This document shows positions 1-64,000 of a DNA stretch of 64,000 nt, one piece after another. The notes under the pieces are model-generated. The model saw only the letters and a program-made list of their open reading frames with translations, searched no databases and had not been told where the DNA came from. Positions within the stretch are counted from its first letter, which is position 1; the number at the start of each line of letters is the position of its first letter. Source of the DNA: Spirochaetales bacterium (GTDB lineage: Bacteria > Spirochaetota > GWE2-31-10 > MWDO01); assembly GCA_017540815.1 (NCBI GenBank), contig JAFYAI010000144.1:67705-131704 (forward strand), written 5' to 3'. The translations under genes and the position numbers were made by a program.

Positions 1-174
1 TTTAGGAGCATAGATGCTGCCTGAAAAACCGGGATAATGGAACGGATTAATATAGATCATATTAAATCCCATTCCGGCGATAGAGTTAATCTGTTTAGTC
101 CATGCACTGACATTCTTATACAGCTTGGGGAACAAGTTGTAGATATACAAAGGTTTGGTTTGTCTATTTCCCAT
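1..174 (-). CDS. N-terminal fragment of an alpha-amylase-family (GH13-like) glycosyl hydrolase; the gene runs off the left edge of the window
   Basis: Reverse translation of 174..1 gives MGNRQTKPLYIYNLFPKLYKNVSAWTKQINSIAGMGFNMIYINPFHYPGFSGSIYAPK, the typical GH13 N-terminal pattern (Y.iYn.FP...W...i..i..mGFN.iyinP). GGAG lies 9 nt upstream of the ATG at 174. Overlaps the OTC stop by 8 nt. Confidence 0.4.
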   Translation of the reverse strand, partial: MGNRQTKPLYIYNLFPKLYKNVSAWTKQINSIAGMGFNMIYINPFHYPGFSGSIYAPK

Positions 175-1120
175 TGTCAGACTCCGTTATTATCTTAATC
201 AAAATTGCTTTTATAGTATGAAGGCGATTCTCGGCCTGATCGAAGACAAGCGACTGCTTCGATGAGAAAACCTCCTCCGTAACTTCATTAATATGTTTCT
301 CTCCGTTGTGACTTGCCGGCAGACAATGCAGGAAGATCGTCGAGGACTTGCCTGTCGCAGCCATCACCTTCTCATTGACCTGATACGGTGTCAGCTGATG
401 AAATTTCTTGGTACTGCCCGGCAGATTTTCCTCGCCCATGCTTATCCATACATCGGTATAGATGACATCCGCGTCTTTAACCGCTTTTATCGGATCTTCT
501 TCCATTATAATAGAAGAATCTTTCGCAATCGACTTCGCATAGTCCACGATGTCCTGAGTCGGCCAATATGCTTTCGGAGCTCCGATCGACATATCCAGCC
601 CCATCTTAGCACAGCCGATAAGCAGCGAGTTGCATACATTATTCTGAGCATCGCCTAAGAATGCAAGTTTAATACCTTTGAGTTTCCCGAAATGCTCCTT
701 GATCGTCATAAAATCGGCAATGATCTGCGTCGGATGAGCATCGTCGGTCAGAGCATTCATAACAGGCACTCCTGAGTACTTCGCAAGGGCATTGACAGTG
801 GACTGCTTGAATCCGCGGAATACAATGCCGTCAAACATTCGTCCGAGAACGACGGCAGTATCGTGGATGGACTCCTTCTTGCCCATCTGTATATCACCGG
901 TTCCGAGGAATTCCGCATGACCGCCTTCGTCTTTGCATGCAATGGTAGTAGCACACCTCGTCCTCGTCGATGTCTTCTCGAAGATTACAGCGACATTCTT
1001 GTTTTTCAGTCGATATGGATATACACCGGACTTTTTCTCTGCTTTGACCTGCGTCGAAAAATCAATCAACTCGGCTAACTCAGCCGCAGAACAGTCCTTT
1101 ATCGTTAAAAAATGCTTCAT
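164..1120 (-). CDS. argF: ornithine carbamoyltransferase
   Basis: STRTR carbamoyl-phosphate motif, HPTQ, DVWISMG ornithine-binding motif, HCLP. The ORF-track start at 1129 is a GTG with no spacing to the RBS; ATG at 1120 (MKHFLTIKD) has GGAAG about 10 nt upstream. Confidence 0.85.
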   Translation of the reverse strand: MKHFLTIKDCSAAELAELIDFSTQVKAEKKSGVYPYRLKNKNVAVIFEKTSTRTRCATTIACKDEGGHAEFLGTGDIQMGKKESIHDTAVVLGRMFDGIVFRGFKQSTVNALAKYSGVPVMNALTDDAHPTQIIADFMTIKEHFGKLKGIKLAFLGDAQNNVCNSLLIGCAKMGLDMSIGAPKAYWPTQDIVDYAKSIAKDSSIIMEEDPIKAVKDADVIYTDVWISMGEENLPGSTKKFHQLTPYQVNEKVMAATGKSSTIFLHCLPASHNGEKHINEVTEEVFSSKQSLVFDQAENRLHTIKAILIKIITESDNGK

Positions 1121-1291
1121 TAAAGTCACTTCCGCAATGCGATTTTATGACATTATTGTCAATAATTTGAAAATCTATTATAATATATTTCTTTGGGTTT
1201 TGTCAATAAAAATTATTGCTGTGAAGAAAATATTGCTGATTTTTGATATTTTCTCGAATCTCATGCAAAACCCTGTCAGGTATATTATATT

Positions 1292-2629
1292 TCACTTCAA
1301 GAAATCCTTCATCTTCCTTATATTATCCACACCAATCGCATTGGGGAATTTCTTCTGAATGTCACAGTCAGCCGGCACATATATCCTATCAATACCGAAT
1401 TTCTCAAGTTCGGCGATGCGATTCTCCAGCTTTTTGACATTAACTACATCACCTGACAATGACAACTCACCGATGAAGCACGAGCGTCCGTCAATGGGGA
1501 TGTTATTCTTCGACGAATATATCGCCGCAGCAATGGCGAAGTCCACCGCCACATCTTTAACGCGGATGCCGTTTGTGATCGTTGCGTAGACATCGTAGTT
1601 ATTGAGATTTTCCCCCAAGTGCTTATTGAGAATGGCGGTAATGCGGTTAAGCCGAGCCGGATCAATACCTTCGGCAAAGCGTCTCGGAGCAGCAAACACA
1701 GACGGAGTAAGCAGCGACTCAACCTCAATCAGCAGCAGTTTCGGGCCTTCTGTTACGATACACTTGCATTTGCCGGCGGCAGTCTTGTAGAAGTTCTGCG
1801 AGTGGATCATCTCGAAGTTATTATTGACGATCTTAAGTCCCGTCTCACTCATACTGAAGAACAGAATGTCATCAATATTGCCGTAGCGATTCTTCACCGA
1901 TCTAAGAATGCGGAAATTATTCTTAATGTCATTCTCGAAATATACAACGACATCGACAAGATGCTCTATGACTTTCGGACCGGCAATATCGCCGCTTTTC
2001 GTCACATGACCGATCAGCACAACTGCGGTATTGGTCTGCTTAGCAAAGTCTACAAGTGCATCGGTGCAAAATTTCATCTGATTCGTCGAAGTGAAACTCA
2101 TATCAAGGTCACGCTTCTTCATCATCTGAATAGAGTCAACAAATACAATAGCCGGCTTCTCACGGCGGCACACCGAAATAATATCATCGACATCGCTGCA
2201 GTCTGACAGAAGGATATTATTATGCGTAACACCGAGCCTGACGGCACGGCGTTTGAGCTGGTATAGAGTCTCCTCACCGCTGAAATACAGTATCTTCTCC
2301 TGAGTCAGATTATGTGCAAGCAGCAACAGAAATGACGACTTGCCTATACCCGGCTCGCCAGCCAGCAGAATGACACTGCCGCTGACTATGCCTTCTCCGA
2401 AGAAGTTATTCAGCTCGTCATCCTTGCATTTGATAATGCAGTGCTCATCCTGACCTATCTCCGTAATATGCAGCGGCTGCGGAATATCTGTCGTTTCCCG
2501 TGCTGCGGCGGCAGGAGAGTCGGACTGCTCAATAAGAGTGCCCCATGATTGACATTCCGGGCATTTGCCAACCCACATCGGGCTGACCGCTCCGCATTTA
2601 GAACATACAAAATGTTTTTTTTGTTTCAT
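1292..2629 (-). CDS. radA: DNA repair protein RadA (Sms)
   Basis: N-terminal C4 zinc ribbon (CSKCG...CPEC), Walker A GEPGIGKS, KNRYG motif, C-terminal Lon-protease-like domain. Start taken at internal MKQKK (ATG at 2629) rather than the upstream in-frame extension. Confidence 0.9.
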   Translation of the reverse strand: MKQKKHFVCSKCGAVSPMWVGKCPECQSWGTLIEQSDSPAAAARETTDIPQPLHITEIGQDEHCIIKCKDDELNNFFGEGIVSGSVILLAGEPGIGKSSFLLLLAHNLTQEKILYFSGEETLYQLKRRAVRLGVTHNNILLSDCSDVDDIISVCRREKPAIVFVDSIQMMKKRDLDMSFTSTNQMKFCTDALVDFAKQTNTAVVLIGHVTKSGDIAGPKVIEHLVDVVVYFENDIKNNFRILRSVKNRYGNIDDILFFSMSETGLKIVNNNFEMIHSQNFYKTAAGKCKCIVTEGPKLLLIEVESLLTPSVFAAPRRFAEGIDPARLNRITAILNKHLGENLNNYDVYATITNGIRVKDVAVDFAIAAAIYSSKNNIPIDGRSCFIGELSLSGDVVNVKKLENRIAELEKFGIDRIYVPADCDIQKKFPNAIGVDNIRKMKDFLK

Positions 2630-2643
2630 AATAATAATTATAA

Positions 2644-2681
2644 CAAAAAATACGGAAAAGTCCAATACTTTTCCGTATTTT
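2644..2681. promoter_or_regulatory. 11-bp perfect-stem hairpin (atacggaaaag/cttttccgtat) flanked by A/T runs in the divergent radA-truA intergenic region
   Basis: Seen directly: aaaaatacggaaaagtccaatacttttccgtattttt. Terminator-like on both strands but sits between divergent starts, so a regulatory role is equally possible. Confidence 0.35.
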
Positions 2682-2746
2682 TCGTCTGAATATGAAATCA
2701 ATTGCATTTTGTCAAAAAATGTGATAGATTATCATCAGGAGTAAAA

Positions 2747-3538
2747 ATGAACTTCAAAATAACGGTCGCTTACGACGGCACAAGATATAACGGATGGCAA
2801 AGGCAGAGCAACACTTCCAATACTATTGCGGAGAAATTTGAAACATTACTGTCCAAGCTATTCGGCGAAGCGGTAGAGATAAACTCATCAGGCAGAACTG
2901 ATGCCGGAGTCCATGCAAGAGGACAAGTGTGCAATTTCAAAGTAAGCGATAATACAATAGCAGCATTCTGTGAGAATGAACAAATGCCGTTAAACGGCAG
3001 CATAACCGATGAACAGCTCCGCCATATCCAAATGCAGATCAATCACTACCTGCCATGCGACATAGCCGTGACCGGTCTGACAAAAGCAGATGAGAGATTT
3101 CATGCACGGCTGCTTGCGAAGGCTAAACACTACAGCTACACTATAGACCGCGGAGAAGTACCGGATATATTCCTGCGGAAATACACCACCCGTATAACAG
3201 AACAGATAAACTTAAGTCCCATTCGCAAAGCAATACCAAGTCTTATCGGAGAGCATGACTTCGCCTCGTTCTGCACGAAGAGTGGCAAAAAGAAATCCAC
3301 AATCCGCCGCATTGATAAGATCGATATAACTGAAACCAAAGGTCTTGTGAGGTTCGATATTTACGGAAACGGATTCCTTTATAATATGATAAGGATCATA
3401 ATGGGAACACTCATAGAGATCGGAGCAGGCAAACGGTCTGTCAATGATATTCCGCGAATACTTGCCGCCAAGAAACGAGCCGAGGCGGGATTCCTCGCTC
3501 CGCCACAGGGATTATGTCTGGAGCAAGTGGAATACTAA
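2747..3538 (+). CDS. truA: tRNA pseudouridine(38-40) synthase TruA
   Basis: KITVAYDGTRYNGWQRQ and RTDAGVHA catalytic Asp motif. AGGAG RBS 7 nt upstream of ATG at 2747; the ORF-track start at 2702 lacks an RBS. Confidence 0.9.
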   Translation: MNFKITVAYDGTRYNGWQRQSNTSNTIAEKFETLLSKLFGEAVEINSSGRTDAGVHARGQVCNFKVSDNTIAAFCENEQMPLNGSITDEQLRHIQMQINHYLPCDIAVTGLTKADERFHARLLAKAKHYSYTIDRGEVPDIFLRKYTTRITEQINLSPIRKAIPSLIGEHDFASFCTKSGKKKSTIRRIDKIDITETKGLVRFDIYGNGFLYNMIRIIMGTLIEIGAGKRSVNDIPRILAAKKRAEAGFLAPPQGLCLEQVEY

Positions 3539-3544
3539 AAAAGA

Positions 3545-5215
3545 TTATAATCCTTTATATATCTCCAGATATTTATCTGCGGAGTCATTCCAGCTAAAGA
3601 CAGTGCGGATCGCATTGTCCTGCATTGTCAGCCAGTCGTCTTTGTAATTATTATAGTAGAATATAATCTTCTCAATACTGCGGATAAGATTATACAGAGC
3701 AGACAGCCTGTTTGTCCCGCGGAAAACGAATCCGTTATACATATTGTTGACTGTATCGGCAAGACCGCCAATCTTATTAACAAGCGGCAGTGTACCGTAA
3801 CTCATCGCTATCATCTGACTGATGCCGCACGGCTCGAAGTCACTCGGCATAAGGAACACATCTCCGACAGCATACAGCGTATCGGCAAGTTCCTTGCTGT
3901 ATGTATTGAAATAAAATGCGTTATCATATTGATTGATCGCTTCCAGCTTATCACTAAGCGAGCCGGTGCCGATTATCATCAGACCTATCTTCTTACGGAG
4001 AATGAGTTCCATCATCGGTATGTCGTTGATCGTCTCTGTAAGCATCTGTACTTTCTGTTCGACAATGCGGCTGACCATAACGAACAGCGGCTTATCAAGG
4101 AAATCTTCACTGCGATAAGAGTCGAGTTTTTTCATTATACTATTGCGGTTGGCGAATGATTTATCATCAGATTGATCTATTATACCGCCAATCATCTCTC
4201 GGAATGTATTCAGAAATCTGACCTTGTGCTGCTGCTTAACAGCCTGCCAGCCATCGATCTTCTTGCCAAACGGCGGATCAAGTTTCTCAGGAGAATATTC
4301 ATCATAGTTGCAGCCATTGAGCACTCCATATAGCCGCCCCTGTGCATTAACAGTCCGCAGCTCATTCTCCAGATTGCGCCCGCCTATGAAGTTATATTTA
4401 GGATTATCAGGCTTGACGATCTCAGTCATATAAGTCGGGCTAACCGTATTAACGGCATCGGCAAGATTGATCGCCGTCCGCATTGGATTATAACACGGCT
4501 CATCGGAGTGAGTGTCACTAATAAGGCTCATCACCTGCTTGTTCTTCTTCAGTTCCTTATAGAAATCCGGCAGCCAGTCGCGGAATGACGACAATCCTCC
4601 GAAATATGTGCTGCCAAGCGTAAATGGCCGCACACCCTGATAATCAAGATTATGAATAGTAAATAAAATCTTGATATTGGAGAATAATTTTTTATATTTC
4701 TTGTTTTCTTTGAGATTGAGAATGAGCGTGCCGGTATGCCAGTCATGGCAGTGGATAATGCGGAATGTCTTAAAAAATTTATCTGTGCTTAGCAATTCTG
4801 CAACAACAGTTGAGAAAAAAGCAAACCTCTTTGCGTCATCTTCAAACGGACCATGGTTAAGCCGCTGGCTGTCCACATATACATTGCCATAGTCACCGCC
4901 GAAGAAGAACTCATTCTTGACTATGAAAACCGGTATAGTGTCGAGAGTGATCTTATATATCTTGGCAATCCAAGTATTATCTCCGAAATCAATATTGAGA
5001 GTCTCATATAATGTCGCCTCACTTTCTCCGGACTGAGTAAGTTTACTCTCCATCTCCTGATAATACGGAATAATGACCGAAACATTAGTGCCTTTGCTGA
5101 TAAGAGCTTTCGACAGCGAATATACAACATCTGCCAATCCGCCGACTTTCGCCAATTTATTGATCTCTGCGGATACCATAAGTATGTCATTATCATGTTT
5201 TATGTTCAGAGCCAT
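3545..5215 (-). CDS. glgA: glycogen synthase (ADP-glucose type, GT5)
   Basis: N-terminal VSAEINKLAKVGGLADVV (KTGGLADV motif). 556 aa, GT-B fold hallmarks. Confidence 0.9.
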   Translation of the reverse strand: MALNIKHDNDILMVSAEINKLAKVGGLADVVYSLSKALISKGTNVSVIIPYYQEMESKLTQSGESEATLYETLNIDFGDNTWIAKIYKITLDTIPVFIVKNEFFFGGDYGNVYVDSQRLNHGPFEDDAKRFAFFSTVVAELLSTDKFFKTFRIIHCHDWHTGTLILNLKENKKYKKLFSNIKILFTIHNLDYQGVRPFTLGSTYFGGLSSFRDWLPDFYKELKKNKQVMSLISDTHSDEPCYNPMRTAINLADAVNTVSPTYMTEIVKPDNPKYNFIGGRNLENELRTVNAQGRLYGVLNGCNYDEYSPEKLDPPFGKKIDGWQAVKQQHKVRFLNTFREMIGGIIDQSDDKSFANRNSIMKKLDSYRSEDFLDKPLFVMVSRIVEQKVQMLTETINDIPMMELILRKKIGLMIIGTGSLSDKLEAINQYDNAFYFNTYSKELADTLYAVGDVFLMPSDFEPCGISQMIAMSYGTLPLVNKIGGLADTVNNMYNGFVFRGTNRLSALYNLIRSIEKIIFYYNNYKDDWLTMQDNAIRTVFSWNDSADKYLEIYKGL

Positions 5216-5224
5216 TATCTAATC

Positions 5225-6013
5225 CTATATATTAAACAGATTATTCTTATCAAGCGTCTTCTTCTCCTTACGAATGACAACCGCAGCCGGTGTAAGTTTC
5301 AGATTCTGTGGGATAGTAAGGGGCTCTAAGATTGAGATGTCGCCTGTGCATTCTGCATTGTAGAGTTTCGTCAGACCTGCCAGTTTTGCAGCCTCTGCAC
5401 GATCGAGCGGTCGTGTTATGCCGAATTTCACAATCCGCTCTACTTTGCCGCCGCAGTCTTCGGCTGCGAAATCCAAATTATCCTGAAAGATCCACTTCTT
5501 ATCCGTCTGCTTAGAATACGACAAGAGCTGAGTTTCGTCTTCATTCATATCGTCGTGCAGAAACCAATAAGCCGGCACAACCGCTACAAAACATCCGCCG
5601 ATAGCCAGCATAGACACTATATGTTTGAGTATATCAAACAAATCACTGTAGTCTAACCCGAAATCACTTATAATAAGGTTGAATTTATCTTTCTGAGCAA
5701 ATGCTTCAAAACCGGCAGCATTAAAAGGATAATTAAAAGACTGAATATCAGGATGACAATGATATGCCAGCATTGCCGAAAAATCATCATCCGATAAAAA
5801 AAACTTCTCGCCGGAGTTAATATGCTGACTGACAGGCGAATAACCGTGTGCAATCTCAAGCAAACAACCGCAAGCTGGACATACTTCAGACAGCAGAGAT
5901 CTCAGATCATCATAATACAAGGTCAGACTGCTGTATTTATCTGCCAAAGGCTTGCTGTCGTATAAAGTATTGATATGCTGCTTATAATGTAATAACGCCT
6001 TCTTGTCAGACAT
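5225..6013 (-). CDS. hypothetical protein with an N-terminal Cys cluster (CPACGC)
   Basis: 262-aa ORF tightly packed between cheX and glgA on the same strand. No confident family assignment. Confidence 0.5.
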   Translation of the reverse strand: MSDKKALLHYKQHINTLYDSKPLADKYSSLTLYYDDLRSLLSEVCPACGCLLEIAHGYSPVSQHINSGEKFFLSDDDFSAMLAYHCHPDIQSFNYPFNAAGFEAFAQKDKFNLIISDFGLDYSDLFDILKHIVSMLAIGGCFVAVVPAYWFLHDDMNEDETQLLSYSKQTDKKWIFQDNLDFAAEDCGGKVERIVKFGITRPLDRAEAAKLAGLTKLYNAECTGDISILEPLTIPQNLKLTPAAVVIRKEKKTLDKNNLFNI

Positions 6014-6019
6014 GGCACT

Positions 6020-6493
6020 TTACAGAATGCCTTCTTTGATCGCAATATTAACTTCTATCGTGCCGAATCTGGATGCCAGATTAACAACGATCGTCTTGAG
6101 CTTAATAAAACTAATGGAATAATCCTTGCCCACTATGATCGTCGGCGGAGTAATGTGCAGTATCTTATCCTGTCCTGACAACTGGATCGTCGTTCGGCCT
6201 GTAATAATATTGGCTACCTCGGCAATAGATGACTCGATGAATGCTTTGTCAATCTTGGCAGTAGTCACATCAGGAACAAGAGCCTGTGTAATTCGCTGTG
6301 CAGTGTGCTCCTTAAGACTATAGACAACCTGCCCCTGAATAAATCCGGCTATACCTACAATAATAGAAATATCATTGCTCGGTGTAGGGTCATCCTTAAT
6401 AGTAAGGTTGGCTTTCTCGAATTTAATATTAGCCATCTGCTCGAAAACTTCGATTGCATTTGATATAAAAGGATTAATCCATTCTGCTTTCAT
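6020..6493 (-). CDS. cheX: chemotaxis phosphatase CheX (CheC/CheX/FliY family)
   Basis: 157 aa. N-terminal MKAEWINPFISNAIEVFEQM is typical of CheX, and the family size fits. Confidence 0.75.
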   Translation of the reverse strand: MKAEWINPFISNAIEVFEQMANIKFEKANLTIKDDPTPSNDISIIVGIAGFIQGQVVYSLKEHTAQRITQALVPDVTTAKIDKAFIESSIAEVANIITGRTTIQLSGQDKILHITPPTIIVGKDYSISFIKLKTIVVNLASRFGTIEVNIAIKEGIL

Positions 6494-6680
6494 GTATTTG
6501 TTATCCTAATAGCGATAGTTTATTGATTTTATTATAACTTTTTTTCACCAATCGTCAAGCACTTTTTTGCAAATTGTGAATTTATTAAAATTTATCAAAA
6601 ATTAATCAGGCAGACTATAACCTTATCAATTTTTTCGAGTAAATTTAATTTTTCATACGCATTATGCCGAACATATACCG

Positions 6681-9041
6681 ATGAAGAATATTAGATTTTG
6701 CTTAACGGTTTTATTTTTATTTATTGCAGTTTCAGTTTATGCTGATTTGGCATTTGAGCCGGTCGCTGTTACTCAGCAAAATGACTTCCTTTTTCGGACG
6801 GTGGAGACGATCGGACAGAACACTGCCGTTCATACATTGTATCACGGCAGTTTCTCGGCTGCACAAGGCAAGGCTGTCTTCGAGGCACTCAGCTATTACC
6901 CTGAGAATCTCATCTATGCAGAGAAGTCCGGTAAAATATATATCCAAAATAAAACAGGATTATATGTCTATGATCTTGCAAAGAAAAATGTCAAAACAAT
7001 CGGGATCTGCCCCGGCATGCACAAAGGAGATGAGTATCCGATCTATCGACCGGAAGAGGCTGCCGTCTCACCGAACGACCGATTTGTCCTGAGTAAGAAT
7101 GCAGTATCTCCGACAAAAGCCAATCTTACAATATATGACATCCAGACCGGCAAATCAAAACTTGTATCCGAAAATGCCGAGATCAAACCGGGCAAGCCTG
7201 TGGCACTTTGGTCTAATGATTCCAATTATTTCATTTATCAGAAAAACGGCAGTGCTTACTATTATTCGATGACTGATTATCGCAATAAGAAGCAGCTCTC
7301 CGAAGAATCCCGCAAACTCGGTGAGGTTAATCTCGACAATATCCTGTGGACAGACAGCAACTACCTGATATGGATCGAGAATAATCTAATATGGCTGTCT
7401 GATCCGGCACAATTTTTCGCCCGATCGATCTATAAGAACTATCTGCGGCAGGGAGAGATCATCGGCAAGCTGCCGTTTGAGTTAGTGCCGGCAACCGATA
7501 AATTCATCTATAATGAATTATCCAAGAAATTCCTCATTGTCAAAGACGGTAATGCGATCTATTATTATTCGCTCAATGACGATATGCAGGAAAATCCTTA
7601 TCTCAAACTTGACGACAATGCACGCTATGACAAGTCGCTGCTGTTTAACAATGGCAATGCACTCTTTACAACGAAGGTAATCACTGACGGTACACAGAAA
7701 CGAAGGCTGTATCTTGTCAAGAAAACATCCGGCGAGATCAGAACCGAGATCTTGGACACTCTTGATCTGAGTGCAGTCGGTAAAAATGCCAGAAAACAGG
7801 AAATCGGCGAGACTGTTTATAAGATAAAAGAATTTGTCAAGCCTGAGTTTGCAGATGCTAAGATCACAACCGTTGCAGCAAATAAAAACGGCAGTGAGAT
7901 CCTTGTCTGCTGTGACAAAGGAGCATTCTGCTATGAATACGGCTCCGAAGAGCTGCTGTGGGCAATCAAAAATGAGCCTGTAGTATCAGCGGTGTGCCTG
8001 TCTCCGAACAAATGGATCGTAGGCGGACATCATCTGATATATCATGTAGATACTGATAGGAATATTAATGAGCCTATTATAGCAGGATCTGTAGATGATG
8101 CCGGATATATTGGCAAAAACGGTGTAGGTATTGTCTGCAATCAGGATATGTATCTTATAGATCCGGAGACTAAGACTCTGCATCCGATGTTCATTCGCCA
8201 TCCGGAACTGACTAAACAAACCGGTAATGGAGCATACCGTCTGCTTACACGAGATATACATCAGGGATTTTATCGGCAAAGCCTTGCTATGAAGCAGCTG
8301 GCTACAGGCAAGGAATTTGACATTATCGGAATGCCGAAACTCCGCTATAAGCTGTATCAGCCGGAGTTGGAGTCCGATGACAGTTATCTGGAAAATCCTG
8401 CAGGCAGCAAATATGAAGTTGCTCTTGTATTCGACTGTATTAAGACCGGAGAAGGTATGTTCCCGATCCTCAGCACACTTGCAGACTATCGCACTGACGC
8501 ATCATTCTTCATTAACGGTATGTTTATCGACATCAATCGTAAGATGACCAAAGAACTGTCATGTTTCCCTGTAGAGATCGGCAATATGTTCCAATTCTAT
8601 ATCAATCTGACAACATCCGATTTCCTGATTGACAAGAACTTCATCAGACAGGGACTGTCTACTAATGAAGAGAAATACTTCAATGTAACAGGGCGAAATT
8701 TCGTCTCATATTGGCATGCGCCTTTCCATGCGATCAATCAGGAGATGATCCAATACGGCCGTGAATGCGGTTATACTTATGTATCATACAACTTAGACAG
8801 CCGCGACGGACTGGACAAACGCAATCCTGATTCACAGAATCTGCGGACTAACTCTGAACTGACTCTTCGTCTGCTAGAGAATCTCAAACCAGGACAGATT
8901 ATCAATCTCTCCACCGGTAAGAATTACAACACTCGTGATGAATGGCTCTACGATGACCTTGATCTTGTGATATGTGAGCTGCTTCGCTCAGGCTACACAC
9001 TGACTACCGTCAGTGATATTATGAGGAGATATAGGAAGTAA
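6681..9041 (+). CDS. secreted 786-aa protein with a degenerate NodB/polysaccharide-deacetylase-like C-terminal region
   Basis: Signal peptide MKNIRFCLTVLFLFIAVSVYA. C-terminal VFDCIKTGEG...ASFFINGMF...VEIGN resembles NodB motifs 1-3, but the catalytic His residues are not conserved. Confidence 0.55.
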   Translation: MKNIRFCLTVLFLFIAVSVYADLAFEPVAVTQQNDFLFRTVETIGQNTAVHTLYHGSFSAAQGKAVFEALSYYPENLIYAEKSGKIYIQNKTGLYVYDLAKKNVKTIGICPGMHKGDEYPIYRPEEAAVSPNDRFVLSKNAVSPTKANLTIYDIQTGKSKLVSENAEIKPGKPVALWSNDSNYFIYQKNGSAYYYSMTDYRNKKQLSEESRKLGEVNLDNILWTDSNYLIWIENNLIWLSDPAQFFARSIYKNYLRQGEIIGKLPFELVPATDKFIYNELSKKFLIVKDGNAIYYYSLNDDMQENPYLKLDDNARYDKSLLFNNGNALFTTKVITDGTQKRRLYLVKKTSGEIRTEILDTLDLSAVGKNARKQEIGETVYKIKEFVKPEFADAKITTVAANKNGSEILVCCDKGAFCYEYGSEELLWAIKNEPVVSAVCLSPNKWIVGGHHLIYHVDTDRNINEPIIAGSVDDAGYIGKNGVGIVCNQDMYLIDPETKTLHPMFIRHPELTKQTGNGAYRLLTRDIHQGFYRQSLAMKQLATGKEFDIIGMPKLRYKLYQPELESDDSYLENPAGSKYEVALVFDCIKTGEGMFPILSTLADYRTDASFFINGMFIDINRKMTKELSCFPVEIGNMFQFYINLTTSDFLIDKNFIRQGLSTNEEKYFNVTGRNFVSYWHAPFHAINQEMIQYGRECGYTYVSYNLDSRDGLDKRNPDSQNLRTNSELTLRLLENLKPGQIINLSTGKNYNTRDEWLYDDLDLVICELLRSGYTLTTVSDIMRRYRK

Positions 9042-9087
9042 AAGCTGCTGGTCTCGGAGATACAAGAGTTGTAAAAAAAATAGGTTT

Positions 9088-9117
9088 TGCTGCACAAAAC
9101 CTATTTTTTTTACAGAA
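9088..9117. terminator. bidirectional rho-independent terminator
   Basis: aataggttttg-ctgca-caaaacctatt flanked by A-run and T-run, between convergent genes 6681..9041 (+) and 9130..10446 (-). Confidence 0.7.
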
Positions 9118-9129
9118 AATCTATTTTTT

Positions 9130-10446
9130 TTAATTATTATGAATTATGAATTGTGCATTATGAATTGCTTTCTCCACATCGCACAATTGTGCTGCTTCCG
9201 ATACGGAGATTGTTTCATAGCGGTTGTCCAGCGGATTGAAGGCATTGTCCGGCAGAAGGATTCGCACACCGAAGTCTGTCCGGAGCAAGTGATCCATATA
9301 GATCTTGAGTGAAACATCGCTGTCCAGCATCCTATCACCTGTCTTAATAACAGTCGGCTCTTTGCGGCATCGCAGTTCCAGCAATGTCTTATCAAGACTG
9401 TCATAATAACCCGTCTGTCCGAAGTATTCTGTCTCGAAGTACCCGCCGGGCACATGCGAGCGATGATTGCAGAATGAGAAGTCCTGCCCCATAAGTATCA
9501 CATTCTTAGCTCCAAGCTGCCGCACAATCCTAACAGCATTGAAAACAACGCTGCCCTCCGAACACGAGCGGATCACATCTGTCCCGGCAAAAACTTTGCG
9601 GTCGGTCTCATTCTCATAACTGAAGAATATCGGAGTAATGTTCGGCAGCCTTAGTATTGCAGGATTGATCGACAGCGGACAAATCAAAGCGGTCTCGGAT
9701 TTCAGGCCGCACAGATGATACAGCGTAGCATAGCCCGGATCAACTGCGATAACATAATCAGGCTCAATCCCGACAGAATGAAGATATTTCACCGATGACG
9801 GCAGAGCAAGAATCAGTGCCTTACTCTGCAAAGTCCTAAGCAGTTCAAGATAATCAGACAGACTTGCTCCGCTTGCCACAATCACCGCCGTGTCACAGAC
9901 ATTCTGAGGCGGCATATATGTTATATTCCCAAGCGTGCGAATGTTCCGGCCGGCATTACGCTCTTCCAGCTCGCCGAATGTGTCAGCGGCAGTCTTGGAA
10001 GCCGTAACTGTGAGGCACATATCCTTGATCTGTCCAAGCAGTTTAGCGGTATCGGCATTCTCATACGCTGATATATACGGAGTCCAGATAAGGATGTCAA
10101 TATCCGCCGCAGAGATCCCATTCTCCAGCAGAATGTTCTGAGCCTGCTGAATGGATTGCACACGACGGACAGCCGCATTCTTGGCAAACGGCTCAAAATC
10201 CGGCTCGCCACCTGACAAAACCGCCAAATCAAATGAGATAATCGTTGTGTAGCCACGCTCGGCAAGAGCATTATTAATGAAGTCTGCACCGCATATTGTA
10301 ACAGCGGCACTGTGATTGGGTTTGACATTCTGCTTCACGAATGAGTCAGCCTCGCGAAACGGGTCATAAGCAGAGTAGATAAACTTGCCGTCTAATGTGT
10401 AAGTCGGCTGCCCCTTGCGTCCGACAGTGCGAATGAATCGGCTCAT
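9130..10446 (-). CDS. DUF115 / 6-hydroxymethylpterin diphosphokinase MptE-like family protein (annotated in spirochaetes and Campylobacter as motility accessory factor)
   Basis: DTAVIVASGASLSDY...SKALILALPSS...GIEPDYVIAVDPG matches the DUF115 core (G.GPSL...PDy.i..D). Start overlaps the upstream acidic gene by 4 nt. C-terminus carries the IHNAQ..IHNN repeat element. Confidence 0.6.
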   Translation of the reverse strand: MSRFIRTVGRKGQPTYTLDGKFIYSAYDPFREADSFVKQNVKPNHSAAVTICGADFINNALAERGYTTIISFDLAVLSGGEPDFEPFAKNAAVRRVQSIQQAQNILLENGISAADIDILIWTPYISAYENADTAKLLGQIKDMCLTVTASKTAADTFGELEERNAGRNIRTLGNITYMPPQNVCDTAVIVASGASLSDYLELLRTLQSKALILALPSSVKYLHSVGIEPDYVIAVDPGYATLYHLCGLKSETALICPLSINPAILRLPNITPIFFSYENETDRKVFAGTDVIRSCSEGSVVFNAVRIVRQLGAKNVILMGQDFSFCNHRSHVPGGYFETEYFGQTGYYDSLDKTLLELRCRKEPTVIKTGDRMLDSDVSLKIYMDHLLRTDFGVRILLPDNAFNPLDNRYETISVSEAAQLCDVEKAIHNAQFIIHNN

Positions 10447-13400
10447 GAAAGTTCGGACAGCAGTGCCAGATAATCGCTCTGTGTAAATGAGTCATTAGCG
10501 GCACATTCAAAGCGGAACTCCGCAGCATTGCCGAATGCCTCTGAGAACAGCCCGACTATCTGCTCGATGATCATCTGTGTCGCAGCCTGAGCTTCTTCTT
10601 TCTCGGCATTTGGCAGAACAATGTAGAACTTATCGGGATCTGTGACCTCAACGAAACTGTCACCACCTATAATGCTCTGTGTCGTGCCTTTAATATCTTC
10701 GGCAAATGATATTAGCGAAAACTCGCCTACAGCCGCAGTTACATCTGCAGCATTGGTAAGGATCACCCTGCACAAAGACAGTGCCGCGCCGGACTCCCGC
10801 AGATCTTTCATAAATGTTGCAAGTCCTATATATTTGGCATCCAGATCATCAGGGATAGGTCGGACTTCAACAGGAGCATCTTCAGGCAGAGCCAAACCGG
10901 TATCTTCCATTATAATAGATTCGTTGTCAGTAGATTTCTCCGCTTCGCTCTCTTCGTTCGCTTCGGTCGAAATGACAGATTTCTCAACTTTTTCCAATTC
11001 TTCAGATTCTTCCTCATTATGCATTATGCATTGTGAATTATGAATTGTCTCTGATTCTTCGCAGAATGAGGATTCATCGATTATAATACTAGAATAATCA
11101 TCAGCTGCTGTCGGACTCGGTACAGGTGTGCCTGCCGCAGCAACAGGTTCTTCAGCAGAGATTGATTCTTCAGAGATTGACTCTTCTGCAGTGTCTGACT
11201 CTTCAGACGGAACATCTTCTTCTTCATCTGATGTGACTGCAGTATCCGGCTGTTCCGTTTCTTCGGCAGGCTCAACTGATGGGTTGACTTCTTCTTCAAG
11301 CTCAGCAGTATCTTCATGCTCAATTACCGATGGGATCTCAGCCTGCTCATTATCCACGGCATTATCCCATTCTGACATAAGTTCAGCAGCAAGCTCTTCT
11401 TCGGAGAAATCCGCATCATCATCTTCGATGATCTCTTCTGTATCGTCAGCAGTCTCCTGCTCCGACACTTCGTCAGACTCACTAACAGGCTCATCAATGG
11501 AAGGAACAGATTCTTCGGCAGGCTCATCCTCATTGTGCATCGTTTCTGTCACTTCGTAAGCCTCATCGGACGAGACGGACTCATTCTCATCATTGAGCAT
11601 TGTGCATTGTGCATTATTAATTGTTTCGTCCTCTTCTGCCTCATCTTCATATTCTTCACACATCACAGTGTATTGCTGATAGAGATTATACAGCATAGCA
11701 CCATTAAGTCGGCCGGCAACTTCCAAAGCACGGATGTAGTCCTCAGTAAGATCTGATGCAGAATGTGTTACAAGCATTATACCGATAATCCGCGATGAGA
11801 ATACAAACGGGATCCACAACTGGAACTCCGTCTCGGCAAAGTCTTGCTCCGACATAATATCTGCCAGTCCGCCAAACTGAGGTTCATCATTATTGACAAG
11901 GTATGATTTCTTATTGGCGAGATTGCCATATATGCCGTTATAATTAAGATCGAAAGCGAGTTTTTCCTCAGTCTCATCATCATAACCGATCTTCGCCATA
12001 CATTTAAACAACCCGTCATCCGGATCAAACAGCTGCAGACTGCATCGGTCTATCTCAAATCTGTCAGCGACACACGCTAAGAAATTGTCAAACATATTTT
12101 CATCGACGGCGATTGAAGCTGTCTGTGCAGATATATCATCAAGCACTGCCAGATAGTCATTGTATTGTTTGGAAGTACCTTCATCAGATGAAGTATTCTC
12201 ATCTGTATCTGAATTGTTCTCCTGATCTGCAAGACCGTCATCCTGATCTGCAAGACCGTCATCCTGATCTGCCAAACCGTCATCCTGAACTTGATTCAGG
12301 ATCTCATCATCAGATTTCTCCGCTTCGGTCGAAATGACAGATCCTTCGCTTCCATCAGATGAAGTGCCATCATCTGATACACCGTCAACGGATTTCTCCG
12401 CTTCGGTCGAAATGACAGATCCTTCGTTTCCATCAGATGATGAACCGGCATCACCTGACTCATCATCAGTCAGACTATCCTCTTCATTGTGCATTGTGGA
12501 TTGTGCATTATTAATTGTCTCAGGCTCATTGTCTTCACTACTATCTGACGGATAAATCCACTCGATATTCTCTTCTTCTTGATTAGCAGATTCTTCTTCA
12601 ATATCAGCAGCATTTTCGGATTCATCGTATTCATCTTCTGCAGCAGGCAGGTCTTCTACAGCCGGCAGTTCAGCCATATCGCTGTCTTCATCATCAGCAG
12701 GAACGGAGATCTCATCATCGGTTAAGTTATCAGCGTTATCCGTCTCATTATCTTCGGATTGATCGGCCGTAAGTATGCCCGTAGGCAGATCCTCATTGAC
12801 ATCCGGGGCAGGCTCATCCGTCGGAGGCAGCTGAGTAAATGACACATTATTATCAGTGAAAGTCTTCTCTGTAACCGCATCAGCATCATAAACTATAGCA
12901 TCACCTACGAAACTTGTTCCCTGTGTTACTTCTTCGATAATATTTTCATCAAACGAAGAATCCACTGCTTCGACAAACTCAGCTGTCGGAGCGGTTTCAG
13001 CATCATCATTGCCAGCTTCGTTCGCTTCGCTCGAATTGTCATCTGCTGATGAGTCGTCATCCTGAACTTGATTCAAGATCTCATCATCAGATTTCTCCGC
13101 TTCGGTCGAAATGACAGATCCTTCGTTTCCGTCAGATGATGTATCATCATTACCTGACTCATCGTCAGTCGGATTATCCTCTTCATTGTGCAGTGTGGAT
13201 TGTGCATTGTCCATTGTTTCCGACTCACCGTCACCGCCCATTTGAGCCAAGAGTGCTGCAAACGGATCATCGTCTCTCGGCAAGTCTATTATGAGGACTT
13301 CTTCTTCGTAGTCAGGCTGCTGCTCCTGAACCGAATCGCCTTCCAAAAAAAAAGTCTCTCCGTCTTTGTCTGTATCTGCTTCATCCGCATTGGGGATAAC

Positions 13401-13703
13401 TTCTGATGATGACTGACTGTCCTCAGCAGCACAGACCTGAGCCTCTATCTCGGCAAGCCGCTGACGAACAGTTTCTTCATCCGGCATAATATCGGCGACG
13501 GTCGGCTCATTAATCGGGTGGAACTCTGACGCATCTGGCAGAGGCGGCAGAACCGGCTCGCCGCCGATCTTCATCTCGGCTGCCGTTTCTGCTTTATCTT
13601 TAGAGTTCAGATAATCAAGGGCCTGTGCGAGCAGTCCCTCATTCGGTCTGTCCAAAAACTCTTCTCTGTATAACGATGCTTTGTCAAATAAACCCTTACT
13701 CAT
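10443..13703 (-). CDS. 1086-aa poly-acidic protein with a central GAF domain and a C-terminal degenerate GGDEF (GGDSF) domain
   Basis: GAF-like block at about aa 505-680 (nt ~11660-12190). C-terminus ...AALSLCRVILTNAAD...IGGDSFVEVTDPDKFYIVLPNAEKEEA... aligns to the GGDEF core with the signature degraded. Remaining ~700 aa are D/E/S/T/N-rich with internal repeats. Confidence 0.7.
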   Translation of the reverse strand: MSKGLFDKASLYREEFLDRPNEGLLAQALDYLNSKDKAETAAEMKIGGEPVLPPLPDASEFHPINEPTVADIMPDEETVRQRLAEIEAQVCAAEDSQSSSEVIPNADEADTDKDGETFFLEGDSVQEQQPDYEEEVLIIDLPRDDDPFAALLAQMGGDGESETMDNAQSTLHNEEDNPTDDESGNDDTSSDGNEGSVISTEAEKSDDEILNQVQDDDSSADDNSSEANEAGNDDAETAPTAEFVEAVDSSFDENIIEEVTQGTSFVGDAIVYDADAVTEKTFTDNNVSFTQLPPTDEPAPDVNEDLPTGILTADQSEDNETDNADNLTDDEISVPADDEDSDMAELPAVEDLPAAEDEYDESENAADIEEESANQEEENIEWIYPSDSSEDNEPETINNAQSTMHNEEDSLTDDESGDAGSSSDGNEGSVISTEAEKSVDGVSDDGTSSDGSEGSVISTEAEKSDDEILNQVQDDGLADQDDGLADQDDGLADQENNSDTDENTSSDEGTSKQYNDYLAVLDDISAQTASIAVDENMFDNFLACVADRFEIDRCSLQLFDPDDGLFKCMAKIGYDDETEEKLAFDLNYNGIYGNLANKKSYLVNNDEPQFGGLADIMSEQDFAETEFQLWIPFVFSSRIIGIMLVTHSASDLTEDYIRALEVAGRLNGAMLYNLYQQYTVMCEEYEDEAEEDETINNAQCTMLNDENESVSSDEAYEVTETMHNEDEPAEESVPSIDEPVSESDEVSEQETADDTEEIIEDDDADFSEEELAAELMSEWDNAVDNEQAEIPSVIEHEDTAELEEEVNPSVEPAEETEQPDTAVTSDEEEDVPSEESDTAEESISEESISAEEPVAAAGTPVPSPTAADDYSSIIIDESSFCEESETIHNSQCIMHNEEESEELEKVEKSVISTEANEESEAEKSTDNESIIMEDTGLALPEDAPVEVRPIPDDLDAKYIGLATFMKDLRESGAALSLCRVILTNAADVTAAVGEFSLISFAEDIKGTTQSIIGGDSFVEVTDPDKFYIVLPNAEKEEAQAATQMIIEQIVGLFSEAFGNAAEFRFECAANDSFTQSDYLALLSELS
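12226..12290. repeat. 21-bp in-frame tandem repeat x3 (gatctgcaagaccgtcatcct), encoding DDGLADQ x3
   Basis: Seen directly inside the 10443..13703 CDS. Confidence 0.8.
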
Positions 13704-13765
13704 TGTCTCCCGCCTGAATTTAGTTTTATTTTATTATTTTGTCACTGCAGTATGTAACGACATTA

Positions 13766-16402
13766 TCAATGTTTAATGTCAAGCTGCTCAAACAATCGTC
13801 TGTATGCCTCAAATTCTTTCGATTCAGCGAATTCTTTGATCTTCTCCTCCGGCAATGCTCCCATCAGCGAGTCAAGACAAGTCAGGACATTCTTAATGTC
13901 TTCCTTAAGCTCAGTGTCAGTCTCACCTGCAGGTGCAGCCTCTTCGTCATTAGCTGAGTCCTCATTCTGCAGCGAATCAAATATCTGATTAGTCTCTTCT
14001 TCGGAGATGTCGATCTTAGTATCTTCCGCATCGTCATCAATGTCAGCAACGGACTCCTCGCCGGCTACATCTTCGATACAACCAAGGTCAGCAATGCCGT
14101 CTGCCGGCTCTAAGTCAGCCTCGAAACTTGCCAAATCTATAGTCTCACTCTCATCTTCAGTATTCTGATCAGCAGCACTTATGTCTGCATCATCCAAGTT
14201 CATATCAGCAGCAGCATCAGGCTCAAGGCTTGTCTCCAATGTGTCAGTCTCCAATGCGGCATCATCAATGCTGTCAGCCATATCTGCACCTACATCAATA
14301 TCAGACAAAGTGTCATCCGATGCAGGAACAACTATAGCCTGCTCTGAGAGTTCTTCGGCATTATCGCTGCTGTCGCCTATGATCTTCGTATCATCAGCGG
14401 CATCTTCAGTATTGTCAATAATGCTGCCATTATCATCGACATTCTCATAGAGATCAAGGTCTCCGTTAGTCATGATGTTGTTATCCACGACGGACTCTTC
14501 TGTCGTCTCATTATCTGCTGAGATGTCTGTCTCACCCGGGATAGTCACAGATGCGGCAAGCTCCTCATCCGATAAGAACTCATCGTCATTCTCAAATGAC
14601 GGATCATCAGGAATATTGATTGACTCGGCAAGCTCCTCATCTGTCGGCGGAATATCCACATCCACCATCTCAGTCTCGGACATATCGGCATCTACAAGGA
14701 TATTATCCAACTCATCACCGGACAGTCCGATAGTCTCATCTTCATCTTCATCATCAAATGTCGTCGGTGCAGGAATATCATCTACATCGAGATCATCGAG
14801 ACTGCCGACATCACCCGGCATCTCATCAGTTATAATATCTGACTCATCCGCAGTTTCTTCAGTCAGAACATCAGCGTCTGTTATATCTTCCAATGTATCA
14901 GGCAGTTCCTCATCGAGGCTGATCTCTGTATCATCAGCAGCTGCATCTTCGCTAAGTGTGTCAGCTGCAGTATTGTCATCATCTGCAATCTCTGCACTGT
15001 CAAGGTCGATGCCAAGATCCTCATCACCGTCAAGTGCTATCCTGTCATCTTCATCATCATTGTCTGCAGGCTCTTCTATAGATGCTGCCAATGCCTCGTC
15101 AACGACGACATCACCTGCCAGCGTTGCTTCTGTAAGTTCCTCGTCCTGAGCCTCTGTCTCACTGTCTGCCGGCATCGACTCTTCCAAAGCAGTAAGATCA
15201 TCATCGCTGATCAGATTGCTGTCTGCAGCACCAACCGAACTCAGATCCTCGATAGTATCATCGAAACCTTCCAATTCATCTGCAACGGAATTATCCGTAT
15301 CACTGTCTTCTATATCTGTCAGAGCATCCTGTTCTTCTGTTTCATCAGGCTCATTAGTATCAGCAAAACTGTCACTGTCAGATCCAATATCAATATCAGC
15401 CAAAATATCTTCTGACTCGTCCGACAGGAATGCGTTCTGTTCTTCATCTACGACAAGTTCATCTTCATGCGGCATAGGGATATTAAGCATCTTACCGCTG
15501 TCGTCCCCGGTCTGCTCCAGCACATCATCAATGTCAATGTCAGACAGAGCGTCATCCTGCTCTACATCAAACTCAAGATCATCATCAGAAGTAATATCAT
15601 AATGCTCATTATCGTCTGTTTCCTCACTCTCAGTATCTGATGCTTCTTCCAAACCAATATCTGACAATTCATCAAGGCCTTCAAGATCATCCGCCGTATC
15701 AGCAGCATCATTGTCACTGTCATCCGTGTCATCAGCCAAGTCGGTCTCTTCTTCAAGTATGTCATCACCATCTGACAGATCCGCATCACCGAAGTCGCCA
15801 AAATCATCATCTGATGATATTTCATTATCTGTATTATTTTCAGGCTCTACCACCTGTGTAAATGCTATCGTTACAGGACCGATCTTAAGATCTACGCCAT
15901 ACGCATCATCATCGTCATCATCTGACTCGTCATCATCATAAGCATCGCTGTCGAAGTTAGCTATATCTTCATCGCTAATATCTGGTGTGATCGGAGCCGA
16001 CTCAACATCATCGTCTAAACCAGCCTCTAATGACAGATCCAGATCATCATCAGTCAGATCCTCTCCAGCTTCAGTCGGTTCCCCTGTTGTATCAATGGCA
16101 TCAGGATAATCCACAATGTCATTGTCAGACATATCTGACTCTATCGGAGCGACATCACCGGATACGGCTGCATCATTATCCGATTCCACACCGGAATAAT
16201 CCAGATTATCGAGATTATCCAAGTCATCGGCTGACGGATTATCTTCATCCGGCATCACATCATCGAGATTCAGGTCAAGATCAGTGTCAAGGTCAAAGTT
16301 ATCCAAGTCATCAAGACCCGATAATGTGTCTTCATCATGCAGAAGTGTCTCGGATTCCAGTCCGTCCAAACCTAAATCATTATATTTTTCATTTGCAGCC
16401 AT
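13766..16402 (-). CDS. 878-aa poly-acidic low-complexity protein with a short helical C-terminal tail
   Basis: Continuous ORF, very D/E/L/S-rich (DDLDNLDNLD...). GGAGCA RBS before ATG 16402. Same strand and immediately upstream of the GAF/GGDSF acidic protein. Confidence 0.65.
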   Translation of the reverse strand: MAANEKYNDLGLDGLESETLLHDEDTLSGLDDLDNFDLDTDLDLNLDDVMPDEDNPSADDLDNLDNLDYSGVESDNDAAVSGDVAPIESDMSDNDIVDYPDAIDTTGEPTEAGEDLTDDDLDLSLEAGLDDDVESAPITPDISDEDIANFDSDAYDDDESDDDDDDAYGVDLKIGPVTIAFTQVVEPENNTDNEISSDDDFGDFGDADLSDGDDILEEETDLADDTDDSDNDAADTADDLEGLDELSDIGLEEASDTESEETDDNEHYDITSDDDLEFDVEQDDALSDIDIDDVLEQTGDDSGKMLNIPMPHEDELVVDEEQNAFLSDESEDILADIDIGSDSDSFADTNEPDETEEQDALTDIEDSDTDNSVADELEGFDDTIEDLSSVGAADSNLISDDDLTALEESMPADSETEAQDEELTEATLAGDVVVDEALAASIEEPADNDDEDDRIALDGDEDLGIDLDSAEIADDDNTAADTLSEDAAADDTEISLDEELPDTLEDITDADVLTEETADESDIITDEMPGDVGSLDDLDVDDIPAPTTFDDEDEDETIGLSGDELDNILVDADMSETEMVDVDIPPTDEELAESINIPDDPSFENDDEFLSDEELAASVTIPGETDISADNETTEESVVDNNIMTNGDLDLYENVDDNGSIIDNTEDAADDTKIIGDSSDNAEELSEQAIVVPASDDTLSDIDVGADMADSIDDAALETDTLETSLEPDAAADMNLDDADISAADQNTEDESETIDLASFEADLEPADGIADLGCIEDVAGEESVADIDDDAEDTKIDISEEETNQIFDSLQNEDSANDEEAAPAGETDTELKEDIKNVLTCLDSLMGALPEEKIKEFAESKEFEAYRRLFEQLDIKH

Positions 16403-16421
16403 AAATGCTCCTCGTTATGTT

Positions 16422-16450
16422 ATATAAAATCCCAATATATTCTTCGTCAA
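16422..16450 (-). promoter_or_regulatory. sigma70-like promoter (TTGACG-17-TTATAT) for the acidic-protein operon
   Basis: Read on the minus strand: TTGACG, 17-nt spacer, TTATAT, about 20 nt upstream of the ATG at 16402. Confidence 0.4.
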
Positions 16451-16471
16451 AAAATCAAATTTTTTTATACC

Positions 16472-16972
16472 TTATTTATCTTCCGATATGCTAAAATCTT
16501 CCTCACAGCGTATTTTGAGATTTTCATAATTCTTAATGTTGTTGTATGCCGGGTTCTTGTTAAACAGGAATGTATCATATTCTGTGAGTTCCTTAAAGAA
16601 GTCACAAACTTTTTTGCGGAAGACCTCCACATTCATACCGTAGTTCTTCAGAGCCATCTGAGCCATCACCCGCTCGTTGGCATCTTTCGGCACGAAGTCC
16701 GCTCCCGTGAATGTCACATGCGGCATAACATGCTTAACTATCATATCTATATAATCCATAGTTGCTGCTACACCCATATACAGATCCTCAACCGCACCTC
16801 TGGAATCGATATAATACAGATCACCTTTGAGCAGGAAGTCCTTATTCTGCTGGACATGTATAGGCACATCCATTCTAAGCAGTGCTTTTTTTACATATTT
16901 GTTATTAATATTTGTATTATAATGATTCTGTATGTCCTTTACTGATTTCTTAATCGTATCTGCTGTTACCAT
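16472..16972 (-). CDS. hypothetical protein (166 aa)
   Basis: ORF only; no recognisable motif. Confidence 0.4.
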   Translation of the reverse strand: MVTADTIKKSVKDIQNHYNTNINNKYVKKALLRMDVPIHVQQNKDFLLKGDLYYIDSRGAVEDLYMGVAATMDYIDMIVKHVMPHVTFTGADFVPKDANERVMAQMALKNYGMNVEVFRKKVCDFFKELTEYDTFLFNKNPAYNNIKNYENLKIRCEEDFSISEDK

Positions 16973-17065
16973 CTTTTACACCTTTGTTTGCTGCGATTAT
17001 CGCATAAGTTTACACTGTTTTATCGTCCTGCATAATATTAAAACTGTAATATTTTATCTTTTTTT

Positions 17066-17983
17066 TTATAATATTTGCTTTCTTAACTCACTGACGCTGA
17101 TAATATTCTGACAAAAACTGGCTATCTCACTAGCCAATATCTGTTTAACGCGGTCATCATCTACAACGACTGTGACATTCTTCCGTATCTTTTGATCCAG
17201 TTCTCCGCCGAATGCACATATCTGCATAGCAAGCTCATACTTTGCTTTCATATCCGCATTCTTAGGCAGCATAATGTGATAATGCTGTCCGTGCAGTTTA
17301 TCTTCCTTAATAATATGACGAACTCTGCACAGCTGCTTTATCTTCATGCGGTATTCCTTCGCTGCACGGGACTGCTTCTTCTGTGACAAATATCTGCCGG
17401 TATCTATGACAGTCCTTTCTGCTGCCTTAATCGCTTCCGCCAAAGACAGCCGATACTCCGCACAGAATCCTCTCAGCACAAACATCGTCATCTTAGCATC
17501 GTCGGCACTGTTATGAGCGGTGAGTTTGCTCATATTCACATCAAACCTCTGAGCCCATTTAACCAGCTTCATATCCTCATCTACCTTCGTATGCAGTATG
17601 CTGACCAGATCATAGATCTGCGTCCTCGGCAGCTCGGTCTCGTATCTGCGGCAGGTATAGTCAAGGAAACCTATGTCATTCTTCGGAGCAAATCCTATAA
17701 TACGCCCGCTGTGTTCTGTCATCAGCTGATATATCTTAGGATAGTAATGCGGGAACTTCGGCGATGACAAGAACTTCTGCTTAGGATATGAGAGACTCAC
17801 ATCTATCTTCTTGGAGAAAAATGCCCAATCAAACTTACTCTCCGGATTCATAACGAGATCGTCACATTCTATAATATTAAACCGCTCGTCACAGATCACA
17901 TATCCGAATGAACAAATCTTGCCCTCACCGCCGAAACAGTTGGCACATTCAATATCGAAAAATAAATATTCATTATCTGTCAT
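17066..17983 (-). CDS. DEDDh-type 3'-5' exonuclease (DnaQ-like fold)
   Basis: Exo I FFDIE, Exo II-like DIGFLDY, Exo III H-x4-D (HNSADDA). Start overlaps the upstream adenylate cyclase stop by 4 nt. Confidence 0.7.
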   Translation of the reverse strand: MTDNEYLFFDIECANCFGGEGKICSFGYVICDERFNIIECDDLVMNPESKFDWAFFSKKIDVSLSYPKQKFLSSPKFPHYYPKIYQLMTEHSGRIIGFAPKNDIGFLDYTCRRYETELPRTQIYDLVSILHTKVDEDMKLVKWAQRFDVNMSKLTAHNSADDAKMTMFVLRGFCAEYRLSLAEAIKAAERTVIDTGRYLSQKKQSRAAKEYRMKIKQLCRVRHIIKEDKLHGQHYHIMLPKNADMKAKYELAMQICAFGGELDQKIRKNVTVVVDDDRVKQILASEIASFCQNIISVSELRKQIL

Positions 17984-19851
17984 ACCATATTCACCGTATA
18001 TATTACTTCATTCTTATTTTCATCATCGAGCCGTATCGTGTCAAGTGCCGACAGCTTATACTTATCAGACAAGCCATACTGATCTGCGAATGTCTGACTC
18101 ACTATGATTGGCTGCTTATACTTCTTAGTCAGGGCTTCAAGACGCAACACAGTATTGACTGCACCGGAGATTGTCAGTCCTGTCATCCTGTCTTCCTCAC
18201 CGACAGTCATCAGCACTACCTCTCCGTAGTGAATACCTATCCCAATGCGGAATGTATCATTGTCCCGCAGATGGAACTCATTGTTTAACTCCGATACTGC
18301 TTTCTGAATAGCGATCGCACATTCGGCAGCTCGCACTCCGTCATTAGGGAACAGAACTATAATGCCGTCACCGAGATATTTCTCGATGAATCCGCCGTGA
18401 TCACGGATAATCGGACCTATCGTTGACAGGTATTTATTCAGCACATCGAATACTTCATCTTCGGAGAGCTTCTCACTCATTACAGTGAAGTCGCGCACAT
18501 CTGCCGACATTATTGCCAGCGACTTGGTGCTGCGATCGTCAAGCTGCACATCGGTGATATTGTCCTTACCGAGCAGAGTCAGGAACTCTTTCGGCACAAA
18601 TCTATAATAGATCTCATTCGTCTGAGTTAAGTTATCAGACATCTTCCTAATCCTCTTCATACTGTCTTCGCGGTTTTTGGCAGTGATATATGACTGAGCA
18701 GCAACGAATATCAAAGCCGAATACGGCAGGAGCATAACTGTCGGGAATGGCACAGGAATATAATTGAATGTAGCCATATCATGTGCTCCAAAGAGGAATA
18801 TCATCAATGTCGTTAAAGCCATCATCAGTCCGGTATCGACACGGCCTTTCTGGAAACTCAGTCTGAACTGTGCAGAGATCATCGCAATGGAACTAATCAC
18901 AAAATCAACCTGCAATATCGGCACAAGCCTGCTGATAAAACTTATCTCTCCGAGCCATACAAGCACACCAAATACAGAATTAATAATAAATGTATAAATA
19001 TCACTCTTATATGGGAACTTATCCGCTCCGTACAGATAACGAACATACATCGCATAGCATGCAGGGCAGAGGAACAATGCTGTATATTCCATTTTAAGAC
19101 ACAATATATATGGCACCTGCGGAAAATAAAACTTTAGAATAGAGAACCCTTGCACAATGATCCGCATTGCTATGCCAAGACTGAACAGTGATAAGAAAAG
19201 ACTGACCTTATCATCCGGCTGTGTCAGATAAAATATAAAATGGAAGAACATTATAAAAAACAACATACCGAGGAAGATAAATCTCCTGTTTACATCTCGG
19301 ATGAAGTTCCGCTGCATAACATTACGCTCTCCGAAACGGATATTGCCCCAGATACCGCCTTTGCGATGGAAGTTATTGGACACATGCAGAATAAGGTCTA
19401 TGCAGCCATCACTGTCGCAGAACATATCGACTAACTTCATACTCTGATCACCTTCAGCCTGAGTCCAATCCTCATTAGGCTTGCCGACAGTGATGAGGAG
19501 TTCCCCGTTAGCATACAGATTAAACGATGTTCCTATCGCATCATATAAGAATAATGTATACTGGATGGACGGGTTCAAACCGTCTATCTGCAACCGAAAT
19601 GTACCGCAGCCAAGCCCGTTAGGGAAGTAAGCATTCCATACACACGGAGGAGTAACTGTATCATCAGCAGTCTGGTCATCAATATCCTCAGGCGAGATGA
19701 ACCGTCCCTGATAAAACTCCCACGGCACATTCAGCATAATCCTCTTAGACTTGAGTTCTTCATGCGAAGGAGCATGGAACACCTCAGCGTGCAAAGCGGC
19801 TGATATGAAAAGCATAATGAATATTACATGCAGGCCCTTATCAATTAGCAA
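17980..19851 (-). CDS. class III adenylate/guanylate cyclase with 7TMR-DISM periplasmic and membrane sensor domains
   Basis: Signal peptide plus about 200-aa exodomain, 7 TM helices, C-terminal CHD (FRIGIGIHYGEVVLMTVGEE...). Confidence 0.85.
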   Translation of the reverse strand: MLIDKGLHVIFIMLFISAALHAEVFHAPSHEELKSKRIMLNVPWEFYQGRFISPEDIDDQTADDTVTPPCVWNAYFPNGLGCGTFRLQIDGLNPSIQYTLFLYDAIGTSFNLYANGELLITVGKPNEDWTQAEGDQSMKLVDMFCDSDGCIDLILHVSNNFHRKGGIWGNIRFGERNVMQRNFIRDVNRRFIFLGMLFFIMFFHFIFYLTQPDDKVSLFLSLFSLGIAMRIIVQGFSILKFYFPQVPYILCLKMEYTALFLCPACYAMYVRYLYGADKFPYKSDIYTFIINSVFGVLVWLGEISFISRLVPILQVDFVISSIAMISAQFRLSFQKGRVDTGLMMALTTLMIFLFGAHDMATFNYIPVPFPTVMLLPYSALIFVAAQSYITAKNREDSMKRIRKMSDNLTQTNEIYYRFVPKEFLTLLGKDNITDVQLDDRSTKSLAIMSADVRDFTVMSEKLSEDEVFDVLNKYLSTIGPIIRDHGGFIEKYLGDGIIVLFPNDGVRAAECAIAIQKAVSELNNEFHLRDNDTFRIGIGIHYGEVVLMTVGEEDRMTGLTISGAVNTVLRLEALTKKYKQPIIVSQTFADQYGLSDKYKLSALDTIRLDDENKNEVIYTVNMV

Positions 19852-19860
19852 ATATTGCTC

Positions 19861-22800
19861 CTACATCACTCTGTATATGTGCATCAGACCTTTGCCTTTG
19901 ATCTCCTGCTCTTCCTGACCGATGAGATTTGCTTCATCTTTGATAAGATCGTATGTCATCTGACTGACAGTGATCAGTCCTTCTTTGCCGTAGTGTTCCA
20001 TACGGCTGGCAGTATTGACTGTATCCCCCCATATATCATAGATAAACTTAGTCTTGCCGATAACACCTGCAGTAATAGTTCCTGAGCTGATACCGATACG
20101 CATACCAACTTTCATCTCGGCTGTCTCATTGTATTCTTTAATATCATTAAGCATACCTCTCGCGAACTCAAGCAACACTAAGGCATGCTTAGGATTTGCT
20201 TCAGGCACACCGCACGCAGCCATATAGCAGTCTCCGATAGTCTTGATCTTCTCTACACCCATATTCTCTGCACGCAGGTCAAATCTGGTAAACAAGTCAT
20301 TGAGATACAGAACAAGTTCGTGCGGAGTGCATGTACTGGACAGTTTGGTGAATCCTACAATGTCTGCAAACAGAACTGATGTTTCCGCAAATGAGTCTGC
20401 TATGATCTCCTCTGTATCTTTGAGCTGATCTGCAATCGGACGCGGCAGTATATTGAGCAGCAGAGCCTCTGACTTGTCTTTCTCTATCTGCAGATCCTTG
20501 GTCCTTTCATCAACGACTCTCTCAAGATACAGCTGCTGTTTCTTCATGCGGCTCATCCTCACTACATAGAACAATGCGAACAGTCCGGCTGCAGTCAAGA
20601 CACACAGGATAGCGAACCAAATAGTCTGGTAAAAATACACCTGCTTAACAAATGTGATCTGAGCCGGTGCAGTACTCCATACGCCGTCTCCATTGACGGT
20701 GCTGACAGAGAATGTATATTTACCGGCAGGCAGGTTAGTATATGATACCTGACGCTGAGATGTAACTTTGGATGCGGTTGTATCGAACCCGATCAGCTGA
20801 TATTTGAAGCCTACTCTCTCCAACGAAACATAACTAAGACCTACAAAATCAATCGTAATACGGTTGGCATTCGCAGGTATATCTATCTTGCTGTCATAAG
20901 GATTGAATGTCTGCTCCTCAGTGCTGATCTTCTCTATATACACAAGCGGCGGCACAGAACTTAGACTGGCTGACGGATTATACGAAGTAAAGCCTGTCGC
21001 CATCGGAAACCACAAACACCCCCGTGAATCCATACAGCTAAGCGATGTGCTTGTCAGTCCGCTTGGGAATAATCCGTCATTCTTATTGTATAATTTGGTC
21101 TCCAGCATTATATTCCTGCCTTCAGCGATCATATCCAGCTGCACAGCAGGCACAGAACATAAGCCGGAGTTGGTAACAAACCACGCCATGTCATTCTGAT
21201 CAAACAATATCTGGAATATCGAATCTGCCGGCAATCCTGCAGCCATATTGAATGTAACAAAATGATCGGCATTAAGATCATATTTGGTTACACCTGAGCC
21301 TGTACAGATCCAATAGCTGCCTTTCTTATCCTGCATTATCTTAAATATAACATTGCCGGCAAGCCCCTTATCCGTATCTATTACATCAAATATTTTACCG
21401 TCACGGATCAGATTAACACCGCCGCCGTCAGTGCCAACCCACAGGACATGATTATTATCCTCATACAGACACATTATGAAATCATTAGTCAGTCCGTCTA
21501 TCTTAGTCATCACTTCAATCTTCTCCACAATAAATGATGACGGATTATTGGGATCTTGTCGCCTCGTCAGGATATTGAGACCTTTTGCGGTTCCGACTGC
21601 GATTCGTCCGTCATGAAGTTCCAATGCTACACGGCATCTGTCTATCGACAGACCGTTCTTGCTGGATATGCTCTTGATATTGCCGTCTTTGATAAATACG
21701 ACACCCGCATCTGAATATGTAGACACCATCAGAGTGCCGTCCTTGCTCCATGCAAGATCACGAATACGCCTGTGCTTGAAATACTCTACAATCTCATTGT
21801 TAAGCAGTTTGCCGTTATAACAGATCAGACCGCTGTCTGTTCCTATAAAGAATCTCCCCCTGCTTGTATCTTCCGTAATGCAATTAACGGCAGACTCTGT
21901 AGGTATGGAATGAAATCTGACCTTAGTCAGTTTCTCTATACCGCCGAGGTTTGTTCCTATCCAGATATTGTCCTCTCTGTCTTTGAATATCTTCAATATC
22001 GAGTTATTGATGAGACCTTCATTCTCAGTATAATACTCCACATGTCCGCCGAATGAAACATAGATAATACCGGTCTGTGTTCCAATCCAGATATTCTTGT
22101 TATCATCTTCCATAAATGTATTTATCTCGGACTGACTGATAAATCCTTCCTGTCCTACATACTGCTGCAGATGTATATCAGCATCATCAGCAAATAATTC
22201 AGTAGTCTTGATCCTATAGACGCTGTTATTTCGCAGACCAAACCACATATACCCCATTGAATCTTGGAATACTATCGAAGCGATAACTCCCTGCAGAAAT
22301 TTCGGTTTATATATCTTAAATGCTCCATCCCGTTTGGTATATCGATATACATTGCCGGCTGTAGTCGTTGCCCATATAGATCCGTATATATCACAATACA
22401 GCCGAACTATTGTAGCATCCTGCAGTCCGTTATATTCCAGTCCTCCTATCCTGGACAGATTGTTATTGGTATCATAGACTACGACACCGTTGGATGTACC
22501 TATCCATATATCTCCGTTGTTGCCTTCGATAATGCTCCGGATAGACTTGCTCGGCAGATCTTCATTGATTAATGTCAGGCTGCTTCGCTGTGCATTCTGA
22601 TATGCCAATCCTTCATCATTGCTGCCTATCCATAATCGTCGCTTGGAGTCCTCCATTACAACACGAGCAGATATGAATGGTGACACTTTAGAAGTATTTC
22701 TGTTAAGGACAGAAAACTTTACTCCATCGAACTTAATAAGTCCTGCATAAGACCCCATGTATATATATCCCAGATAGTCCTGCACCATCGATGTTATCGT

Positions 22801-22929
22801 ATTAGTTGGCAGCCCGTCATCACTTGACCATCGGCGGGAAACATACTCCGACAGGAAACTCTCCTGTGCATATACCATCCCGATACACAGCATCATAACT
22901 GTAATAAGTCCGAGTTTAATCTTTTTCAT
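19861..22929 (-). CDS. class III adenylate cyclase fused to a periplasmic two-component-regulator propeller / Y_Y_Y sensor
   Basis: Signal peptide, repeated WIGT/W.GT propeller blades, one TM helix, then CHD (VLFADIVGFT...IKTIGDCYMAA...GDTVNTASRME). Confidence 0.85.
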   Translation of the reverse strand: MKKIKLGLITVMMLCIGMVYAQESFLSEYVSRRWSSDDGLPTNTITSMVQDYLGYIYMGSYAGLIKFDGVKFSVLNRNTSKVSPFISARVVMEDSKRRLWIGSNDEGLAYQNAQRSSLTLINEDLPSKSIRSIIEGNNGDIWIGTSNGVVVYDTNNNLSRIGGLEYNGLQDATIVRLYCDIYGSIWATTTAGNVYRYTKRDGAFKIYKPKFLQGVIASIVFQDSMGYMWFGLRNNSVYRIKTTELFADDADIHLQQYVGQEGFISQSEINTFMEDDNKNIWIGTQTGIIYVSFGGHVEYYTENEGLINNSILKIFKDREDNIWIGTNLGGIEKLTKVRFHSIPTESAVNCITEDTSRGRFFIGTDSGLICYNGKLLNNEIVEYFKHRRIRDLAWSKDGTLMVSTYSDAGVVFIKDGNIKSISSKNGLSIDRCRVALELHDGRIAVGTAKGLNILTRRQDPNNPSSFIVEKIEVMTKIDGLTNDFIMCLYEDNNHVLWVGTDGGGVNLIRDGKIFDVIDTDKGLAGNVIFKIMQDKKGSYWICTGSGVTKYDLNADHFVTFNMAAGLPADSIFQILFDQNDMAWFVTNSGLCSVPAVQLDMIAEGRNIMLETKLYNKNDGLFPSGLTSTSLSCMDSRGCLWFPMATGFTSYNPSASLSSVPPLVYIEKISTEEQTFNPYDSKIDIPANANRITIDFVGLSYVSLERVGFKYQLIGFDTTASKVTSQRQVSYTNLPAGKYTFSVSTVNGDGVWSTAPAQITFVKQVYFYQTIWFAILCVLTAAGLFALFYVVRMSRMKKQQLYLERVVDERTKDLQIEKDKSEALLLNILPRPIADQLKDTEEIIADSFAETSVLFADIVGFTKLSSTCTPHELVLYLNDLFTRFDLRAENMGVEKIKTIGDCYMAACGVPEANPKHALVLLEFARGMLNDIKEYNETAEMKVGMRIGISSGTITAGVIGKTKFIYDIWGDTVNTASRMEHYGKEGLITVSQMTYDLIKDEANLIGQEEQEIKGKGLMHIYRVM

Positions 22930-23047
22930 ACAATGTTACTCCATCTATGTCATCCCAAACCTGCTTTGGGATCTCCTCACAAAAAATGCCAAAACAGCAT
23001 TGCATAACGCTTCCTTGCGGCGGCGGAAGTTCAGCCCCAAAATATTA

Positions 23048-24937
23048 TCATACTCTATACTCCGACAGCAGCAAAGGCATAGCCTTGCCCTTAACCCTGA
23101 TCTCTCCCAACGGATAATACCTGTCCTTGTCAGCTGCCGATGTCTTGGAGACGATAGTCTCGGAGACTACAACCGAGAGTTTCTGCTTCTCTGCATAACT
23201 CTCTATCCTGGATGCAGTATTGACCGTATCGGATATAACCGTATCATCAAGGCGATGCTCCTCTCCTATCATGCCGAGTATCATCTTACCGTAATGAACT
23301 CCTATACCGATTCGGAGCAGGCACTTCCCCTCTGCTTTCCGTTCCTTATTCACTTCATCCAATGCTCTGACTATATTTTCACAGCATTCTATCGCATCCT
23401 CCGGATTATTGGGGAACAATGCCATAAACCCCTGTGAAATAAACTTGCTGACGAAGCCTCTGCAGTCAACAATCTGCAGCGAAACTCTGTGAAAAAACCT
23501 GCTCAAAGTCTGAGTCTTTTCTTCTTCATCGATCTCTTGACAGCCCTCGTAAAACTCGAAAGACATCTGCGAGAATACTATACTCATCTCTACATCGACA
23601 TGATTGCCAAGATGAACATCATTAAGCAGGTTCTTCACATTGAGCAGTCTGAGGAATTCTCTCGGTACAAAACGAACACAGGCTTCGTTGAGTTCTTCCA
23701 ACTCTGCGACAAGAGCCTTATGTCGGGCAAACATTCTGCTCTGCTCCAACGAGATGCAGACAAACTGAAATATGGCAAACAACATCATCGCATACGGCAT
23801 CACCATAATCGGCGATATTATCCTAATCTCAGTAATAATAATATCAGCAGTCCCTGCTACAAGCAGGATGATAATATCCACCAATAATATCACTACTTTT
23901 CGGCTGCGATACCGCAGTCCCTGCAGCACAACTATCAATAAAAAAACCATTGTGCAGAACGAATACAGAAGCAGCCCCTGCACAAACAGATTGGCGATCT
24001 GTATCGGCAGCAAAGTTGTACAAATACCCAATACAGCTCCTATCGTTCCGACAACACGGAATACAGCCTTCCAGTAACGGAACTGCGGGAACTCTCCCCG
24101 ACAAAACAATACAAAAAACGACGGACTCGCCCACAGCGTAAAATACTCCACCTTATACAACACAGTAAAGGGTACACCGGGGATTATCATTGCTGAGATC
24201 GGACAGTCAGCCACGAATATACGCAGTGCTATCGTCAGAACAAATAAAGCAAAGAACCAGGTCGCTTTGTTTTTCTTATTCATTAAGAACAGCATAAAGT
24301 TATACAATGCCAGCACAAACAGGTTAGCACAAAAGTATAATCTCTCTCCTACCACACGGCAAAACTCCTTATATACACATTCTGCTTCCCCAAACCTGAC
24401 TGCGTCTGTCATACCGCCTTTGCGGTAGTTGTGATTAGACACTTGGAATATCAGTTCCAGATTACCCTCTGTATCAGAAAAAACTTCCTCATAAAATGGC
24501 TGTCTCCCGGCTTTAGCCTTAGTCAGATCTTCTCTGACTGTTCCTATACTTTTGACAAGTTCGCCATTGCAGTATATATTAGCCGCAGTCCTCGGAGAGT
24601 CTTTCATATAGAATGCGTATTTACACGACGGCTTAAGCTTAGTAATATACATCCGATAAGTACAAACAGCTCTAACAGAATGCTTATGCTTATGAAGAAC
24701 AGCATCCCATGTGCCGGGCACAGTAATATACGCATCAGGCGGCTGTATCCACACATCCTCTACTGTCGGCAGCATCTTATCTATATACAGCTGCCAAGTT
24801 CCGCTTAGATACATAGGTCTGTGACCAAGCCGACGATTATCCTTGACAGAGAGTGTCCCGTACTTCACCTGAGAATGTGCGAAACAGGTCAGACATAAAA
24901 ATAAAACAGCCAATAGCGGAATGCGAACTCTACACAT
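23048..24937 (-). CDS. class III adenylate cyclase with 7TMR-DISM sensor domains (second paralogue)
   Basis: Same architecture as 17980..19851. CHD motif LRIGIGVHYGKMILGMIGEE...DTVNTASRIE. Confidence 0.85.
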   Translation of the reverse strand: MCRVRIPLLAVLFLCLTCFAHSQVKYGTLSVKDNRRLGHRPMYLSGTWQLYIDKMLPTVEDVWIQPPDAYITVPGTWDAVLHKHKHSVRAVCTYRMYITKLKPSCKYAFYMKDSPRTAANIYCNGELVKSIGTVREDLTKAKAGRQPFYEEVFSDTEGNLELIFQVSNHNYRKGGMTDAVRFGEAECVYKEFCRVVGERLYFCANLFVLALYNFMLFLMNKKNKATWFFALFVLTIALRIFVADCPISAMIIPGVPFTVLYKVEYFTLWASPSFFVLFCRGEFPQFRYWKAVFRVVGTIGAVLGICTTLLPIQIANLFVQGLLLYSFCTMVFLLIVVLQGLRYRSRKVVILLVDIIILLVAGTADIIITEIRIISPIMVMPYAMMLFAIFQFVCISLEQSRMFARHKALVAELEELNEACVRFVPREFLRLLNVKNLLNDVHLGNHVDVEMSIVFSQMSFEFYEGCQEIDEEEKTQTLSRFFHRVSLQIVDCRGFVSKFISQGFMALFPNNPEDAIECCENIVRALDEVNKERKAEGKCLLRIGIGVHYGKMILGMIGEEHRLDDTVISDTVNTASRIESYAEKQKLSVVVSETIVSKTSAADKDRYYPLGEIRVKGKAMPLLLSEYRV

Positions 24938-24978
24938 AATACTACCTAAAACATCCGTACCTAAACGACACCGGTGTT

Positions 24979-25380
24979 TTATGAAATCTTTTTCTTAATC
25001 TCTTCTTCGTAATCAATGATAAAGTTCTTATCGGGTTCTGCCAGATCCAAGTCAAACAGCTCATTATACGAGCAGAACTTGTACTCACTGTGTGCAGACA
25101 GTTTGATGCCACCGATATTGTCACAAGTCGAAACGATGAACATTATAATGTAAATATCCGCTCCGTCGTGATACTCCACAGAGCCCATCTCTTCAATCGG
25201 CTTGACTGTAATCCCCAACTCCTCGCTGATCTCTCTTGTAAGTGCAGCCTCAGTCTTCTCATCTTCATTCATCTTGCCGCCGGGGAACTCCCATTTGCCG
25301 GTATCGTTTCGCTTGGCAACAAGGACTTTGCCATCAGCCACCAAAAATGCAGCAGCTACATTTATCAGATTAAAGTCCAT
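24979..25380 (-). CDS. NUDIX hydrolase (MutT-like)
   Basis: Nudix box GGKMNEDEKTEAALTREISEELGI (G-x5-E-x7-REUxEExGU). Confidence 0.8.
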   Translation of the reverse strand: MDFNLINVAAAFLVADGKVLVAKRNDTGKWEFPGGKMNEDEKTEAALTREISEELGITVKPIEEMGSVEYHDGADIYIIMFIVSTCDNIGGIKLSAHSEYKFCSYNELFDLDLAEPDKNFIIDYEEEIKKKIS

Positions 25381-25591
25381 AATAACCTCTCCTTATCATT
25401 ATCTGCGTCTGCAACGCCTTATTATGTAAGAGTGTGCAGTCCGCCCTATTTTACTTTTTTCCATTATAATACATCTTATGTATAATTTCAAACAAAATAA
25501 TTAAAAATATCATTTTGCTAAGAATTTGAAAATTTATAAATTACAAGAAATTATCTCAAAATGTCATATACTCTTTGTTAAACAAATTTCC

Positions 25592-25620
25592 TTGACAATA
25601 TTGCATTTTTGATTTATTAT
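25592..25620 (+). promoter_or_regulatory. sigma70-like promoter TTGACA-17-TATTAT upstream of the pyrBI leader
   Basis: Seen directly: TTGACA 25592-25597, 17-nt spacer, TATTAT 25615-25620. Confidence 0.55.
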
Positions 25621-25626
25621 GCTGAT

Positions 25627-25731
25627 ATGGAAATGCTAAAGCGATTTATTACATACAGATATTTTCTTAGACTTAACAGGATGACTAACACCTGCCGCTT
25701 ATTAATTATTTAATAAAGGCAGGTTTTTTTA
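25627..25731 (+). promoter_or_regulatory. pyrL-like leader: a 28-codon ORF whose stop codon lies inside a terminator hairpin with a 7-T tail, ending 15 nt before the pyrB RBS
   Basis: Leader ORF 25627..25713 encodes MEMLKRFITYRYFLRLNRMTNTCRLLII. Hairpin arms cctgccgcttattaa / ttaataaaggcagg (25691..25723), T7 at 25724..25730. pyrB ATG at 25747. Confidence 0.45.
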
Positions 25732-25746
25732 TAAAAGAGGCTTAAT

Positions 25747-26676
25747 ATGGATTTAACCGGACATTTCATAGGAAGGAACATCATATCCTTCCGGGATCTG
25801 ACCAAGGATGAGATAGAATACATCCTGCAGAAAGCATTTGAGGTGAAGAACAGGCAGCATGAGAATGCGTTAGCCGGCAAGGTTTTGGCAACACTGTTCT
25901 TTGAGCCGTCAACCAGAACAAGGCTGTCATTTGAAGCGGCGATAACTTCGATCGGCGGACGATTCTTCGGAATCGCAGACAGTTCAAGTTCGTCAATTAT
26001 GAAAGGCGAAACTCTCAAAGATACCATCAAGACTGTCAGCGGCTACTGCGATGCGATAATCATGCGTCATCCTTACGAAGGTGCGGCTCGTGCCGCTGCC
26101 GATGTTTCATCAGTGCCGATTATCAATGCCGGAGACGGTGCCAATCAGCATCCTACTCAAGCTCTGCTCGACTTATTCACGATTAAGGAGACATTCGGCA
26201 ATATAGACGGTCTCAACATCGGACTGATGGGCGATCTCAAATACGGCAGGACTGTCCACTCGCTGTCGATGGCATTGGCACACTACAATGTCAAACTCAC
26301 ACTGATCGCCCCCAAACTCCTCCGAATGCCCAAAGATGTCAAGGAGCACCTGCAAAGCCGCAATGTCGCTTATGATGAGATAGAGTGCATCAACGAAGAA
26401 TGCAAAAAACTCGATGTGATATATGTCACACGAATTCAGAAAGAACGATTCGGAGACTTGCAGGAATACGAGCGTGTTGCAGGTTCTTATAAAATATCCA
26501 AAGCGACATTGGCAGACCTCAATCCCAATGTAAAGATCATGCATCCGCTGCCGCGAGTCGATGAGATCGATCCTGATGTGGATGACACACCGAATGCACT
26601 TTATTTCCATCAGGCACATAACGGTATACCTGTTCGTCAGGCATTAGTATCATTAGTAACAGGAGCGATAAAATGA
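25747..26676 (+). CDS. pyrB: aspartate carbamoyltransferase catalytic subunit
   Basis: STRTR, HPTQ and HPLP motifs. Followed by pyrI with a 4-nt overlap. Confidence 0.9.
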   Translation: MDLTGHFIGRNIISFRDLTKDEIEYILQKAFEVKNRQHENALAGKVLATLFFEPSTRTRLSFEAAITSIGGRFFGIADSSSSSIMKGETLKDTIKTVSGYCDAIIMRHPYEGAARAAADVSSVPIINAGDGANQHPTQALLDLFTIKETFGNIDGLNIGLMGDLKYGRTVHSLSMALAHYNVKLTLIAPKLLRMPKDVKEHLQSRNVAYDEIECINEECKKLDVIYVTRIQKERFGDLQEYERVAGSYKISKATLADLNPNVKIMHPLPRVDEIDPDVDDTPNALYFHQAHNGIPVRQALVSLVTGAIK

Positions 26677-27143
26677 GCAGCAACTCTCAGAGATCATTCA
26701 AAGTATATAAGATAGACAACGGAACTGTAATAGACCACATCAATTCATCGATGGCACTGAAGATCATCGACATTCTTGAGATCAAGAAAGACGGCATCGT
26801 CAGTATCGGTATGAACTTCGACTCGGCAGTAACGGGCAAGAAAGACATTATCAAGATAGAGAATGTCCACCTCGACAAAAAGCACACCGATATGATAGCG
26901 ATATTCTCACCACAGGCAACGATCAACATCATCAAGGACAGCGAAGTCGTTGAGAAACGCCAGGTCGAAGTGCCGAAAGTGATAAACAAAGTGCTGCGAT
27001 GCCCCAATCCGACATGCGTGACGAACAAATATCACGACTGCGACTCGAAATTCATCGTAGAGCATTATGACGAAAATCAAACCTACGGCAGATGTTACTA
27101 CTGTGAGAGAGAGACTCTTATCACACCGGATCTTGTTAAATAA
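26673..27143 (+). CDS. pyrI: aspartate carbamoyltransferase regulatory subunit
   Basis: C-terminal zinc domain CPNPTC...CYYCE. Size 156 aa. Overlaps the pyrB stop. Confidence 0.9.
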   Translation: MSSNSQRSFKVYKIDNGTVIDHINSSMALKIIDILEIKKDGIVSIGMNFDSAVTGKKDIIKIENVHLDKKHTDMIAIFSPQATINIIKDSEVVEKRQVEVPKVINKVLRCPNPTCVTNKYHDCDSKFIVEHYDENQTYGRCYYCERETLITPDLVK

Positions 27144-27196
27144 CCTGTCACTCCGAACCTGTTTCGGGGTCTCGAAAAATATCAAGGAGCTGTATT

Positions 27197-27589
27197 ATGA
27201 TACTTACACTGAAAAAAGGCGGCATAGTCGTTCGGCAGGGCGACACCAAAGACAGAAATCTCTACATCATTCACAAAGGTGCATTCACCGTTCAGCGAGT
27301 AAGCGGCGACACTGTGATTAACTGCGGCACACTGCACGAAGGCGACATCTTCGGTGAAATGTCAATGATACTCGGACTCTCCAGAAGCTCTACCATTATG
27401 GCGACAACCGACGAAGCGGAAGTTGAGAGCCTAAGCAAACAGTCATTCCTTGACCTGATACAGAAGCAGCCGGAGATTGCATGGAAAGTCCTCACCAACC
27501 TCGCTCTGAAAACTCAGCGTCTCGACGAAGTGCAGAGCCAATTAAACGATCCTGAGAGTCTTAAGATGATATTGGCTGCGAAGAGATGA
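27197..27589 (+). CDS. stand-alone cyclic-nucleotide-binding (CAP-effector) domain protein, 130 aa
   Basis: cNMP-binding signature ...GDIFGEMSMILG...RSSTIMA. No DNA-binding domain. RBS AAGGAG. Confidence 0.75.
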   Translation: MILTLKKGGIVVRQGDTKDRNLYIIHKGAFTVQRVSGDTVINCGTLHEGDIFGEMSMILGLSRSSTIMATTDEAEVESLSKQSFLDLIQKQPEIAWKVLTNLALKTQRLDEVQSQLNDPESLKMILAAKR

Positions 27590-27716
27590 ATTAATTCATA
27601 ATGCATAATTAACTTGCGATGAAAGCCCTGAAAAACATGAATGGGCTCAATATACTATTGACGATTTTTTGATTGATTGACCGCCGGAGAAGTTTCAATA
27701 ATTCATATTTAGTAAT

Positions 27717-28736
27717 ATGTTAAAAATCTTAAAATTTGTATTACTTTTTTGTTTTGTCTCTTCTTTATGTAACTGCAAAGATCAGACTTATACAGACAAG
27801 TATCTGCCATGTGATATGCCGAACAAAACTGTTTATGAGTATAATCCTCGCAAAGCAGGAGCTAAAGTTTTAAAGAGAATTAATGTCCCTGCCGGATATG
27901 GTATGACTTATCTCAATGGTCATTTTTATATGCTTGCAGACAATAGACTTAGTATTTTCGATTTGTCTGATAACGAGATACTGCCTGTTAGAGATGTCAC
28001 ATTTGATTCTGTAGACATACAAATAGAATATAAAAAAATAAGACTGTGCGGGTTACTGGAATGCGATAATCAGATAATATTTATGACTTCCGATTTTTTC
28101 AAGAAAGGAAAAAATATTTTTTCGATTAATACTCTTGAACATCGTTTGTATTATGCTGATATTTCTGCTGATATACAACATCATTTGCCTGATTTATGTA
28201 CTAATTTGGAATATTTTTATTACGATGGTTCATCGGACAGCATTGATGTATGTTTTTCTAATATTGGCGACAGCGAAACAAAGAAGTTTTTTGTTTACAA
28301 ATATAAAGATGTTCACGGGATGAATCATTTGGAGACAGAAGAGCTTGTTGAAAGTATTTCAAATCCTCATTTCTATTCTATGCTAAATTTATCTCATCAT
28401 GGATGTATTTTAGGTCAATATGCCGGTTTGCCTAATCGTTCTATTGTCAATTCTCTTTTGATTTATAAAGATTATCGTAATCTCCCATTTCATAAAATTG
28501 ATCTATGTTACTTATTGATAGATAACAGACCACTCTCCGCATTCTCTGATGACAACGGCGATATATGGCTGTATGTCCGGGAGCCGTCGCAGGGAAGCGA
28601 TGGGCATCTGCGACGCAAGCTGCTCGGCACGGATGCCGATGTGCAGCAGGCTCAAGGACGAAAAGCCTGTGCAGATGCACAAGTCGCAGATGATCCTTGT
28701 GATAAATACGAACTGCTGAAACTGAAATTATTATAA
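27717..28736 (+). CDS. hypothetical lipoprotein
   Basis: Signal peptide with lipobox-like LCNC. 339 aa, Tyr/Asp-rich. Confidence 0.55.
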   Translation: MLKILKFVLLFCFVSSLCNCKDQTYTDKYLPCDMPNKTVYEYNPRKAGAKVLKRINVPAGYGMTYLNGHFYMLADNRLSIFDLSDNEILPVRDVTFDSVDIQIEYKKIRLCGLLECDNQIIFMTSDFFKKGKNIFSINTLEHRLYYADISADIQHHLPDLCTNLEYFYYDGSSDSIDVCFSNIGDSETKKFFVYKYKDVHGMNHLETEELVESISNPHFYSMLNLSHHGCILGQYAGLPNRSIVNSLLIYKDYRNLPFHKIDLCYLLIDNRPLSAFSDDNGDIWLYVREPSQGSDGHLRRKLLGTDADVQQAQGRKACADAQVADDPCDKYELLKLKLL

Positions 28737-28754
28737 AACTTATCACCAAAAAAA

Positions 28755-28797
28755 CTCGGTTTCTGCCGCCGAAGGCGACGAAACCGAGTTTTTTTTT
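28755..28797. terminator. bidirectional rho-independent terminator
   Basis: ctcggtttc...gaaaccgag 9-bp stem with GC-rich loop, T9 downstream and A-run upstream. Between convergent 27717..28736 (+) and gltD (-). Confidence 0.8.
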
Positions 28798-28805
28798 AAT
28801 CGCTC

Positions 28806-30335
28806 TCACTCATTTGTATACCCCGTCAAGAATGCGTCAATTTGTCTTGCACATTCCCGTCCTTCGGCAATAGCCCACACAACAAGCGATTGTCCGCGGT
28901 GCATATCTCCCGCAGTAAAGACTTTTTCCCTGCTTGTGCGGTAATTCTTCGGATTCTGAGTAAGTACAGTGTTGCGGGGACTGACTTCTACGCCGAATGA
29001 CTGCATTGTGTAGTCTTCCGCTCCAAGAAAACCTGCGGCGATTAAGAGCAGGTCGCAGGGCAGTTCTTTTTCGCTGCCTTCGATTTCGCAAAGTTTTCGT
29101 GTGCCATTATCATCGCGGAACTCAACCTGTACAGTAGTGATGCCTATGATTTGCCCGTTGTCAGAATGAACTTCTTTTATCGTAGTCTTGTAAACACGCG
29201 GATCGCTGCCGAACCTGTTGATTGACTCCTGTGCACCATAGTCAACTTTCAGAACTTTGGGCCACTCAGGCCACGGATTGTTTTTTGCCCGTTCCGTCGG
29301 CGGACAAGGCATCATCTCCAGCTGCGTTACGCTTTTGCAGCCCAATCGGATTGCCATTCCGGTGCAGTCGTTGCCGGTATCTCCGCCGCCAAGTATGACT
29401 ACATGTTTGTCTTTCGCAGTGATAAATGTGCCGTCCTGCAGGTTTGACGACAGAAGGCTTTTGGTAACGGACTTCAGCCAGTCCACGGCAAACATAATGC
29501 CGCCTACAAGAGTGCCACATTCCGAGCCGGTTGACGCATCCGTTGTGCTGAGCGTCGCACCTTTTGCGGAGAGCGGGCGAGCTTTCTTTGCACCACAGCA
29601 AAGAGCCACAGCATCATAATCTGCCGTAAGGCGATCGGCATCTTCTTTTGTCTTTATATCAGTATTCATCACAAACTCAACGCCTTCTGCTTGCATAAGC
29701 TCAACCCGGCGGTCGATAACGCTTTTGTCAAGTTTCATATTCGGGATGCCATACATCAGAAGTCCGCCCGGCCTGTCTTCGCGTTCATAAACCGTAACGC
29801 TGTGACCGCGGCGATTAAGCCAGTCTGCAACGGCAAGACCTGAAGGACCGGAACCTATAATGGCAACTTTTTTGCCGCTTCGGTTTTTGGGCACTTGCGG
29901 TTTCATAAATCCTGACTCGAATGCACGCTCGATTATAAACAGTTCGTTATCATGAATTGTGACGCTTTCAGATGTGCTGCCATTGCCGAGGTTACAGGCT
30001 TTTTCGCAAAGAGCCGGACACACGCGTCCTGTGAATTCCGGGAAACTCGAAGTCTTTAGAAGTCTCCACGCTGCCATCTCAAACTGACCTTTGTATAACG
30101 CATCATTCCATTCGGGGATAAAATTGTGCAGCGGACATCCCGTAACCATTCCTTTCAGTTGGATCGCACTCTGGCACATCGGAACTCCGCAGTCCATACA
30201 GCGGGCTGCCTGATGCCTGCGCTCGTTCTCATCCAGCGAAGTGTGGAATTCTTTAAAGTTTAAAATGCGTTCTTCAGGCGGAACACTTTCATTATTTTTC
30301 CTTTGGTAATCTAAAAATCCGGTCGCCTTTCCCAT
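28806..30335 (-). CDS. gltD: glutamate synthase small (NADPH) subunit
   Basis: 4Fe-4S Cys cluster near the N-terminus, two Rossmann motifs (GSGPSGLA..., GGGDTGND). Confidence 0.9.
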   Translation of the reverse strand: MGKATGFLDYQRKNNESVPPEERILNFKEFHTSLDENERRHQAARCMDCGVPMCQSAIQLKGMVTGCPLHNFIPEWNDALYKGQFEMAAWRLLKTSSFPEFTGRVCPALCEKACNLGNGSTSESVTIHDNELFIIERAFESGFMKPQVPKNRSGKKVAIIGSGPSGLAVADWLNRRGHSVTVYEREDRPGGLLMYGIPNMKLDKSVIDRRVELMQAEGVEFVMNTDIKTKEDADRLTADYDAVALCCGAKKARPLSAKGATLSTTDASTGSECGTLVGGIMFAVDWLKSVTKSLLSSNLQDGTFITAKDKHVVILGGGDTGNDCTGMAIRLGCKSVTQLEMMPCPPTERAKNNPWPEWPKVLKVDYGAQESINRFGSDPRVYKTTIKEVHSDNGQIIGITTVQVEFRDDNGTRKLCEIEGSEKELPCDLLLIAAGFLGAEDYTMQSFGVEVSPRNTVLTQNPKNYRTSREKVFTAGDMHRGQSLVVWAIAEGRECARQIDAFLTGYTNE

Positions 30336-30365
30336 GTTTTACTCCTGTTTCTTTCCTCAAACAAA

Positions 30366-33300
30366 TTATGCACCCTGTGTTACGGTCTTAAACGCCTGCA
30401 TCTCAGCATCATCACGACTAAGTCCGCGGCTTTCAGCCAATGCAATTTCCTGCAGTATTCGCTTATAGTCGTTGGGGATAACCTTCTTAAAGTCTCCAAT
30501 TATATTGTCGAAGTCGTCAAGAATGGAGCGACCCAACTCGGAATCTGTCTCTGCGACATGACGCTCAATCAGGTCACGCAAAACTTTTTTGTCTTCCGGT
30601 TCGGTAACTTCTTCAAGACTGACAAGTTCGTGATTGAGTTTTTTGTAAAGCGTGTGATCGCTGTCGTAAACAAAAGCAACTCCGCCGCTCATTCCTGCTG
30701 CAAAGTTTCGCCCAGTCTTACCCAAGATCACAACCGTGCCGCCGGTCATATACTCAAGTCCGTGATCGCCGCAGCCTTCTGCAACAGCATTTGCTCCGGA
30801 GTTTCGCACGCAGAATCTTTCGCCTGCAATGCCGTTTATGTAAGCCTCGCCGCTTGTCGCCCCAAACAATGCAACATTCCCGACGATGATATTTTCCTGT
30901 GCCTTTAATGTAAAGTTCTCGCTCGGCCGCACAACAAGTTTCCCGCCGGAAAGACCTTTACCAAAGTAGTCGTTTGCATCTCCATGCAGATAAAGCGAAA
31001 GCCCTTTCGGAATGAATGCTCCAAACGACTGACCCGCTCCGCCTTCGCAGACAATGCGATATGTATCAGCATCAATTTTTCCGCCGAACCGTTTCTGGAT
31101 CTCGCTTCCCAAGATCGTTCCGAATGCTCTGTCTGTGCTGTGGATTTTGATTGGTACAGTGTTTCCCATTTTTTCTCCTTTTTCAAAAACCGGCAGCAGC
31201 ACTTTTTCGTCTAAAGTTTTTTCAAGTCCAAAATTATACACATCCGACTGAACAAAATGCATTTTGCCGGCATCTCCTGTCTTCGCCAAAATGCGGGACA
31301 CATCAAGCAACGCTGCATGTCCGCCGGCAGGATTTTCCCGGACACTGATAAGCTCAGTTCTTCCAACAAGCTCATCTACTGTGCGAATGCCGAACCTCGC
31401 CATATACTCACGCATCTCCTGTGCGATGAATCTCATAAAATTTTCTACATATTCAGGCTTCCCCGGAAATCTGGCACGGAGTTTTTCATTCTGAGTTGCA
31501 ACTCCGAACGGACAAGTGTCTTTTTGGCAGACTCGCATCATTCGGCAACCCATCGCAATAAGCGGTGCCGTCGCAAAACCAAATTCTTCTGCTCCAAGCA
31601 AAGCGGCGATTATCACATCGCGTCCGCTCATCAGCTTGCCGTCAGTTTCAATCCTCACACGGCTGCGAAGTCCGTTCTGGATCAGAGTCTGATGAGTTTC
31701 TGCCAAACCCAACTCCCACGGCAAGCCGGCGTGGTGAATACTGGAGATAGGAGCAGCTCCGGTTCCGCCATCGTGACCGCTAATCAGGATTACCTGAGCA
31801 CCGGCCTTTGCAACTCCGGCAGCAATAGTTCCGACTCCTGCTTCGCTGACAAGTTTTACGCTGATTCTTGCTGCACGGTTTGCATTTTTCAGGTCATAGA
31901 TCAATTCTGCCAGATCTTCTATAGAATAAATATCGTGATGAGGCGGCGGAGAAATCAAACTTACTCCTGGAGTAGACAGACGAGTGTGAGCAATCCACGG
32001 ATAAACTTTTTTCCCCGGCAAATGTCCGCCCTCACCGGGCTTTGCTCCCTGAGCCATTTTTATCTGGATCTCTTTTGCACTTAACAGATATTCTTCCGTT
32101 ACACCAAAGCGGCCGCTTGCAACCTGCTTAATCGCAGAATTGTATTTCGTACCAAGACGCTTTGGATTTTCGCCGCCTTCGCCGGAGTTTGACTTGCCGT
32201 GCAGACGGTTCATTGCTTCCGCCATACACTTGTGTGCGTCTTCGCTAATCGAGCCGTAACTCATAGCCCCTGTCTTAAACCGCTGCACAATCTCATCGAC
32301 ACTTTCAACTTCATCAATCGGGATTTCTTTTTTACCTTCATAATTAAACTCAAACAAACTTCGCAATGTGTGCGGTCGGCTCTTGTCATCAACCATAGCG
32401 GTGTATTCTTTGAAGCGAGCGTAATCTTCGTTCTGAACAGCCTGCTGCAATGCCACAATCGTTTCCGGCGAATAAAGATGGTCTTCGCAGGTTGTACCGC
32501 GGCGGAACTTGTGCTTCCCAACCGAGTCAAGATGAGTATTCACGCTCAGCCCAAGCGGATCAAATGCGTGATTGTGGTGATACTTAATGTCATCTTCAAT
32601 CTCTTTAAGCGTGATTCCGCCGACACGGCTAACGGTATTTGTAAAATATTTGTCAGTGACTTCTTTTGATATTCCGACTGCTTCAAAAATCTGTGCCGAC
32701 TGATACGATTGTATGGAAGATATACCCATCTTTGCTGCGATTTTTACAACACCGCTTAGAAGTGCCTTGTTATAATCGTCAATCGCCGTGTGATAATCTT
32801 TGTCGAGCAGCTTTTGGTCGATAAGTTCTGCAATGCACTCGTGGGCAAGATACGGATTGACGGCTCGTGCTCCGTAGCCCAGACACATTGCCGCCTGATG
32901 AACATCGCGGACTTCTGCACTTTCCAGGATTATAGAGATCTTTGTCCGCTTTTTTGTGCGAATCAGATACTGCTCCACTGCACTTACCGCAAGCAGCGAC
33001 GGGATCGCAGCATGACTTTCGTCAACTCCGCGGTCAGACAGGATTATGATATTACAGCCTTCATGATAACATTTTTCGATCTCGTTAAAAACGCCGTCAA
33101 TCGCAGACTCAAGCGAAGTATTTTTATAAAATAAAATCGATACTGTCGCCGCTTTATAACCGGGTTTATCGAGTGCCTTAATCTTTATCGTATCAACTCC
33201 TGTCAAGATCGGATTATTAATCTCCAGCACGATACAGTTTTCACTTTTTGCTTCGAGCAGATTACCGTCGCTTCCTACATAAACTGTTGTGTCTGTAACG

Positions 33301-34934
33301 ATTTTTTCCCGCAGAGAATCAATCGGCGGATTTGTAACCTGCGCAAAAAGCTGCTTGAAGTAAGAATAAAGCGGCGGATGCTTATCAGACAAAACCGCAA
33401 GCGGAGTATCCACACCCATGCTCGCTGTCGGCTCTACTCCGTCACGTGCCATCGGCAAAACCATTTCATTTACATCTTCATAATTCCAGCCGAATGCACG
33501 GTACATGATGTTGCGTTCGTCCTGTGTATAAACAGGGATTTTTTTGTTTGGGATCTTCAGATCGCTCAAATGAAGCAGATTTCTGTCAAGCCACTCGCCA
33601 TAAGGATGAAGTGATGCGTAATATTTTTTGCATTCTTCGTCAGAGATAATCCGCTTGCTGACAGTGTCCACAAGCAGAATACGGCCGGGCATAAGCCGTG
33701 ATTTTTTGACGATTTTTTCTTCCGGTATATCAAGCACACCGACTTCACTTGCCAAAATGAGCATATTGTCATTTGTGATATAATAACGGCTCGGTCGAAG
33801 TCCGTTCCTGTCAAGCGTTGCACCAAGCAAATCTCCGTCGCTGAACAAAATGGCAGCAGGTCCGTCCCAGCTTTCCATCATCGTAGCGTAATAATGATAA
33901 AAATCCTTTTTATCGGAATCCATAGCACTGTCGTTTTTCCATGCTTCAGGAATGCACATCATTATAGCAAGCGGAAGCGGTGTTCCGTTCATCATAAGGA
34001 ATTCAAGAGTATTGTCAAGCATTGCCGAATCACTTCCGTTAGTGTCTACTGCCGGAAGGATCTTCTTCATCTCGTCCTCCGCAATAATGTCTGAATGCAG
34101 AGTTTCTTCGCGGGAAAGCATTCTGTCAACATTTCCGCGGATTGTATTGATCTCTCCGTTATGGGCGATCAGCCGGTTTGGATGAGCCCTGTGCCAGCTG
34201 GGCTGCGTATTTGTACTGAATCGAGAATGAACAAGAGCAAGTGCACTCTTAAACTTTGGTGACTGTAAGTCTTTGTAAAAAAGGCGCAGCTGAGCAACCA
34301 AAAACATCCCCTTATAAACAATCGTGCGGCTGCTTAACGAACATACATAAGCGGCTCCTGCCGGGAAACTTTTCTCAAAGTGCCGTCTTAAAATATAAAG
34401 CTTACGGTCAAAATCAATGCCCTTCGCACAATTCTCAGGACGGGCAACAAAGCACTGCATAATGACCGGCATACAGCTGCGGGCTTTTTCACCCAGAACT
34501 TCTTCGGCAATCGGGACATGCCGCCAGCCCAAAAATCTCAAATCCTCTTTTTGGCAAAGATTTTCAAAAAGTTTCATCGTCTTACTTCTTGCAAAACCGT
34601 CGCCTGACAAAAAGAACATTCCAACGCCATAATCGCGTTCATCGCCAATACTGCTGCAAACCGATCCGTTACTGCCGACAATTTCACCGTTCACAGCAGC
34701 TCCGGAAAAAAACTCATGCGGGATCTGTACTAAAATACCTACACCGTCACCTGTTTCGCCCGAAGCATCTTTGCCGGCACGATGTTCGAGTTTCTCTACG
34801 ATAGACAGTGCATTGTCCACAACCGTGTAACTTTTAATCCCGTCGATGCTGACGATCGCCCCAATTCCACAAGCATCGTGTTCAAAAGAAGGTTCATATA
34901 AAGTTTTTGCATTCTGATAATTATGATTTTCCAT
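30366..34934 (-). CDS. gltB: glutamate synthase large subunit
   Basis: Start taken at MENHNYQNAKTLYEPSFEHDACGIG (N-terminal amidotransferase Cys), ATG at 34934. The ORF-track extension to 35240 runs into the divergent lysR promoter. FMN and GXGXG domains present. Confidence 0.9.
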   Translation of the reverse strand: MENHNYQNAKTLYEPSFEHDACGIGAIVSIDGIKSYTVVDNALSIVEKLEHRAGKDASGETGDGVGILVQIPHEFFSGAAVNGEIVGSNGSVCSSIGDERDYGVGMFFLSGDGFARSKTMKLFENLCQKEDLRFLGWRHVPIAEEVLGEKARSCMPVIMQCFVARPENCAKGIDFDRKLYILRRHFEKSFPAGAAYVCSLSSRTIVYKGMFLVAQLRLFYKDLQSPKFKSALALVHSRFSTNTQPSWHRAHPNRLIAHNGEINTIRGNVDRMLSREETLHSDIIAEDEMKKILPAVDTNGSDSAMLDNTLEFLMMNGTPLPLAIMMCIPEAWKNDSAMDSDKKDFYHYYATMMESWDGPAAILFSDGDLLGATLDRNGLRPSRYYITNDNMLILASEVGVLDIPEEKIVKKSRLMPGRILLVDTVSKRIISDEECKKYYASLHPYGEWLDRNLLHLSDLKIPNKKIPVYTQDERNIMYRAFGWNYEDVNEMVLPMARDGVEPTASMGVDTPLAVLSDKHPPLYSYFKQLFAQVTNPPIDSLREKIVTDTTVYVGSDGNLLEAKSENCIVLEINNPILTGVDTIKIKALDKPGYKAATVSILFYKNTSLESAIDGVFNEIEKCYHEGCNIIILSDRGVDESHAAIPSLLAVSAVEQYLIRTKKRTKISIILESAEVRDVHQAAMCLGYGARAVNPYLAHECIAELIDQKLLDKDYHTAIDDYNKALLSGVVKIAAKMGISSIQSYQSAQIFEAVGISKEVTDKYFTNTVSRVGGITLKEIEDDIKYHHNHAFDPLGLSVNTHLDSVGKHKFRRGTTCEDHLYSPETIVALQQAVQNEDYARFKEYTAMVDDKSRPHTLRSLFEFNYEGKKEIPIDEVESVDEIVQRFKTGAMSYGSISEDAHKCMAEAMNRLHGKSNSGEGGENPKRLGTKYNSAIKQVASGRFGVTEEYLLSAKEIQIKMAQGAKPGEGGHLPGKKVYPWIAHTRLSTPGVSLISPPPHHDIYSIEDLAELIYDLKNANRAARISVKLVSEAGVGTIAAGVAKAGAQVILISGHDGGTGAAPISSIHHAGLPWELGLAETHQTLIQNGLRSRVRIETDGKLMSGRDVIIAALLGAEEFGFATAPLIAMGCRMMRVCQKDTCPFGVATQNEKLRARFPGKPEYVENFMRFIAQEMREYMARFGIRTVDELVGRTELISVRENPAGGHAALLDVSRILAKTGDAGKMHFVQSDVYNFGLEKTLDEKVLLPVFEKGEKMGNTVPIKIHSTDRAFGTILGSEIQKRFGGKIDADTYRIVCEGGAGQSFGAFIPKGLSLYLHGDANDYFGKGLSGGKLVVRPSENFTLKAQENIIVGNVALFGATSGEAYINGIAGERFCVRNSGANAVAEGCGDHGLEYMTGGTVVILGKTGRNFAAGMSGGVAFVYDSDHTLYKKLNHELVSLEEVTEPEDKKVLRDLIERHVAETDSELGRSILDDFDNIIGDFKKVIPNDYKRILQEIALAESRGLSRDDAEMQAFKTVTQGA

Positions 34935-35007
34935 TTCACAATCCTTATCCGTAGTGACGGTTCTTTTTATCTTGAAATTATTATAAACTTTTAATAAAAA
35001 AAATAAA

Positions 35008-35023
35008 AATACTATTATTATTG
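35008..35023 (+). promoter_or_regulatory. copy A of the conserved motif AAATACTATTATTATTG, 74 nt upstream of gltB and 45 nt upstream of the divergent lysR
   Basis: Identical 16-17-mer also at 50230 and 52483, each upstream of a nitrogen-assimilation transcription unit. Confidence 0.55.
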
Positions 35024-35067
35024 ACAAACTATGCAAAAAAAGTATATTATATATGTGAGGATTTTCT

Positions 35068-35961
35068 ATGGAGTTACGACATATAAAATATTTTCTTGCA
35101 GTAGCAGAAGAACAAAACATTACAAAGGCTTCGGAAAAGATTTGCATTTCACAGCCGCCTTTAAGTCGGGCTTTGATGGACTTGGAATACGAACTGAACT
35201 GCAAACTTTTTATCCGCGGGAAAAGGCGGATCACTCTCACCGAAGAAGGTCTTGCTCTAAAGCGGCGCGGCGAACAGCTGCTTGCCCTTGCCGAAATGAC
35301 AAAATCAGAGATTACCGAAATTAAAAACGGAATCAGCGGAACTCTGCATTTGGGACATGTTGACTCGAACGGACCGAGTCTTGCCGCTCAATGGATCTCT
35401 TCTTTCAAAAAGAAATATCCCACCGTCACTTACAATTTGTGGTGCGGCAATGTTGACGATCTTACCGACAGAATGAAAGCAGGTCTGATCGATCTTGCCA
35501 TAACGATGACACCGATGAACACGGAACTTTTAAACGGCATTAAAGTCTATTCCGAAAACTGGGTCGCCATCATTCCGCCGGGACACAAGCTTGCTCAGAA
35601 CAGGAAAAAGTCCGTGAGCATAGAAGAACTTATCGGGAATGACCTGATTATTTCTTCAAGGAAAAGCCGCGAAGAAGAAATCCGTGAATGGTTCAAAAGC
35701 ACAAATAAAGAGCCGCATTTTGTGGTAAAAACTGCCCATTCGTCAAATGCCGCAAAACTCGTCGAACAGGACATTGGTATCGCACTTTTCCCGGCCTCCG
35801 TTGCCAAAAATGTTACGGCAGGCTCTGAAGTCGTGATCAAAAAAATCACACCCGAAAAAACAGTGGAATACTATCTGTCTTGGATTAAAGAAAAATCCCA
35901 AAGCCTTCTTGCTCAGAAGTTTGTCCAGCATGTGCAGGATTTGGTGGGGGGAGAGGAGTAA
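35068..35961 (+). CDS. LysR-family transcriptional regulator, GltC-like by position (divergent from gltBD)
   Basis: N-terminal HTH MELRHIKYFLAVAEEQNITKASEKICISQPPLSRAL, then a LysR substrate-binding domain. 297 aa. Confidence 0.85.
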   Translation: MELRHIKYFLAVAEEQNITKASEKICISQPPLSRALMDLEYELNCKLFIRGKRRITLTEEGLALKRRGEQLLALAEMTKSEITEIKNGISGTLHLGHVDSNGPSLAAQWISSFKKKYPTVTYNLWCGNVDDLTDRMKAGLIDLAITMTPMNTELLNGIKVYSENWVAIIPPGHKLAQNRKKSVSIEELIGNDLIISSRKSREEEIREWFKSTNKEPHFVVKTAHSSNAAKLVEQDIGIALFPASVAKNVTAGSEVVIKKITPEKTVEYYLSWIKEKSQSLLAQKFVQHVQDLVGGEE

Positions 35962-35997
35962 AGACCTCACCCCTGCCTAGCTTTACCCGCTATAAAC

Positions 35998-36441
35998 TTA
36001 TAAAGATTTACATAAAAACATTTCCATAGGTTGTTCATAGCCTGAGAGATTCATTATTATTCCGCCACAGTCTTGATAACCAAGTTTTCTGTAAAAATGC
36101 TGTGCTGATTCATCAACTTGAGTAGATGTTAATACTATTCCATAGCCTTGATGTTTCATATCGTTTTCCCAATGATTTATAAGTAAAGAACCATATCCTT
36201 TTTTCTGTTCATTCCAGTCTATAAAAAGCAAAGTGCAAAATGGCGTATTATCCCAAAAAAGATTATATCTTAAAATTCCAACTGGTTTTTCATTCACATA
36301 AAGAACATATCCTTGTTTGTCTCGTATCTTTTTTTCAAATTCCGCTTCCGGCAAATGATTGTCTAATTTATACCAGAATTCTTTGTCCTCTTTTTTGACA
36401 TATTCTATTTTGGTCATTTTTTCCTTCTTGATCCAGTGCAC
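35998..36441 (-). CDS. GNAT-family N-acetyltransferase
   Basis: 147 aa. Acetyl-CoA motif ...QKKGYGSLLINHWENDMKHQGYGIVL... Confidence 0.7.
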   Translation of the reverse strand: MHWIKKEKMTKIEYVKKEDKEFWYKLDNHLPEAEFEKKIRDKQGYVLYVNEKPVGILRYNLFWDNTPFCTLLFIDWNEQKKGYGSLLINHWENDMKHQGYGIVLTSTQVDESAQHFYRKLGYQDCGGIIMNLSGYEQPMEMFLCKSL

Positions 36442-36448
36442 GCGTTAT

Positions 36449-37843
36449 CTACTTTATTGCCCAATGTCCCGTCTTTTTAGAACCTTCTCGCTCTATAATT
36501 CCTTTTTCACGAAGTGATTTTATTGCTCTGCTGACTGTCGGCATTGAAAATCTTGTAAGCCATGCTATTTCATCGGTTTTAATTAAAGGATTCTTTTTTA
36601 TTTCTTCCAAAACAGCGTTCTCTGATTCCGAAAGATTTAATCTATCATTTATTCTATCATTTATTCTATCAATACTGTCATTTAATCTATCATTTAATTT
36701 ATCATCATTACAATTTAATCTGTCATCTATCAGATTATTTTTTTCTGAATCAAAGAAAAATACCACATGAAAGAAGTTTGGCGAGATGTGGAAAATGTCA
36801 GGTTTATAGACATTCATCATGCGATTCATGCCACTGCCTAGTTGCTCCACAAATTCGGCATCTTTGAATACTCTCATTAATTCACGGTTTCGTGGGCGAG
36901 AAATACCACTTGTAAGTTCCTCTTGTGTCATACCATCTATAAGACCGCCGTAATTGGTAATTTCAAGACGGTCACTGAACAACTCAAAAACAGGTGTCAT
37001 CAAATCTGTATAATCGTTATGGACAAAGGCGTTAATGACCGCTTCTCTCATAGCGACAGAATCATACATTTGCTTTTCTATACGAAATTTATCTGTAATC
37101 TTTGTAAAGGTCTTATTTTCAATGCGAAGTTTGTCCAAAACTCTGTCTGTTGCCTTCAAAAGGGAACAATAACCGAGTTCTTCATTTTCAATTAAGTCCA
37201 CTTTATTTGTTCCTGCATATTTCGCAAATTTGATAGAAACACCATTTTCATCAGCCAGCAGATAAGCAAGAATGTTGTATTTTCCGTTAGGCGTATAAAA
37301 TTCAAGTGTCTTTGCAAATTCGGCATTCAGATTCTTTCCATGTTCCTCATAATAAATCCGCAACTGATTGAAAGTTAAATCCTGACGAGGTGCTTCAATT
37401 ACACGCAAGTTGCATCTTGTTCTGCGTGCAAAAAGATTTTCAATCATTTGTACCGAAAGGCTTTGCGTTTGACTTCCGATGCGTATAAAACAGCCATCGG
37501 GAGTCATTCCTTTTTGCTTTAAGTAATATGGCTTTTCGGTACCGCTTGAAACAATGACTTTGATATAGTACAGCGGATTTTTATCGTAAGTTTGTTCAAG
37601 AATTACATCGTATAAGCCTAAAGTTTCAGGAGCAATGTTGTTTTTAATTCTATCCGCAATTTGCAGTTGAACTTCATCGGGTTTTTCAACACCAATAATT
37701 TCACCATCATCGTTTACCCCAATGTAAATCGTGCCACCAGTGGAACTATTGAGCAATGCTACAATACTACGCTCAAAACGGTCGTTCAATATAAGTTTGT
37801 ACTCATAAAATTTTGATTCTGGATTTAGAATATGCTTGCTCAT
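36449..37843 (-). CDS. Schlafen/AlbA_2 + HATPase_c_4 + C-terminal wHTH protein (often annotated as putative transcriptional regulator or RecG-related ATP-binding protein)
   Basis: AlbA_2 signature VALLNSSTGGTIYIGVNDDGEIIGV. HATPase_c_4 block REAVINAFVHNDYTD...LEITNYGGL. C-terminal PTVSRAIKSLREKGII. Confidence 0.75.
   Translation of the reverse strand: MSKHILNPESKFYEYKLILNDRFERSIVALLNSSTGGTIYIGVNDDGEIIGVEKPDEVQLQIADRIKNNIAPETLGLYDVILEQTYDKNPLYYIKVIVSSGTEKPYYLKQKGMTPDGCFIRIGSQTQSLSVQMIENLFARRTRCNLRVIEAPRQDLTFNQLRIYYEEHGKNLNAEFAKTLEFYTPNGKYNILAYLLADENGVSIKFAKYAGTNKVDLIENEELGYCSLLKATDRVLDKLRIENKTFTKITDKFRIEKQMYDSVAMREAVINAFVHNDYTDLMTPVFELFSDRLEITNYGGLIDGMTQEELTSGISRPRNRELMRVFKDAEFVEQLGSGMNRMMNVYKPDIFHISPNFFHVVFFFDSEKNNLIDDRLNCNDDKLNDRLNDSIDRINDRINDRLNLSESENAVLEEIKKNPLIKTDEIAWLTRFSMPTVSRAIKSLREKGIIEREGSKKTGHWAIK
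36634..36733. repeat. 12-bp tandem repeat (about 7-8 units, consensus atttattctatc / atttaatctatc) inside the Schlafen-like CDS, encoding (DRLN/DRIN)n
   Basis: Seen directly. All units are multiples of 3 nt and therefore in-frame. Confidence 0.8.
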
Positions 37844-37908
37844 TGTTGACCACCAAATTATTTTCGATTTCTTATTCTACTGCAAATATATATTTTTGCT
37901 TTGACTAA

Positions 37909-38637
37909 TCATTTCTCTTCAAACAGTTCCTTAATATAATGGCGTAAGGATTGTAAGGATTGATCTATACTTTTGGAATAGACAAAACCATTAAGATAAT
38001 CTCTTTTTAAATCAAGTGGAAGCACATCCTTGTATTTTTCAATTACGGATATCATCTCACGTGCGTCCTCAAAATCGTCATTGTAAAACTTGAATTCCTT
38101 GTTTCCGAATTTATAAGAAACATATACTTTGTATCTATAAGGGTGCCTATTAGTGGTTCCGTGGCCGGGAGATTTCAGTATCTTCTTGAATCCGACCTGT
38201 ATGCTTTCAGCTTCGGCAAGATTATAATTTTTTGACAAGTATTCTGTAATGAACCTGCTTTTCACAGTTTCGTCATAAAGTTCCGAGCGGCAAAAAAACG
38301 GTGTGACAAAGCAAGATAAAAATAAAATCAGACCTGCAATAAAAAGCGGCCGCCTCTTTTCTTTCCATGGTTTTTTACTCCATGAATTTGGAAGAAGCCC
38401 CATTTCCCCGCACGCCTCACCAATCACAAAAGTGACAAAAATCAAAAAAATATATCCAAGATATTTGAGCCACGAAGGGTGAACAGCAAGAGCGTCCGAT
38501 GTGGCAAACACGATTTTCTTCTGAATCGGATTGTAGACGAACATGTAAACCGGTATTGCAAAAAAAGACAAAAAAACAGGATCTTTAATAAATCTTTTCT
38601 TCGGTTTTTCTTCCGTTGGTCCGGTAATATATTCCAT
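37909..38637 (-). CDS. hypothetical membrane protein (3-4 TM helices)
   Basis: 242-aa ORF. Hydrophobic segments in the N-terminal 120 aa. 10-nt gap to the upstream ORF. Confidence 0.55.
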   Translation of the reverse strand: MEYITGPTEEKPKKRFIKDPVFLSFFAIPVYMFVYNPIQKKIVFATSDALAVHPSWLKYLGYIFLIFVTFVIGEACGEMGLLPNSWSKKPWKEKRRPLFIAGLILFLSCFVTPFFCRSELYDETVKSRFITEYLSKNYNLAEAESIQVGFKKILKSPGHGTTNRHPYRYKVYVSYKFGNKEFKFYNDDFEDAREMISVIEKYKDVLPLDLKRDYLNGFVYSKSIDQSLQSLRHYIKELFEEK

Positions 38638-38646
38638 AGTATCCTC

Positions 38647-39351
38647 CTATTCAGACTCAACAGGTGACGGGTATAACGATTCATAAGTGGAAAAATCCTC
38701 TGTGGAATCTTTGGAAGAGGTGTCCCGAATATCTTGCAGCCAATCGTCGTTCCAATACTCATCGTAATCGTTTTCGTAATCGTTGTCGGAAAATTCACTG
38801 GAAGGCTTCATCTCGTCCATCAATTCCTTGATGGAAACGTTTTCAGAAGCCGGATGCAGAATCTTCTGAAAATCGGCGTCCGCCAACGACGAAATGCCCG
38901 GCATAACAAGCCAGCCCAACGCCAGTGCATATAAAATGGAAGCAACAGAGTGTCGCAAAGGAGAAATCATCTTCCACGGCTTGTTTTTTTTCACCCGAAT
39001 CGTACACGGACCCGCGACAGGATTATAGCCCGGAAGATTGCTCATAAGAGTAGGAGTTGAAATATACAGTTTATCGTCCACAATATAGCGGTATGTAGGA
39101 ACCTTCAATCTTGGAATATAAAACTTAAAATACCCATGACCGATGTTGCGAGCTTGCCCTGTCACCGTCGCATCCTTTATGTTGAAGAGCTCAGCGTCAA
39201 CCTTCCGTGTTCCAAAGCCCAGAAGCGGCAGTTCAATAAACAGACCTATAAAAAACTGAATAAGAACTATCAGCATCCAAGTTATATTACTGTCTTTCAC
39301 ATAAGAATACAAAAGCGTAGCAAGAAATCCTTTTATAACCGCTATAATCAT
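38647..39351 (-). CDS. DUF3592-like membrane protein with an acidic C-terminal tail
   Basis: TM-beta-rich-TM layout with VAGPCTIRVKKNKPWKMIS motif. C-terminal 60 aa very acidic. Start overlaps the upstream stop. Confidence 0.55.
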   Translation of the reverse strand: MIIAVIKGFLATLLYSYVKDSNITWMLIVLIQFFIGLFIELPLLGFGTRKVDAELFNIKDATVTGQARNIGHGYFKFYIPRLKVPTYRYIVDDKLYISTPTLMSNLPGYNPVAGPCTIRVKKNKPWKMISPLRHSVASILYALALGWLVMPGISSLADADFQKILHPASENVSIKELMDEMKPSSEFSDNDYENDYDEYWNDDWLQDIRDTSSKDSTEDFSTYESLYPSPVESE

Positions 39352-40182
39352 TTATCCATCCTGTAAAACTTTTTTGAAATTGTTCTTCTCGTCGATTTTT
39401 TCTGCCGCATTCCTAAAAAGACCGTTCACATCCACAATGAATTTTTCGGGCTTTTTCTTGTCTAAAAGAATGCTTACCTTTGTTCCCGGTTTAATAAATT
39501 TGTACGGTTCGGTCCAAAAAACCGCACTTTCAACATATTTTTCTTGTCCATCTGAGTCATAGCAGCAGATAAGGGTGTAATTTTTTTTGAAGCGTAATTT
39601 TCTGTTTATTGTCGTATCCCGCTCTGCATTATGTTCAACAATCTTCACTACAGTTCCTTCTGTTTCAACGGCATTTTTTGCAGAAAGCTCAACCCAGGGA
39701 TGCTCCTTCCAGAAGCGCTTGTTGAAGAGTTTTGTCTTAAGGTAGCCTAAAAGTCCAACCTTGAAGCCTATATAAAAGAAAATGCCTCCCATAACAAGCA
39801 GGAACATCGGCCCAAAAAACAATTCTGACTGCAACCGCGCTTTATAAGGCTCTCCGTTCAGCACATATACGGTGAAAGTTTCCCCTTCCGTCCATGCGGT
39901 GCTGCGAACACCGGGATGAATTTCATATTTTTTTTCATTGTAATAAAAAGAAAACCTGGAACCTTTGTCGGAAACGGAAATCAGCTCCGCCTTTACAGGT
40001 TCGCCTTTTACAACATACTCAATTTTGGAAGGGAGAATCAGGCACATAATCAAAAGCATAACAAGACCCGGAAGGCCAAAGGCAAGAAGTGCAATCTTCA
40101 GCGGCGAATCGATTCCTTTGTCAGTGCGAGGCTTTTCATTCTCAAAAATTTCAATTTTTTGAATAGATTGAATAGAATTCAT
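39352..40182 (-). CDS. membrane protein with two tandem DUF3592-like domains
   Basis: GETFTVYVLNGEPYKARL and GTKVSILLDKKKPEKF blocks, each preceded by a TM helix. 4-nt overlap with the FGE-like ORF upstream. Confidence 0.6.
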   Translation of the reverse strand: MNSIQSIQKIEIFENEKPRTDKGIDSPLKIALLAFGLPGLVMLLIMCLILPSKIEYVVKGEPVKAELISVSDKGSRFSFYYNEKKYEIHPGVRSTAWTEGETFTVYVLNGEPYKARLQSELFFGPMFLLVMGGIFFYIGFKVGLLGYLKTKLFNKRFWKEHPWVELSAKNAVETEGTVVKIVEHNAERDTTINRKLRFKKNYTLICCYDSDGQEKYVESAVFWTEPYKFIKPGTKVSILLDKKKPEKFIVDVNGLFRNAAEKIDEKNNFKKVLQDG

Positions 40183-41507
40183 ATTCCTTTCTCCGTTTTA
40201 TTATCATCTTCTGTCTGCTGCTGCGGACGGGCGTGCGGGGCGATCTGATGCGACAAGCCATCTCCAATGTGCCTGCCTGCTGCCCGGAACGAACCACACG
40301 GAAGCTGCGGCTGCCGCTCCTGCTGCCCGGAACGGACAACACGGAAACCTACGCCGTAGTTCCCGATGCCGGGGTCATAGTCGCCACGCCCCGACACTGA
40401 GCAGAGGTTCGCAAAATAGTTCCAACTGCCGCCGCGAAAAACTCGGCAATCGCCCGACGATTCTCCGGCGTAATCTTTACTATTTGATCGATTATCGCCA
40501 TACCAATCCCAGCACCATTCCCAAACATTGCCGCTCATATCATATATTCCGAGTTCATTGGCTTGCTTTGTATTTACTTCGTGTGATACAAATCCGCTGT
40601 TGCCATTATACCAAGCGACTTCGTCAATATCATTACTGCCGGCATATTTATATCCTTGACTGCTGCTTCCTCCGCGTGCGGCAAACTCCCATTCATTCTC
40701 TGTCGGCAGGCGATAGCCGTCAGCCGTCAGCTCACAAACTGCGTTATCCCACAATGTATCGTTATCTGTCGGCACACTTGCTGCATCTTCGGGATATGTG
40801 CCGTCTGAGAGTTTATAGCAGCGTGTCCTGCCCATCAGCAGCGACAATTTGTTGCAGAAGACTATCGCATCATACCAGCTGACTTGTTCCACCGGATGAT
40901 TGCAGCCTTTGAAATAAGCAGGATTATGCCCCATTACTTCTTCGTAGAGTCTCTGTGTCACCTGATATTTGCCGATCTCAAAACCGCTTACCGTAATGCT
41001 GTATTTCTTACGCTCAGCTTCACATTTCAATGTGCCGCCTTCCACTCGGATCATCGGACAAATATCATTGACTGTTATATTCAGGCTCTTTAGCCTATCG
41101 ATGACATCATCTTTATCGGCTTTGGCGGCGATGAGAGCAAGTATGTCGTTGAGATTTTCCACCCATTCGACAACTTTTGCATTTGCCAGCTCCAGCTCGA
41201 TGTTATACTTGCCCCAAATGATAATATACTGAGCCTGCTCGCCATGATATGGCCTGACATTTGCCAAGCCGAATGCAGCAACAGCACGCTCCAACGCAGT
41301 CTTCGCAGAAACATAATTAATCTCATCAAGTTTTGCCTGTTTGGCTTTTTCTATATCAAAGTCGGTATTATGACAGTTATCCGTATTATGACAGTCATCC
41401 TCAGAATTAAGGGCATCCATGAACCCCGTTATTATATCAAAGTCGGATTTTATTATATCAAAGGCAGAATTTATTATATCGAAGTCAGTATTATGACGGT
41501 TATCCAT
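40179..41507 (-). CDS. FGE-sulfatase (formylglycine-generating-enzyme fold) domain protein, non-catalytic type, with a repeat-rich N-terminal extension and an aberrant duplicated C-terminus
   Basis: Core YQVTQRLYEEVMG...GYRLPTENEWEFAARGG...DMSGNVWEWCWDWYG...RVFRGGSW...GFRVVRSGQQ lacks the FGE Cys-x4-Cys pair. The 3' end contains a roughly 40-bp tandem duplication re-encoding FRVVRSGQQ in another frame (40290-40390). Confidence 0.75.
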   Translation of the reverse strand: MDNRHNTDFDIINSAFDIIKSDFDIITGFMDALNSEDDCHNTDNCHNTDFDIEKAKQAKLDEINYVSAKTALERAVAAFGLANVRPYHGEQAQYIIIWGKYNIELELANAKVVEWVENLNDILALIAAKADKDDVIDRLKSLNITVNDICPMIRVEGGTLKCEAERKKYSITVSGFEIGKYQVTQRLYEEVMGHNPAYFKGCNHPVEQVSWYDAIVFCNKLSLLMGRTRCYKLSDGTYPEDAASVPTDNDTLWDNAVCELTADGYRLPTENEWEFAARGGSSSQGYKYAGSNDIDEVAWYNGNSGFVSHEVNTKQANELGIYDMSGNVWEWCWDWYGDNRSNSKDYAGESSGDCRVFRGGSWNYFANLCSVSGRGDYDPGIGNYGVGFRVVRSGQQERQPQLPCGSFRAAGRHIGDGLSHQIAPHARPQQQTEDDNKTEKGI

Positions 41508-41530
41508 AGAATGCTCCTAATATAATTATA

Positions 41531-41567
41531 AAAAGATAAAAAAATCAAAGACTTTTTTATCTTTTTA
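41531..41567 (-). terminator. rho-independent terminator after the second FGE-like gene
   Basis: aaaaagataaaaaa-tcaaagac-ttttttatcttttt hairpin with flanking U-tract. Confidence 0.6.
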
Positions 41568-41575
41568 TAATTGAT

Positions 41576-41600
41576 CATTGCTCACTGCACATTGCCCATT
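41576..41600. repeat. 25-bp direct repeat copy 1 (cattgctcactgcacattgcccatt)
   Basis: 24/25 identical to 42770..42794. The two copies bracket the second FGE-like gene. Confidence 0.75.
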
Positions 41601-41604
41601 GCCC

Positions 41605-42462
41605 TCACTTCCCGTTCTTCACAACACGGAAGCCCATGTAGTCGTACCAATTGTCAGGTTCGCGGCACTCACGATCGGAGACGGAACAGCCCTCAGCACT
41701 GCTTAACCAACTGCCACCCCGATAAACTCGGCAATCGCCCATTGATGCTCCGGCGTAATCTTTAGTATCCGGTCTGTCACCGCCATACCAATCCCAGCAC
41801 CATTCCATAACATTACCGCTCATATCATAGATACCGAGTTCATTGGTTTTCTTTGTCTTTATTTTGTGTGTTGCATTTTTGCTGTTGTCAAAGTGCCAAG
41901 CCACATCATCTATATTATTACTTCCGCTGTATGTATAGCCTTTGCTCTGCTTGCCGCCTTTTGCTGCCCATTCCCATTCATTCTCTGTCGGCAGGCGATA
42001 GCCATTGGCAGATTTATTCCAGACAACAGTCCATTTACCATCATAAATGCTTGTGTTATCGGGATCTTCGCGGTCTTTGTCTATCGTATAGCACGGAGTC
42101 AGTCCTTCTTTGAGGCTTAACGCAATACAATATTCTACTGCGTCATACCAGCTGACATTCTCAACAGGTTTGTTGTCGCCTTTGAAATAACTCGGTTTGT
42201 TTCCCGTTACGGCACGATATTCCGCCTGCGTCACTTCGTGATCACAGATATAAAACGATGATACTAAGTCATTGCCTTCGACAAAAACAAAGTCTCCTTT
42301 CTTCGGCTCTGCTGCATTTGCCGTCTGTACCGCCGGCGAGAATGTCGCCAACAGTAGAATGTTTAGAATAATGAGGTGTTTAAAGTGAAAGTGAGTAAAA
42401 AGAGAGGTCTTGCCCCCAAAGCGATTTTCGTGCCAACTTTGAGGTTTTTTATAATTTTTCAT
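41605..42462 (-). CDS. secreted FGE-sulfatase-domain protein (non-catalytic type)
   Basis: Signal peptide ...LLLATFSPAVQTANA. Core EVTQAEYRAVTG...GYRLPTENEWEWAAKGG...DMSGNVMEWCWDWYG...RVYRGGSW...GFRVVKNGK. Confidence 0.8.
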   Translation of the reverse strand: MKNYKKPQSWHENRFGGKTSLFTHFHFKHLIILNILLLATFSPAVQTANAAEPKKGDFVFVEGNDLVSSFYICDHEVTQAEYRAVTGNKPSYFKGDNKPVENVSWYDAVEYCIALSLKEGLTPCYTIDKDREDPDNTSIYDGKWTVVWNKSANGYRLPTENEWEWAAKGGKQSKGYTYSGSNNIDDVAWHFDNSKNATHKIKTKKTNELGIYDMSGNVMEWCWDWYGGDRPDTKDYAGASMGDCRVYRGGSWLSSAEGCSVSDRECREPDNWYDYMGFRVVKNGK

Positions 42463-42726
42463 TGAATTATCCTTCCTTTTTGTAGAATTTGTATTTATAT
42501 TATATTTTACACGAAATATGAGAATAATTCAATAAAAATCAGGATTTTTATCTTTTTTGTAGATTTTTTTGCAATAATGATGTGATTATGTCTTGGAATT
42601 TCAAGCATATTGTCAATATTAACACCATAAAAGGAATAAAAGTCCTGACAACAATGGAAGGATATAAAGATATATTGATTTATTCACCGGAAGCGTTCCA
42701 AATTGATAAGGAGGATAATGATGAAA

Positions 42727-42766
42727 ACAAAATAGATTTTGCTTCGCAAAATCTATTTTGTTTTAC
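42727..42766 (-). terminator. rho-independent terminator downstream of carB
   Basis: aaaatagatttt-gcttcgc-aaaatctatttt perfect 12-bp stem followed by a U-run on the minus strand. Confidence 0.65.
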
Positions 42767-42769
42767 AAT

Positions 42770-42794
42770 AATTGCTCACTGCACATTGCTCATT
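42770..42794. repeat. 25-bp direct repeat copy 2 (aattgctcactgcacattgctcatt)
   Basis: See copy 1. Lies between the carB stop and its terminator. Confidence 0.75.
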
Positions 42795-42802
42795 AAAATC
42801 AG

Positions 42803-45800
42803 TTACACCTCTTCTACGCCAATCGTCATCTCTTCAAGCACATCAAGCAGCACACGTACCGTGTCAAGCGATGTGAACATTGTTACGCGGTTTTGCGTGG
42901 CGGCTCGGCGAATGGCAGCTCCGTCTTTGTAATGAATACCGGAAAGAATCGCCCTTGTGTTGACCACATAGCTTACATAACCGGCACAGATTGAGTCGAT
43001 AACCTCGTGACTTCCTTCGCTGAGTTTATGAAGCGTTCGTGTTTGTATTCCGTGTCGGTTTAAGAATTCCGCAGTATGCGTTGTTGCTTCTATGTTGAAG
43101 CCCAGTTCGTAAAATCTTTTTGCAAGCGGCAGACCTTCTTCTTTGTCTTCGTTGGCAAGGGTAAAGATTACCGTTCCGTAATTCTGAATGCCGATCCCGC
43201 TTGCTGTCAATGCCTTGTAAAGAGCCCGATGAAGTTTCTTGTCATAACCGATCGCCTCTCCCGTAGACTTCATTTCCGGCGAAAGATAAGAGTCCATTCC
43301 CTGAAGTTTTGAGAAAGAGAATACCGGAGCTTTCACAAACCATCTCTGTCCGCGTCCGGGATTCATATCCGTAATGCCCTGATTGCGGAGTGTCTGCCCT
43401 ATTGCGATTTTCGCCGCAATATCAGCCAAATAAAATCCTGTCGCCTTTGACAGGAAAGGCACAGTCCGGCTGCTTCTGGGATTTACTTCGATGATGTAGA
43501 CTTTTTGATCAGGCGACACGATAAACTGAATGTTGAAAAGTCCGCGGATTCCAATCGCAAGCCCCAGTCTCCTCGTGTAGTCGCGGATTGTCTCCTGTAC
43601 TGCATCCGAAATCGAAAAAGTCGGATACACACTGATAGAATCCCCCGAATGAACGCCGGTCCGCTCAACAAGCTCCATAATGCCGGGGATAAAGACATCC
43701 GTACCGTCGCAGATCGCATCAACCTCAATTTCCTTGCCGGCAATATAATGATCTACCAGCACGGGACGCTTCTCATCAATCTCAACGGCGGTCTTCAGAT
43801 AATGACGCAGATCTGCTTCTTTGGAAACAATCTGCATCGCTCGTCCGCCCAAAACAAAACTCGGTCGCACAAGAACAGGATAGCCGACTTTTTCCGCTGC
43901 CGCTACACCGTCTTCGATCGAAGTTACGGCAACGCCGGATGACTGCGGAATGTTTTCGTTTTCAAGAAGCATCTCAAACAAGTCTCGGTCTTCCGCTTTT
44001 TTTATCGCTTCAAAATCCGTTCCGATTAAATGAACACCTCGTTCGGTCAGCGATTCGGCAAGATTTACCGCCGTTTGACCGCCAAGACTCACGATCACGC
44101 CAAGCGGATGCTCCATCTCTATCACATTCATTACATCTTCTATAAAAAGCGGCTCAAAGTAAAGTTTGTCGCTCGTCGTATAATCTGTGGAAACAGTCTC
44201 CGGATTATTGTTAATTACAATCGCCTCATATCCCGCCTCACGCAGAGTCTTCACCGCATGCACCGTAGAGTAGTCAAACTCAACTCCCTGACCGATACGG
44301 ATTGGACCTGCACCCAAGACGATTATTTTTTGCTTCGTGCCGAGCTGCACCGCTTCATTCTCGCTTTCATAGCAGGAATAAAAATATGGCACATAACTTT
44401 TGAACTCCGACGCACAGGTATCTATCATTTTGTAAACCGGCATAATGCCGCTTTGTTTCCTCAGTTCAAAAACTTCTTTTTCGGTTTTTTGCCACAAATG
44501 TGCAATGTAACGGTCAGAAAATCCCATCCGCTTCGCTTTCAAAAGTTCGTCAGTGTCAAGCGGATTTGCTTTTAAGACTTTTTCTTCCTGCACGATTTTA
44601 TTTATTTTATATAAAAAGAACTTGTCGATTTGTGTTATCTCGTGAATATTATTCAGTGTATTTTCATCCCTCCACAAAAGTTCAGCGATCGCATAAAGGC
44701 GGTCATCTGTTCCTTTTGAGATATAAGCAAAAAGTTCTTCATCAGACAAACTGTCAAACTTTTTCAGATAAATGTGTTCAACGCCCAGTTCAAGACTGCG
44801 GATCGCTTTCAGAAGGCTTTCTTCAAAAGTGCGTCCAATGCTCATCGCCTCGCCTGTGGCTTTCATCTGTGTGCCGAGCGTCTGGTTCGCATCGGTGAAT
44901 TTGTCAAACGGGAAACGAGGCATCTTTGTCACAACATAGTCAAGTGCAGGCTCAAAGCAGGCACTCGTATTTGCAAGACTGATCTCATCAAGGGTAAACC
45001 CAACGCTGATCTTTGTGGAGACTCGTGCAATCGGGTAACCGCTCGCCTTGGATGCCAATGCCGAAGACCGTGAAACACGCGGATTAACCTCTATCAGATA
45101 ATACTGAAACGACTGCGGATCGAGTGCGAACTGCACATTGCAGCCACCCTCAACTTTGAGTGCACGGATAAGCTTCAATGCACTGTCGCGGAGCATGTGA
45201 TATTCTCTGTTGGTCAGCGTCTGGCTTGGACACACTACGATTGAGTCGCCGGTATGAATGCCCACGGGATCCAAGTTTTCCATATTGCATACGGTGATCG
45301 CCGTATCGCTGCTGTCACGGATTACTTCATATTCGATCTCCTTGTAGCCCTTCACGCTTTTTTCTACAAGCACTTCACTCACCGGGGACAGTTCAAGTCC
45401 TTTTTTTAGAATTTCGTCAAGCATCGCCTCATCATCGGCAAAGCCGCCGCCTGTTCCGCCAAGGGTGAATGCCGGACGCAGCACCACTGGATAGCCGATT
45501 TCTTTTGCGGCTTTTCGCCCTTCTTCAAGCGAATGAACAGTGATCGAAGGCAAAACAGGTTCGCCGATTTGTTTGCACAAGTTCTTGAAGAGTTCACGGT
45601 CTTCTGCCATTTCTATACTTTCGAGTTTTGTTCCCAAAAGTTCACAGCTGCATTCGGAGAGAACGCCTTTTTTTGCAAGCTGGACAGCGAGATTGAGACC
45701 TGTCTGACCGCCAAGACCCGGCAGGATTGCATTGGGGCGTTCCTTGCGGATAATCTTTGCCATATATTCAAGGTTAAGCGGTTCCATATATATTTTATCC

Positions 45801-45982
45801 GCCACCGTTTTATCAGTCATAATCGTAGCGGGATTCGAGTTGCACAGGACAACTTCGTAGCCTTCCTCTTTTAAGGCAAGAGCAGCTTCCGTTCCCGCAT
45901 AGTCAAATTCCGCTGCCTGTCCGATCACAATCGGACCTGAGCCGATTACCAATATTTTGTGAATGTCTGTTCTTTTTGGCAT
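42803..45982 (-). CDS. carB: carbamoyl-phosphate synthase large subunit
   Basis: 1059 aa. Duplicated ATP-grasp halves and C-terminal MGS-like domain. N-terminal MPKRTDIHKILVIGSGPIVIGQAAEFDYAG. Confidence 0.95.
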   Translation of the reverse strand: MPKRTDIHKILVIGSGPIVIGQAAEFDYAGTEAALALKEEGYEVVLCNSNPATIMTDKTVADKIYMEPLNLEYMAKIIRKERPNAILPGLGGQTGLNLAVQLAKKGVLSECSCELLGTKLESIEMAEDRELFKNLCKQIGEPVLPSITVHSLEEGRKAAKEIGYPVVLRPAFTLGGTGGGFADDEAMLDEILKKGLELSPVSEVLVEKSVKGYKEIEYEVIRDSSDTAITVCNMENLDPVGIHTGDSIVVCPSQTLTNREYHMLRDSALKLIRALKVEGGCNVQFALDPQSFQYYLIEVNPRVSRSSALASKASGYPIARVSTKISVGFTLDEISLANTSACFEPALDYVVTKMPRFPFDKFTDANQTLGTQMKATGEAMSIGRTFEESLLKAIRSLELGVEHIYLKKFDSLSDEELFAYISKGTDDRLYAIAELLWRDENTLNNIHEITQIDKFFLYKINKIVQEEKVLKANPLDTDELLKAKRMGFSDRYIAHLWQKTEKEVFELRKQSGIMPVYKMIDTCASEFKSYVPYFYSCYESENEAVQLGTKQKIIVLGAGPIRIGQGVEFDYSTVHAVKTLREAGYEAIVINNNPETVSTDYTTSDKLYFEPLFIEDVMNVIEMEHPLGVIVSLGGQTAVNLAESLTERGVHLIGTDFEAIKKAEDRDLFEMLLENENIPQSSGVAVTSIEDGVAAAEKVGYPVLVRPSFVLGGRAMQIVSKEADLRHYLKTAVEIDEKRPVLVDHYIAGKEIEVDAICDGTDVFIPGIMELVERTGVHSGDSISVYPTFSISDAVQETIRDYTRRLGLAIGIRGLFNIQFIVSPDQKVYIIEVNPRSSRTVPFLSKATGFYLADIAAKIAIGQTLRNQGITDMNPGRGQRWFVKAPVFSFSKLQGMDSYLSPEMKSTGEAIGYDKKLHRALYKALTASGIGIQNYGTVIFTLANEDKEEGLPLAKRFYELGFNIEATTHTAEFLNRHGIQTRTLHKLSEGSHEVIDSICAGYVSYVVNTRAILSGIHYKDGAAIRRAATQNRVTMFTSLDTVRVLLDVLEEMTIGVEEV

Positions 45983-45983
45983 T

Positions 45984-47066
45984 TTACCTGCTCCTTTCCA
46001 TTGATTTTATAAACTCGTCAAACAAATACTTGCCGTCGGTCGGACCGGGAGAACTCTCGGGGTGATACTGCACACTGAATGTCGGCTCGCTTTTATGACG
46101 CAAGCCTTCAATCGTTTTATCCAACAGATTAATGTGCGTAACTTCAAGACCTGTTCCTGCAAGTGAGTTTTCGTCCACCGCATAAGAATGATTCTGGCTT
46201 GTGATTTCTATTTTGCCGGTCAGAAGATTCTTGACAGGATGATTGCCGCCGCGATGACCAAACTTCAGCTTATAAGTTTTTGCTCCGTATGCAAGCGAGA
46301 TTATCTGATGACCGAGGCATATCCCGAAAATCGGGATGCTGCCGCGAAGTGATTTTACAAGAGCAATCGCTTCTCGGACATCTGTAGGATTGCCAGGACC
46401 GTTGGACAGGAACACTCCATCCGGATTACAGGCTCGCACTTGCTCTGCCGTAACATTCCACGGGAAAACCGTAACGGAACAGCCGCATGCCAACAGAGAA
46501 CGCACAATGTTTTGTTTCATGCCAAAGTCAATCGCCGCCACACGGAACTTTTCGTTTTCTGCTTTGTATTCTTCGGCAGTCTTTCTGCTCACGCGAGCTA
46601 CCGCATCGCACGGTGCTTTGTACTCGGCAAGTTTGCTTAATGCGTCATTTTTATCCGCTGCGGCGGATGTGAGCAGGACATTCATGCAGCCGCAGTCACG
46701 GATTTTTCGCACAAGAGCTCGCGTATCAACTCCGGAGATTCCTGCGATATTATATTGCTTCATCAGCGAAGAAAGTGTTCCTGTTGAACGGAAGTTGGAA
46801 GGCTCATCGTTGTAATCACGAACGACAAGTGCACCGATTGTGGGCGTGCGTGTTTCAAAATCATCGTCATTTATACCGTAATTCCCGATTAGAGGATATG
46901 CCATCACGACAGCCTGATCAGTATATGACGGATCGGAAATTATTTCCTGATAGCCGACAGGTGATGTGTTGAATACAAGTTCCAACATCTTTTCGCAGTC
47001 AGCTCCGAATGAGTATCCGTAAAACTCACTCCCATCCGGCAAAACAAGTTTTTTATTCTCTTTCAT
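45984..47066 (-). CDS. carA: carbamoyl-phosphate synthase small (glutamine amidotransferase) subunit
   Basis: GICLGHQ catalytic Cys motif and HPE near the C-terminus. 1-nt gap to carB. Confidence 0.95.
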   Translation of the reverse strand: MKENKKLVLPDGSEFYGYSFGADCEKMLELVFNTSPVGYQEIISDPSYTDQAVVMAYPLIGNYGINDDDFETRTPTIGALVVRDYNDEPSNFRSTGTLSSLMKQYNIAGISGVDTRALVRKIRDCGCMNVLLTSAAADKNDALSKLAEYKAPCDAVARVSRKTAEEYKAENEKFRVAAIDFGMKQNIVRSLLACGCSVTVFPWNVTAEQVRACNPDGVFLSNGPGNPTDVREAIALVKSLRGSIPIFGICLGHQIISLAYGAKTYKLKFGHRGGNHPVKNLLTGKIEITSQNHSYAVDENSLAGTGLEVTHINLLDKTIEGLRHKSEPTFSVQYHPESSPGPTDGKYLFDEFIKSMERSR

Positions 47067-48502
47067 ACTCCCTCCTGAATATTCCCTTCAAATCTATCCT
47101 TTCGCATGTCCTTCGGTATGGGGACGGGGTAGTCTCCGTCAAAACATGCACAACAATATCCTCTGCCGCATGTCATTTTTTCCAAAGCATGCAAAGGCAA
47201 AAACGCAAGGCTGTCCGCTCCTATCATTTTTGCGATCTCCTCTATGCTGTGATGAGTTGCGATCAGATATTCTTCGGAATCTATATCTACACCGTAGAAG
47301 CACGGATGCCTAAACGGCGGACTGGATATCCGCACATGGATTTCTTTTGCTCCGGCTTCCCGCAAAAGTTCTACGATTCTTCGGCTTGTAGTTCCCCGCA
47401 CGATTGAATCGTCAATTAACACAATTCGCTGTCCGCTGACGACGCTCTTTATCGGACTAAGTTTCAGACGCACCGTATCACTGCGTAATTGCTGGTTCGG
47501 AGCGATAAAACTTCTGCCGGTATATTTGTTTTTAATAAGCCCTGTCTCGTAAGGAATGTGACTTCGCTTGGCATAACCTATCGCCGCATCAAGCCCCGAA
47601 TCAGGAACGCCTATTACAATGTCAGCATCGGCAGGGTATGTTTGTGCAAGAATTTCTCCGGCTGTGATACGAGACTGATGAACGCTCACTCCGTCAATCA
47701 CAGAGTCAGGACGCGAAAAATAAATGTATTCAAAAACGCAGGTTCTCTGCGGCTGCTTTTCGCAGATGATTTTCTTCGACTCGTAGATAGCCTTTCCGCT
47801 TTCATTGACAGAAAAGACTATCATCTCTCCGGGTCCGACATCACGAATACCTTTCGCATGGACTGCCTCCAATGCACAAGTTTCGGAAGCAGCTACATAA
47901 GAGCCGTCTTCTCGAACGCCAAAAACCAAAGGACGCAATCCCAGCGGATCGCGAACGGCAATCATTTTTGTTGAAGTCATAATCACAAGACTGTAAGCCC
48001 CTTCAAGACTTGCACAGGCACGGCTCACCGCTTCCTCGATGCTCGAACATTTCAATCGTTGTCGGGTAATGCAGGTACATATCACTTCAGTATCGCTCGT
48101 TGTGTGGAAGATCGCACCATCCTGTTCAAGATTTTTTCGCAGAGACAGTGTGTTGGTCAGGTTTCCGTTATGGGCAACAGCAAGCCTCCCGTTCAAGTGA
48201 TTTACAGTCATAGGCTGTGCATTTTCCTTACAGTTGCTGCCTGTCGTTCCGTAACGCACATGAGCGATTGCGGCATTGCCCTGCGGCAGACCGGCAAGCA
48301 CATCATCAGAGAAAACTTCCCCCACAAGCCCAAGATCTTTATGCACAGTAAAAACTCCGTCGTCATTGACGACCATTCCGCAGGCTTCCTGCCCCCTGTG
48401 CTGCAGACTGAAAAGCCCGTAATAGCAAAGACCGGCCATATCATCTTTATGAGTACCGAAAATTCCGAAAACACCGCATTCCTCATGTATGCTCATCTGC
48501 AA
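47063..48502 (-). CDS. purF: amidophosphoribosyltransferase
   Basis: Short propeptide, then CGVFGIF (Ntn Cys), PRTase motif VLIDDSIVRGTT, C-terminal Fe-S Cys ligands. Confidence 0.9.
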   Translation of the reverse strand: MQMSIHEECGVFGIFGTHKDDMAGLCYYGLFSLQHRGQEACGMVVNDDGVFTVHKDLGLVGEVFSDDVLAGLPQGNAAIAHVRYGTTGSNCKENAQPMTVNHLNGRLAVAHNGNLTNTLSLRKNLEQDGAIFHTTSDTEVICTCITRQRLKCSSIEEAVSRACASLEGAYSLVIMTSTKMIAVRDPLGLRPLVFGVREDGSYVAASETCALEAVHAKGIRDVGPGEMIVFSVNESGKAIYESKKIICEKQPQRTCVFEYIYFSRPDSVIDGVSVHQSRITAGEILAQTYPADADIVIGVPDSGLDAAIGYAKRSHIPYETGLIKNKYTGRSFIAPNQQLRSDTVRLKLSPIKSVVSGQRIVLIDDSIVRGTTSRRIVELLREAGAKEIHVRISSPPFRHPCFYGVDIDSEEYLIATHHSIEEIAKMIGADSLAFLPLHALEKMTCGRGYCCACFDGDYPVPIPKDMRKDRFEGNIQEGV

Positions 48503-48555
48503 ACTCCATTACTCATCTCGAATGTATCGAATATGTAATTTGTCATAATGCAATC

Positions 48556-50172
48556 CTATTTGCCGCTGTCGCCGTAGTTGGAAAGAACTCTTGCACTCGG
48601 ATCGTTTACATTGCAGCCTTCCCATTCTTTGTTTGGCATCCAGAAATCTTTTATCATCTGAGATTGTCCGGGATAATATTTCTCGAAGATCTCACGATAC
48701 AAAAGCGATTCTTTGGTAAACGGCTGTGCATGCGTGTATTGTGTACGCTTTTCTTCAAATTCCTGATCCGAGTAATACTGCTGGGCATATTCTTTGAGGT
48801 CATTCACCATAGAATGTCCCACTGCGTCCGAGAAAGCGGCTTTTTCTCGCATCAGAATCTCCATCGGCAGATAGTCGCCGTCCTTAAATGCGTGACGAAG
48901 AAGATATTTCCCCTTGTTGTAGCGGTTCATCTTCATCTCAGGATTGATCGACATAACATAATGAACAAAATCCAGATCGCCAAAAGGCACTCGTGCTTCA
49001 AGCGAGTTTACTGAGATGCAACGGTCGGCACGAAGAACATCATACATGTGCAATTCGTGGACACGCTTTTGTGCTTCTTTTTGGAATGCGTCGGCATTCG
49101 GAGCGAAGTCCGTGTACTTGTATCCAAAAAGTTCGTCACTCACTTCACCTGTCAAAAGAACCCGAATGTCAGTATTTTCGCCAATCCACTTGCACAAAAG
49201 ATACATTCCCATACTCGCCCTGATTGTCGTGATGTCGAAAGTCCCCAACAGATAGATCACATTCTCAAGAGCGTCAAGAACATCTTTCTTTGTGATGATG
49301 ACTTCCGTGTGGTCAGTTTCCAAAAAATCCGCAGTCTGCTTTGCATATTTTAAGTCGATTGCATCTTTTTCCATTCCGATTGCAAAAGTCCTGATTGGTT
49401 TACCTGCATTTTTCTGCGAGCGGGCAGCAATCGAACAGACAAGCGACGAATCCAATCCTCCCGACAGCAGGAATCCGACTTTGGCATCTGCGACAAGACG
49501 CTTCTCAACTCCTGCAATTAGTTTTTCGCGAATAGAGTTGCAGACCGTCTCAATGTCGTCATTTATATAAGGCAAAGTCGGTTTTGAGATGTCGCAGTAA
49601 CAAATAAACTTGCCGTCCTTATAATAATGTCCCGGCGGGAAAGGCAATATTTCACCGCTTGCAATATCTGTTAAGAGTTTAGGCTCACTTGCAAAAAGAA
49701 TCCCGCCTTCGCTGTCGTAACCGTAATAAAGAGGTCTTATTCCGATTGGGTCTCTGGCAGCAATCCATTTTTTGTCTTGTGCGTCATAAATGACAAGGGC
49801 AAATTCAGCATCAAGTTTGTTAAACATTTGTGTGCCGTATTCACGATAAAGCGGCAGGAGAATCTCGCAGTCGCTTCCGCTTTTGAATGTCCAGCCCTTT
49901 GCGATTAAATTCTCTCGCATGCTTTCAAAACCGTAAATCTCGCCGTTGCAAACAGAATAAGAACCGTCCAATTCAAAAGGCTGCATCCCATTCGGACTGA
50001 GCCCCATAATCGAAAGCCGCTGAAATCCCATAAGACCTATCCGATCGCCATTGGCATCGGTAATTTCGATGATTCTGTCATCATCAGGTCCTCTGGAATG
50101 TGTTCTAAGCATTGCCTGTTTCATTTTTTGTTTGCTTGCAAATGTTCCGCACCAAGTCATAACGCAGCACAT
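48556..50172 (-). CDS. asnB: asparagine synthase (glutamine-hydrolysing)
   Basis: N-terminal MC.. Ntn amidotransferase, RGPD, NGEIY, PP-loop SGGLDSS. Confidence 0.9.
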   Translation of the reverse strand: MCCVMTWCGTFASKQKMKQAMLRTHSRGPDDDRIIEITDANGDRIGLMGFQRLSIMGLSPNGMQPFELDGSYSVCNGEIYGFESMRENLIAKGWTFKSGSDCEILLPLYREYGTQMFNKLDAEFALVIYDAQDKKWIAARDPIGIRPLYYGYDSEGGILFASEPKLLTDIASGEILPFPPGHYYKDGKFICYCDISKPTLPYINDDIETVCNSIREKLIAGVEKRLVADAKVGFLLSGGLDSSLVCSIAARSQKNAGKPIRTFAIGMEKDAIDLKYAKQTADFLETDHTEVIITKKDVLDALENVIYLLGTFDITTIRASMGMYLLCKWIGENTDIRVLLTGEVSDELFGYKYTDFAPNADAFQKEAQKRVHELHMYDVLRADRCISVNSLEARVPFGDLDFVHYVMSINPEMKMNRYNKGKYLLRHAFKDGDYLPMEILMREKAAFSDAVGHSMVNDLKEYAQQYYSDQEFEEKRTQYTHAQPFTKESLLYREIFEKYYPGQSQMIKDFWMPNKEWEGCNVNDPSARVLSNYGDSGK

Positions 50173-50229
50173 ATTTTTTTACCTCGCATTGAATGTTGTT
50201 GAATTATAGTCATTTTATTAAAAAAATTA

Positions 50230-50247
50230 AAATACTATTATTATTGG
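50230..50247 (+). promoter_or_regulatory. copy B of the conserved motif AAATACTATTATTATTGG, about 58 nt upstream of the asnB start
   Basis: See 35008. Lies between the glnA terminator and asnB, so it heads the asnB-purF-carA-carB unit. Confidence 0.55.
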
Positions 50248-50282
50248 ATAATAATATAAAAAAGGTATGGAATACCCATTAC

Positions 50283-50316
50283 ATAAAAACAGCGAGAGAA
50301 ATCTGTTCCCTCGCTA
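50283..50316 (-). terminator. rho-independent terminator after glnA
   Basis: agcgaggg-aacagattt-ctctcgct hairpin plus U-run on the minus strand, directly after the glnA stop at 50325. Confidence 0.55.
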
Positions 50317-50324
50317 TTTATGCT

Positions 50325-52424
50325 TTATCTCACTCCGTATAGCAAGTCACCATAAGTCGGGAACGGCCAAATGTCCTTTGGCGTTATAAGTTCAAGGCTA
50401 TCGGCGGCAGTGCGGATTTTTTCCATATCCGCCAAAACACTGTCGTGGAAGAATATGGCTTTTTTTGCAGGGTCACATTCTTCTGTCACTTTTGCCAAGT
50501 CGCTTTCGAGAACTTTTACACCTTCATATATCTCTTTTGTCAGCGAGCAGACTTCCTCAAATGTTTCAGCCTCGTAGCTTACATCGCAGCCGCTATATGC
50601 GGTCTGCATAGCACTAATCGTTTTCGACAGTGCAAGAGAGAATTTCTGTGCCGCAGGTAAAATCTGCTTCCTCGTCATATCAACCATTGTTGCAGCCTCA
50701 ATTCCCAAGATCTTTATGTAATTCTCATAGTGAATCTCATTTCTGGAAAGAAGCTCCACTTTTGAGTAAACACCGTGCTTTTCAAACAGGCGAATGTTCT
50801 TTTCTTCCATCGTGTGCTGCAACGCTTCCGGTGTTGAGCGAAGATTCAAAAGACCCCGTTTTTCAGCTTCCTTTACCCACGAATCATCGTATCCGTTTCC
50901 GTTAAAGATAATTCGCTTATGCTCACTGATGTTCTTGACAATCAATGCATGAAGATCGGCATTGAAGTCCTTTGACTTTTCAAGAATGTCGGCAGCCTGT
51001 TCAAGTTCTTCTGCCACTATTGTGTTGAGGAAAACATTCGCACAGGCAATCGATTCATTAGAACCGAGCATTCGGAACTCAAATTTGTTTCCGGTGAATG
51101 CAAACGGAGATGTTCTGTTTCTGTCGGTTGTGTCCTTGTTGAACTCAGGCAGGACAGAAACGCCAATCTGCATTTTTTCCTTGGCAGACTCGCCGTAAGG
51201 CTTGCCGGAAAGCAGTGCATCAAGAATACCCTGAAGCTCTTCACCCAAGAAAATCGAAATAATAGCCGGAGGTGCTTCGTTTGCTCCAAGTCTGTGGTCA
51301 TTTCCGGCACTCGCAACGGAAATACGAAGCAAATCCTGATATTCGTCAACGCCTTTTATAATAGCACTCAAGAACAACAAAAACTGTGCATTTTGGCTCG
51401 GTGTCGCACCCGGATCAAGCAGGTTTTTGCCTGTATTCGTAGAGATTGACCAGTTGTTGTGCTTGCCGCTGCCGTTCACACCTGCAAAAGGTTTTTCGTG
51501 AAGCAGACAAACCATCCCGTGCTTTGAAGCGGTCTTTCGCATAAGCTCCATAGTAAGCTGGTTGTGATCGCAGGCAAGGTTCGTCGTGCCAAATATCGGT
51601 GCCAATTCGTGCTGAGCAGGAGCAACTTCGTTGTGTTCTGTTTTCGCAAGAATTCCAAGTTTCCAAAGTTCCTTGTTCAGATCTTTCATAAATTCCTGAA
51701 CACGCGGCTTAATCATTCCAAAGTAATGATCTTCCAGTTCCTGTCCCTTTGGACTTTTTGCACCGAACAAAGTTCGACCGGTAAAGATTAAATCCTCACG
51801 CTTGTCATAAAGTGCTTTGTCCACCAAAAAATATTCCTGTTCCGGTCCGACGGTGGTTATAACATTCGTTACATCTTCATTGCCGGGGAAAAGGTGAAGA
51901 ACTCTAACCGCCTGTTTCTTAATCGCCTGCATTGAGCGAAGAAGCGGAGTTTTTTTATCCAATGCCTCACCGGTGTAAGAGCAGAATGCCGTCGGAATAC
52001 AAAGCGTGCCGTCCTTAATAAATGCGTAAGAAGTCGGATCCCATGCCGTGTAGCCTCGTGCCTCAAAAGTTGCTCGCAGACCTCCGCTCGGAAAACTTGA
52101 AGCGTCAGGCTCGCCCTGCACAAGCTCCTTGCCAGAAAATTCCATAATGACATTTCCGCCTGATGTCGGCTCAATAAACGAATCATGCTTTTCCGCAGTT
52201 GTTCCGGTCAGCGGCTGAAACCAGTGAGTAAAATGTGTAGCCCCATTTTCAATAGCCCAGTCTTTCATCGCATTGGCAACAACTGTTGCAACACTGCCGT
52301 CCAGTTTTTCACCGAGTGTAATCGTCTTCATCAGTGCCTTGAAAGTTTCCTTAGGCAGCCGGGACTTCATCACGCTCTCGTTAAATACCATACTTCCAAA
52401 TATCTCTGTAACTTCAGAACCCAT
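50325..52424 (-). CDS. glnA: glutamine synthetase type III
   Basis: 699 aa. [24 protein letters not shown] block matches the GSIII N-terminal region. Far larger than GSI. Confidence 0.85.
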
Positions 52425-52482
52425 ATATTCCTCCTGATTTTTTTATTACGAGGCTGATTATAGCGGATTATCGTTAAATACG

Positions 52483-52499
52483 CAAATACTATTATTATT
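52483..52499 (+). promoter_or_regulatory. copy C of the conserved motif AAATACTATTATTATTA, about 60 nt upstream of the glnA start
   Basis: See 35008. Confidence 0.55.
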
Positions 52500-52646
52500 A
52501 ATAAATGATACCTATTAGGTATTGTAAATTTTCTATATATTTCTTAAACAAAACACTTTTCATTTAAAAAAAAATGTGCTATCATACCGCTCGGTTATGC
52601 GGCAGCTTTTAAGCGGTCAGTTCGTTCACAATTGGAGGCAACATTT

Positions 52647-53870
52647 ATGAATGTAGTAGTTATCGGTGCACAGTGGGGAGATGAAGGTAAAGGCAAAATC
52701 GTAGATTACCTTGCAGAAGATGCAGACTATGTGGTTCGTTATGCCGGCGGACCGAATGCGGGGCATACAATCGTTGTAGGCGGGAAGCAATTTGCACTTC
52801 ATCAGGTTCCGAGCGGCATTCTTTATCCGAACAAAACTGTTTTCTTGGGAAGCGGAATGGTTATCGATGCCGAAGCTCTTTTTGCGGAGCTTCAGATGCT
52901 CAAAGACAACGGCATTAACTGGGAAGGCAGAGTTTTTATCTCGGATCGGGCACACTTGATCCTGCCGCATTACAGAGCATTGGACAAAGAACGCGATGCT
53001 CACAGAAAGCACCCAATCGGAACTACAGGACGCGGAATGGGCATTGCTTATGCCGAGAAAGCATACCGCGACGGAGTCCGTCTTGCCGACTTGGATTGGG
53101 CAGAAAAAATGTCCGAGTATGACGATGAAGACAAAGAATATCTGGACAAATATCGTGACAGCCTTATTAAAATGAGAGTAAATCTTACCGCCAAATTATT
53201 CGCAGACCGCAAAAAGAACTTCCTGTTTGAAGGTGCACAGGGAGCAATGCTTGACTTGGATGCAGGAACTTATCCTTATGTCTCCAGCGGGATGAGCTGT
53301 GCTGCCGGGGCTGCCTGCGGAAGCGGTATCGGTCCGAAAAGTCTTGACAAAGTCTTGGGCGTGTTCAAAGCATATACTACCAGAGTCGGCAACGGTCCTT
53401 TGCCCACAGAATTTGACGAGGACAGTCAGAGCGAACTTTACAGATTTGTCCGTGAGACAGGACGCGAATACGGCGTTACAACAGGCAGACCTCGCCGCTG
53501 CGGATACCTGGATTTGGTCGCACTCCGATATGCCTGCCGCACCAACTCACTTGACGGGCTTGTGCTTACGCACTTAGACATTTACGACACGCTCGACGAG
53601 ATTGAAGCGTGCACGGCTTATGACATTGACGGGCAGGTTGTAACGGATTTCCCGGCAAGCATTGAAGAATTAAACCGGGCAAAACCTGTCTTGGAAAAAT
53701 TTACCGGCTGGAAAAAAGAGCTTAAAGGCACGCAGGATTACGATCAGTTGCCCAAAGAAGCCCGCAAATATGTAGAGTTTATCGAAGCATACACGGAAAC
53801 GCCTGTAGACATTATCTCTGTAGGCTACGAGCGAAACGATACATTTATCCGTAAGCCGGTATGGGAATAG
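52647..53870 (+). CDS. purA: adenylosuccinate synthetase
   Basis: GAQWGDEGKGK P-loop, GPNAGHT, TTGRGIG-like motifs. GGAGG RBS before ATG at 52647. Confidence 0.95.
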   Translation: MNVVVIGAQWGDEGKGKIVDYLAEDADYVVRYAGGPNAGHTIVVGGKQFALHQVPSGILYPNKTVFLGSGMVIDAEALFAELQMLKDNGINWEGRVFISDRAHLILPHYRALDKERDAHRKHPIGTTGRGMGIAYAEKAYRDGVRLADLDWAEKMSEYDDEDKEYLDKYRDSLIKMRVNLTAKLFADRKKNFLFEGAQGAMLDLDAGTYPYVSSGMSCAAGAACGSGIGPKSLDKVLGVFKAYTTRVGNGPLPTEFDEDSQSELYRFVRETGREYGVTTGRPRRCGYLDLVALRYACRTNSLDGLVLTHLDIYDTLDEIEACTAYDIDGQVVTDFPASIEELNRAKPVLEKFTGWKKELKGTQDYDQLPKEARKYVEFIEAYTETPVDIISVGYERNDTFIRKPVWE

Positions 53871-53882
53871 GCAAAAATAATC

Positions 53883-53911
53883 TTGACTTTTTAATTCAGA
53901 TTTTATATTAT
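53883..53911 (+). promoter_or_regulatory. sigma70-like promoter TTGACT-17-TATTAT for alaS
   Basis: Seen directly. The -10 overlaps the left arm of the palindrome at 53907. Confidence 0.5.
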
Positions 53912-53958
53912 AATTGGGAGAATTGCGGGCAAATACCCGCAATTCTCCCAATTATAAT
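53907..53958. promoter_or_regulatory. 24-bp perfect inverted repeat (tattataattgggagaattgcggg-caaata-cccgcaattctcccaattataata) covering the -10 and predicted TSS of alaS
   Basis: Seen directly. Ends 15 nt before the alaS ATG. No U-tract follows, so operator-like rather than terminator-like. Confidence 0.6.
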
Positions 53959-53973
53959 AATAAGGATTCTACT

Positions 53974-55761
53974 ATGGACTTCAAAGAATTACGCAATAAA
54001 TATGTTTCATTCTTCGAGAGCAAGGGACATAAACATATATCATCTTCGTCGCTGATACCTGAGAATGACCCGACTGTTTTATTTACAACAGCAGGTATGC
54101 ATCCGCTCGTACCGTATCTGCTGGGGCAGCCTCATCCGGAAGGCAAGAGACTTGTCGATTGGCAGAAGTGTATCCGCACAGGCGACATTGACGATGTAGG
54201 CGATCCGGCTCACCTGACATTCTTCGAGATGTTGGGCAACTGGTCATTGGGCGACTATTTCAAGAAGGAAGCTATCAGTTGGTCGTATGAGTTCCTTATT
54301 AAAGAATTGGGATTCAAACCGGAGCAGCTCCATGTGACTGTATTTGAAGGCGATGCAGACGCTCCGCGTGATGAAGAGTCCGCAGGATATTGGGAAAGTT
54401 TAGGCATTCCGAAAGAACGCATTCACTTCAAGCCGAAAGAAGACAACTGGTGGGGACCTGCCGGCACAACAGGACCGTGCGGTCCTGATACCGAGATGTT
54501 TATCGACACCGGTTTGCCTGCCTGCTCCGACAAGTGCGGACCGGGATGTCACTGCGGCAAATATATCGAGATCTGGAACAATGTATTCATGCAGTATAAC
54601 AAACAGGAAGACGGTACATTCATACCTCTGTCACAGAAAAATGTCGATACAGGCATGGGTATCGAGCGAACAGTCGCAATGCTGTCCGGCAAAAAAAGCG
54701 TTTATGAGACTGATATTTTTAAACCGATTATCAATAAGATCGAGCAGCTATCGGGCACGACTTACGGCAGCGATGAAGATACTTCAAGAGCAATCCGCAT
54801 TATCGCTGACCATATAAGAACGGCGACATTTATAATCGGAGATGAGCGCGGCATATCTCCGTCTAATGTCGGTGCAGGCTATGTGCTTCGACGATTGATA
54901 AGACGCTCTGTCCGATTCGGCAAGAAACTCGGCATTAACAAAGCATTCTTAGCTGACATTGCACAAGTCGTTATCGATATGATGAGTCAGTTTTATCCTG
55001 AGCTGATTCAGAACAAGCAGCGGATCTTCGACGAGTTGTCTGCCGAAGAAGCTAAATTCGAGACGACGCTGCAGACAGGTCTCAATGAGTTTAACAAAGT
55101 TGCAGGCAAACTTGCCGAGCATAATCAGACAGGCATATCCGGCAAAACGGCATTCAAGCTCTATGATACTTACGGATTTCCATTGGAACTCACGCTGGAG
55201 CTTGCCAAAGAGAAGAATATGACTGTCGATGTTGACGGATTCAACGAACAGTACACCAAACACAAAGAAGAGTCCAGAACCGCCTCTAAAGGCACATTCA
55301 AGGCAGGACTTGCCGATCATGCAGAAGAGACGACTAATCTGCACAGTGCCACTCACCTGCTCCATGCCGCTCTGCGAAAAGTCTTGGGTGATCATGTGCA
55401 GCAGAAAGGCTCCAACATTACTCAGGAGCGGCTGCGATTTGACTTCTCTCATCCGCAGAAAGTTACGCCCGAACAGCTTAAAGAAGTCGAAGACCTCGTA
55501 AATGAGCAGATTCAGAAAAAAATGCCTATTACTATGGAAGTAATGACTCTCGAAGAAGCCAAAGCTCAGGGGGCACTGGCATTCTTCACAAGCAAATACG
55601 GCGAAAAAGTCAAAGTCTATACGATGGGCGACTTCTCCAAAGAAGTCTGCGGCGGTCCGCATGCTCAGAACACAGGCGACTTGGGCAGGTTCGTCATTAA
55701 GAAAGAAGAAGCCTCCTCAGCCGGCGTGCGCCGAATCAAAGCTGTGCTTGTAAAAGAATAA
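53974..55761 (+). CDS. alaS: alanine--tRNA ligase, short spirochaete-type form (~596 aa, no C-Ala domain)
   Basis: Class II catalytic core. Editing domain HxxxH (HSATHLLH) and CxxxH (CGGPH). Ends right after the editing domain. Confidence 0.9.
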   Translation: MDFKELRNKYVSFFESKGHKHISSSSLIPENDPTVLFTTAGMHPLVPYLLGQPHPEGKRLVDWQKCIRTGDIDDVGDPAHLTFFEMLGNWSLGDYFKKEAISWSYEFLIKELGFKPEQLHVTVFEGDADAPRDEESAGYWESLGIPKERIHFKPKEDNWWGPAGTTGPCGPDTEMFIDTGLPACSDKCGPGCHCGKYIEIWNNVFMQYNKQEDGTFIPLSQKNVDTGMGIERTVAMLSGKKSVYETDIFKPIINKIEQLSGTTYGSDEDTSRAIRIIADHIRTATFIIGDERGISPSNVGAGYVLRRLIRRSVRFGKKLGINKAFLADIAQVVIDMMSQFYPELIQNKQRIFDELSAEEAKFETTLQTGLNEFNKVAGKLAEHNQTGISGKTAFKLYDTYGFPLELTLELAKEKNMTVDVDGFNEQYTKHKEESRTASKGTFKAGLADHAEETTNLHSATHLLHAALRKVLGDHVQQKGSNITQERLRFDFSHPQKVTPEQLKEVEDLVNEQIQKKMPITMEVMTLEEAKAQGALAFFTSKYGEKVKVYTMGDFSKEVCGGPHAQNTGDLGRFVIKKEEASSAGVRRIKAVLVKE

Positions 55762-55786
55762 AACCGTGATTAGATGTTATTAATAG

Positions 55787-55822
55787 AAAAAAAGGATTTT
55801 GTTTTGTGCAAAATCCTTTTTT
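55787..55822. terminator. bidirectional rho-independent terminator
   Basis: aaaaaaggattttg-ttttgtg-caaaatcctttttt. Between convergent alaS (+) and 55839..56882 (-). Confidence 0.75.
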
Positions 55823-55838
55823 AAGTTATATTATCTTA

Positions 55839-56882
55839 TCATTCAGATCGGTATAACTTCCAATTTAGTATCCCGTCTCCGTCGCTGTCTATCGTCTCTA
55901 TACGATAGAAGTCTCCGCTGCACTGCCCTGCTCCGAGCCAAGCATAGCCGTCCTTGATGACTGTCAGACCGCTGCCCTCAAACTCAGGTATAGGTTTAGA
56001 CCGGGCAGTGAGCTGATTATCTGATTTGCGGATAACACGGATATTGCCCCAATGCCCTCCGATATAGATATACTCGTCATCTTCGGCAATACAGTCCGGC
56101 ATCACATCCAGCTTGGTAATATATCTCAGATCCTCAGGCTCAAAACTAACCGCCTCATGAAGATACACACCGCCTTCCGCCGAATGTTCCGAAACGAGAT
56201 ATTTATTACAATACATCTCAAGCGGACAGTAGTCATACTCAAGAGATATTGCATATTGCTTCGTAAAATTATATATTGTATAATTCATATTCGACACAGC
56301 ATTATCTGCCGCAGATCCGATATAATTAACAGAATACAAACTGCCATTACTCTCAATAAATGCCGAACTGACAGCTCCATAAGTCTTTACTTCATTTAAT
56401 TGACCGGACTTTGCATCATAGCAAAATGTCTGAGTATGATTATAGTCATTTGTAAAATATAATTTTCCATTATATATATTATTATCCCATATCGGATCAT
56501 TATATATCTCAACACATCTCCCCGTCAAAGTATCTAAACCGACAACTGACGACAAAAAACTTACATAACAGATATTGCTTTCAGCAGAACGAACGAAACT
56601 TTTAAAGAAGCCGGCATTAAACTGATAAGTTTGTTTGACCTCACTTGTCTTGGTATCAATCGCTATTATCTCTGATTTGTTAGCATACCACCTTGTATTG
56701 TCTATCAGCACCATATCTGCCGTATTATCCAGCGGCTTGAATGTCGGCAGTGCATAACCGCCACTGCAACTGCAGGTAAACATAACAGGGAGTAAAACCG
56801 ATAAATATATTATTTTTTTCAATATTATTGTCATATTTGCTAAATCTGTGTCACCATTATGGAATGACCACCTGTATGACAT
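55839..56882 (-). CDS. hypothetical lipoprotein, Tyr/Asn-rich (beta-propeller-like composition)
   Basis: Signal peptide with FTCSCSG lipobox-like site. 347 aa. Confidence 0.55.
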   Translation of the reverse strand: MSYRWSFHNGDTDLANMTIILKKIIYLSVLLPVMFTCSCSGGYALPTFKPLDNTADMVLIDNTRWYANKSEIIAIDTKTSEVKQTYQFNAGFFKSFVRSAESNICYVSFLSSVVGLDTLTGRCVEIYNDPIWDNNIYNGKLYFTNDYNHTQTFCYDAKSGQLNEVKTYGAVSSAFIESNGSLYSVNYIGSAADNAVSNMNYTIYNFTKQYAISLEYDYCPLEMYCNKYLVSEHSAEGGVYLHEAVSFEPEDLRYITKLDVMPDCIAEDDEYIYIGGHWGNIRVIRKSDNQLTARSKPIPEFEGSGLTVIKDGYAWLGAGQCSGDFYRIETIDSDGDGILNWKLYRSE

Positions 56883-57033
56883 AATACATTACTTTGGGCA
56901 ATCGGTCAATACCGTAAAATATGTCAAATCTGTCAAAACATATCACGACAGATCGGGAAATATGTCGAAATATGTCATTTTGTGGATGAAATACATATAT
57001 AATATTATTAAATGAAAAGAATGGCCGAATATT

Positions 57034-58041
57034 TTACGGATTGTCCTGCTTATATTTTGCTCTTAGGGCTTCTCTGTTGGTTACTTTGGCATTTTTCATT
57101 AAACGAGACAATGTTATATTGACACTGTTCTCCGTAGCATTATCAGGCATGTGCTGCAGGATACATTTCGTTATGACAGTGTTATGGTCGCACATAATGT
57201 CCAGTATCCGAGTCTCACGATGCGTTAAGAATGCAGCATTCAATACAGACGCTGACGGATCTGCTTCCGCATCCGGCTGCACTGACAGAGATATATCTTC
57301 TGCCGGAGTTTGGTCATTTTCTGTATCAGACTGGACTTCCAGCGAATCAAGCTGCCGGATAATATAATGCAGCCGAACAATCGACACTGTGATATATGTA
57401 CCGAGATACACAATGATGCCGCCGCCGCATAAGTAAACATACTGAGAGCCTCGCAGATTAAGGATCAGCGACACAATCAGAGTCCCAAGCATGACGAAAG
57501 CGGCTATAAGCAATATCCTGTTATGCAGAGTGATCTCTCTGCGGCTTCTGACGAAATAGTAAAATGCCATAACTACAGACATGATACCTATAACCAGCAT
57601 CGCGATATAAAAAAACTGCATATAATAATGTTCCTTATGATATCGCATCATTGCCGCAACTATGAGCACAAGCAATTCTGTAAGCATAAATACACCGCAT
57701 TCAAAGCGGAACCTCTGATTGGGGATGATATTCATCAGGAAGCTGACTGCACACCATACAGACAATACCAAACTCGCTGCATAAATGATCAGTGCCCAGC
57801 CGTGCGTCAAATCATCTATGAAATAAGCCGAACCGGAACAATGGCGTATTATGGTGCATACAGCGTAAAAGAACACCAAGCCGGCGATATACGACTGCCT
57901 AACATTGTCATGCAGAAGCCACCGAAAGACTAAAGCGAACACCAGTAAAACTAAAATAAAAATAAATAAAATCACATACGGCATGACTTCTCCAAGAGAT
58001 GCTGATACCGTAAGTATATCATAAATTAAACAAAAAAGCAA
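57034..58041 (-). CDS. membrane-embedded LuxR/GerE-family regulator (N-terminal polytopic membrane domain plus C-terminal HTH)
   Basis: Six or more hydrophobic helices in the first 210 aa. C-terminal RETRILDIMCDHNTV...PDNATENSVNITLSRLMKNAKVTNREAL matches the GerE HTH pattern. Confidence 0.6.
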   Translation of the reverse strand: MLFCLIYDILTVSASLGEVMPYVILFIFILVLLVFALVFRWLLHDNVRQSYIAGLVFFYAVCTIIRHCSGSAYFIDDLTHGWALIIYAASLVLSVWCAVSFLMNIIPNQRFRFECGVFMLTELLVLIVAAMMRYHKEHYYMQFFYIAMLVIGIMSVVMAFYYFVRSRREITLHNRILLIAAFVMLGTLIVSLILNLRGSQYVYLCGGGIIVYLGTYITVSIVRLHYIIRQLDSLEVQSDTENDQTPAEDISLSVQPDAEADPSASVLNAAFLTHRETRILDIMCDHNTVITKCILQHMPDNATENSVNITLSRLMKNAKVTNREALRAKYKQDNP

Positions 58042-58060
58042 AAAGATTTTTCTGAAAATG

Positions 58061-59113
58061 TTATTTTTTCACCCTTACGATACTAAAATCATCCGTAGAG
58101 ATCTTCAATACAGTATCTGATTCATAACTATTCGTAGTATAGATATATTTTCCGATAATAATCATATTATCAATATCATACCAGATTTCCTTATCACTGT
58201 AATGGTTACGGAATTTATCCTGTATTTCTTTCTTGGGATAATCATAACGAATAATATCACTGCGTCCGGCAAGCATAATCAAATAATCATCAAAATCAAT
58301 TATTTCAGAAATCCAAACATCATCAATCCTGTCATAACGATTTTCAGAAATTTTAAATGGTATAAATGATTCGATCCTATACAAATTAGTAGCTGTCGGT
58401 TTATCACCATAATCTACCATACCGAATAATTCAGAAGAATAAATATATGTTACACTGTCTGAATACGGGATGCTTTTTACAATATCAACAGAAGTATCTT
58501 CCTGTTTTGTCCAATTATATAAATATTCTGATTCAGGCTGCTGTGCCGATTCGTAAGTCGGACTATAAGTAATATATTCGTCTCCAAAAGCATCAATTTT
58601 AAAAGATGTATATAAAAATTTATACGGCTGCTCGGCAACAGTATCAGAAGCATAATCATATCGGTATAAAGCTCCTTTACGACCTGTTTCCGGATGACCA
58701 TAATTATCCTGTATCATTAGTCCATCATTATCATAAACATTCAGAAAAACAGTGCTGGCATTACAGTAACTCTGTGTCCCGATGCGTCTTGACTTTCCTG
58801 TCGCTGGATCAAATTCCATAAGAATGTCTTCATCACCCCAAAACATAAAGTACGCTTTCTTTCTGCTTGGAATATATATGAAGTGATAAATAAAAGTTTC
58901 TCTGTAACCTAAATCATATTTTTTTACAATCGTATCATTTGATGTATCAACGCACAACATCTGAAATTTATTTTGATTAAAGAAAAACTGCATACTATCT
59001 GTTACCGATATTCCGTCGAATGTCGGGAATGTTCTCTTCATAGATGCTTGCTGACACCCCAAATATACAATAATTATAATTATAAACAAGAAAAATCGTA
59101 CTTTATGCAGCAT
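58061..59113 (-). CDS. hypothetical lipoprotein
   Basis: Signal peptide with LGCQQ lipobox. 350 aa, Tyr/Asp-rich. Confidence 0.55.
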   Translation of the reverse strand: MLHKVRFFLFIIIIIVYLGCQQASMKRTFPTFDGISVTDSMQFFFNQNKFQMLCVDTSNDTIVKKYDLGYRETFIYHFIYIPSRKKAYFMFWGDEDILMEFDPATGKSRRIGTQSYCNASTVFLNVYDNDGLMIQDNYGHPETGRKGALYRYDYASDTVAEQPYKFLYTSFKIDAFGDEYITYSPTYESAQQPESEYLYNWTKQEDTSVDIVKSIPYSDSVTYIYSSELFGMVDYGDKPTATNLYRIESFIPFKISENRYDRIDDVWISEIIDFDDYLIMLAGRSDIIRYDYPKKEIQDKFRNHYSDKEIWYDIDNMIIIGKYIYTTNSYESDTVLKISTDDFSIVRVKK

Positions 59114-59137
59114 TTATAATTCCTTTATAATAATCTC

Positions 59138-59338
59138 TTGACTCATCTGACTCAAAAAGAACAACAGCTTTTGGATATAATGTCTCAATATAAAATCACT
59201 AATACAAAGGACATCTTAGAGTATCTGCCGGATAATACTACAGAAAATGGAATTAACACTGCATTATCCCGATTAATGAAGAAATTCAATGCCAAAACCA
59301 GAGAAGAACTAATCACATTATATTCGGTAGCAGTCTGA
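59138..59338 (+). CDS. small stand-alone LuxR/GerE-type HTH protein (66 aa), paralogous to the C-terminus of 57034..58041
   Basis: LTQKEQQLLDIM...PDNTTENGINTALSRLMKKFNAKTREEL, nearly colinear with PDNATENSVNITLSRLMKNAKVTNREAL in the neighbouring gene. Confidence 0.5.
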   Translation: MTHLTQKEQQLLDIMSQYKITNTKDILEYLPDNTTENGINTALSRLMKKFNAKTREELITLYSVAV

Positions 59339-59403
59339 ACATTTACATCCGTTTTGTTTATATCCGATTAGTAACAATCAAAAGTCAACAGCCTGCCGGC
59401 CCA

Positions 59404-61497
59404 TCACTTCGTCAGTATCGGCCTCATTGAAGTCACCGAGATCCCGATCGTGCAGGAGTTATGCAGCACAGCCGCAAGTGTCGGCGGGATAACGCCGAGT
59501 ATGCCTCCGAAGAGCAGCAGCGAATTAACTCCGATGATGAATCGGCTGTTGGACTCCATCTTGGACAGCAGCCCCTGACCGAGACGCACGGTAGTAACGA
59601 GACTGTTCAGACCGTCACGGCTCAGATTAATATCCGCCGTATCACCGGCGATAGCACTGGCTCCGTCTACAGAGATGCCTACATCGGCGGCGGACAGTGC
59701 CGGAGCATCGTTAATGCCGTCTCCGATCATGATCACTGTTCGTCCGGCGGATTTCTCATCACTTACATATCTGACTTTATCTTCCGGCAGTGCCTGTGCA
59801 TAGTATTTGTCGATGCCTGCCTGTGCTGCGATCTTCTTAGCCGCTCCGACTGTATCTCCGGTTATCATAATAGTCTGCTCGACACCGAGACGCTTCAGTT
59901 CGGCTATGGCATTCGGGGCATCATCTCTGGCGGGATCTCCTATACCGATGATGCCGACCAGCTTACCATCGTAAGCCATATACAGCAGCGAGTTACCGAT
60001 CTGAGCTTCCTCGGTCTGGATGCGTTTCACATCATCGGTATACGGTATGCCCTCATCGTCGAATATGAAATGAGCACTGCCGATGCAGGTCTTCTTGCCG
60101 TCAATCGTCGAGGCGATGCCGTGAGCAACGATATACTCGACTTTGGTATGATACTCCGGATGGATAAGGTTGTCTTGCTTGGCAGCCTCAACTACAGCCC
60201 GCCCCAGCGGGTGGGGGAAGTGCTCCTCCAGACATGCGGCGAGAGTGAGCATCTGCTGCTCGTTGAATCCGTCGAATGCGTATATCTTATTGACAGTCGG
60301 TGCTGCATAAGTCAGCGTTCCTGTCTTGTCAAATATCACAGTATCTGCTTTGGCTGCCGCTTCAAGATATTTGCCGCCCTTGACACTGATGCCATTCTTA
60401 GCCGCTTCCTGCATAGCTGACAGCACTGAGATTGGAGCGGAGAGCTTAAGGGCACATGAGTAGTCCACCATAAGTGTAGACATTGTTTTGGTAACATTGC
60501 GTGTCAGCAGCCATGTCACTGCCGTCAGCAGGAAGTTAAGCGGGACTATCTTCTGTGCCAGATCTTCGGAGCGTTTCTGAGCCTGAGCTTTGAGATTCTG
60601 AGAGTTATCGATCATAGTAATGATATTGTTGACCTTGGTATCATTGCCGACAGACTTAACGGTCACGAACAGCTCACCTTCAGACAGCATAGTGCCTGCG
60701 AATACCGGAGCACCGGGCTTCTTCTCGACCGGCAGAGACTCTCCCGTGATACCTGCCTGATTAACCAGAGCCTCACCACGATCGACGATACCGTCCACGC
60801 AGATCTGAGAGCCTGTGCGGAAGACAACAGTATCACCCGGCTTAATCACATTCAGACTGACCTCAGTCTCGGTATCGCCATCGACTTTATGCACCTTGTC
60901 ATCCATACTCAGCAGCTGCCGAGCCAGATTGTCATAAGACTGTCGCTTGGTTATCTCCTCAATGTCCTCTCCCATTGACAGCAGCATATTGATATTGGAG
61001 GCTGTCTGATGATCACCTGTCAGCACAGCGGCAGTAAGAGCGGCGGCATCCAGCAGGTCAGTATTGAAGAATGTCCCGGTCAGGCTGCTGTATAATGCCT
61101 TAATCACTCTGGGGATCACATGACTAAGCATGATGAGCCGCCGTATCGGTAACGGGAGGAACCATTGTTTCATATAATGCACAGCCAGCCGCTGCACGAT
61201 CACACCGAATATACTCTGCTGCTCCGGCACGTCACGCACAGCCTGCAGCAGATTGTCATCATTGAGATATTTTTTGCCCAGAGCCTTGAAGAGACTAAGC
61301 AGCTGCTTCTGACTTAGGATATGCTCATCAAACAAAACAAGGAACGATCCGACATGCGGATTGACATCTATATCTGTTACTCCTTCCTGCACTGCGATGA
61401 GACTCGCAGCCAGCACTGCCTGTTTCTGAGTATAGGCAGACTTGTCATAGTGCAGCCTGATCCGTCCCGGTATATAATGATGTATAGTAATATTCAT
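59404..61497 (-). CDS. P-type ATPase, P1B-like (heavy-metal/cation-transporter family)
   Basis: DKTGTLT phosphorylation site, GDGINDAP, TGES-like actuator. N-terminal ferredoxin-like region without CxxC. Membrane motif is SCA rather than CPC. Start moved to MNITIHHY (ATG 61497) because a terminator hairpin lies at 61511-61548. Confidence 0.8.
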   Translation of the reverse strand: MNITIHHYIPGRIRLHYDKSAYTQKQAVLAASLIAVQEGVTDIDVNPHVGSFLVLFDEHILSQKQLLSLFKALGKKYLNDDNLLQAVRDVPEQQSIFGVIVQRLAVHYMKQWFLPLPIRRLIMLSHVIPRVIKALYSSLTGTFFNTDLLDAAALTAAVLTGDHQTASNINMLLSMGEDIEEITKRQSYDNLARQLLSMDDKVHKVDGDTETEVSLNVIKPGDTVVFRTGSQICVDGIVDRGEALVNQAGITGESLPVEKKPGAPVFAGTMLSEGELFVTVKSVGNDTKVNNIITMIDNSQNLKAQAQKRSEDLAQKIVPLNFLLTAVTWLLTRNVTKTMSTLMVDYSCALKLSAPISVLSAMQEAAKNGISVKGGKYLEAAAKADTVIFDKTGTLTYAAPTVNKIYAFDGFNEQQMLTLAACLEEHFPHPLGRAVVEAAKQDNLIHPEYHTKVEYIVAHGIASTIDGKKTCIGSAHFIFDDEGIPYTDDVKRIQTEEAQIGNSLLYMAYDGKLVGIIGIGDPARDDAPNAIAELKRLGVEQTIMITGDTVGAAKKIAAQAGIDKYYAQALPEDKVRYVSDEKSAGRTVIMIGDGINDAPALSAADVGISVDGASAIAGDTADINLSRDGLNSLVTTVRLGQGLLSKMESNSRFIIGVNSLLLFGGILGVIPPTLAAVLHNSCTIGISVTSMRPILTK

Positions 61498-61510
61498 GAG
61501 ATCCCCATCA

Positions 61511-61548
61511 AGAAAAAAAATCATTTGCCGTGCGATCGCACGGCAAAT
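61511..61548 (-). terminator. rho-independent terminator (atttgccgtgcgatcgcacggcaaat plus U8) between the small membrane-protein gene and the ATPase
   Basis: Perfect 11-bp stem palindrome followed by T8 on the minus strand. Confidence 0.65.
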
Positions 61549-61552
61549 ACTG

Positions 61553-61768
61553 TTATTTATCAGACTTTGACTCAGCAACCATATCCTGAGCGTCTTCTTT
61601 TACTGACTCAGCGAATGCTGCTGCGTCATTTTTGAGCTGCATACCCTGACTTACTACAGTCGCACATGCCTTCTTGAATGCGTCAGTCTTTGCAATGCTT
61701 ACGGCACATACTCCGGCTAAAGCACCTAATGCGAATACACCCCATTTGTCCATAATTATATCCTCCAA
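61553..61768 (-). CDS. small membrane protein (71 aa, one TM helix)
   Basis: WGVFALGALAGVCAVSIA hydrophobic helix. GGAGG RBS 10 nt upstream of the ATG. Confidence 0.45.
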   Translation of the reverse strand: MEDIIMDKWGVFALGALAGVCAVSIAKTDAFKKACATVVSQGMQLKNDAAAFAESVKEDAQDMVAESKSDK

Positions 61769-61853
61769 ATTTATTTTGTGTTAGATATTGCTAACTTAGT
61801 TAGACACCACTAACTATATCATAAATCAAATAATTTTGCAAGCGGAATAATAA

Positions 61854-61893
61854 CAAAAACAGATTTTTCTTACGAAAAATCTGTTTTTGTTAT
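61854..61893 (-). terminator. rho-independent terminator after the HD-hydrolase gene
   Basis: aacaaaaacagattttt-cttacg-aaaaatctgtttttgtt, 17-bp stem. Confidence 0.75.
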
Positions 61894-61906
61894 TCTGATT
61901 TTGTTG

Positions 61907-62512
61907 TTACTGATTGTCCATTATTTGATAAATCGACTCATTATATCCGTCAAGACTCTCAGGACATATATTGCGGTGCTTGTCGAGCAGATTTTGCAGC
62001 AGACTGGTATATGCAAGACCGAGTGCCTTGCCGAAGTTGTGTTCTTTCGTAATGACTTTGCGGATCTTGACAGCATCATGGAAATCCCTCAACGGTTCAA
62101 TGAAGTCAGCCAAGAATGTCCACTTCGCAAGATTATCCAAGCCTGCACCGCCCGTCGTGTGATGTGCTATCGCTGTCAGTATAGATTTATCATCAACGCC
62201 ATACTCTGTATATAGCAGCTCCGAAGCAGCAACGCCGTGCAGCAGAGAAGGATTGTTCACTTTGTAGTCAAAATAATCTATAGTATATATACCGCGTTCT
62301 TTCATAGATCTGGACAGACGCACCATCTCTTCCAAAGGCAGATCTTTCGCCAAGTCGTGATATGTTCCGGCGATATATGCTGTCTTAGGATCAACAGCCG
62401 CAACATCAGCATACTGCTCCATGAACAAACCCGTCGAAACGGAATGTGCAATCCGCTTTGAGTTAGTCAAATATTTCGTAAGGATTTCATTTGGATCTAT
62501 CGACTCTATCAT
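61907..62512 (-). CDS. HD-domain phosphohydrolase, YqeK-like
   Basis: H...HD metal-binding motif (TYHDLAKD), about 200 aa. Start chosen at MIESID (ATG 62512), immediately after the upstream stop. Confidence 0.7.
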   Translation of the reverse strand: MIESIDPNEILTKYLTNSKRIAHSVSTGLFMEQYADVAAVDPKTAYIAGTYHDLAKDLPLEEMVRLSRSMKERGIYTIDYFDYKVNNPSLLHGVAASELLYTEYGVDDKSILTAIAHHTTGGAGLDNLAKWTFLADFIEPLRDFHDAVKIRKVITKEHNFGKALGLAYTSLLQNLLDKHRNICPESLDGYNESIYQIMDNQ

Positions 62513-62513
62513 A

Positions 62514-62948
62514 TCAGTTCCCCGACAACTGGCGGTATATCTGTGGAGCAATACCCGTTCCGGAATTCTTAGCCATCATAGAGGCATATTCATCATAGAG
62601 GAAGTCGGTAAATATCTCCTCTGCCTGTCCGCCATCGAATAATTTATATTGATTGATTGTTTTCTTCATCGTGTTAAGGACCTGTTTCCACAGCAGCGCT
62701 TCCATCTCCACGCAGGAGCCGTAGAGTTTCTTCTCCTGCTTATTGAGCCTGTTCTCATTCATCTGACCATTATTGTATATCTTCTCTTCAAGCAGTGTCT
62801 GGAATGAGCGTATGCCGGCATTACCGTTTTTTTTAGCAGATGATATGCCTGACCGTATGTCACTCATCGCATTCAATCCGGCTGCTCCCTGATAGTTGGT
62901 TATCCCTGTTAAAGCATTTGCCATATTTGTCTCCTTATTATAATACAA
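62514..62948 (-). CDS. flagellar rod-binding protein (FlgJ N-terminal-domain-like)
   Basis: 144 aa. SCVEMEALLWKQVLNTMKK matches the Rod_binding core (fE.lfl..mlk.M). Confidence 0.6.
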   Translation of the reverse strand: MYYNKETNMANALTGITNYQGAAGLNAMSDIRSGISSAKKNGNAGIRSFQTLLEEKIYNNGQMNENRLNKQEKKLYGSCVEMEALLWKQVLNTMKKTINQYKLFDGGQAEEIFTDFLYDEYASMMAKNSGTGIAPQIYRQLSGN

Positions 62949-63159
62949 GTATATTGTCGGATTTTATTTGATTTGTTTTATATTTTATCACTGCAAAATT
63001 TTCCTTGCAAATTTATTATTTTTTGCATATAATATTTTCCAAGGAATTATTATTATGAACAAAATTATAAAAGCATTTATCGGAATTTTATTTTTTACGG
63101 CAATTTGCTCATGCAGTAAAGGGAGCAGCATCGCAGCGACTCAGCCGGAAGGAAGATCT

Positions 63160-63711
63160 ATGAAACTGTTGGTAACTTATGTACTCGAAGAAGAGAAAGT
63201 CAATGTGCCTTTTGACGGTGAAGTCATCTATCTGCGGACAGGTATGGCTAAGATGAAAACATCCGTATCTGTTACTGAGGCAGTCCTGCAGTATAAGCCG
63301 GATATGGTCCTCAATATCGGCACAGTCGGGACATTCCGACATAAAGTCGGCGATGTGCTGGTCTGCCGCAAATTCAAAGACCGGGATATAGCGAAAGTCG
63401 CCATCTCAGGATTGACCAGCTATATCGATATGAGCAATGATGACCTGAGCGGCATAATGCCCAAACTTGCTGGAGAGCCGATCTATGAATGCAGCACCGG
63501 CGACTCATTCGTAACAAGTCCCGATGAGATGGACTCAGATGTCTGCGATATGGAGGCATTCTGCATAGCATATATCTGCCGCAAATATCATATCCCGTTC
63601 GCGTCTGTCAAAGTCGTCACTGATATAGTCGGCTCCAACTCGGTTAAACATTGGGAAGATGCCATCCGCGATGCCACGGCAAAACTGCAGGAGTGGTTCA
63701 ACAAGCAGTGA
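63160..63711 (+). CDS. MTA/SAH-nucleosidase-like (PNP/UDP phosphorylase family) protein
   Basis: MKLLVTYVLEEE...VLNIGTVGTF...C.STGDSFVTSPDE...DMEAFCIAY pattern. GGAAGGA RBS before 63160. An in-frame upstream ATG at 63055 would add a lipoprotein-like signal peptide. Confidence 0.65.
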   Translation: MKLLVTYVLEEEKVNVPFDGEVIYLRTGMAKMKTSVSVTEAVLQYKPDMVLNIGTVGTFRHKVGDVLVCRKFKDRDIAKVAISGLTSYIDMSNDDLSGIMPKLAGEPIYECSTGDSFVTSPDEMDSDVCDMEAFCIAYICRKYHIPFASVKVVTDIVGSNSVKHWEDAIRDATAKLQEWFNKQ

Positions 63712-63722
63712 CAGATTTATTT

Positions 63723-63808
63723 GAGACTGCTGAAAAAGTCACGGTCATGCTGAATCAAGTTCAGGGTGACACTATGATTTTGACTTTTTCAGCAGTCTCT
63801 TTTTTTTC
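63723..63808 (+). terminator. long-stem terminator (19-bp arms gagactgctgaaaaagtca / tgactttttcagcagtctc) followed by T8
   Basis: Seen directly downstream of 63160..63711. Confidence 0.6.
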
Positions 63809-63898
63809 TCCTGATTTTTTATCTAAAATAATTCTTGACAATTCTTAATTATTAGTGTAAAAGTATATCGATAGATAATATATTTCTTGGAGAACTTT

Positions 63899-64000
63899 AT
63901 GAACAGCAAGCAACGCTGCGTTCCAATTTCTGCAAAATTGGTCGCGTTTATTGTTGGCGGGATTATTATAGCCGGAGTCATCGTCAGCATCATTTCCATT
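63899..64000 (+). CDS. N-terminal fragment of a membrane protein; the gene continues beyond the window
   Basis: MNSKQRCVPISAKLVAFIVGGIIIAGVIVSIISI, hydrophobic helix. Confidence 0.3.
   Translation, partial: MNSKQRCVPISAKLVAFIVGGIIIAGVIVSIISI

Follow-up and report, generated by a model that had tools for sequence, protein, structure and literature searches.

A gene pair conserved across Spirochaetota encodes poly-acidic, mostly disordered proteins and may serve as an accessory module of the periplasmic flagellum

Two consecutive genes, here named A and B, in a 64-kb stretch of spirochaete DNA (the window, i.e. the whole stretch analysed) form a gene pair that, judging from comparison of related loci, is conserved across the phylum Spirochaetota and is no one-off oddity. 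Since the pair adjoins flagellar genes in relatives, it probably represents a flagellar accessory module that has so far escaped study: we see a slightly better than even chance that the two proteins act, phylum-wide, as a cytoplasmic accessory module of the periplasmic-flagellum system, and it is from comparative data that we infer this role, a mechanism based on scaffold and adaptor, and the binding partners. A preliminary description of this DNA, made from its letters only, had named no described system with this architecture. Whilst no functional study of the pair was found in the literature, A can be placed by similarity in an existing, uncharacterised Pfam family (PF27359, TP_0179), and the combination of a GAF domain with a degenerate GGDEF domain is a known pairing (PelD).

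The coordinates and lengths of the two minus-strand reading frames were confirmed (Table 1). Protein A contains 37.4% D+E and 1.6% K+R with a net charge of -314, and protein B 28.3% D+E with a net charge of -269: against the 37 other genes of the window (mean D+E 12.7%, sd 1.6%), A is an outlier at 15 sd and B at 9.6 sd. The acidic content of roughly 40% first ascribed to both proteins holds for A, but not for B as a whole, where only the linkers reach 35-50%. The view of A and B as mostly disordered poly-acidic sequence with a few folded islands is supported. Neither N-terminus, when the sequence was read directly, exhibits a segment resembling a signal peptide or a membrane segment, which speaks against the periplasmic location considered before, and no hydrophobic segment was found in the composition profile of A.

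Table 1. Features of the gene pair and its immediate surroundings (positions in the window).
Feature	Position	Strand	Description	Basis
Gene A	13766..16402	-	878 aa, poly-acidic, mostly disordered, TP_0179 family (PF27359)	
A motif YGVDLKIGP	15875..15901	-	residues 168-176	aligns with L007
A motif IGLSGDELDNIL	14696..14731	-	residues 558-569, EIDAL-like	family-wide conservation
A motif ETIDLASFE	14120..14146	-	residues 753-761	conserved across A family
A C-terminal conserved region	13769..13927	-	residues ~826-878, LKEDIKNVLTCLDSLMGALPEEKIKEFAESKEFEAYRRLFEQLDIKH	32 invariant columns in alignment A1
Gene B	10443..13703	-	1086 aa: N-motif, acidic linker, GAF, acidic linker, pseudo-GGDEF	
B N-terminal motif	13569..13703	-	residues 1-45, MSKGLFDKASLYREEFLDRPNEGLLAQALDYLNSK, duplicated GLLxKAxxY	hallmark of gene 3' of A
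B repeat module, second copy	13053-13232		second copy of the composite module	
B composite in-frame repeat module	12276..12533	-	one heptad and two hairpin elements, with a 21-nt tandem close by; direct repeats D3, D4, D5, D7	
B GAF domain	11649..12191	-	residues ~505-685	model, Foldseek, profile
B degenerate GGDEF-fold domain	10446..10841	-	C-terminal, residues ~955-1086	
GGDSF	10653..10667	-	at I-site (RxxD) position, alpha2-beta2 loop	model, DosC profile alignment, coordinates
DPDKF	10626..10640	-	structural equivalent of GG(D/E)EF active-site hairpin	model, DosC alignment, coordinates
DUF115/MptE-like (Maf-type) gene	9130..10446	-	438 aa	PF01973, 85.7 bits vs 34.6 cutoff
Promoter-like candidate upstream of A	16408..16450	-	TTGACG 16450-16445, TTATAT/TATATA 16427-16421	
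Putative GAGGAG ribosome-binding site upstream of A	16413-16408	-		read off sequence
A+T-rich hairpin	9070..9114	-	perfect, 20 bp, between DUF115 gene and convergent gene	

Conservation of gene order was assessed in 37 Spirochaetota loci retrieved by exact matching of two peptides taken from the A tail, a mode of retrieval that makes the sample biased; no cultured genera were retrieved among these 37. With few exceptions, the gene behind the A-like one is B-like and begins with MGLLxKAxxY (at least 28 of the 38 loci show this start), whilst five related loci (L022, L030, L031, L033 and L034) have no B-like gene in this position. In Spirochaetales and Spirochaetaceae, the order is A, B-like gene and one or two DUF115 genes, and DUF115/Maf-like neighbours accompany the pair in at least 14 loci. 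Six Brevinematales loci exhibit a tight four-gene cluster, fliS-A-B-fapA, with unrelated flanks and no DUF115 gene (FliS: PF02561, E=7e-39; FapA: PF03961, E=4e-40); in Borrelia, fapA is found in the flagellar operon, adjoining flhG/flhF (PMC11607428). Amongst the roles put forward earlier, it is thus the flagellar-associated scaffold that is favoured by comparative genomics, through the DUF115/Maf-like genes on the one hand and fliS together with fapA on the other.

In the window, the stop of B and the start of the DUF115 gene share 4 nt (ATGA); overlaps of this kind are also seen in relatives, which supports the translational coupling of the two genes that had been read from this sequence. 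The DUF115 protein matches the PseD domain of NCBIfam at E=3.8e-12, lies far under the PseD equivalog cutoff (NF050051, 45.6 bits vs 670) and has a sole PDB sequence match, 5mu5 (E=0.003), which we take to be a Maf flagellin glycosyltransferase. We propose that the pair shares a transcript with, and is translationally coupled to, this short, Maf-type putative flagellin glycosyltransferase. The candidate promoter upstream of A (TTGACG-17/18-TTATAT/TATATA at 16421-16450), described before as strong and sigma70-like, was read off the sequence and was not listed by a consensus scan, and the hairpin behind the DUF115 gene is the probable end of the transcription unit. Maf/DUF115 proteins have been described as flagellin nonulosonic-acid glycosyltransferases, of which the 441-aa Maf-2, being without a flagellin-binding domain of its own, needs the cis-encoded adaptor GlfM (bioRxiv 10.1101/2023.12.03.569772); in Treponema, FlaB is O-glycosylated with a nonulosonic acid that filament assembly requires (PMC13439194). 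The arrangement described here is similar in that a short Maf/DUF115 enzyme (438 aa, compared to 441 aa) is encoded beside accessory genes, which in the published system are small and required to recognise flagellin, and by analogy the DUF115 enzyme would need partners encoded in cis. However, GlfM is an 89-aa four-helix bundle, whereas A and B are large acidic proteins of unrelated fold, and unlike in the GlfM-Maf-2 system there are no flagellin or sugar-biosynthesis genes adjacent to the pair.

It is unlikely that the DUF115 enzyme modifies a substrate other than flagellin, with A and B as its accessories in a glycosylation or envelope cassette. Such a cassette would agree with the breadth of the DUF115/MptE-like family, with the position of this protein far from the curated flagellin-modification model and with its surroundings: the convergent neighbour encodes a polysaccharide deacetylase, a glycogen-synthase-type glycosyltransferase is found nearby, and genes for flagellin, nonulosonic acids or flagellar structure were not found in the 64-kb window, so that the DUF115 gene is not part of a flagellin or nonulosonic-acid cluster there. 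The breadth of the family, the distance from the PseD model and the lack of flagellar neighbours of the pair in the window also count against the flagellar reading. Against the cassette, the deacetylase and glycosyltransferase belong to none of the gene families found repeatedly around the pair elsewhere, the Brevinematales pair is located between fliS and fapA with the DUF115 gene absent, and the only solved relative, 5mu5, is taken to be a Maf flagellin glycosyltransferase.

Turning to the flagellar accessory module and the part that B may play in it, an exhaustive phmmer search of 1.84 billion representatives gave 32 relatives of B, and those with a source name are hypothetical proteins from Spirochaetota MAGs. 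The N-terminal region, which had been recognised as an island, is conserved and carries the GLLxKAxxY hallmark. For the GAF domain, the earlier assignment is corroborated: the island is modelled at an AF2 pLDDT of 91.1, a Foldseek search of the PDB finds GAF domains with a probability of 1.0, many of them at TM 0.6-0.7, and the B-family profile matches the PtsP GAF domain 3ci6 at E=6e-5 (6.3e-5). Residues 505-685 thus have a GAF fold in the model. In Pfam searches of the islands, both the GAF (PF01590, 16.4 bits vs 22.4) and the GGDEF region (PF00990, 12.8 bits vs 23.8) remained below the gathering score; Brevinematales homologues do pass the GAF cutoff (GAF_3, 54.4 bits vs 27), and one passes PF00990 at 26.6 bits.

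Residues 955-1086 exhibit the GGDEF (palm-like) fold in the model. Whilst the fold and the loss of catalysis stand as first proposed, GGDSF cannot be retained as the GGDEF signature: the model and the alignment to DosC, which is weak (E=0.74) yet consistent with the strands of the B model, place GGDSF out of register in the alpha2-beta2 loop, with the hairpin formed by beta2 (FVEVTD), a PD turn and beta3 (KFYIVLP). Homologues display DDISM, DDMSI, DNLDI or ASNKI at the hairpin and GTNGF, GTNAF, DPDGY, GQNGF, GANGL or GEDCF at the GGDSF position. The RxxD I-site of c-di-GMP receptors of the PelD and PopA type, expected five residues before the signature, is absent (GGDS in B; GTNG, GQNG, GANG and DPDG in homologues), as are the metal-binding aspartates (DxD) of beta1, where B has Ile and Thr (LCRVILTN aligns with LIIDVDKF of DosC). 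This degeneration of active site, I-site and metal site is found in B and all inspected homologues, Brevinematales included. Given the DPDKF hairpin and the lost aspartates, the domain is predicted to be catalytically dead; as the GG(D/E)EF motif and RxxD are both gone, it appears to be without the usual c-di-GMP site, and none of the known c-di-GMP contact sites remains. PelD of Pseudomonas aeruginosa is membrane-anchored and binds c-di-GMP at its RxxD I-site, whilst B has neither membrane segment nor RxxD and differs further in the length of its acidic linkers and in having a distinct motif at the N-terminus. Lcd1 of Leptospira shares the GAF-GGDEF architecture in a spirochete, being a cAMP-activated diguanylate cyclase with an active GGDEF domain; unlike Lcd1, B has neither the GG(D/E)EF motif nor the aspartates that bind metal. 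We envisage B as a soluble adaptor or sensor with a basic amphipathic N-terminal motif, in which the GAF domain may bind a small ligand and the pseudo-enzyme would be unable to make c-di-GMP or to bind it through an RxxD site, so that B probably acts via protein contacts.

A different function for these domains, which we consider quite improbable, is that of a cyclic-nucleotide module: the GAF domain would sense cAMP or cGMP from adjacent cyclases and the pseudo-GGDEF domain would be a c-di-GMP receptor controlling the poly-anionic proteins. The surroundings of the pair in the window are indeed housekeeping genes and cyclases, with three class III cyclases 1.6-8.5 kb upstream on the same strand, and the best Foldseek match of the B GAF domain is the Lcd1 GAF-cAMP complex (5w10). 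At 14% identity, this match is too distant for inference of a ligand, which is not deducible from the fold alone; moreover, a ligand-binding GAF domain would also fit a flagellar accessory module and is no rival to it. The proposed wiring to the adenylate-cyclase array was not upheld, with a cyclase near the pair in 0 of 38 related loci. The same loci show no 166-aa protein, exonuclease or CheX near the pair (CheX lies ~4 kb away in the window, a position not conserved). The missing RxxD and active-site motif likewise tell against a c-di-GMP receptor.

In case of A, assignment to PF27359 rests on similarity to annotated members in the conserved C-terminal region, the query region that recovered all A homologues: the search with the tail, as suggested in the preliminary description, gave matches that carry PF27359 in 8 of 8 cases (E 4.5e-45 to 1.5e-10), and BLASTP against the PF27359-annotated L007 protein aligned the tail (E=8e-21) and, as a second segment, a stretch with the GVDLKxGP motif. 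Tail identity is 73% to P0058 and 41-47% to other PF27359-bearing proteins. A Pfam scan of the whole of A, using a model set without PF27359, gave no family, and NCBIfam gave no match at E<=0.1. The family is named for the Treponema pallidum hypothetical protein TP0179, mentioned in the literature only as such, with a recombinant, positively selected segment (PMC8789261). Its members share with A the poly-acidic low-complexity body, the C-terminal region and short motifs; the tail is conserved, but contrary to the first description of A it is not alone, since YGVDLKIGP, IGLSGDELDNIL and ETIDLASFE are conserved too (GVDLKxGPxT or YGVWVKxGP is present in many members).

The IGLSGDELDNIL-type motif (LSxxELDNIL) was found in 30 of 34 complete A-family ORFs, with 41 copies observed vs 0.7 expected in shuffles and a single match in 128,327 aa of other genes; the motif is about 200-fold enriched. 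It has the spacing of LSQxEIDALL, agrees with it at L, S, E, D and the last L, and shows I/L swaps; LSQxEIDALL is the CheY-P-binding consensus of the disordered FliM_N (PMC6700473), and the EIDAL motif is also named in FliY (PMC12826062). As in FliM_N, the A motif lies in a disordered segment and in a flagellar gene context; in contrast, it is internal rather than N-terminal, sometimes present in 4-5 copies, and embedded in a poly-acidic chain. A profile of the motif did not retrieve FliM from PDB sequences, a test that was underpowered. The FliM/FliY motif also binds FlhG. Acidic polar hubs of the HubP/FimV/PopZ type bring order to proteins of the flagellum, of chemotaxis and of the ParA/MinD-like (FlhG) kind at the cell poles. 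A resembles such hubs, as a functional analogy only, in its long acidic disordered regions and short conserved C-terminal module, but lacks the LysM domain, the membrane segment and the FimV C-terminal domain, and no sequence relationship to these hubs was detected. We picture A as an intrinsically disordered poly-anionic scaffold, conserved only in short linear motifs and the ~50-aa C-terminal region, with LSxxELDNIL as candidate counterpart of the CheY-P-binding motif of FliM/FliY.

That the charge itself is the function, be it divalent-cation buffering, DNA or polyphosphate mimicry or an entropic spacer unrelated to flagella, is very unlikely in our view: the extreme net charges, the low complexity and the conserved acidity of the A family (D+E 25-39%) would be in keeping with it, but bulk charge leaves the motifs, the tail, the partner gene with folded domains and the specific neighbours unexplained, and the acidity of B homologues is often no more than mild (D+E 13-25%). 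An assembly artefact or a pair of decaying, repeat-expanded pseudogenes, as might be suspected from several dispersed repeat modules in B and from a contig of another same-species assembly that breaks inside B, is hardly credible, because B is uninterrupted in the window and, at similar length (1073 and 1060 aa), in two independent assemblies of relatives, which speaks against frameshifted pseudogenes, more distant species have A-family ORFs of 360-1796 aa without interruption (the family being intact in about 34 genomes), and the folded islands of B are 83-90% identical to those of L005 while the linkers drift (47-51% with many indels). The close assemblies carrying the B orthologues hold just C-terminal fragments of A. 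The repeat modules of B are present or absent at differing places in L005, P0014 and P0016, and every copy is in frame: the unusual size of B in the window comes from linker expansion by these in-frame modules.

The two minus-strand open reading frames of the acidic pair, here A and B, have exactly the coordinates and lengths that the preliminary description had given them, and both stand apart in composition. In the remaining 37 genes of the window, aspartate and glutamate make up 12.7% of residues on average (sd 1.6%, maximum 15.8%), so that A (37.4% D+E, 1.6% K+R, net charge -314) is an outlier by 15 sd and B (28.3% D+E, net charge -269) by 9.6 sd. A content of about 40% acidic residues had been claimed for both proteins: this holds for A, but for B as a whole it is too high and is true of the linkers alone. 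The proposed translational coupling to the DUF115/MptE-like gene is reflected in a four-base overlap between the stop codon of B and the start of the DUF115 gene, and a perfect 20-bp hairpin lies 3' of the latter. Upstream of A, a candidate promoter (TTGACG-17/18-TTATAT/TATATA) and a GAGGAG ribosome-binding site can be read from the sequence; the TTGACG/TTATAT elements are absent from the output of a consensus promoter scan. The next gene 5' of A (16472-16972, 69 nt apart), also on the minus strand, encodes a 166-aa protein for which the Pfam and NCBIfam searches gave no family and which does not accompany the pair in other loci.

Coordinates of the gene pair, the repeat modules and the related Brevinematales cluster (window positions unless a locus is named)
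Feature	Position	Strand	Remarks
A	13766-16402	-	878 aa
B	10443-13703	-	1086 aa
DUF115/MptE-like gene	9130-10446	-	PF01973, 85.7 bits
(CATTGTG)n heptad element, ~45 nt	11007-11051, 11583-11627, 12477-12521, 13176-13220		four in-frame copies in B
Heptad element, fifth copy	9127-9171		3' terminus of the DUF115 gene, encoding the last residues of the protein, AIHNAQFIIHNN
Hairpin element AGATTTCTCCGCTTCGGTCGAAATGAC, ~30 nt	10952-10977, 12314-12339, 12392-12417, 13016-13041, 13091-13116		in frame in B
21-nt perfect tandem repeat, 3.3 copies	12220-12288		DDGLADQ x3 in the first linker of B
Brevinematales cluster	L038 7559-12438		Brevinematales bacterium NS, CP053071.1; likewise in L037, L039, L040, L042, L043

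Scans of full-length A and B against Pfam and NCBIfam returned nothing useful, in the case of A because the relevant family is missing from the Pfam copy that was scanned: the gene upstream of B homologues bears the precomputed Pfam annotation PF27359 (TP_0179), A aligns with a PF27359-annotated protein over its C-terminal tail (41% identity, E=8e-21) and at a second motif, GVDLKxGP, and all eight matches of a database search with the tail carry PF27359. The family is uniformly poly-acidic (25-39% D+E) at lengths of 260 to 1796 aa and shares the tail ...LPEEKIKEFAESKxFExYRxLFExL as well as three short motifs, YGV(D/W)(L/V)KxGP, ETIDLxxFE and E-x-E-T-I-(A/G)-L-S-x-x-E-L-D-N-I-L. The LSxxELDNIL type of motif occurs in 30 of the 34 complete family ORFs, with a maximum of five per protein, and was counted 41 times against 0.7 expected in shuffled sequences, with a single match in 128,327 residues of other genes. 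It has the same spacing and key residues as LSQxEIDALL of FliM, a type of motif that FlhG too binds. Located in the disordered N-terminus of FliM, LSQxEIDALL binds CheY-P (PMC6700473), and it is also found in FliY (PMC12826062). An underpowered comparison of the motif profile with PDB sequences did not retrieve FliM, and we regard the apparent kinship of the A motif with the FliM EIDAL motif as a lead and not as a demonstrated relationship. Some A-family proteins (L012 8156-10147; L014 4043-6265) carry four or five LSxxELDNIL copies at a regular spacing of ~52-63 residues, which suggests multivalent binding. The largest member found (L024 4784-10174, 1796 aa, 31% D+E) comes from a goat caecum Spirochaetaceae MAG; the next gene there encodes a 337-aa protein with the MGL motif, and two DUF115 genes come after that. 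In the literature, T. pallidum TP0179 appears just as a hypothetical protein, one segment of which is recombinant and positively selected (PMC8789261), and nothing functional was found on TP0177-TP0181.

Among 1.84 billion representatives, an exhaustive phmmer search gave B just 32 relatives, all source-named ones being hypothetical proteins of Spirochaetota MAGs, which have in common a duplicated N-terminal motif (MGLLxKAxxYRE...KGLLxKALxYLE), a central island and a C-terminal domain; B itself matched no record in an exact look-up, and a word-indexed homologue search with the central island as sole query gave no match. The preliminary description had taken the island for a GAF domain and the C-terminal region for a GGDEF-like domain, probably dead on account of a GGDSF signature. 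HMM searches of the islands do find GAF and GGDEF matches, but both lie below the Pfam threshold. The GAF assignment is nevertheless right: a model of the island built from a 24-sequence family alignment reaches a pLDDT of 91 and a Foldseek probability of 1.0 to GAF domains, with the cAMP-bound Lcd1 GAF as top match, and the B family profile matches the PtsP GAF domain (E=6e-5). The C-terminal domain was also correctly called, but the register of its signature was not. In the model of B, the beta-hairpin that bears GG(D/E)EF reads FVEVTD-PD-KFYIVLP, and profile alignment to DosC sets RSSD opposite the family G-t-n-g and GGDEF opposite d-d-l-s-i; this places GGDS(F) of the window at the I-site (RxxD) and DPDKF at the active-site position. 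At the place of the window GGDSF, homologues carry GTNGF, GQNGF, DPDGY, GANGL or GEDCF, and the likeness to GGDEF is a lineage-specific coincidence. The domain is still catalytically dead, given DPDKF at the active site and the replacement of the beta1 metal-binding aspartates by Ile and Thr, and the C-terminal domain of B is a pseudo-enzyme devoid of the known c-di-GMP I-site across the phylum, Brevinematales included.

Species-representative genomes were scanned with the A-tail alignment, an exact-pattern scan that yields a biased sample: 37 loci, all from Spirochaetota MAGs or uncultured genomes, in Spirochaetales, Spirochaetaceae, Brevinematales and Exilispira. In 24 loci, A is followed by a recognisably B-like gene; the gene in this position opens with MGLLxKAxxY in at least 28 of 38 loci, and one or two DUF115 genes lie 3' of B in at least 14, usually with overlapping stop and start codons. 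Six Brevinematales loci with unrelated flanks share a compact cluster in the order fliS - A - B - fapA (FliS E=7e-39, FapA E=4e-40); here B has two GAF domains and a degenerate GGDEF (GAF_3 at 2e-14, GGDEF up to 26.6 bits), exceeding the Pfam GAF threshold and, in L039, the GGDEF threshold too. The DUF115 gene alone does not predict the pair, since its more distant homologues in L002-L004 (35-39% identity) lack the acidic pair and are preceded by Cpn10. No consistent extra partner was found 3' of the DUF115 genes in several loci, TPR proteins being seen in L011 only.

Three partners recur beside the pair: FliS, a flagellin chaperone; FapA, a protein of flagellar assembly; and DUF115 enzymes of the Maf type. 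In Borrelia, the flagellar operon contains fapA next to flhG/flhF (PMC11607428); enzymes of the Maf type transfer nonulosonic acids to flagellin, and the short ones need cis-encoded adaptors (bioRxiv 10.1101/2023.12.03.569772), and glycosylation of FlaB is essential for filament assembly in Treponema (PMC13439194). As all three partners indicate the flagellum, we infer from gene context and motifs that the pair is a cytoplasmic flagellar accessory module, in which A would act as a poly-anionic disordered scaffold presenting short motifs and B as a GAF-sensing adaptor and pseudo-enzyme. In the window itself, no flagellar gene lies next to the pair, and the remainder is housekeeping metabolism. 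The earlier proposal had instead wired the pair to cyclic-nucleotide signalling through a nearby cyclase array. Three tandem class III adenylate/guanylate cyclase genes do lie on the same strand (17980-24937), two with 7TMR-DISM membrane sensors and one with Reg_prop/Y_Y_Y; the cyclases accompany the pair in no other related locus, however, and neither do the exonuclease, the 166-aa protein or CheX. All that is left of the proposal is that a small ligand may bind to the GAF domain.

The domains of B and the TP_0179 family of A are already catalogued, albeit uncharacterised, and the pair can be set beside degenerate-GGDEF adaptors, acidic scaffold proteins and Maf accessory factors, all of them known kinds. 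In the searchable literature, we found neither the conserved pairing nor its flagellar neighbourhood nor the EIDAL-like motif described. Two seemingly odd ORFs have become a defined phylum-wide gene pair with a specific genomic association (fliS, fapA, Maf-type genes), including a family named after T. pallidum TP0179, so far known just for signals of recombination and selection. In the spirochetal agents of syphilis, Lyme disease, leptospirosis and periodontitis, motility is the basis of invasiveness. Should the flagellar role be borne out, the pair would be an unstudied cytoplasmic component of spirochete flagellar assembly or control and an example of a giant bacterial poly-anionic disordered scaffold acting through short linear motifs; testable handles are the EIDAL-like motif, the dead GGDEF domain without I-site and the GAF pocket. 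A bolder extension of the flagellar reading, which we consider improbable, is that TP_0179 proteins are spirochete-specific cytoplasmic poly-anionic hubs whose EIDAL-like motifs capture CheY-P and/or the MinD-like ATPase FlhG, whilst the GAF/pseudo-GGDEF partner couples this capture to a metabolic signal. The two proteins would jointly control how many flagella there are or where they sit, how flagellin matures, or how the two polar motor bundles are coordinated. Were this true, it would add a new regulatory layer and bear on how spirochetes coordinate motors at opposite cell ends.

A different explanation, which we reject, is that the ORFs are pseudogenes or assembly artefacts. The window stems from the MAG of an uncultured member of the Spirochaetales. 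In a second assembly of the same species (GCA_017529645.1; L001, 1-1872), with the same DUF115 protein, the contig stops in B at residue ~464, among the repeat modules. This points to assembly trouble caused by repeats, and short-read assemblies of B are accordingly fragile. Against the explanation, B orthologues without interruption (1073 and 1060 aa) are present in independent assemblies of relatives (with a partial one in a more distant relative), and the folded regions align without gaps to the orthologue in L005: identity is 83% in the N-terminal region, 84% in the GAF island and 90% in the C-terminal domain, compared with 47-51% in the two linkers, which need 90 and 124 gap columns. Such a pattern belongs to functional folded domains with disordered, fast-evolving linkers between them and not to pseudogenes. 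Adhesin or secreted-protein readings of A and B fail for want of a signal peptide.

The size of B varies: family members typically have 400-670 aa, the window lineage ~1060-1086 aa. Its linkers contain in-frame repeat modules, namely the heptad element, two hairpins and the 21-nt tandem, whose positions vary among close relatives. The heptad copies in B encode ETINNAQSTMHNEE-like peptides; all copies have one orientation, none occurs elsewhere in the 64 kb, and their positions are different in L005, P0014 and P0016, all relatives. The first hairpin element, in five copies, encodes SVISTEAEKS and the second hairpin element EILNQVQDD, whilst the tandem repeat is not present in the orthologues of L005 and P0014. 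An Rfam search at the repeat modules gave no family. An exact match to the 24-nt core of the first hairpin element is present in over 120 contigs of metagenomes from unrelated habitats, namely termite gut, sea, soil and sediment. In these contigs it has unrelated flanks, lies mostly outside long ORFs and at times forms tandem copies (36-nt period) or inverted pairs. The element is also in L046, L095, L099 and L114. Such a promiscuous hairpin repeat is apparently tolerated when captured in the acidic linkers, an indication that disordered linkers can take up such elements in frame. In one B homologue (L018 10369-12306), the first linker has a long perfect (EITD)n run of ~18 copies, so that simple repeats have lengthened linkers more than once in the family. 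Elsewhere in the window, a Schlafen AlbA_2/HATPase_c_4/winged-helix protein (36449-37843) lies in a low-GC stretch (33-35% GC, 36-38 kb) that may be a small foreign island.

Follow-up and report, generated by a model that had tools for sequence, protein, structure and literature searches.

An uncultured rumen Spirochaetales bacterium harbors two adjacent genes in which a short A/T-rich element recurs in frame, giving rise to similar peptides within a large acidic protein and at the end of an MptE-like/DUF115 protein. Does the element represent a peptide motif common to the two proteins, or a unit of DNA that happens to be translated? The question was addressed in the window (the whole stretch of DNA analyzed, 64 kb in length), in related strains, and by comparison with known repeat families. 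The host genes, adjacent with a 4-nt overlap and hence probably co-expressed, are as follows:

10443..13703, minus strand: gene of the acidic protein (1086 aa) with weak GAF-like and GGDEF-like blocks
9130..10446, minus strand: gene of the MptE-like/DUF115 protein (438 aa), related to the flagellin-modification protein PseD

The domain label “GAF/GGDSF” attached to the acidic protein in the earlier note is not established, since both matches (GAF, E = 0.013; GGDEF, E = 0.093) are under the Pfam cut-offs. Asp and Glu make up 28% of this protein overall and 33–37% of its two array-bearing linkers, which are probably disordered. When reference genomes were scanned with the DUF115 protein, the sole match was an unrelated Trueperaceae contig. 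Overall, the element probably represents a family of dispersed, imperfect heptanucleotide simple-sequence repeats (A-Y-A-A-T-K-M, 3–5 units per site) of this bacterium, translated where tolerated.

Repeat Unit and Its Distribution in the Window

The five sites noticed initially are real: Tandem Repeats Finder detected a period-7 array at each of them (9136–9166, 11015–11046, 11591–11615, 12485–12509, and 13184–13217). The unit is a heptanucleotide, MATTRTG on the plus strand or A-Y-A-A-T-K-M (e.g., ACAATGC) on the coding strand, present at each site in 4–5 imperfect tandem copies, and not an element of ~30 nt, as supposed before. The head-to-tail arrangement was evident at these sites and at 41576–41604 (3.6–4.9 copies, 81–94% matches). 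The degenerate pattern MATTRTGMATTRTGMATT, with at most two mismatches, occurred 16 times in the window vs. 0.25 expected (the mean of 100 dinucleotide-preserving shuffles, with a maximum of 2); for a CAATG-spaced pattern, the respective figures were 23 and 3.9. Eight arrays at five loci were thereby recognized in the window, including three intergenic ones, one overlapping a stop codon, and four within the acidic protein; a further 5.1 kb of the source contig beyond the window contained no array.

The excess is confined to arrays: single CAYAATK words outside them showed no enrichment in the window relative to an order-2 Markov model (30 vs. 24 expected on the plus strand, 16 vs. 19 on the minus strand). 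Hence, an over-represented oriented word, such as an uptake sequence or a Chi-like site, was rejected. Two further readings were dropped as well, namely a Fur-box-like one of the CATAAT units, spaced by 7 nt and not 6, and an Hfq (A-R-N) one, whose triplet pattern does not fit.

Arrays Translated in Frame

Five arrays and a shortened version of the element are translated:

9134..9168, minus strand: array A1, 5 units (GCAATTC ATAATGC ACAATTC ATAATTC ATAATAA), end of the DUF115 gene
11014..11048, minus strand: array A2, 5 units, acidic-protein gene, encoding TIHNSQCIMHNE
11528..11545, minus strand: short version, ~2 units (ACGATGC ACAATGA), encoding ETMHNE
11590..11624, minus strand: array A3, 5 units, acidic-protein gene just past the GAF-like block, encoding TINNAQCTMLND
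12484..12518, minus strand: array A4, 5 units, acidic-protein gene, encoding TINNAQSTMHNE, inside the duplicated module 12385–12533
13183..13217, minus strand: array A5, 5 units, acidic-protein gene, encoding TMDNAQSTLHNE, inside the duplicated module 13084–13232

The ORF translations bear out the placement of four copies in the acidic protein, reading ETMDNAQSTLHNEED, ETINNAQSTMHNEED, ETINNAQCTMLNDEN, and ETIHNSQCIMHNEEE, and of one at the C-terminus of the DUF115 protein. The latter ORF ends with KAIHNAQFIIHNN, followed by the stop; A1 constitutes the last 12 residues and continues into the TAA stop at 9130–9132. All five coding arrays are in frame on the minus (coding) strand, as the earlier note stated, and also occupy one common codon phase, while the consensus peptide given there describes them only approximately.

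Since three heptamers amount to 21 nt and cycle through all three frames, an array on the coding strand is read as a polar heptapeptide, T-M-H-N-A-Q-C for ACAATGC or its variants (the antisense orientation would be read as A-L-C-I-V-H-C), so the peptide appears to be a by-product of the DNA repeat. Among the 25 coding units, the A in position 1, the A in position 3, and the T in position 5 of the heptamer are invariant, and the A in position 4 changed once. The differences from the unit consensus track the position in the heptamer (chi-square p = 1.2e-5) and not the position in the codon (p = 0.44). The Cys and His of the peptide vary, C being replaced with S in two copies and H, where it changes, with D, N, or L. 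The third unit begins with ACAAT in every coding array; ATAAT there would create an in-frame TAA, which suggests that selection has filtered the orientation and phase of the arrays.

The short version has three units (21 nt, or seven residues) less than the 5-unit arrays. Both A4 and A5 sit in a 149-nt duplication, and the motif SV(I/S)S(T/D)EA directly follows all four acidic-ORF copies, so the latter look like copies of one module. Intragenic duplication, proposed earlier as a source of the element, thus accounts for part of the set; within the acidic-protein gene, the array would have multiplied inside a larger module in this way.

Non-Coding Arrays at Gene Ends

The element is not limited to the two adjacent genes, as had been believed. 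Three further arrays are non-coding, and hairpins accompany some of the arrays:

27590..27612, plus strand: array A6, ~3 units (ATTAATTCATAATGCATAATTAA), non-coding, starting at the first base after the upstream TGA stop
41568..41602, minus strand: array A7, 5 units (GCAATGG GCAATGT GCAGTGA GCAATGA TCAATTA), non-coding
42769..42796, minus strand: array A8, 4 units (TTAATGA GCAATGT GCAGTGA GCAATTA), non-coding
9070..9114, minus strand: terminator hairpin with a 20-pair stem, directly downstream of A1
41524..41572, minus strand: A/U-rich hairpin immediately downstream of A7, 23-pair stem (the 96-nt stretch has z = −4.45)
42724..42764, minus strand: A/U-rich hairpin with a 19-pair stem, directly downstream of A8

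The gene ahead of A6 is a cNMP-binding ORF (27197–27589, plus strand, TGA stop); A7 begins 2 nt past the TGA stop of an FGE-sulfatase gene (41605–42462), and A8 begins 6 nt past the TAA stop of carB (42803–45982). Thus, all four gene-end arrays (A1, A6, A7, and A8) start within ~8 nt of a stop codon. A7 and A8, like A1, lie just upstream of a hairpin, which hence follows two of the three non-coding arrays. Each of the eight arrays is located on the coding strand of its neighboring gene, which for A6 is the opposite DNA strand, although only about five of the placements in the window are independent. A7 and A8 have in common an identical 19-nt string comprising the deviant unit GCAGTGA, A8 being exactly one unit shorter.

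For the non-coding arrays A6, A7, and A8, the fold prediction gave no structure. A structured RNA family was rejected, as the Rfam scan of the window yielded no match at the gathering score and the arrays folded no better than their shuffled versions (z = +0.5 for A3, −2.1 for A2).

The A8 hairpin has arms, AAAATAGATTTTG, similar to those of the A1 terminator. That an array and its terminator might form one composite mobile unit is a weak lead, suggested by these two similar hairpins.

Together, the 7-nt periodicity running over three frames, the differences distributed by heptamer position, and the non-coding copies argue for a DNA-level unit and not for convergent protein motifs, in agreement with the earlier note.

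Turnover of the Arrays among Related Strains

The strain polymorphism predicted earlier was found in both host genes. Among the DUF115 alleles with identities of 84% or more, the tails comprise 0, ~3 (locus L134), ~4.5 (L123 and L135), or 5 units (the window); the zero-unit tails are those of L124 and of the array-free cluster members P0197, P0198, and P0201. In the acidic-protein gene, an array identical to A2 occurs in L135, and its sister L123 features a non-repeat segment of similar length instead. This difference is a replacement of ~40 nt and not a simple insertion, so slippage alone cannot account for it. Neither L123 nor L135 contains A3 or A5, and L123 carries in its acidic-protein gene a separate array at a different position, which is array-free in L135; two alignments disagree on the boundary of the A3 insertion, so that no clean boundary is definable. 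One-unit versions comparable to that at 11528..11545 (EEMYNEE, AVHNEED) were encountered in L123 and L135. As for the non-coding arrays, A7 is kept in L125 with two substitutions, one of them (CAATG to TAATG) remaining compatible with the unit and the other just 5′ of the first unit; the divergent L126 allele lacks A7. Copy number or presence therefore varies between related strains in the manner of heptanucleotide simple-sequence repeats.

At the same time, no change in unit number was recorded between two 99.6%-identical assemblies, so the arrays change slowly compared with classic microsatellites. At most 2–3 adjacent units are identical in these imperfect arrays, which makes them a poor substrate for slippage. 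All alleles observed keep the protein core in frame, and the DUF115 tail variants alter only the last ~10–13 residues. None of the three full-length alleles of the acidic-protein gene is frameshifted; among the 14 DUF115 cluster members listed, one (P0194) is truncated to 174 aa and ends aberrantly.

Occurrence in Other Organisms and Relation to Known Heptanucleotide Repeats

Arrays of the same heptamer units were found in one rumen Bacteroidota contig, in many metagenome contigs, and in Yersinia pYV plasmids. The occurrence at unrelated intergenic sites, named in the earlier note as an observation that would contradict its view of an element special to two genes, and in other phyla marks a generic repeat family. 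No relatives of the window were revealed among 120 metagenome matches, these loci showing only the wide spread of heptamer arrays. The orientation of the similar arrays in other contigs is mixed, with ~17 coding-strand tail placements vs. 13 others as counted from crude ORF calls. The metagenome scan also recovered other heptamer arrays, e.g., of CAATGAC units, which contain on the other strand what we take to be the STRR2 unit, TTGGTCA.

The arrays of Yersinia pYV/pCD1, (ATGCACA)n, share with the present ones both the heptamer and the MHNAQC reading; they grew from a natural two-unit stretch and vary in length between plasmids. They differ in representing a single perfect 8-unit tract and not a dispersed family; judging by the translation, the tract lies in what looks like an insertion-sequence transposase remnant, unannotated in the record.

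As summarized in PMC4679880 and PMC4692102, heptanucleotide repeats are the most abundant class of long simple-sequence repeats (LSSRs) in bacteria, situated close to the ends of genes, with occasional read-through, and slippage has been proposed as the origin of the prokaryotic ones (Mrazek et al., 2007). According to these summaries, heptanucleotide LSSRs resemble the present arrays as tandem 7-nt units located at many sites per genome, mostly outside genes, and variable between relatives; the present arrays differ in being short (3–5 units), imperfect, half translated inside real proteins, and hosted by Spirochaetales. They display the short tandem unit (1–11 nt in this class), the excess over composition, the presence at several unlinked sites, and the strain variation typical of LSSR/STRR-like repeats, the statistical sense of “long” being judged within the 64-kb window.

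The TAACTGA repeats of marine Beggiatoaceae, Cyanobacteria, and Bacteroidetes are likewise heptamer arrays (2–6 copies), found in unrelated phyla, some overlapping the stop codons of upstream genes, and their reverse-orientation copies are also read through near protein ends, as the seven-residue LSVISYQ (PMC4679880). However, this different unit, unreadable on the forward strand, whereas ACAATGC is readable, resides mainly just upstream of start codons, and the present arrays are just after stops and before terminators (PMC4679880). The cyanobacterial STRR of Calothrix/Nostoc, as cited in PMC4692102, are similarly tandem-heptamer families dispersed in non-coding DNA but possess other units, belong to another host phylum, and usually form longer, perfect arrays. 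The GGGAATC/GGGGAYT repeats of Xanthomonas and Nostoc are intergenic heptamers varying in length and sequence between close relatives, as the present ones do; they are sometimes arranged as inverted pairs, and are G-rich and quadruplex-forming (PMC4692102), whereas the present units are A/T-rich and predicted to be structureless.

Origin of the Arrays and Alternative Explanations

The arrays would originate and evolve as DNA, via unit slippage, copying between sites, and recombination between strains, and would be retained only in places tolerated by the genome. Two kinds of such places are seen: the short spacer after a stop codon, before the terminator hairpin if one is present, and the acidic, probably disordered linkers and C-terminal tail of proteins. 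The encoded peptide would lack a function of its own, the arrays adding fast-changing variation in length and sequence to linkers and tails. A purely neutral model predicts neither the near-stop starts (4/4 gene-end arrays) nor the coding-strand placement (8/8), both stemming from ~5 independent placements. These regularities would be expected if the arrays were recognized by a protein that binds RNA (or DNA) sequence-specifically, so as to tune mRNA stability, termination, or translation, with single-stranded CAAUG-type repeats exposed between the stop codon and the terminator and also within one long mRNA. The position of the gene-end arrays 0–8 nt after or at the stop and upstream of any hairpin, the predicted absence of structure, the (nearly) invariant A.AAT with the other positions varying, and the L125 substitution in A7 that preserves the unit are all in line with such binding, and a comparable proposal was made for the TAACTGA repeats (PMC4679880). 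Still, we consider it unlikely in view of the presence or absence of arrays at the same gene ends in very close strains, the few independent placements, the mixed orientation in other contigs, and the lack of an Rfam match in the window and of an identified candidate binding protein. It is quite improbable that CAYAATK arrays make up a cross-phylum functional platform, i.e., a post-stop, pre-terminator repeat with a dedicated binding protein or copying mechanism, spread horizontally between rumen Spirochaetales and Bacteroidota, in which the in-gene copies may be the sites of action in the long mRNA.

The single frame and the similar acidic flanks of all coding copies, together with the adjacency and probable co-expression of the host genes, could also speak for ETIxNAQCxMHNEE as a functional short linear motif, e.g., a metal site or a docking site common to the acidic protein and the DUF115 enzyme; His, Cys, and Met, being typical metal ligands, would suit the former role. 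This idea is largely refuted, and we lend it hardly any credence: neither Cys nor His is constant among the copies, the same DNA is present outside genes, the differences follow the heptamer and not the codon, and in orthologues of 84–95% identity the motif is missing from the corresponding sites or located elsewhere, in contradiction to the conserved linear motif considered earlier. When 5.8 billion proteins were searched with a synthetic query of 49 residues built from the repeat, only 54 ORFs (32–86 aa) were recovered, none with a precomputed Pfam domain; these are probably spurious calls over arrays. Equally remote seems a contingency (phase-variation) locus, in which gain or loss of the 7-nt unit, not divisible by three, would act as an on/off switch for the acidic protein or the Maf-like DUF115 enzyme. 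The maf genes of Campylobacter, also of a DUF115 family, are phase-variable through homopolymer tracts, and the DUF115 tail length does differ between strains; yet the present repeats are short and imperfect, near-identical assemblies show no length change, and the core frame is retained in the tail variants as in the three acidic-gene alleles, none frameshifted.

Implications

The class of heptanucleotide repeats is already known, and the Spirochaetales family of translated and non-coding arrays described here adds to this little-studied class. It is unusual in that a large acidic protein contains arrays translated in frame, that one array supplies the C-terminus of an enzyme and enters its stop codon, and that a 0-to-5-unit allelic series exists in natural rumen populations. 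Tracing a peptide motif apparently common to two neighboring genes to a translated DNA microsatellite guards against false motif or domain annotation. The non-coding copies just past stop codons, followed by a terminator in two of three cases, offer a testable hint as to whether such repeats play a role at the RNA level, a question that concerns the whole class.

Heptanucleotide Arrays in and between Genes

The five sites listed in the earlier note do exist: at each of them, a 7-nt unit is repeated in tandem as 4-5 imperfect copies. The unit reads MATTRTG on the + strand and A-Y-A-A-T-K-M on the coding (minus) strand, e.g., ACAATGC, ATAATGC or ACAATTC. Tandem Repeats Finder returned a period of 7 at all five sites and, apart from the heptamer arrays A1-A8, no 7-nt repeat family of comparable size in the window. 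A degenerate three-unit pattern matched 16 times, with overlaps, across the window, where shuffled sequences predict 0.25; a word count over the window found no over-representation of single heptamers outside the arrays. Wider pattern scans of the window added three more arrays, all of them non-coding.

Heptamer arrays of the window (coordinates, strand, location)
A1, 9134-9168 (-), codes for the C-terminal residues of the MptE-like/DUF115 ORF 9130-10446 (-), running into its TAA stop
A2, 11014-11048 (-), inside the 1086-aa acidic ORF 10443-13703 (-)
A3, 11590-11624 (-), inside the acidic ORF 10443-13703
A4, 12484-12518 (-), inside the acidic ORF 10443-13703
A5, 13183-13217 (-), inside the acidic ORF 10443-13703
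A6, 27590-27612 (+), first base directly after the TGA stop of a + strand cNMP-binding ORF
A7, 41568-41602 (-), 2 nt past the stop of the FGE-sulfatase gene
A8, 42769-42796 (-), 6 nt past the carB stop

Origin of the Encoded Peptide

Three heptamer units make up 21 nt, or seven codons, and ACAATGC read across three frames yields T-M-H-N-A-Q-C; thus, the peptide ET(I/M)xN(A/S)Q(C/S)(T/I)MHNEE is a translated DNA repeat. In the coding arrays (25 units), positions 3 and 5 of the heptamer are invariant, position 1 changes twice and position 4 once, nearly all differences falling on positions 2, 6 and 7. The distribution of differences follows heptamer position (chi-square p = 1.2e-5) but not codon position (p = 0.44), which, along with the 7-nt period, upholds the earlier proposal of a DNA-level element.

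One phase is shared by all five coding arrays, with ACAAT as the third unit in every one; ATAAT at this place would give an in-frame TAA, and T-containing units are common at the second, fourth and fifth positions. The antisense frame reads A-L-C-I-V-H-C, which would fit poorly into the array-bearing linkers (33-37% Asp+Glu). We infer that the orientation and phase of the arrays within genes are best explained by protein tolerance. A search with the repeat peptide among 5.8 billion proteins recovered no more than 54 ORFs, all 32-86 aa long and lacking recorded domains; hence, translation of the heptamer inside a large, real protein is uncommon.

Non-Coding Arrays and Independent Placements

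A long A/U-rich hairpin of 19-23 pairs lies directly 3' of A1, A7 and A8, while no structure was predicted by folding for these arrays themselves. A7 and A8 have in common an identical 19-nt string, including the deviant unit GCAGTGA, and differ in length by exactly one unit; they are thus copies of one another, altered afterwards by a single 7-nt step. The terminators behind A1 (9070-9126) and A8 (42724-42764), both (-), have the same hairpin arms (AAAATAGRTTTTG) apart from a paired G/A-C/T difference, and A1 carries an additional half copy; the 12-mer of these arms is absent elsewhere in the window. An array and its hairpin might form one composite repeat unit. The ORF adjoining A6 (27197-27589) encodes a small stand-alone cNMP-binding protein, and 17980-24937 (-) holds three consecutive genes with adenylate/guanylate cyclase domains, two of the 7TMR-DISM type and one of the Reg_prop/Y_Y_Y type.

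In the acidic ORF, A4 and A5 both lie within a 149-nt duplication, and the motif SV(I/S)S(T/D)EA follows 4 to 22 residues past each of the four arrays; A2-A5 look as if derived from a single ancestral module. A shorter form of two units (ETMHNE, 11528-11545) is exactly three units short of the five-unit arrays, three units being the smallest frame-keeping step between them. The shared module of A2-A5 and the shared ancestry of A7 and A8 leave about five independent placements: A1, the A2-A5 set, A6, A7 and A8.

The acidic gene harbors a second repeat, (G)SVISTEAEKS, in five (-) copies (10927-10985, 12307-12345, 12385-12423, 13016-13041 and 13084-13122), reading GATTTCTCCGCTTCGGTCGAAATGACAGA on the + strand and preserved nearly base for base in the orthologue from the relative L123. 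L002, a near-identical second assembly, has a 42-nt in-frame indel in this repeat (10941-10985); the L002 contig stops at 12356, within the 96-nt repeat family D1. At 12220-12288 (-), a near-perfect tandem repeat of 21 nt (x3.3) encodes DGLADQD; the orthologues from L123 and another relative, L135, lack it. The adjacent 878-aa protein (13766-16402, -) is still more acidic (37% D+E) and had no match in Pfam or NCBIfam scans; its L135 orthologue is recorded with PF27359 (TP_0179), a family named after Treponema pallidum. Elsewhere, 18-nt and 21-nt tandem repeats at 41365-41492 (-) encode DNxHNTDFDII-type repeats at the 5' end of the ORF 40179-41507, and a 12-nt tandem repeat (ATTTAATCTATC x6; 36635-36726) with higher-order periods of 33 and 45 nt sits in the C-terminal region of the Schlafen/AlbA_2-HTH ORF 36449-37843.

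Turnover among Relatives

The window is part of a 241,531-nt scaffold assembled from a ruminant gut metagenome. A1-A3 are unchanged in L002 (same organism, 99.6% identical); slightly beyond this relatedness, the arrays turn over. DUF115 proteins at least 84% identical end in ...KAIHNAQFIIHNN, ...KKIHNAQCIIHN, ...KKIHNAQCIMDN, ...KVIRNAELR or ...NKKISTKKRFF, the last lacking any array; in the DNA ahead of the terminator, the unit count of these alleles is 5, about 4.5, about 3 or 0. The sister alleles L123 and L135 both lack A3 and A5 in the acidic protein. A2 is identical base for base in L135, whereas L123 has about 40 nt of non-repeat sequence in its place. L123 also has an array of its own (EEMHNAECVMRNEED, units GCGTAAT); the corresponding site in L135 bears only a one-unit version.

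A same-species contig, L125, keeps A7 with two substitutions, one of which (CAATG to TAATG) still satisfies the unit pattern. L126 (ENA ERZ27256870 k141_2360075), compared with window positions 41605-42840, is a divergent mosaic allele lacking A7: its FGE-sulfatase gene shares 81% protein identity with that of the window and is 13 residues longer, whereas the region upstream of this gene, A8 included, is identical. These strain-to-strain patterns point to inter-strain recombination plus local unit changes. The polymorphism anticipated in the earlier note was found in the DUF115 tails, the acidic-gene arrays and A7.

Comparable Repeats in Other Organisms

According to published work, heptanucleotide repeats are the most abundant class of long simple sequence repeats in many bacterial genomes, with polymerase slippage suggested as their origin and function not established (PMC4679880, PMC4692102). 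Named examples include the cyanobacterial STRR, GGGAATC of Xanthomonas and TAACTGA of Beggiatoaceae (PMC4679880, PMC4692102); the latter likewise overlaps stop codons and is at times read through near protein ends. A metagenome scan with the five-unit pattern YAATKNN matched >120 contigs whose arrays are built from many kinds of unit; about twenty of these contigs carry CAYAATK-type units resembling those of the window. One rumen Bacteroidota-like contig holds (CACAATT)5(CACAATG)6 and three further heptamer arrays in 20 kb, all intergenic and with different units (10046-10124, 12407-12454, 17045-17097 and 17120-17453). (ACTAACC)x48 is among these four, two of which begin no more than about 25 nt from the stop codon of the gene upstream.

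A perfect (ATGCACA)8 array occurs between yopK and sopA on a Yersinia pseudotuberculosis plasmid (NZ_CP033716.1, 3148-3204), in a stretch without annotation in the record. From its translation, it looks like part of an insertion-sequence transposase remnant, and BLAST pieces and match lengths suggest that its copy number varies among pYV/pCD1 plasmids.

Overall Interpretation

Most likely, the arrays are a heptanucleotide repeat that is tolerated and changes slowly, and the peptide it yields has no function in its own right. The idea of an element special to two adjacent genes did not hold, given the non-coding copies and the arrays of other organisms, which mark a generic repeat family. The presence, absence and relocation of arrays among relatives rule out a conserved peptide motif; a functional peptide motif and classic phase variation are each highly improbable. 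A putative binding platform on RNA or DNA is the main alternative, though still a doubtful one: the non-coding arrays consistently lie on the coding strand, past the stop and ahead of the terminator where there is one, but arrays come and go among close strains. Overall, the heptamer arrays add one more case to a known, poorly understood kind of repeat.

Follow-up and report, generated by a model that had tools for sequence, protein, structure and literature searches.

The 64-kb stretch of DNA analysed here (the window) carries the same short motif ahead of three separate nitrogen-assimilation units, which raises the question of what reads it and to what effect. A pattern search found exactly three copies of AAATACTATTATTATT, all on the + strand and all in the same orientation relative to the gene downstream, with the A of the start codon lying 73 (copy A), 58 (B) and 60 nt (C) from the low edge of the motif (Table 1). 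The three exact copies and their common orientation are as described in the original prediction, but the length of up to 17 nt given there does not stand: the exact core common to all copies is 16 nt, and copies A and B are alike over 18 nt (aAAATACTATTATTATTg). The coordinates then assigned to copies A and C were shifted by one base, and the end given for copy B, 50247, lies two bases beyond the 16-mer. The claim that the recurrence is not due to chance is borne out, as three copies were reached in none of 100 dinucleotide shuffles (expectation 0.07). The proposed search with up to two mismatches, run on the window, gave nothing beyond the three nitrogen promoters. Allowing three mismatches added three matches (shuffles: mean 1.37, maximum 6), one of which is copy A overlapping itself (35002-35017, minus strand), while the remaining two, at 61545 and 63063, are distant from these promoters. 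A repeat or mobile element is ruled out, since the flanks differ and the likeness spans the operator length alone, and so is an RNA element, since the predicted start sites fall downstream of the motif; an Rfam search on four related loci returned no relevant family.

The identities of gltB-gltD, asnB-purF-carA, the type III glnA and the divergent LysR gene were confirmed by protein-family models, and the assignment of carB draws on the identical gene in locus L001, annotated with Pfam CPSase large-subunit domains. The second unit encodes three glutamine amidotransferases, AsnB, PurF and CarA. A search of the intergenic gaps from asnB to carB returned no terminator, in agreement with the earlier description of this unit as terminator-free. 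A strong intrinsic terminator closes glnA, and asnB therefore has its own promoter. The GlnA3 of the window is 98% identical to that of a Spirochaetales MAG and 79% to that of Treponema rectale, which rules out the Firmicute origin that Shine-Dalgarno sequences and GC content had suggested at first.

Table 1. Genes, proposed operator halves and predicted promoter elements in the window
Feature	Position	Strand	Remarks
Target unit 1, gltB-gltD	28806..34934	-	Glutamate synthase; gltB 30366-34934, gltD 28806-30335
Predicted -10 of gltB promoter	34980..34985	-	TATAAT, 21 nt past motif
Motif copy A	35007..35022	-	Coding strand AATAATAATAGTATTT; proposed activation binding site, gltB-gltD promoter, ~-49 to -34
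Predicted sigma-70 promoter of LysR gene	35021..35048	+	TTGACA-16-TATATT, strong; covered by operator A
Recognition-site dyad A	35031..35045	-	ATACTTTTTTTGCAT; T-N11-A; centre ~-65 for gltB
LysR-type regulator gene	35068..35961	+	297 aa; proposed binder; divergent from gltB
Target unit 2, asnB-purF-carA-carB	42803..50172	-	Glutamine-amidotransferase operon; asnB 48556-50172, purF 47063-48502, carA 45984-47066, carB 42803-45982
Predicted -10 of asnB promoter	50203..50208	-	TATAAT, 21 nt past motif
Motif copy B	50230..50245	-	Proposed activation binding site, asnB-purF-carA-carB promoter
Recognition-site dyad B	50254..50268	-	ATACCTTTTTTATAT; upstream of asnB
Intrinsic terminator of glnA	50285..50317	-	12-bp stem + U run; -21.7 kcal/mol, z = -4.5
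Target unit 3, glnA	50325..52424	-	Glutamine synthetase type III; GSIII_N, Gln-synt_C, Gln-synt_C-ter
Predicted -10 of glnA promoter	52457..52462	-	TATAAT, 21 nt past motif
Motif copy C	52484..52499	-	Proposed activation binding site, glnA (GS type III) promoter
Recognition-site dyad C	52508..52522	-	ATACCTAATAGGTAT; perfect ATAC-N7-GTAT palindrome; upstream of glnA

All three copies, read on the coding strand (minus), share a single layout, in which a dyad (ATAC-N7-G/A.AT) is followed after 17 nt by AGTATTT, the 3' end of the 16-mer, and after a further 21 nt by TATAAT. With start sites placed from the -10 hexamers only, 7 nt after TATAAT, the motif would span about -49 to -34, its invariant GTAT half-site about -39 to -36, and the dyad about -72 to -58 (centre about -65). 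This upstream half of the operator was overlooked in the original prediction, and the extended -10 that the motif was suggested to embed is ruled out, a separate perfect TATAAT being present downstream of every copy. A reading of copy A as a -35/-10 pair (TTGTCA and TATTTT) is also ruled out, as it is not kept in copies B and C. The -35 hexamers of the three nitrogen promoters are poor (TTTTAT, TTTAAT and TTGCGT), and a sigma-70 consensus scan found no good -35 at any of them. Promoters activated by LysR-type regulators (LTTRs) classically combine a recognition site with an activation site lying over a weak -35, and the window presents a T-N11-A dyad near -65 together with a less symmetric site overlapping the -35. 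In LTTR operators the recognition site is normally better conserved than the activation site. Here the 16-mer, identical at 16 of 16 positions three times over, is better conserved than the dyad, which takes its perfect ATAC-N7-GTAT form at the glnA copy only. No clear N7 dyad partner can be recognised for the distal half of the activation site, and none is conserved for the GTAT of that site; some clades have ATAC-N5-GTAT or ATAC-N11-GTAT.

The absence of boxes for known nitrogen regulators was correctly noted before: the three upstream regions contain no match to TnrA/GlnR (TGTNAN7TNACA), NtcA (GTAN8TAC) or NtrC/sigma-54 (TGGCAC-N5-TTGCW). A CodY box (AATTTTCWGAAAATT) was matched once with three mismatches, far upstream of glnA and at chance level.

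The LysR gene divergent from gltB, the only LTTR gene in the window, had been proposed as the obvious source of the binder, and it is by far the best candidate judging from its BenM/CatM-like DNA-binding domain, the ATAC-N7-GTAT-type box before each motif and the synteny of its orthologues in other phyla. Alignments of the protein with many NCBIfam LTTR models, as well as with CatM and BenM, are full-length, and its close homologues all have the PF00126 and PF03466 domains (HTH_1 and LysR_substrate) by precomputed annotation. It scores below the cut-offs of the GltC (NF053705; 141.1 bits vs 350) and NAC (NF008410; 81.5 bits vs 309) equivalogs, and far below those of the NCBIfam BenM and CatM models (91 and 104 bits vs 600 and 580). 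The best solved relatives of its DNA-binding domain are BenM (3m1e, 4ihs, 4iht) and CatM, and in the alignment with 3m1e, 4ihs and 4iht the recognition helix QPPLSR is identical. Copy A overlaps the -35 of the predicted LysR promoter by 2 nt, and dyad A falls within the spacer and -10 of the same promoter. An overlap with a divergent LTTR promoter is found for copy A only, copies B and C being remote sites.

Homologues of this LysR with 59-75% identity are present in Saccharofermentans, Ruminococcaceae, Lachnospiraceae, Succinimonas, other Succinivibrionaceae and a second Treponema (L004), mostly encoded divergently from gltB-gltD-(glnA3)-(amt-PII)-(asnB). In scans covering 64 kb of the present genome and 22-kb samples from relatives, the operator lies beside the LysR gene in 36 of the 41 loci with such a homologue. 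Among 80 unique dyad+GTATTT sites, taken from LysR-ascertained loci with no -10 required for inclusion, 78 have a -10-like TAnnnT exactly 21 nt past GTATTT, compared to 0 or 1 site at offsets of 19, 20 and 22 nt, a spacing that also rules out an extended -10 within the motif. The gene downstream could be assigned for 54 of 78 composite sites, and is gltB, amt-PII, glnA3, asnB or purF in all 54. With regard to the footprinting of related upstream regions recommended with the original prediction, the operator recurs beside nitrogen genes in loci of the LysR clade. In the second Treponema, whose GlnA3 is 86% identical, the LysR gene is divergent from glnA3 and not beside gltB, and four operators, upstream of asnB, glnA3, gltB and amt-PII, all carry the lineage's own variant of the motif. 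The LysR of that genome is 81% identical to a Lachnospiraceae protein and the same dyad adjoins it, and that of the window is closest to homologues of rumen Clostridia; the tree of LysR proteins points to horizontal transfer.

The bare composite (ATAC-N7-GTAT, N17-18, WGTATTT, N21, TAnnnT) is also found beside many LTTRs of 27-50% identity located away from nitrogen genes. In a metagenome scan based on the motif only, a divergent LTTR start lies within 300 nt of the dyad at 55 of the 108 sites with sufficient flank (median 42 nt). Only 2 of 120 motif-ascertained metagenome loci contain gltB, both with a LysR of 68-70% identity, and the remaining ones are mostly beside other LTTRs or chance-like, which rules out reading the composite as a signature specific to nitrogen genes. 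The GTATTT core and its spacing are features of the LTTR family. Because the bare architecture is generic to this wider group, nitrogen specificity lies in the present LysR clade, and because it accompanies LTTRs of 27-50% identity, architecture alone cannot name the LTTR that binds.

Treponema rectale (L006) and L005 have neither a LysR homologue nor the motif in 22 kb around glnA3; they harbor instead a GlnA-like+ANTAR pair and terminator-type leaders, whereas no ANTAR-type genes or leaders are present in the window. This GlnA-like sensor and ANTAR antiterminator concern the same gene set (glnA3, asnB, carAB, gltBD and amt) and appear to act at the RNA level, by antitermination on terminator-containing leaders. 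The two systems, on the same genes in sister Treponema lineages, look like alternatives.

The reported consensus of the enterobacterial LTTR NAC, ATA-N9-TAT, is contained in ATAC-N7-GTAT, and NAC controls nitrogen-metabolism genes from sigma-70 promoters. The window system shows no sigma-54 box, whereas expression of NAC itself requires NtrC/sigma-54; NAC has no known co-effector. BenM and CatM of Acinetobacter, whose operators comprise Sites 1, 2 and 3, bind ATAC-N7-GTAT (Site 1), CatM preferring ATAC-Y-N5-R-GTAT, with a Site 2 overlapping the -35, and use a tetrameric, sliding-dimer mechanism (PMC6628147, PMC11495319). The window LysR resembles them in the QPPLSR helix, the ATAC-N7-GTAT dyad, including the ATAC-Y-N5-R-GTAT form, and the putative second site over the -35. 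In contrast to its nitrogen-gene neighbourhood, BenM and CatM control aromatic catabolism (benzoate/catechol genes), and unlike theirs, the activation site in the window keeps a single canonical half-site (GTAT). In Bacillus subtilis, GltC is a dual activator/repressor responding to 2-oxoglutarate and glutamate, and both its distal box and the box next to the -35 are required for activation (PMC6794564). Similarly to the gltC-gltAB control region with its boxes I, II and III, the window LysR gene is divergent from the glutamate synthase operon with predicted overlapping promoters. It differs from GltC by the spirochaete host, the ATAC/GTAT half-sites, the lack of a known glutamate dehydrogenase partner and a wider predicted regulon, comprising GS type III and asnB-purF-carAB, and amt-PII in relatives.

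The most likely reading is that the 16-mer represents the activation binding site on the promoter-proximal side of a two-part operator for the neighbouring LysR, a regulator that seems to turn on core ammonium-assimilation genes in an uncultured gut Treponema. This reading draws on the identity of the motif, its fixed geometry, the LTTR box and the BenM-like DNA-binding domain, and on the cross-phylum co-occurrence of the LysR clade with the operator and nitrogen genes. A LysR tetramer would bind the recognition dyad and the 16-mer and, once effector-bound, would recruit or reposition RNA polymerase as with GltC boxes I and II or BenM Sites 1 and 2, leading to joint activation of glnA (GS-III), gltBD (GOGAT) and asnB-purF-carAB. 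Since the operator at the gltB copy covers the LysR promoter, autorepression is implied. As with the start-site positions, we infer tetramer binding, an effector and activation rather than repression; with GltC as a guide, 2-oxoglutarate, glutamate or glutamine could serve as the effector.

The main competing possibility, an unlikely one, is that the LysR acts mainly as a repressor, blocking RNA polymerase from a site over the -35 until relieved under nitrogen limitation. The motif does overlap the -35 region, and sites near the promoter allow repression by GltC as well as by BenM (PMC6794564, PMC6628147), but a poor -35 with a perfect -10 is the signature of activator-dependent promoters, and a dyad at -65 with a site around -42 is the activating configuration in both GltC (boxes I, II) and BenM (Sites 1, 2). 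Less likely again, the operator may be bound by another LTTR, a paralogue whose gene lies beyond the window, the 35068 gene product regulating gltBD only or something else. The half-sites ATAC/GTAT are common to many LTTRs of 27-50% identity and the visible portion of the genome is 64 kb; yet 35068 is the sole LTTR gene in it, synteny with this operator and these targets extends to its orthologues in three phyla, and in L004 the LysR gene sits beside glnA3 while all four nitrogen promoters carry the lineage's own variant. It is very improbable that two factors share the operator, with the LysR on the upstream dyad only and a second nitrogen regulator on the 16-mer. The stricter conservation of the 16-mer within the window and the lack of LTTR-like symmetry in its distal half (AATAATAAT) would fit such a division, but GTATTT and the 17/18-nt and 21-nt spacings accompany LTTR genes in all clades examined, including non-nitrogen ones, no TnrA/GlnR, NtcA or sigma-54 box is present, and LTTR activation sites are typically asymmetric (PMC11495319). 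A generic promoter element (an unusual -35/UP element or an alternative sigma site) would be A+T-rich, at a fixed distance from the -10 and overlapping the -35 position, as the motif is, but hardly merits consideration when, among some 50 genes in the window, copies with two mismatches or fewer occur at three nitrogen promoters only, the sole extra WGTATTT-N21-TAnnnT match lies inside the 19861-22929 ORF and has no dyad, and an LTTR box accompanies the element in every case, usually along with an LTTR gene.

Under the LysR-activation reading, a concrete regulator-operator pair can be proposed from sequence, whose regulon would tie glutamine/glutamate synthesis to the glutamine-consuming amidotransferases. 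To our knowledge, hardly any characterisation exists of nitrogen control in spirochaetes or the dominant Clostridia of rumen and gut, and a literature search of partial coverage found no report of a LysR protein regulating nitrogen genes in Treponema or rumen Clostridia, or controlling GS-III. More tentatively, the clade may be a master regulator, so far overlooked, of ammonium assimilation (GS-III, GOGAT, Amt-PII and glutamine amidotransferases) in gut and rumen anaerobes, moving horizontally with its operator, seeding operators before vertically inherited targets and replacing the ANTAR control that T. rectale retains. Two independent entries into Treponema would follow from the affinity of the window LysR to rumen Clostridia and of the L004 protein to Lachnospiraceae. 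The rigid geometry of the operator is usable for regulon prediction in hundreds of uncultured genomes, and the occurrence of LTTR or ANTAR control in sister Treponema lineages, together with the suggested horizontal transfer, offers a case study of regulatory replacement.

The similarity of the three upstream regions in the window exceeds the repeated 16-mer, since the dyad, the core, the spacers and the -10 are all common to them (Table). No further 16-mer match with up to two mismatches is present in the 64 kb, and shuffled sequence gave a mean of 0.07 such matches and never reached three, bearing out the original prediction of identical copies upstream of nitrogen units. When three mismatches were allowed, three extra matches appeared (shuffle mean 1.37): a minus-strand overlapping self-match of copy A and two matches off the three promoters, at 61545 and 63063. 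The gene identities proposed earlier for gltB-gltD, asnB-purF-carA-carB, glnA and the LysR gene were also confirmed. A strong terminator lies at the end of glnA, and no intergenic terminator was found between asnB and carB, as had been predicted; there are therefore three transcription units, each with one same-orientation copy of the 16-mer ahead of it. The asnB-purF-carA-carB unit places three glutamine amidotransferases (AsnB, PurF and CarA) under a nitrogen promoter. The window also harbors pyrB (aspartate carbamoyltransferase) and an adjoining ORF, both without the motif.

Features of the window and of the loci compared with it (L-numbers); positions without L-number refer to the window unless the feature names a locus
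Feature	Position	Strand	Remarks
16-mer AAATACTATTATTATT, copy A (gltB)	35007-35022		exact
16-mer, copy B (asnB)	50230-50245		exact
16-mer, copy C (glnA)	52484-52499		exact
Operator part named alongside GTAT (-39 to -36) and dyad ATAC/GTAT			AATAATAAT
gltB promoter		minus (coding)	dyad ATACTTTTTTTGCAT, N17, AGTATTT, N21, TATAAT
asnB promoter		minus (coding)	dyad ATACCTTTTTTATAT, N17, AGTATTT, N21, TATAAT
glnA promoter		minus (coding)	dyad ATACCTAATAGGTAT, N17, AGTATTT, N21, TATAAT
LysR-gene promoter (predicted, strong)	35021-35048		TTGACA-16-TATATT
LysR-family protein, 297 aa	35068-35961	plus	
gltB, glutamate synthase large subunit	30366-34934	minus	identity confirmed
gltD, glutamate synthase small subunit	28806-30335	minus	identity confirmed
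asnB, asparagine synthase B	48556-50172		identity confirmed
PurF	47063-48502		identity confirmed
CarA	45984-47066		identity confirmed
CarB	42803-45982		Pfam CPSase large-subunit domains on identical gene in L001
asnB-purF-carA-carB unit	42803-50172		
glnA, glutamine synthetase type III, 699 aa	50325-52424		GSIII_N, Gln-synt_C, Gln-synt_C-ter
pyrB	25747-26676		
ORF adjoining pyrB	26673-27143		
CodY-like match	52527-52541		AATTTTCTATATATT, three mismatches
LysR of L004	L004:8981-9865		
LysR of L033 and L035	10001-10870		
GlnA-like and ANTAR genes, and leaders	L006:1428-3227, L006:9700-10000; L005:14231-15985; leaders before L005:10001, 12338, 20595		
gltB leader, ~130 nt	L007-L025, L036, L041, L042, L088; e.g. 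L013:9775-9904	minus	
Extra Oscillospiraceae operators	L052, L054, L060, L075, ~3-4 kb upstream of LysR (e.g. L052 position 7089)	minus	
Extra Oscillospiraceae operators	L082, L085, ~9965		

Assuming a start site about 7 nt past TATAAT, as placed from the sequence, the 16-mer would lie at -49 to -34, with its GTAT at -39 to -36, and the dyad at -72 to -58 (centre -65). Poor hexamers (TTTTAT, TTTAAT and TTGCGT) occupy the -35 position, and a consensus scan found no good sigma-70 promoter at the three -35 positions. Promoters activated by LysR-type transcriptional regulators (LTTRs) have their symmetric recognition site (T-N11-A) well upstream and a less symmetric activation site at -35 (PMC11495319), and the three window promoters appear to have this textbook layout. 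The activation site in the window is conserved more strictly than the recognition dyad, which is unusual for an LTTR. The predicted promoter of the LysR gene itself is overlapped by the motif and dyad of copy A. An operator over the regulator's own promoter is the usual set-up for LTTR autorepression.

The N-terminal domain of the LysR protein divergent from gltB is closest, among all solved structures, to the DNA-binding domains of BenM (3m1e; DNA complexes 4ihs and 4iht) and CatM, and its QPPLSR recognition helix is identical to theirs. These regulators recognize ATAC-N7-GTAT, CatM preferring ATAC-pyrimidine-N5-purine-GTAT, and Site 2 lies over the -35 (PMC6628147); by sequence, the window dyads appear to be exactly of the BenM/CatM type. 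TnrA/GlnR, NtcA and NtrC/sigma-54 boxes are absent from all three upstream regions, in agreement with the earlier reading. A CodY-like match in the glnA-purA intergenic region is probably due to chance in A+T-rich DNA.

The same operator geometry is found in other genomes carrying this LysR clade. In a second Treponema contig (L004), where GlnA3 and GltB are 86% and 81% identical to those of the window, a LysR with 65-68% identity sits in the asnB-glnA3 interval and is transcribed away from glnA3, and four operators of the lineage variant AAAnnTAAnAGTATTTTAT precede asnB, glnA3, gltB and amt-PII. LysR homologs of Saccharofermentans, Ruminococcaceae, Lachnospiraceae, Succinimonas and other Succinivibrionaceae show 59-75% identity and are in most cases divergent from gltB-gltD-(glnA3)-(amt-PII)-(asnB), and an operator adjoins the LysR start in 36 of 41 such loci, in the form ATACC-N5-GGTAT, N17/18, (A/T)GTATTTTATTT, then TACAAT or TATAAT 21 nt past GTATTT. 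Succinimonas amylolytica DSM 2873, Ruminococcaceae bacterium YAD3003 and Lachnospiraceae bacterium XPB1003 are cultured carriers of this LysR clade. More distant Oscillospiraceae homologs (40-46% identity) show the same design with the dyad ATATC-N5-GATAT before purF, asnB, glnA3 and amt-PII. A simple ORF rule assigned a downstream gene to 54 of 78 composite sites (the other 24 being left unassigned by the rule or preceding unannotated proteins), and all 54 belong to the nitrogen set (gltB 29, purF 9, asnB 6, amt-PII 6, glnA3 4). The spacing is rigid: among 80 unique sites with a dyad and GTATTT, the -10 not being required, 78 have TAnnnT exactly 21 nt past the core, and offsets of 19, 20 and 22 nt occur once or never. 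The prediction of a LysR operator serving a nitrogen regulon is supported at the sequence level, and can be extended to a putative bipartite, position-defined operator conserved across phyla.

Extra operators in the Oscillospiraceae clade stand ahead of the genes for two proteins, one conserved and of 302 aa (MLSFLKEEGVSP...) and one of 331 aa (MKTRLLSKKQMQGLL...); both are possible additional members of the regulon. The gltB genes of the Saccharofermentans/Ruminococcaceae type have a leader past the LTTR-dependent -10, whose first 68 nt are almost invariant, have paired ends (GAAATC...GATTTC) and include a second ATAC-N7-GTAT. A hairpin follows right ahead of the Shine-Dalgarno, with a conserved loop (GGTGGTGGATGAAA) and stem co-variation as judged by eye. 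No Rfam match was found for this leader, which may provide a further site for a protein or act as a cis-regulatory RNA not described before.

A scan of public metagenome contigs by DNA pattern only (ATAC-N7-GTAT, N17-18, WGTATTT, N21, TAnnnT) returned at least 120 loci. Among the matches listed, a divergent LTTR starts within 300 nt of the dyad in 55 of the 108 sites with at least 400 nt of dyad-side flank (median 42 nt), independently confirming, at the sequence level, that the composite architecture is that of an LTTR operator. These LTTRs have a median identity of just 36% to the window LysR, and only two gltB loci are found among the matches listed (LysR 68-70% identical), so the GTATTT core and spacings are common to a broad LTTR group, which rules them out as a nitrogen-specific signature. 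The nitrogen specificity would instead depend on the LysR clade together with further positions of the operator, namely the full 16-mer in the window and ...TGTATTTTATTTC in clade A; the 3' flanks of other LTTRs are, for example, CACATT or GATATT. Six human-gut metagenome contigs (L096, L110, L162, L171, L199 and L208) harbor LTTRs 41-45% identical to the window LysR and a near-identical operator ...attataTGTATTTcacatt...-N-TAnnnT. No ORF of at least 100 aa was found within 250-450 nt past the predicted promoters, and the neighboring genes point toward them; a small gene or an sRNA may be what they control.

Neither a LysR homolog nor the motif was found within 22 kb around glnA3 in Treponema rectale (L006, CP031517, complete genome) or a further Treponema relative (L005), whose GlnA3 are 79% and 82% identical to that of the window. 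Both harbor instead a gene pair coding for a GlnA-like protein (~400 aa) and an ANTAR protein, and the leaders ahead of glnA3, asnB and carA contain terminator-type hairpins; nitrogen control of this gene set apparently takes place at the RNA level there, as an alternative to the LysR. Going by the 22 kb read in each of the two, sister Treponema lineages thus seem to regulate one set of genes in different ways.

The window belongs to a metagenome scaffold of 241 kb. Its GlnA3 is 98% identical to a Spirochaetales MAG protein and 79% to that of T. rectale, indicating an uncultured Treponema-like spirochaete as host and ruling out a firmicute. In a neighbor-joining tree, the window LysR groups with those of rumen Clostridia and Succinivibrionaceae (71-76% identity). 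The LysR of L004 is 81% identical to that of a Lachnospiraceae (L033) but only 68% to the window LysR, and the dyad beside it, ATGCAAAAAAAGTAT, matches that of another Lachnospiraceae (L035) exactly, whereas the target enzymes of L004 share 81-86% identity with those of the window and 59-68% with Clostridial ones. This pattern suggests that regulator and operator were acquired independently by horizontal transfer, and operator copies may later have spread ahead of resident genes. The Clostridial gltB-gltD-glnA3-(amt/asnB) genes lie close together behind a single operator and resemble one long operon; their window counterparts are divided among three units, each with its own operator copy.

The mechanism of the proposed control is a classical one. 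A LysR tetramer would bind both dyad and motif, the effector-bound protein would activate the three promoters with weak -35 regions, and binding at copy A would repress the LysR gene's own promoter. Candidate effectors, by analogy with GltC, are 2-oxoglutarate, glutamate or glutamine (PMC6794564). The predicted system is similar to GltC of Bacillus subtilis in function and position, but the window LysR, at 141 bits, stays below the GltC equivalog cut-off of 350, and its predicted regulon is wider. Likewise, it would resemble BenM/CatM in DNA recognition although it falls outside their equivalogs, and its 81.5 bits against the NAC model are short of the 309 required for that equivalog. No publication on a LysR regulator or regulon of this kind was found in the incomplete literature covered. 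The finding makes nitrogen control in spirochaetes and rumen anaerobes accessible to direct tests.

Follow-up and report, generated by a model that had tools for sequence, protein, structure and literature searches.

Seven genes between gltBD-lysR and carAB of a rumen Spirochaetales MAG: probably a mosaic of orphaned DGR targets, a membrane cassette and an AlbA_2/GNAT pair

Seven minus-strand genes lie between gltBD-lysR and carAB in a Spirochaetales MAG from the rumen, raising the question of whether they form one system or several. The window, meaning the whole 64 kb stretch that was analysed, carries nitrogen-metabolism genes on both sides of them (gltD, gltB and lysR on one; carB, carA, purF, asnB, type III glnA and purA on the other). 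An initial annotation, made from the DNA alone, had described this arrangement as an AT-rich accessory island in which two stand-alone FGE-fold proteins accompany three membrane proteins, one FGE gene and the membrane trio making up a four-gene module. All seven ORFs and both flanks were recovered as described, and the observation was confirmed in part. The interpretation was likewise upheld in part: the accessory nature of the stretch and the uncharacterised membrane genes stood, while the stand-alone FGE type and the four-gene module did not. The genes and the junction beside them are as follows.

42463..42802, no strand: variable junction between carB and FGE2, differing in L006 and L016.
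41605..42462, minus strand: FGE2, a secreted TvpA-like C-type-lectin/FGE-fold protein of 285 aa (Pfam, PDB relative, hydrophobic N-terminus).
40179..41507, minus strand: FGE1, a TvpA-like protein of 442 aa without signal peptide (Pfam, PDB match, orthologue alignment).
39352..40182, minus strand: Mem1, 276 aa, first gene of a three-gene cassette (KD profile, AF2 model).
38647..39351, minus strand: Mem2, a divergent DUF3592-type membrane protein of 234 aa (distant relatives pass the DUF3592 threshold).
37909..38637, minus strand: Mem3, a membrane protein of 242 aa with a C-terminal alpha/beta domain (59 homologues).
36449..37843, minus strand: AlbA_2 (Schlafen-like) + HATPase_c_4 + winged-HTH protein, 464 aa (Pfam, TRF).
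35998..36441, minus strand: GNAT acetyltransferase of 147 aa, encoded by the gene with the lowest GC in the island (Pfam Acetyltransf_1, E 1.7e-13, in agreement with the initial call).

The region is a compositional mosaic. GC content is 39.6% in the island versus 44.2% in the rest, and the outliers (z <= -2) are only GNAT (31.5%), AlbA_2 (35.6%) and Mem3 (36.9%); the AT-rich label holds for these three genes but not for FGE1 (47.3%) and FGE2 (45.1%), which match the genome, and the FGE1 variable region (VR) and tail are GC-rich at 59-61%, with 58% for the 3' tail taken as 40179-40318. The stretch is indeed accessory and variable, with FGE2 deleted and FGE1 truncated in strain L016, and with the trio and Mem3 recurring in other genomic contexts. 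A 19-nt motif, GCAATGTGCAGTGAGCAAT, stands 3' of the carB stop (42771-42789) and again 3' of the FGE2 stop (41577-41595), exactly two copies against 0.01 expected. The 6.8 kb is probably a mosaic accessory stretch of three unrelated pieces, namely orphaned DGR targets, a trio cassette and an AlbA_2/GNAT pair.

The FGE fold assigned to both proteins was borne out by matches to Pfam FGE-sulfatase (FGE1 E 1.4e-44, FGE2 E 3.5e-40). The best solved relative of each is Treponema denticola TvpA (PDB 2Y3C), at E 7e-54 for FGE1, where true FGEs reach ~1e-11, and at E 4e-46 for FGE2, where FGE enzymes reach ~4e-12. FGE1 and FGE2 probably belong to a published class, the variable proteins of the TvpA family that DGRs diversify, and are not stand-alone modules of an unknown type as had been proposed. 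The catalytic Cys pair is incomplete, as annotated, Tyr364 aligning to the first Cys of the FGE 'LCHxSYC' motif, and this replaced position coincides with a VR codon. For FGE1, TvpA is ahead of the catalytic FGEs by 40 orders of magnitude in E-value.

In FGE1 an N-terminal extension (aa 1-~150) precedes the FGE/CLec domain (aa 152-392), and a 48-aa tail particular to this lineage follows it; the extension is repeat-rich, as noted initially, with tandem repeats of 21 nt x3 (41429-41492) and 18 nt x2 (41365-41400). The predicted secretion of FGE2 agrees with a signal-like hydrophobic segment at residues ~27-48, and the hydrophobicity profile of FGE1 displays neither export signal nor TM segment. 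A promoter and terminator of its own had also been ascribed to FGE2, but promoter- and terminator-like sites are no commoner in the region than in shuffled sequence. An AT-only inverted repeat can be read 3' of the FGE2 stop.

The same fold and family are found in TvpA (TDE2269) and the FGE-sulfatase-type targets of T. denticola (2Y3C; PMC4891356; category 'b' CLec1, PMC5758913). As in TvpA targets, the VRs of FGE1 and FGE2 occupy the extreme C-terminus with a conserved GFRV motif at the end, and variability falls at AAY-type codon positions. No class of DGR targets is larger than the FGE-sulfatase one, in which some proteins bear N-terminal extensions (PMC5758913), as FGE1 does. Each T. denticola genome carries 2-7 FGE-type targets at scattered sites, and leftover targets persist in strains that lack RT/TR (PMC4891356); several dispersed genes far from the reverse transcriptase (RT) and template repeat (TR), including leftovers without machinery, are the arrangement that FGE1 and FGE2 resemble. 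Different from TvpA, the N-terminus of FGE2 is signal-like but non-lipoprotein, a lipobox Cys not being seen, while a signal is missing altogether from FGE1. The following features belong to the VRs.

41621..41714, minus strand: FGE2 VR, composed of GCAGTTGG, a 72-nt core and GGCTTCCGTGTTGT (VR-frame pattern match, in register with the TR/VR pair of L033).
40336..40429, minus strand: FGE1 VR, composed of GCAGTTGG (40422-40429), a 24-codon core (40350-40421) and GGTTTCCGTGTTGT (40336-40349).
40276..40346, minus strand: 43-nt-period partial duplication of the VR 3' boundary (coordinates, sequence).
40179..40318, minus strand: GC-rich FGE1 3' tail, reaching into the Mem1 start codon (ATGA overlap).

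In the proposed mechanism, FGE1 and FGE2 would be C-type-lectin/FGE-fold binders whose ligand-binding surface, the last ~30 codons, presumably arose through mutagenic retrohoming: the reverse transcriptase of a DGR would copy the template repeat into cDNA, misincorporating where the template has adenines (mostly AAY codons), and the mutagenised cDNA would take the place of the VR up to a fixed 3' boundary. Comparison with orthologues is consistent with this history. The DNA identity of FGE1 to its 85% orthologue (L004), 90.7%, ends exactly at 40422, and 36 of the 72 sites differ in the 24-codon core (50%) versus 73 of 555 upstream (13%), with a few extra variable codons upstream of the VR out to about 40470. 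Core differences from two orthologues fall preferentially on the first and second codon positions (Fisher p = 0.002 and 0.01), and the third-position pyrimidine stays fixed in variable codons.

In total, 15 metagenome loci were retrieved with the pattern GCAGTTGG-N72-GGYTTCCGTGTTGT, one of which, L033 (JFJP01034419.1), is a complete DGR cassette encoding a 654-aa FGE-type target, an HRDC gene, a YMDD reverse transcriptase and a TR in which 32 of 72 nt are A, and the 15 TR/VR mismatches there are all at TR adenines. Its VR has the length and frame of those in the window and shares the scaffold residues R, W, C, S, R, P and GFRVV; unlike the window, L033 holds TR, RT and HRDC gene within 2 kb. 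With the TR of this other organism as template, no cognate TR having been found for either VR, sites variable among FGE1, FGE2, P0002 and P0004 were found at 27 of 32 adenines versus 21 of 40 positions elsewhere (p = 0.006; p = 0.004 for codon positions 1 and 2 only). A single TR shared by FGE1 and FGE2 would need implausible template codons, and at least two template lineages are therefore assumed.

The 3' boundary of the FGE1 VR is occupied by the 43-nt duplication, located where TR/VR homology stops in the L033 DGR and made up of a 28-nt copy 1 (40319-40346), a 15-nt spacer (40304-40318) and a copy 2 with two mismatches (40276-40303), relative to which the frame is shifted. The duplication is unchanged in five independent contigs and may be a scar of DGR history. 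The strain-specific 48-aa tail comes after it, and is missing from P0002, P0004, P0224 and P0226, a set made up of the orthologues at 85% and 77% identity plus two proteins from FGE1's own 90% cluster. Neither this boundary duplication nor a read-through tail overlapping the next gene is a trait of TvpA. No stable hairpin was found 3' of the FGE1 VR; hairpin-type repeats are present in only 34% of DGRs (PMC5758913).

FGE1 and FGE2 are remote or, more likely, orphaned DGR targets. Different from the TvpA system, no cognate TR/RT was identified here and the VRs are static across strains: neither an RT or HRDC gene (Pfam, tblastn) nor a TR-like repeat was found in the 64 kb window, and five independent contigs, whose Mem1 differs by 3-5% and carB by 2-7%, have the FGE1 VR and tail in common at 100% identity. 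Because TR, RT and accessory gene are absent from the window and the VRs do not change between strains, the targets would no longer be serviced and would now act as binders of fixed specificity, of which FGE2 is presumably exported and FGE1 lacks an export signal. That the machinery (TR, RT, HRDC or Avd) instead lies elsewhere on the chromosome and still diversifies FGE1 and/or FGE2, perhaps rarely or conditionally, appears unlikely. In T. denticola a single TR/RT does serve as many as seven targets at distances of hundreds of kb (PMC4891356), the contig that includes the window is 241 kb or longer, and several contigs break or gap at the FGE2 VR (L001 and L003 begin at 41690, and L006 is interrupted by an N-gap at this VR), which could come from VR heterogeneity; the FGE2 cluster also has a few substitutions at VR positions (E/A/G, D/N, W/L). 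Against continuing activity, the FGE1 VR is essentially invariant in an eight-member 90% cluster as well as in the five contigs, even though proteins elsewhere diverge by as much as 7%; the FGE2 VR hardly changes across a 15-member 90% cluster with three different N-termini, N-termini and signal peptides differing within these same clusters; and the FGE1 VR boundary is broken by the duplication. Furthermore, a second copy of the adenine-free VR end was found neither in viral contigs nor in a genome collection (chance matches only), and the VR-frame scan of metagenome contigs yielded no adenine-rich TR besides that of L033, in collections and contigs not shown to include this species.

The membrane genes follow FGE1 closely, and the tight spacing reported initially was reproduced, with a 4-nt FGE1/Mem1 overlap, no gap between Mem1 and Mem2, and 9 nt between Mem2 and Mem3. 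Mem1 has two TM helices with a beta-rich domain after each, its AF2 model placing TM, five strands and TM in order (pLDDT 74-88 at residues 40-140), and only 22 homologues in 5.8 billion proteins. Two DUF3592-like repeats had been claimed for it; the match is below threshold (20.3 vs 25.3 bits) and covers only the second domain. Mem2, which bears the acidic C-terminal tail (~75 aa) noted before, has no more than 18 relatives in 1.84 billion representatives; three of them, all distant, exceed the DUF3592 threshold. The AF2 model of Mem3 is of low confidence. Mem1 and Mem2 have the TM, small beta domain, TM layout of DUF3592 (PF12158), a family without established function, though both fall below the Pfam threshold themselves and differ in the two units of Mem1, the long tail of Mem2 and the constant association of both with Mem3, a protein without family, in a three-gene cassette. 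The three genes are uncharacterised, as had been stated, with nothing above threshold in Pfam, NCBIfam or PADLOC.

Judged from its neighbourhoods, the trio reads as an independent cassette whose proximity to FGE1 is a chance juxtaposition. Trio orthologues with 82-94% nucleotide identity match the window in the trio alone, with nothing in common 5' of the Mem1 ATG, and the cassette architecture is conserved (276/234/242 aa, 0-nt and 9-nt gaps). In L042 and L043 the order is purD, trio, then HTH, HigBA and Phd/YoeB genes, without FGE; the L042 identity (93.7%) spans exactly Mem1 ATG to Mem3 stop, and the cassette after purD is flanked on both sides by a 43-nt direct repeat. In L017 and L018 the trio adjoins a D12 methyltransferase and DpnII R-M system, again without FGE, the match in L017-L019 beginning at the Mem1 start codon (40173) and lasting until the contig stops. 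L037 carries Mem2-Mem3 followed by a purD fragment, and Mem3 alone (70% identity) occurs in a Bacteroidota (Salinivirgaceae) contig.

It is very unlikely that FGE1 and Mem1-3 form one envelope-sensing or defence system, in which the FGE fold recognises a ligand and the DUF3592 proteins are the membrane output. In the window lineage (five contigs) the trio does always stand behind FGE1 with a good RBS, the 4-nt overlap and no terminator between, and the promoter-like upstream region present in other contexts is missing, so that the trio would depend on FGE1 transcription. The claim of a self-contained module fails on the complete trio, present in at least two other contexts that lack an FGE gene, on FGE1 orthologues without trio (a 4Fe-4S protein comes next in the 85% orthologue), on the intact trio beside a FGE1 truncated to 218 aa in L016, and on the lack of export signal or TM segment in FGE1; the overlap itself exists because FGE1 of this lineage carries the non-conserved, frameshifted tail. 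A functional link between FGE1 and the trio may have evolved secondarily in the window lineage.

As an independent cassette, Mem1-Mem2-Mem3 would be a horizontally moving membrane unit of two DUF3592-type proteins and one orphan, which in this lineage landed right behind FGE1, lost its own upstream region and is therefore probably read from the FGE1 promoter. The best guess for its role is envelope-level conflict or exclusion, because of its neighbours (R-M, toxin-antitoxin, DGR targets, AlbA_2 protein). Against this guess stand the empty PADLOC result and the viral contigs, none of which carried the trio.

That the FGE proteins are ordinary non-DGR binders, their C-termini diverging by positive selection or paralogue gene conversion, is highly improbable. 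In its favour, no TR or RT is at hand, and paralogues do exchange segments, since P0033 joins the N-terminus of FGE2 to the C-terminus of FGE1 in one chimeric protein and the P0002 VR scaffold resembles that of FGE2, but the sharp divergence boundary at the VR start, the fixed third-position pyrimidine, the coincidence of register and variable positions with adenines of a real TR, and a proven DGR variable protein as nearest solved relative speak against it.

The third piece of the mosaic would be a tightly spaced AT-rich pair of widespread, regulator-like architecture, the GNAT gene lying 7 nt downstream of the AlbA_2 gene. Pfam confirmed the annotated SLFN_AlbA_2 + HATPase_c_4 + wHTH order, which is that of predicted regulators that we take to be COG2865. 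The AlbA_2 gene is distinct from these only by a linker encoded by 12-nt repeats (36635-36726, TRF) and by its coupling to GNAT, and its product has weak PADLOC matches to pAgo-associated and CARF/wHTH models.

The two FGE-sulfatase proteins of the accessory island, FGE1 (40179..41507, minus strand) and FGE2 (41605..42462, minus strand), had been regarded as stand-alone modules of an unfamiliar kind, and turned out to belong to a well-described family, the targets of diversity-generating retroelements (DGRs). The best PDB match of both is TvpA from Treponema denticola (2Y3C; E 7e-54 for FGE1 and 4e-46 for FGE2), with true FGEs at about 1e-11, and Pfam and PDB searches place the C-type-lectin/FGE-sulfatase fold of both nearer known variable proteins than enzymes. 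TvpA is the archetype of the FGE-fold variable proteins, which form the largest class of DGR targets and in some cases bear N-terminal extensions (PMC5758913). FGE1 lacks the complete active-site Cys pair (LCHxSYC) of a catalytic formylglycine-generating enzyme (SUMF1/FGE): alignments to 6S07 and 6MUJ place Tyr364 at the position of the first Cys, and the second, scaffold Cys alone is kept. Genes of rumen spirochaete MAGs annotated as 'SUMF1/EgtB/PvdO family nonheme iron enzyme' are to be read as DGR-type variable binding proteins, not enzymes. Neither FGE1 nor FGE2, nor the GNAT protein of the island, matched any defence-system model of PADLOC-DB 2.0.

Comparison of FGE1 with an 85%-identical orthologue from another contig (L004; DNA identity 90.7%) revealed that the homology breaks exactly at 40422, with 36/72 sites differing in the next 24 codons (50%) vs 73/555 upstream (13%). 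Codon positions 1 and 2 carry the excess differences (p = 0.002), the third position being nearly always C or T, and the variability is confined to the C-terminal variable region (VR), whose scaffold residues are conserved and whose 3' end (GFRVV) is constant. From the constant flanks, the VR-frame pattern GCAGTTGG-N72-GGYTTCCGTGTTGT was built and used to scan metagenome contigs, resulting in 15 matched loci. Fourteen of these hold a VR only, mostly close to contig ends, and the other (L033; JFJP01034419.1, 936-4532) is a complete DGR cassette comprising a 654-aa FGE-type target, an HRDC accessory gene, a 344-aa YMDD reverse transcriptase (RT) and a template repeat (TR) that overlaps the RT 3' end and contains 32 adenines in 72 nt. 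The core TR/VR mismatches of L033 lie at TR adenines in 15/15 cases, and its VR has the same length and register as both window VRs. When the sites variable among FGE1, FGE2 and two orthologues were set against this TR, which is heterologous, they covered 27/32 adenines vs 21/40 non-A positions (p = 0.006).

Taken together, the fold, the VR break, the codon bias, and the L033 register and adenine enrichment lead to the conclusion, drawn from sequence comparison, that the C-termini of FGE1 and FGE2 were probably written by DGR mutagenesis. A GC-rich inverted repeat (IMH) was not recognized after the VR boundary, as the DNA fold of 40230-40370 was no better than that of shuffles (z = +1.25). This is not decisive against a DGR origin, because no more than 34% of DGRs have such a repeat (PMC5758913). 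A single TR for both VRs was rejected, since VR/TR comparison indicated that template codons such as TGA would be needed.

No TR-like repeat was detected within the 64 kb window, and no RT or HRDC gene was found there by Pfam or by tblastn with the L033 RT and HRDC proteins. Exact-pattern scans of genome, viral and metagenome collections yielded no TR matching the window VRs. In the genome collection, the VR end that contains no adenine, TTCCGTGTKGTYCGTTCCGG, matched nine loci, each of them by chance and in an unrelated taxon, with the species apparently absent in that form, and the viral contig scans with three VR-derived patterns were all empty. In T. denticola, a single TR/RT has two to seven distant FGE-type targets, and leftover targets persist in strains whose core has been lost (PMC4891356). 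By this precedent of distant targets, an active remote DGR could still be serving the VRs of FGE1 and FGE2, but this is unlikely in view of their constancy. Across five contigs originating from different samples, the VR and tail of FGE1 show 100% identity, as against differences of 3-5% in the neighbouring Mem1 and 2-7% in carB. The eight members of the FGE1 90% cluster share essentially one VR, and the VR is nearly invariant among the 15 members of the FGE2 90% cluster, whereas N-terminal regions and signal peptides vary in these clusters. Ongoing diversification, in the form of VRs differing between close strains, was not seen in either cluster, the VRs being static in both. The window matches the T. 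denticola pattern in having VR targets that lack a nearby TR/RT, and the favoured interpretation is that FGE1 and FGE2 are orphaned or no-longer-serviced DGR targets, apparently fossilised, which makes the locus a clear example of variable regions turned fixed. Scattered and orphaned TvpA-like targets are already known in oral T. denticola, and the locus carries this pattern over to spirochaetes of the ruminant gut. We read the sample labels of the related contigs as probably denoting studies of the ruminant gut, and among the relatives one bears the label Treponemataceae.

At the FGE1 VR boundary, a 28-nt segment (40319-40346) repeats 43 nt downstream (40276-40303) with two mismatches, at the site where the L033 TR/VR homology ends; this 43-nt-spaced duplication could represent a retrohoming scar. 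Past the VR, the FGE1 reading frame extends into GC-rich DNA for another 48 aa, and its stop overlaps the ATG of Mem1, the first gene of the membrane trio. The orthologues P0002 and P0004 end directly after GFRVVRS(A/K), and within the 90% cluster of FGE1 itself two members terminate in RPLCR or RPLGR. The tail appears to be lineage-specific, and with it the FGE1-Mem1 overlap. It showed no similarity to any fetched locus, and a TR-flank remnant is one candidate origin. The homologous protein P0033 (290 aa) carries the N-terminus of FGE2 joined to the C-terminus of FGE1, tail included, and is either a product of FGE1/FGE2 paralogue recombination or an assembly chimera.

The membrane genes Mem1, Mem2 and Mem3 have 22 homologues, 18 relatives and 59 homologues, respectively, and the complete trio retains its gene lengths and spacings in other contexts. 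In the loci L042 and L043, the trio lies after purD and before HTH, HigBA and Phd/YoeB genes, between the two copies of a 43-nt direct repeat, and its 93.7% identity to the window begins precisely at the Mem1 ATG and ends precisely at the Mem3 stop. The trio is divergent from a D12-methyltransferase/DpnII restriction-modification system in L017 and L018, and Mem2-Mem3 are followed by a purD fragment in L037, from a Treponemataceae MAG. FGE1 orthologues elsewhere have a 4Fe-4S protein after them or stand in unrelated surroundings. L016 keeps the trio intact but has a truncated FGE1 and a deletion of FGE2, consistent with the initial description of the island as accessory; the stretch is variable as well. 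Since the trio recurs without FGE1 and FGE1 orthologues occur without the trio, the trio appears to be a three-gene unit of its own to which FGE1 does not belong. The four-gene envelope sensing or defence module proposed in the initial annotation is better explained as a junction artefact of cassette insertion, each half occurring without the other. It serves as a cautionary case, in which closely packed genes with an overlap of 4 nt gave the impression of a four-gene system and the source would be a read-through tail that is specific to the lineage and lies where a cassette joins.

The 43-nt direct repeat (L042 3039-3081 and 5686-5728, also in L043) copies the purD 3' end, and L037 1203-1454 encodes an 83-aa purD (GARS_C) fragment after Mem3; the repeats and the fragment suggest site-specific or homology-mediated cassette insertion, with no integrase in the cassette. 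A lone Mem3 homologue with 70% identity over the full length is located between Lon/DUF7675 and DUF218 genes (L038 10001-10723, also L039-L041). An identical protein from a MAG record is labelled Salinivirgaceae (Bacteroidota) by NCBI, implying cross-phylum transfer of Mem3 among apparently rumen bacteria.

The membrane genes were rightly described as uncharacterised, as Mem1-3 gave nothing against PADLOC-DB 2.0 and NCBIfam. Their proposed likeness to DUF3592 (PF12158), a family with no established function, stands at or below threshold for Mem1 and Mem2 but not for Mem3, which had no DUF3592 match in Pfam. Mem1 scored 20.3 bits vs the Pfam gathering score of 25.3 bits, with 12/22 homologues also sub-threshold, and Mem2 had no direct match, its relatives P0210, P0211 and P0214 scoring 25.5-28.9 bits. 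Two profile scans of viral contigs with Mem1 and Mem3 were empty, and the structure models of the trio were too weak to use. The neighbourhood alone prompts the low-confidence guess of an envelope-level conflict role. It would be a long shot that the trio is an unrecognised, very small mobile membrane system (e.g. for envelope phage or toxin exclusion), a promoter-plus-three-gene cassette between short direct repeats, here captured behind a fossil DGR variable protein so that FGE1, which has no export signal, is co-expressed and perhaps acts as the ligand-recognition subunit of the DUF3592-type proteins. As a rare, mobile, uncharacterised cassette, the trio is an open lead for an envelope or defence role, not a priority target.

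All seven minus-strand ORFs of the island are present at the positions first given for them, and Pfam bore out the domain calls (GNAT; SLFN_AlbA_2 + HATPase_c_4 + wHTH; two FGE-sulfatase proteins). The label of AT-rich island fits GNAT, AlbA_2 and Mem3, at 31-37% GC (z of -2 or lower), but not the FGE genes, whose GC is that of the genome on average; at its 3' end FGE1 reaches about 60% GC, and the stretch is a compositional mosaic. Strict genomic-island marks were not found: there is no tRNA, no direct repeat shared by the two borders and no integrase among the island ORFs. An empty site on the lysR side was not found either, as the lysR contigs of other samples stop inside GNAT and offer no alternative junction. 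Against PADLOC-DB 2.0, the AlbA_2 protein gave partial-domain matches only (pAgo-associated; wHTH of CARF/Csa3), and exact look-up returned no record. Its gene contains a ~6-copy 12-nt tandem repeat (36635-36726) encoding a linker of (N/I)DR(L/I)N repeats that joins the HATPase_c_4 domain to the wHTH domain.

The island is flanked by gltD, gltB and lysR on one side and by carB, carA, purF, asnB, type III glnA and purA on the other, with related genes farther off:

Nitrogen-metabolism features around the accessory stretch
28806-35961 and 42803-53870: unusually complete nitrogen-assimilation cluster, gltD to purA, interrupted only by the accessory stretch
25747-27143: pyrB/pyrI, farther from the nitrogen cluster
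164-1129: OTCase, farther from the nitrogen cluster

The promoter and terminator ascribed to FGE2 found no support, the promoter/terminator scan being at chance level. The exact 19-nt motif GCAATGTGCAGTGAGCAAT occurs at 41577-41595 and 42771-42789, the only two copies in 64 kb (0.01 expected), one 3' of the FGE2 stop and the other 3' of the carB stop; with the 1.2 kb FGE2 segment between them, the pair resembles the footprint of an insertion or a duplication. In the spacer between carB and FGE2 lies a short ORF fragment (42582-42730, plus strand) that has no Pfam match; the spacer is unrelated sequence in another strain (L006 2363-2650), where a scaffold N-gap falls exactly at the FGE2 VR.

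Elsewhere in the window (9130-16402), an MptE-like gene precedes two ORFs of 1086 and 878 aa that are very large, acidic and internally repetitive, lack a Pfam match and contain 96-149-nt repeats at 699 nt spacing. ORFs of 335-350 aa without a Pfam family lie at 27717-28736, 55839-56882, 57034-58041 and 58061-59113, all AT-rich (32-40% GC) except that at 57034-58041, and may be further accessory genes.
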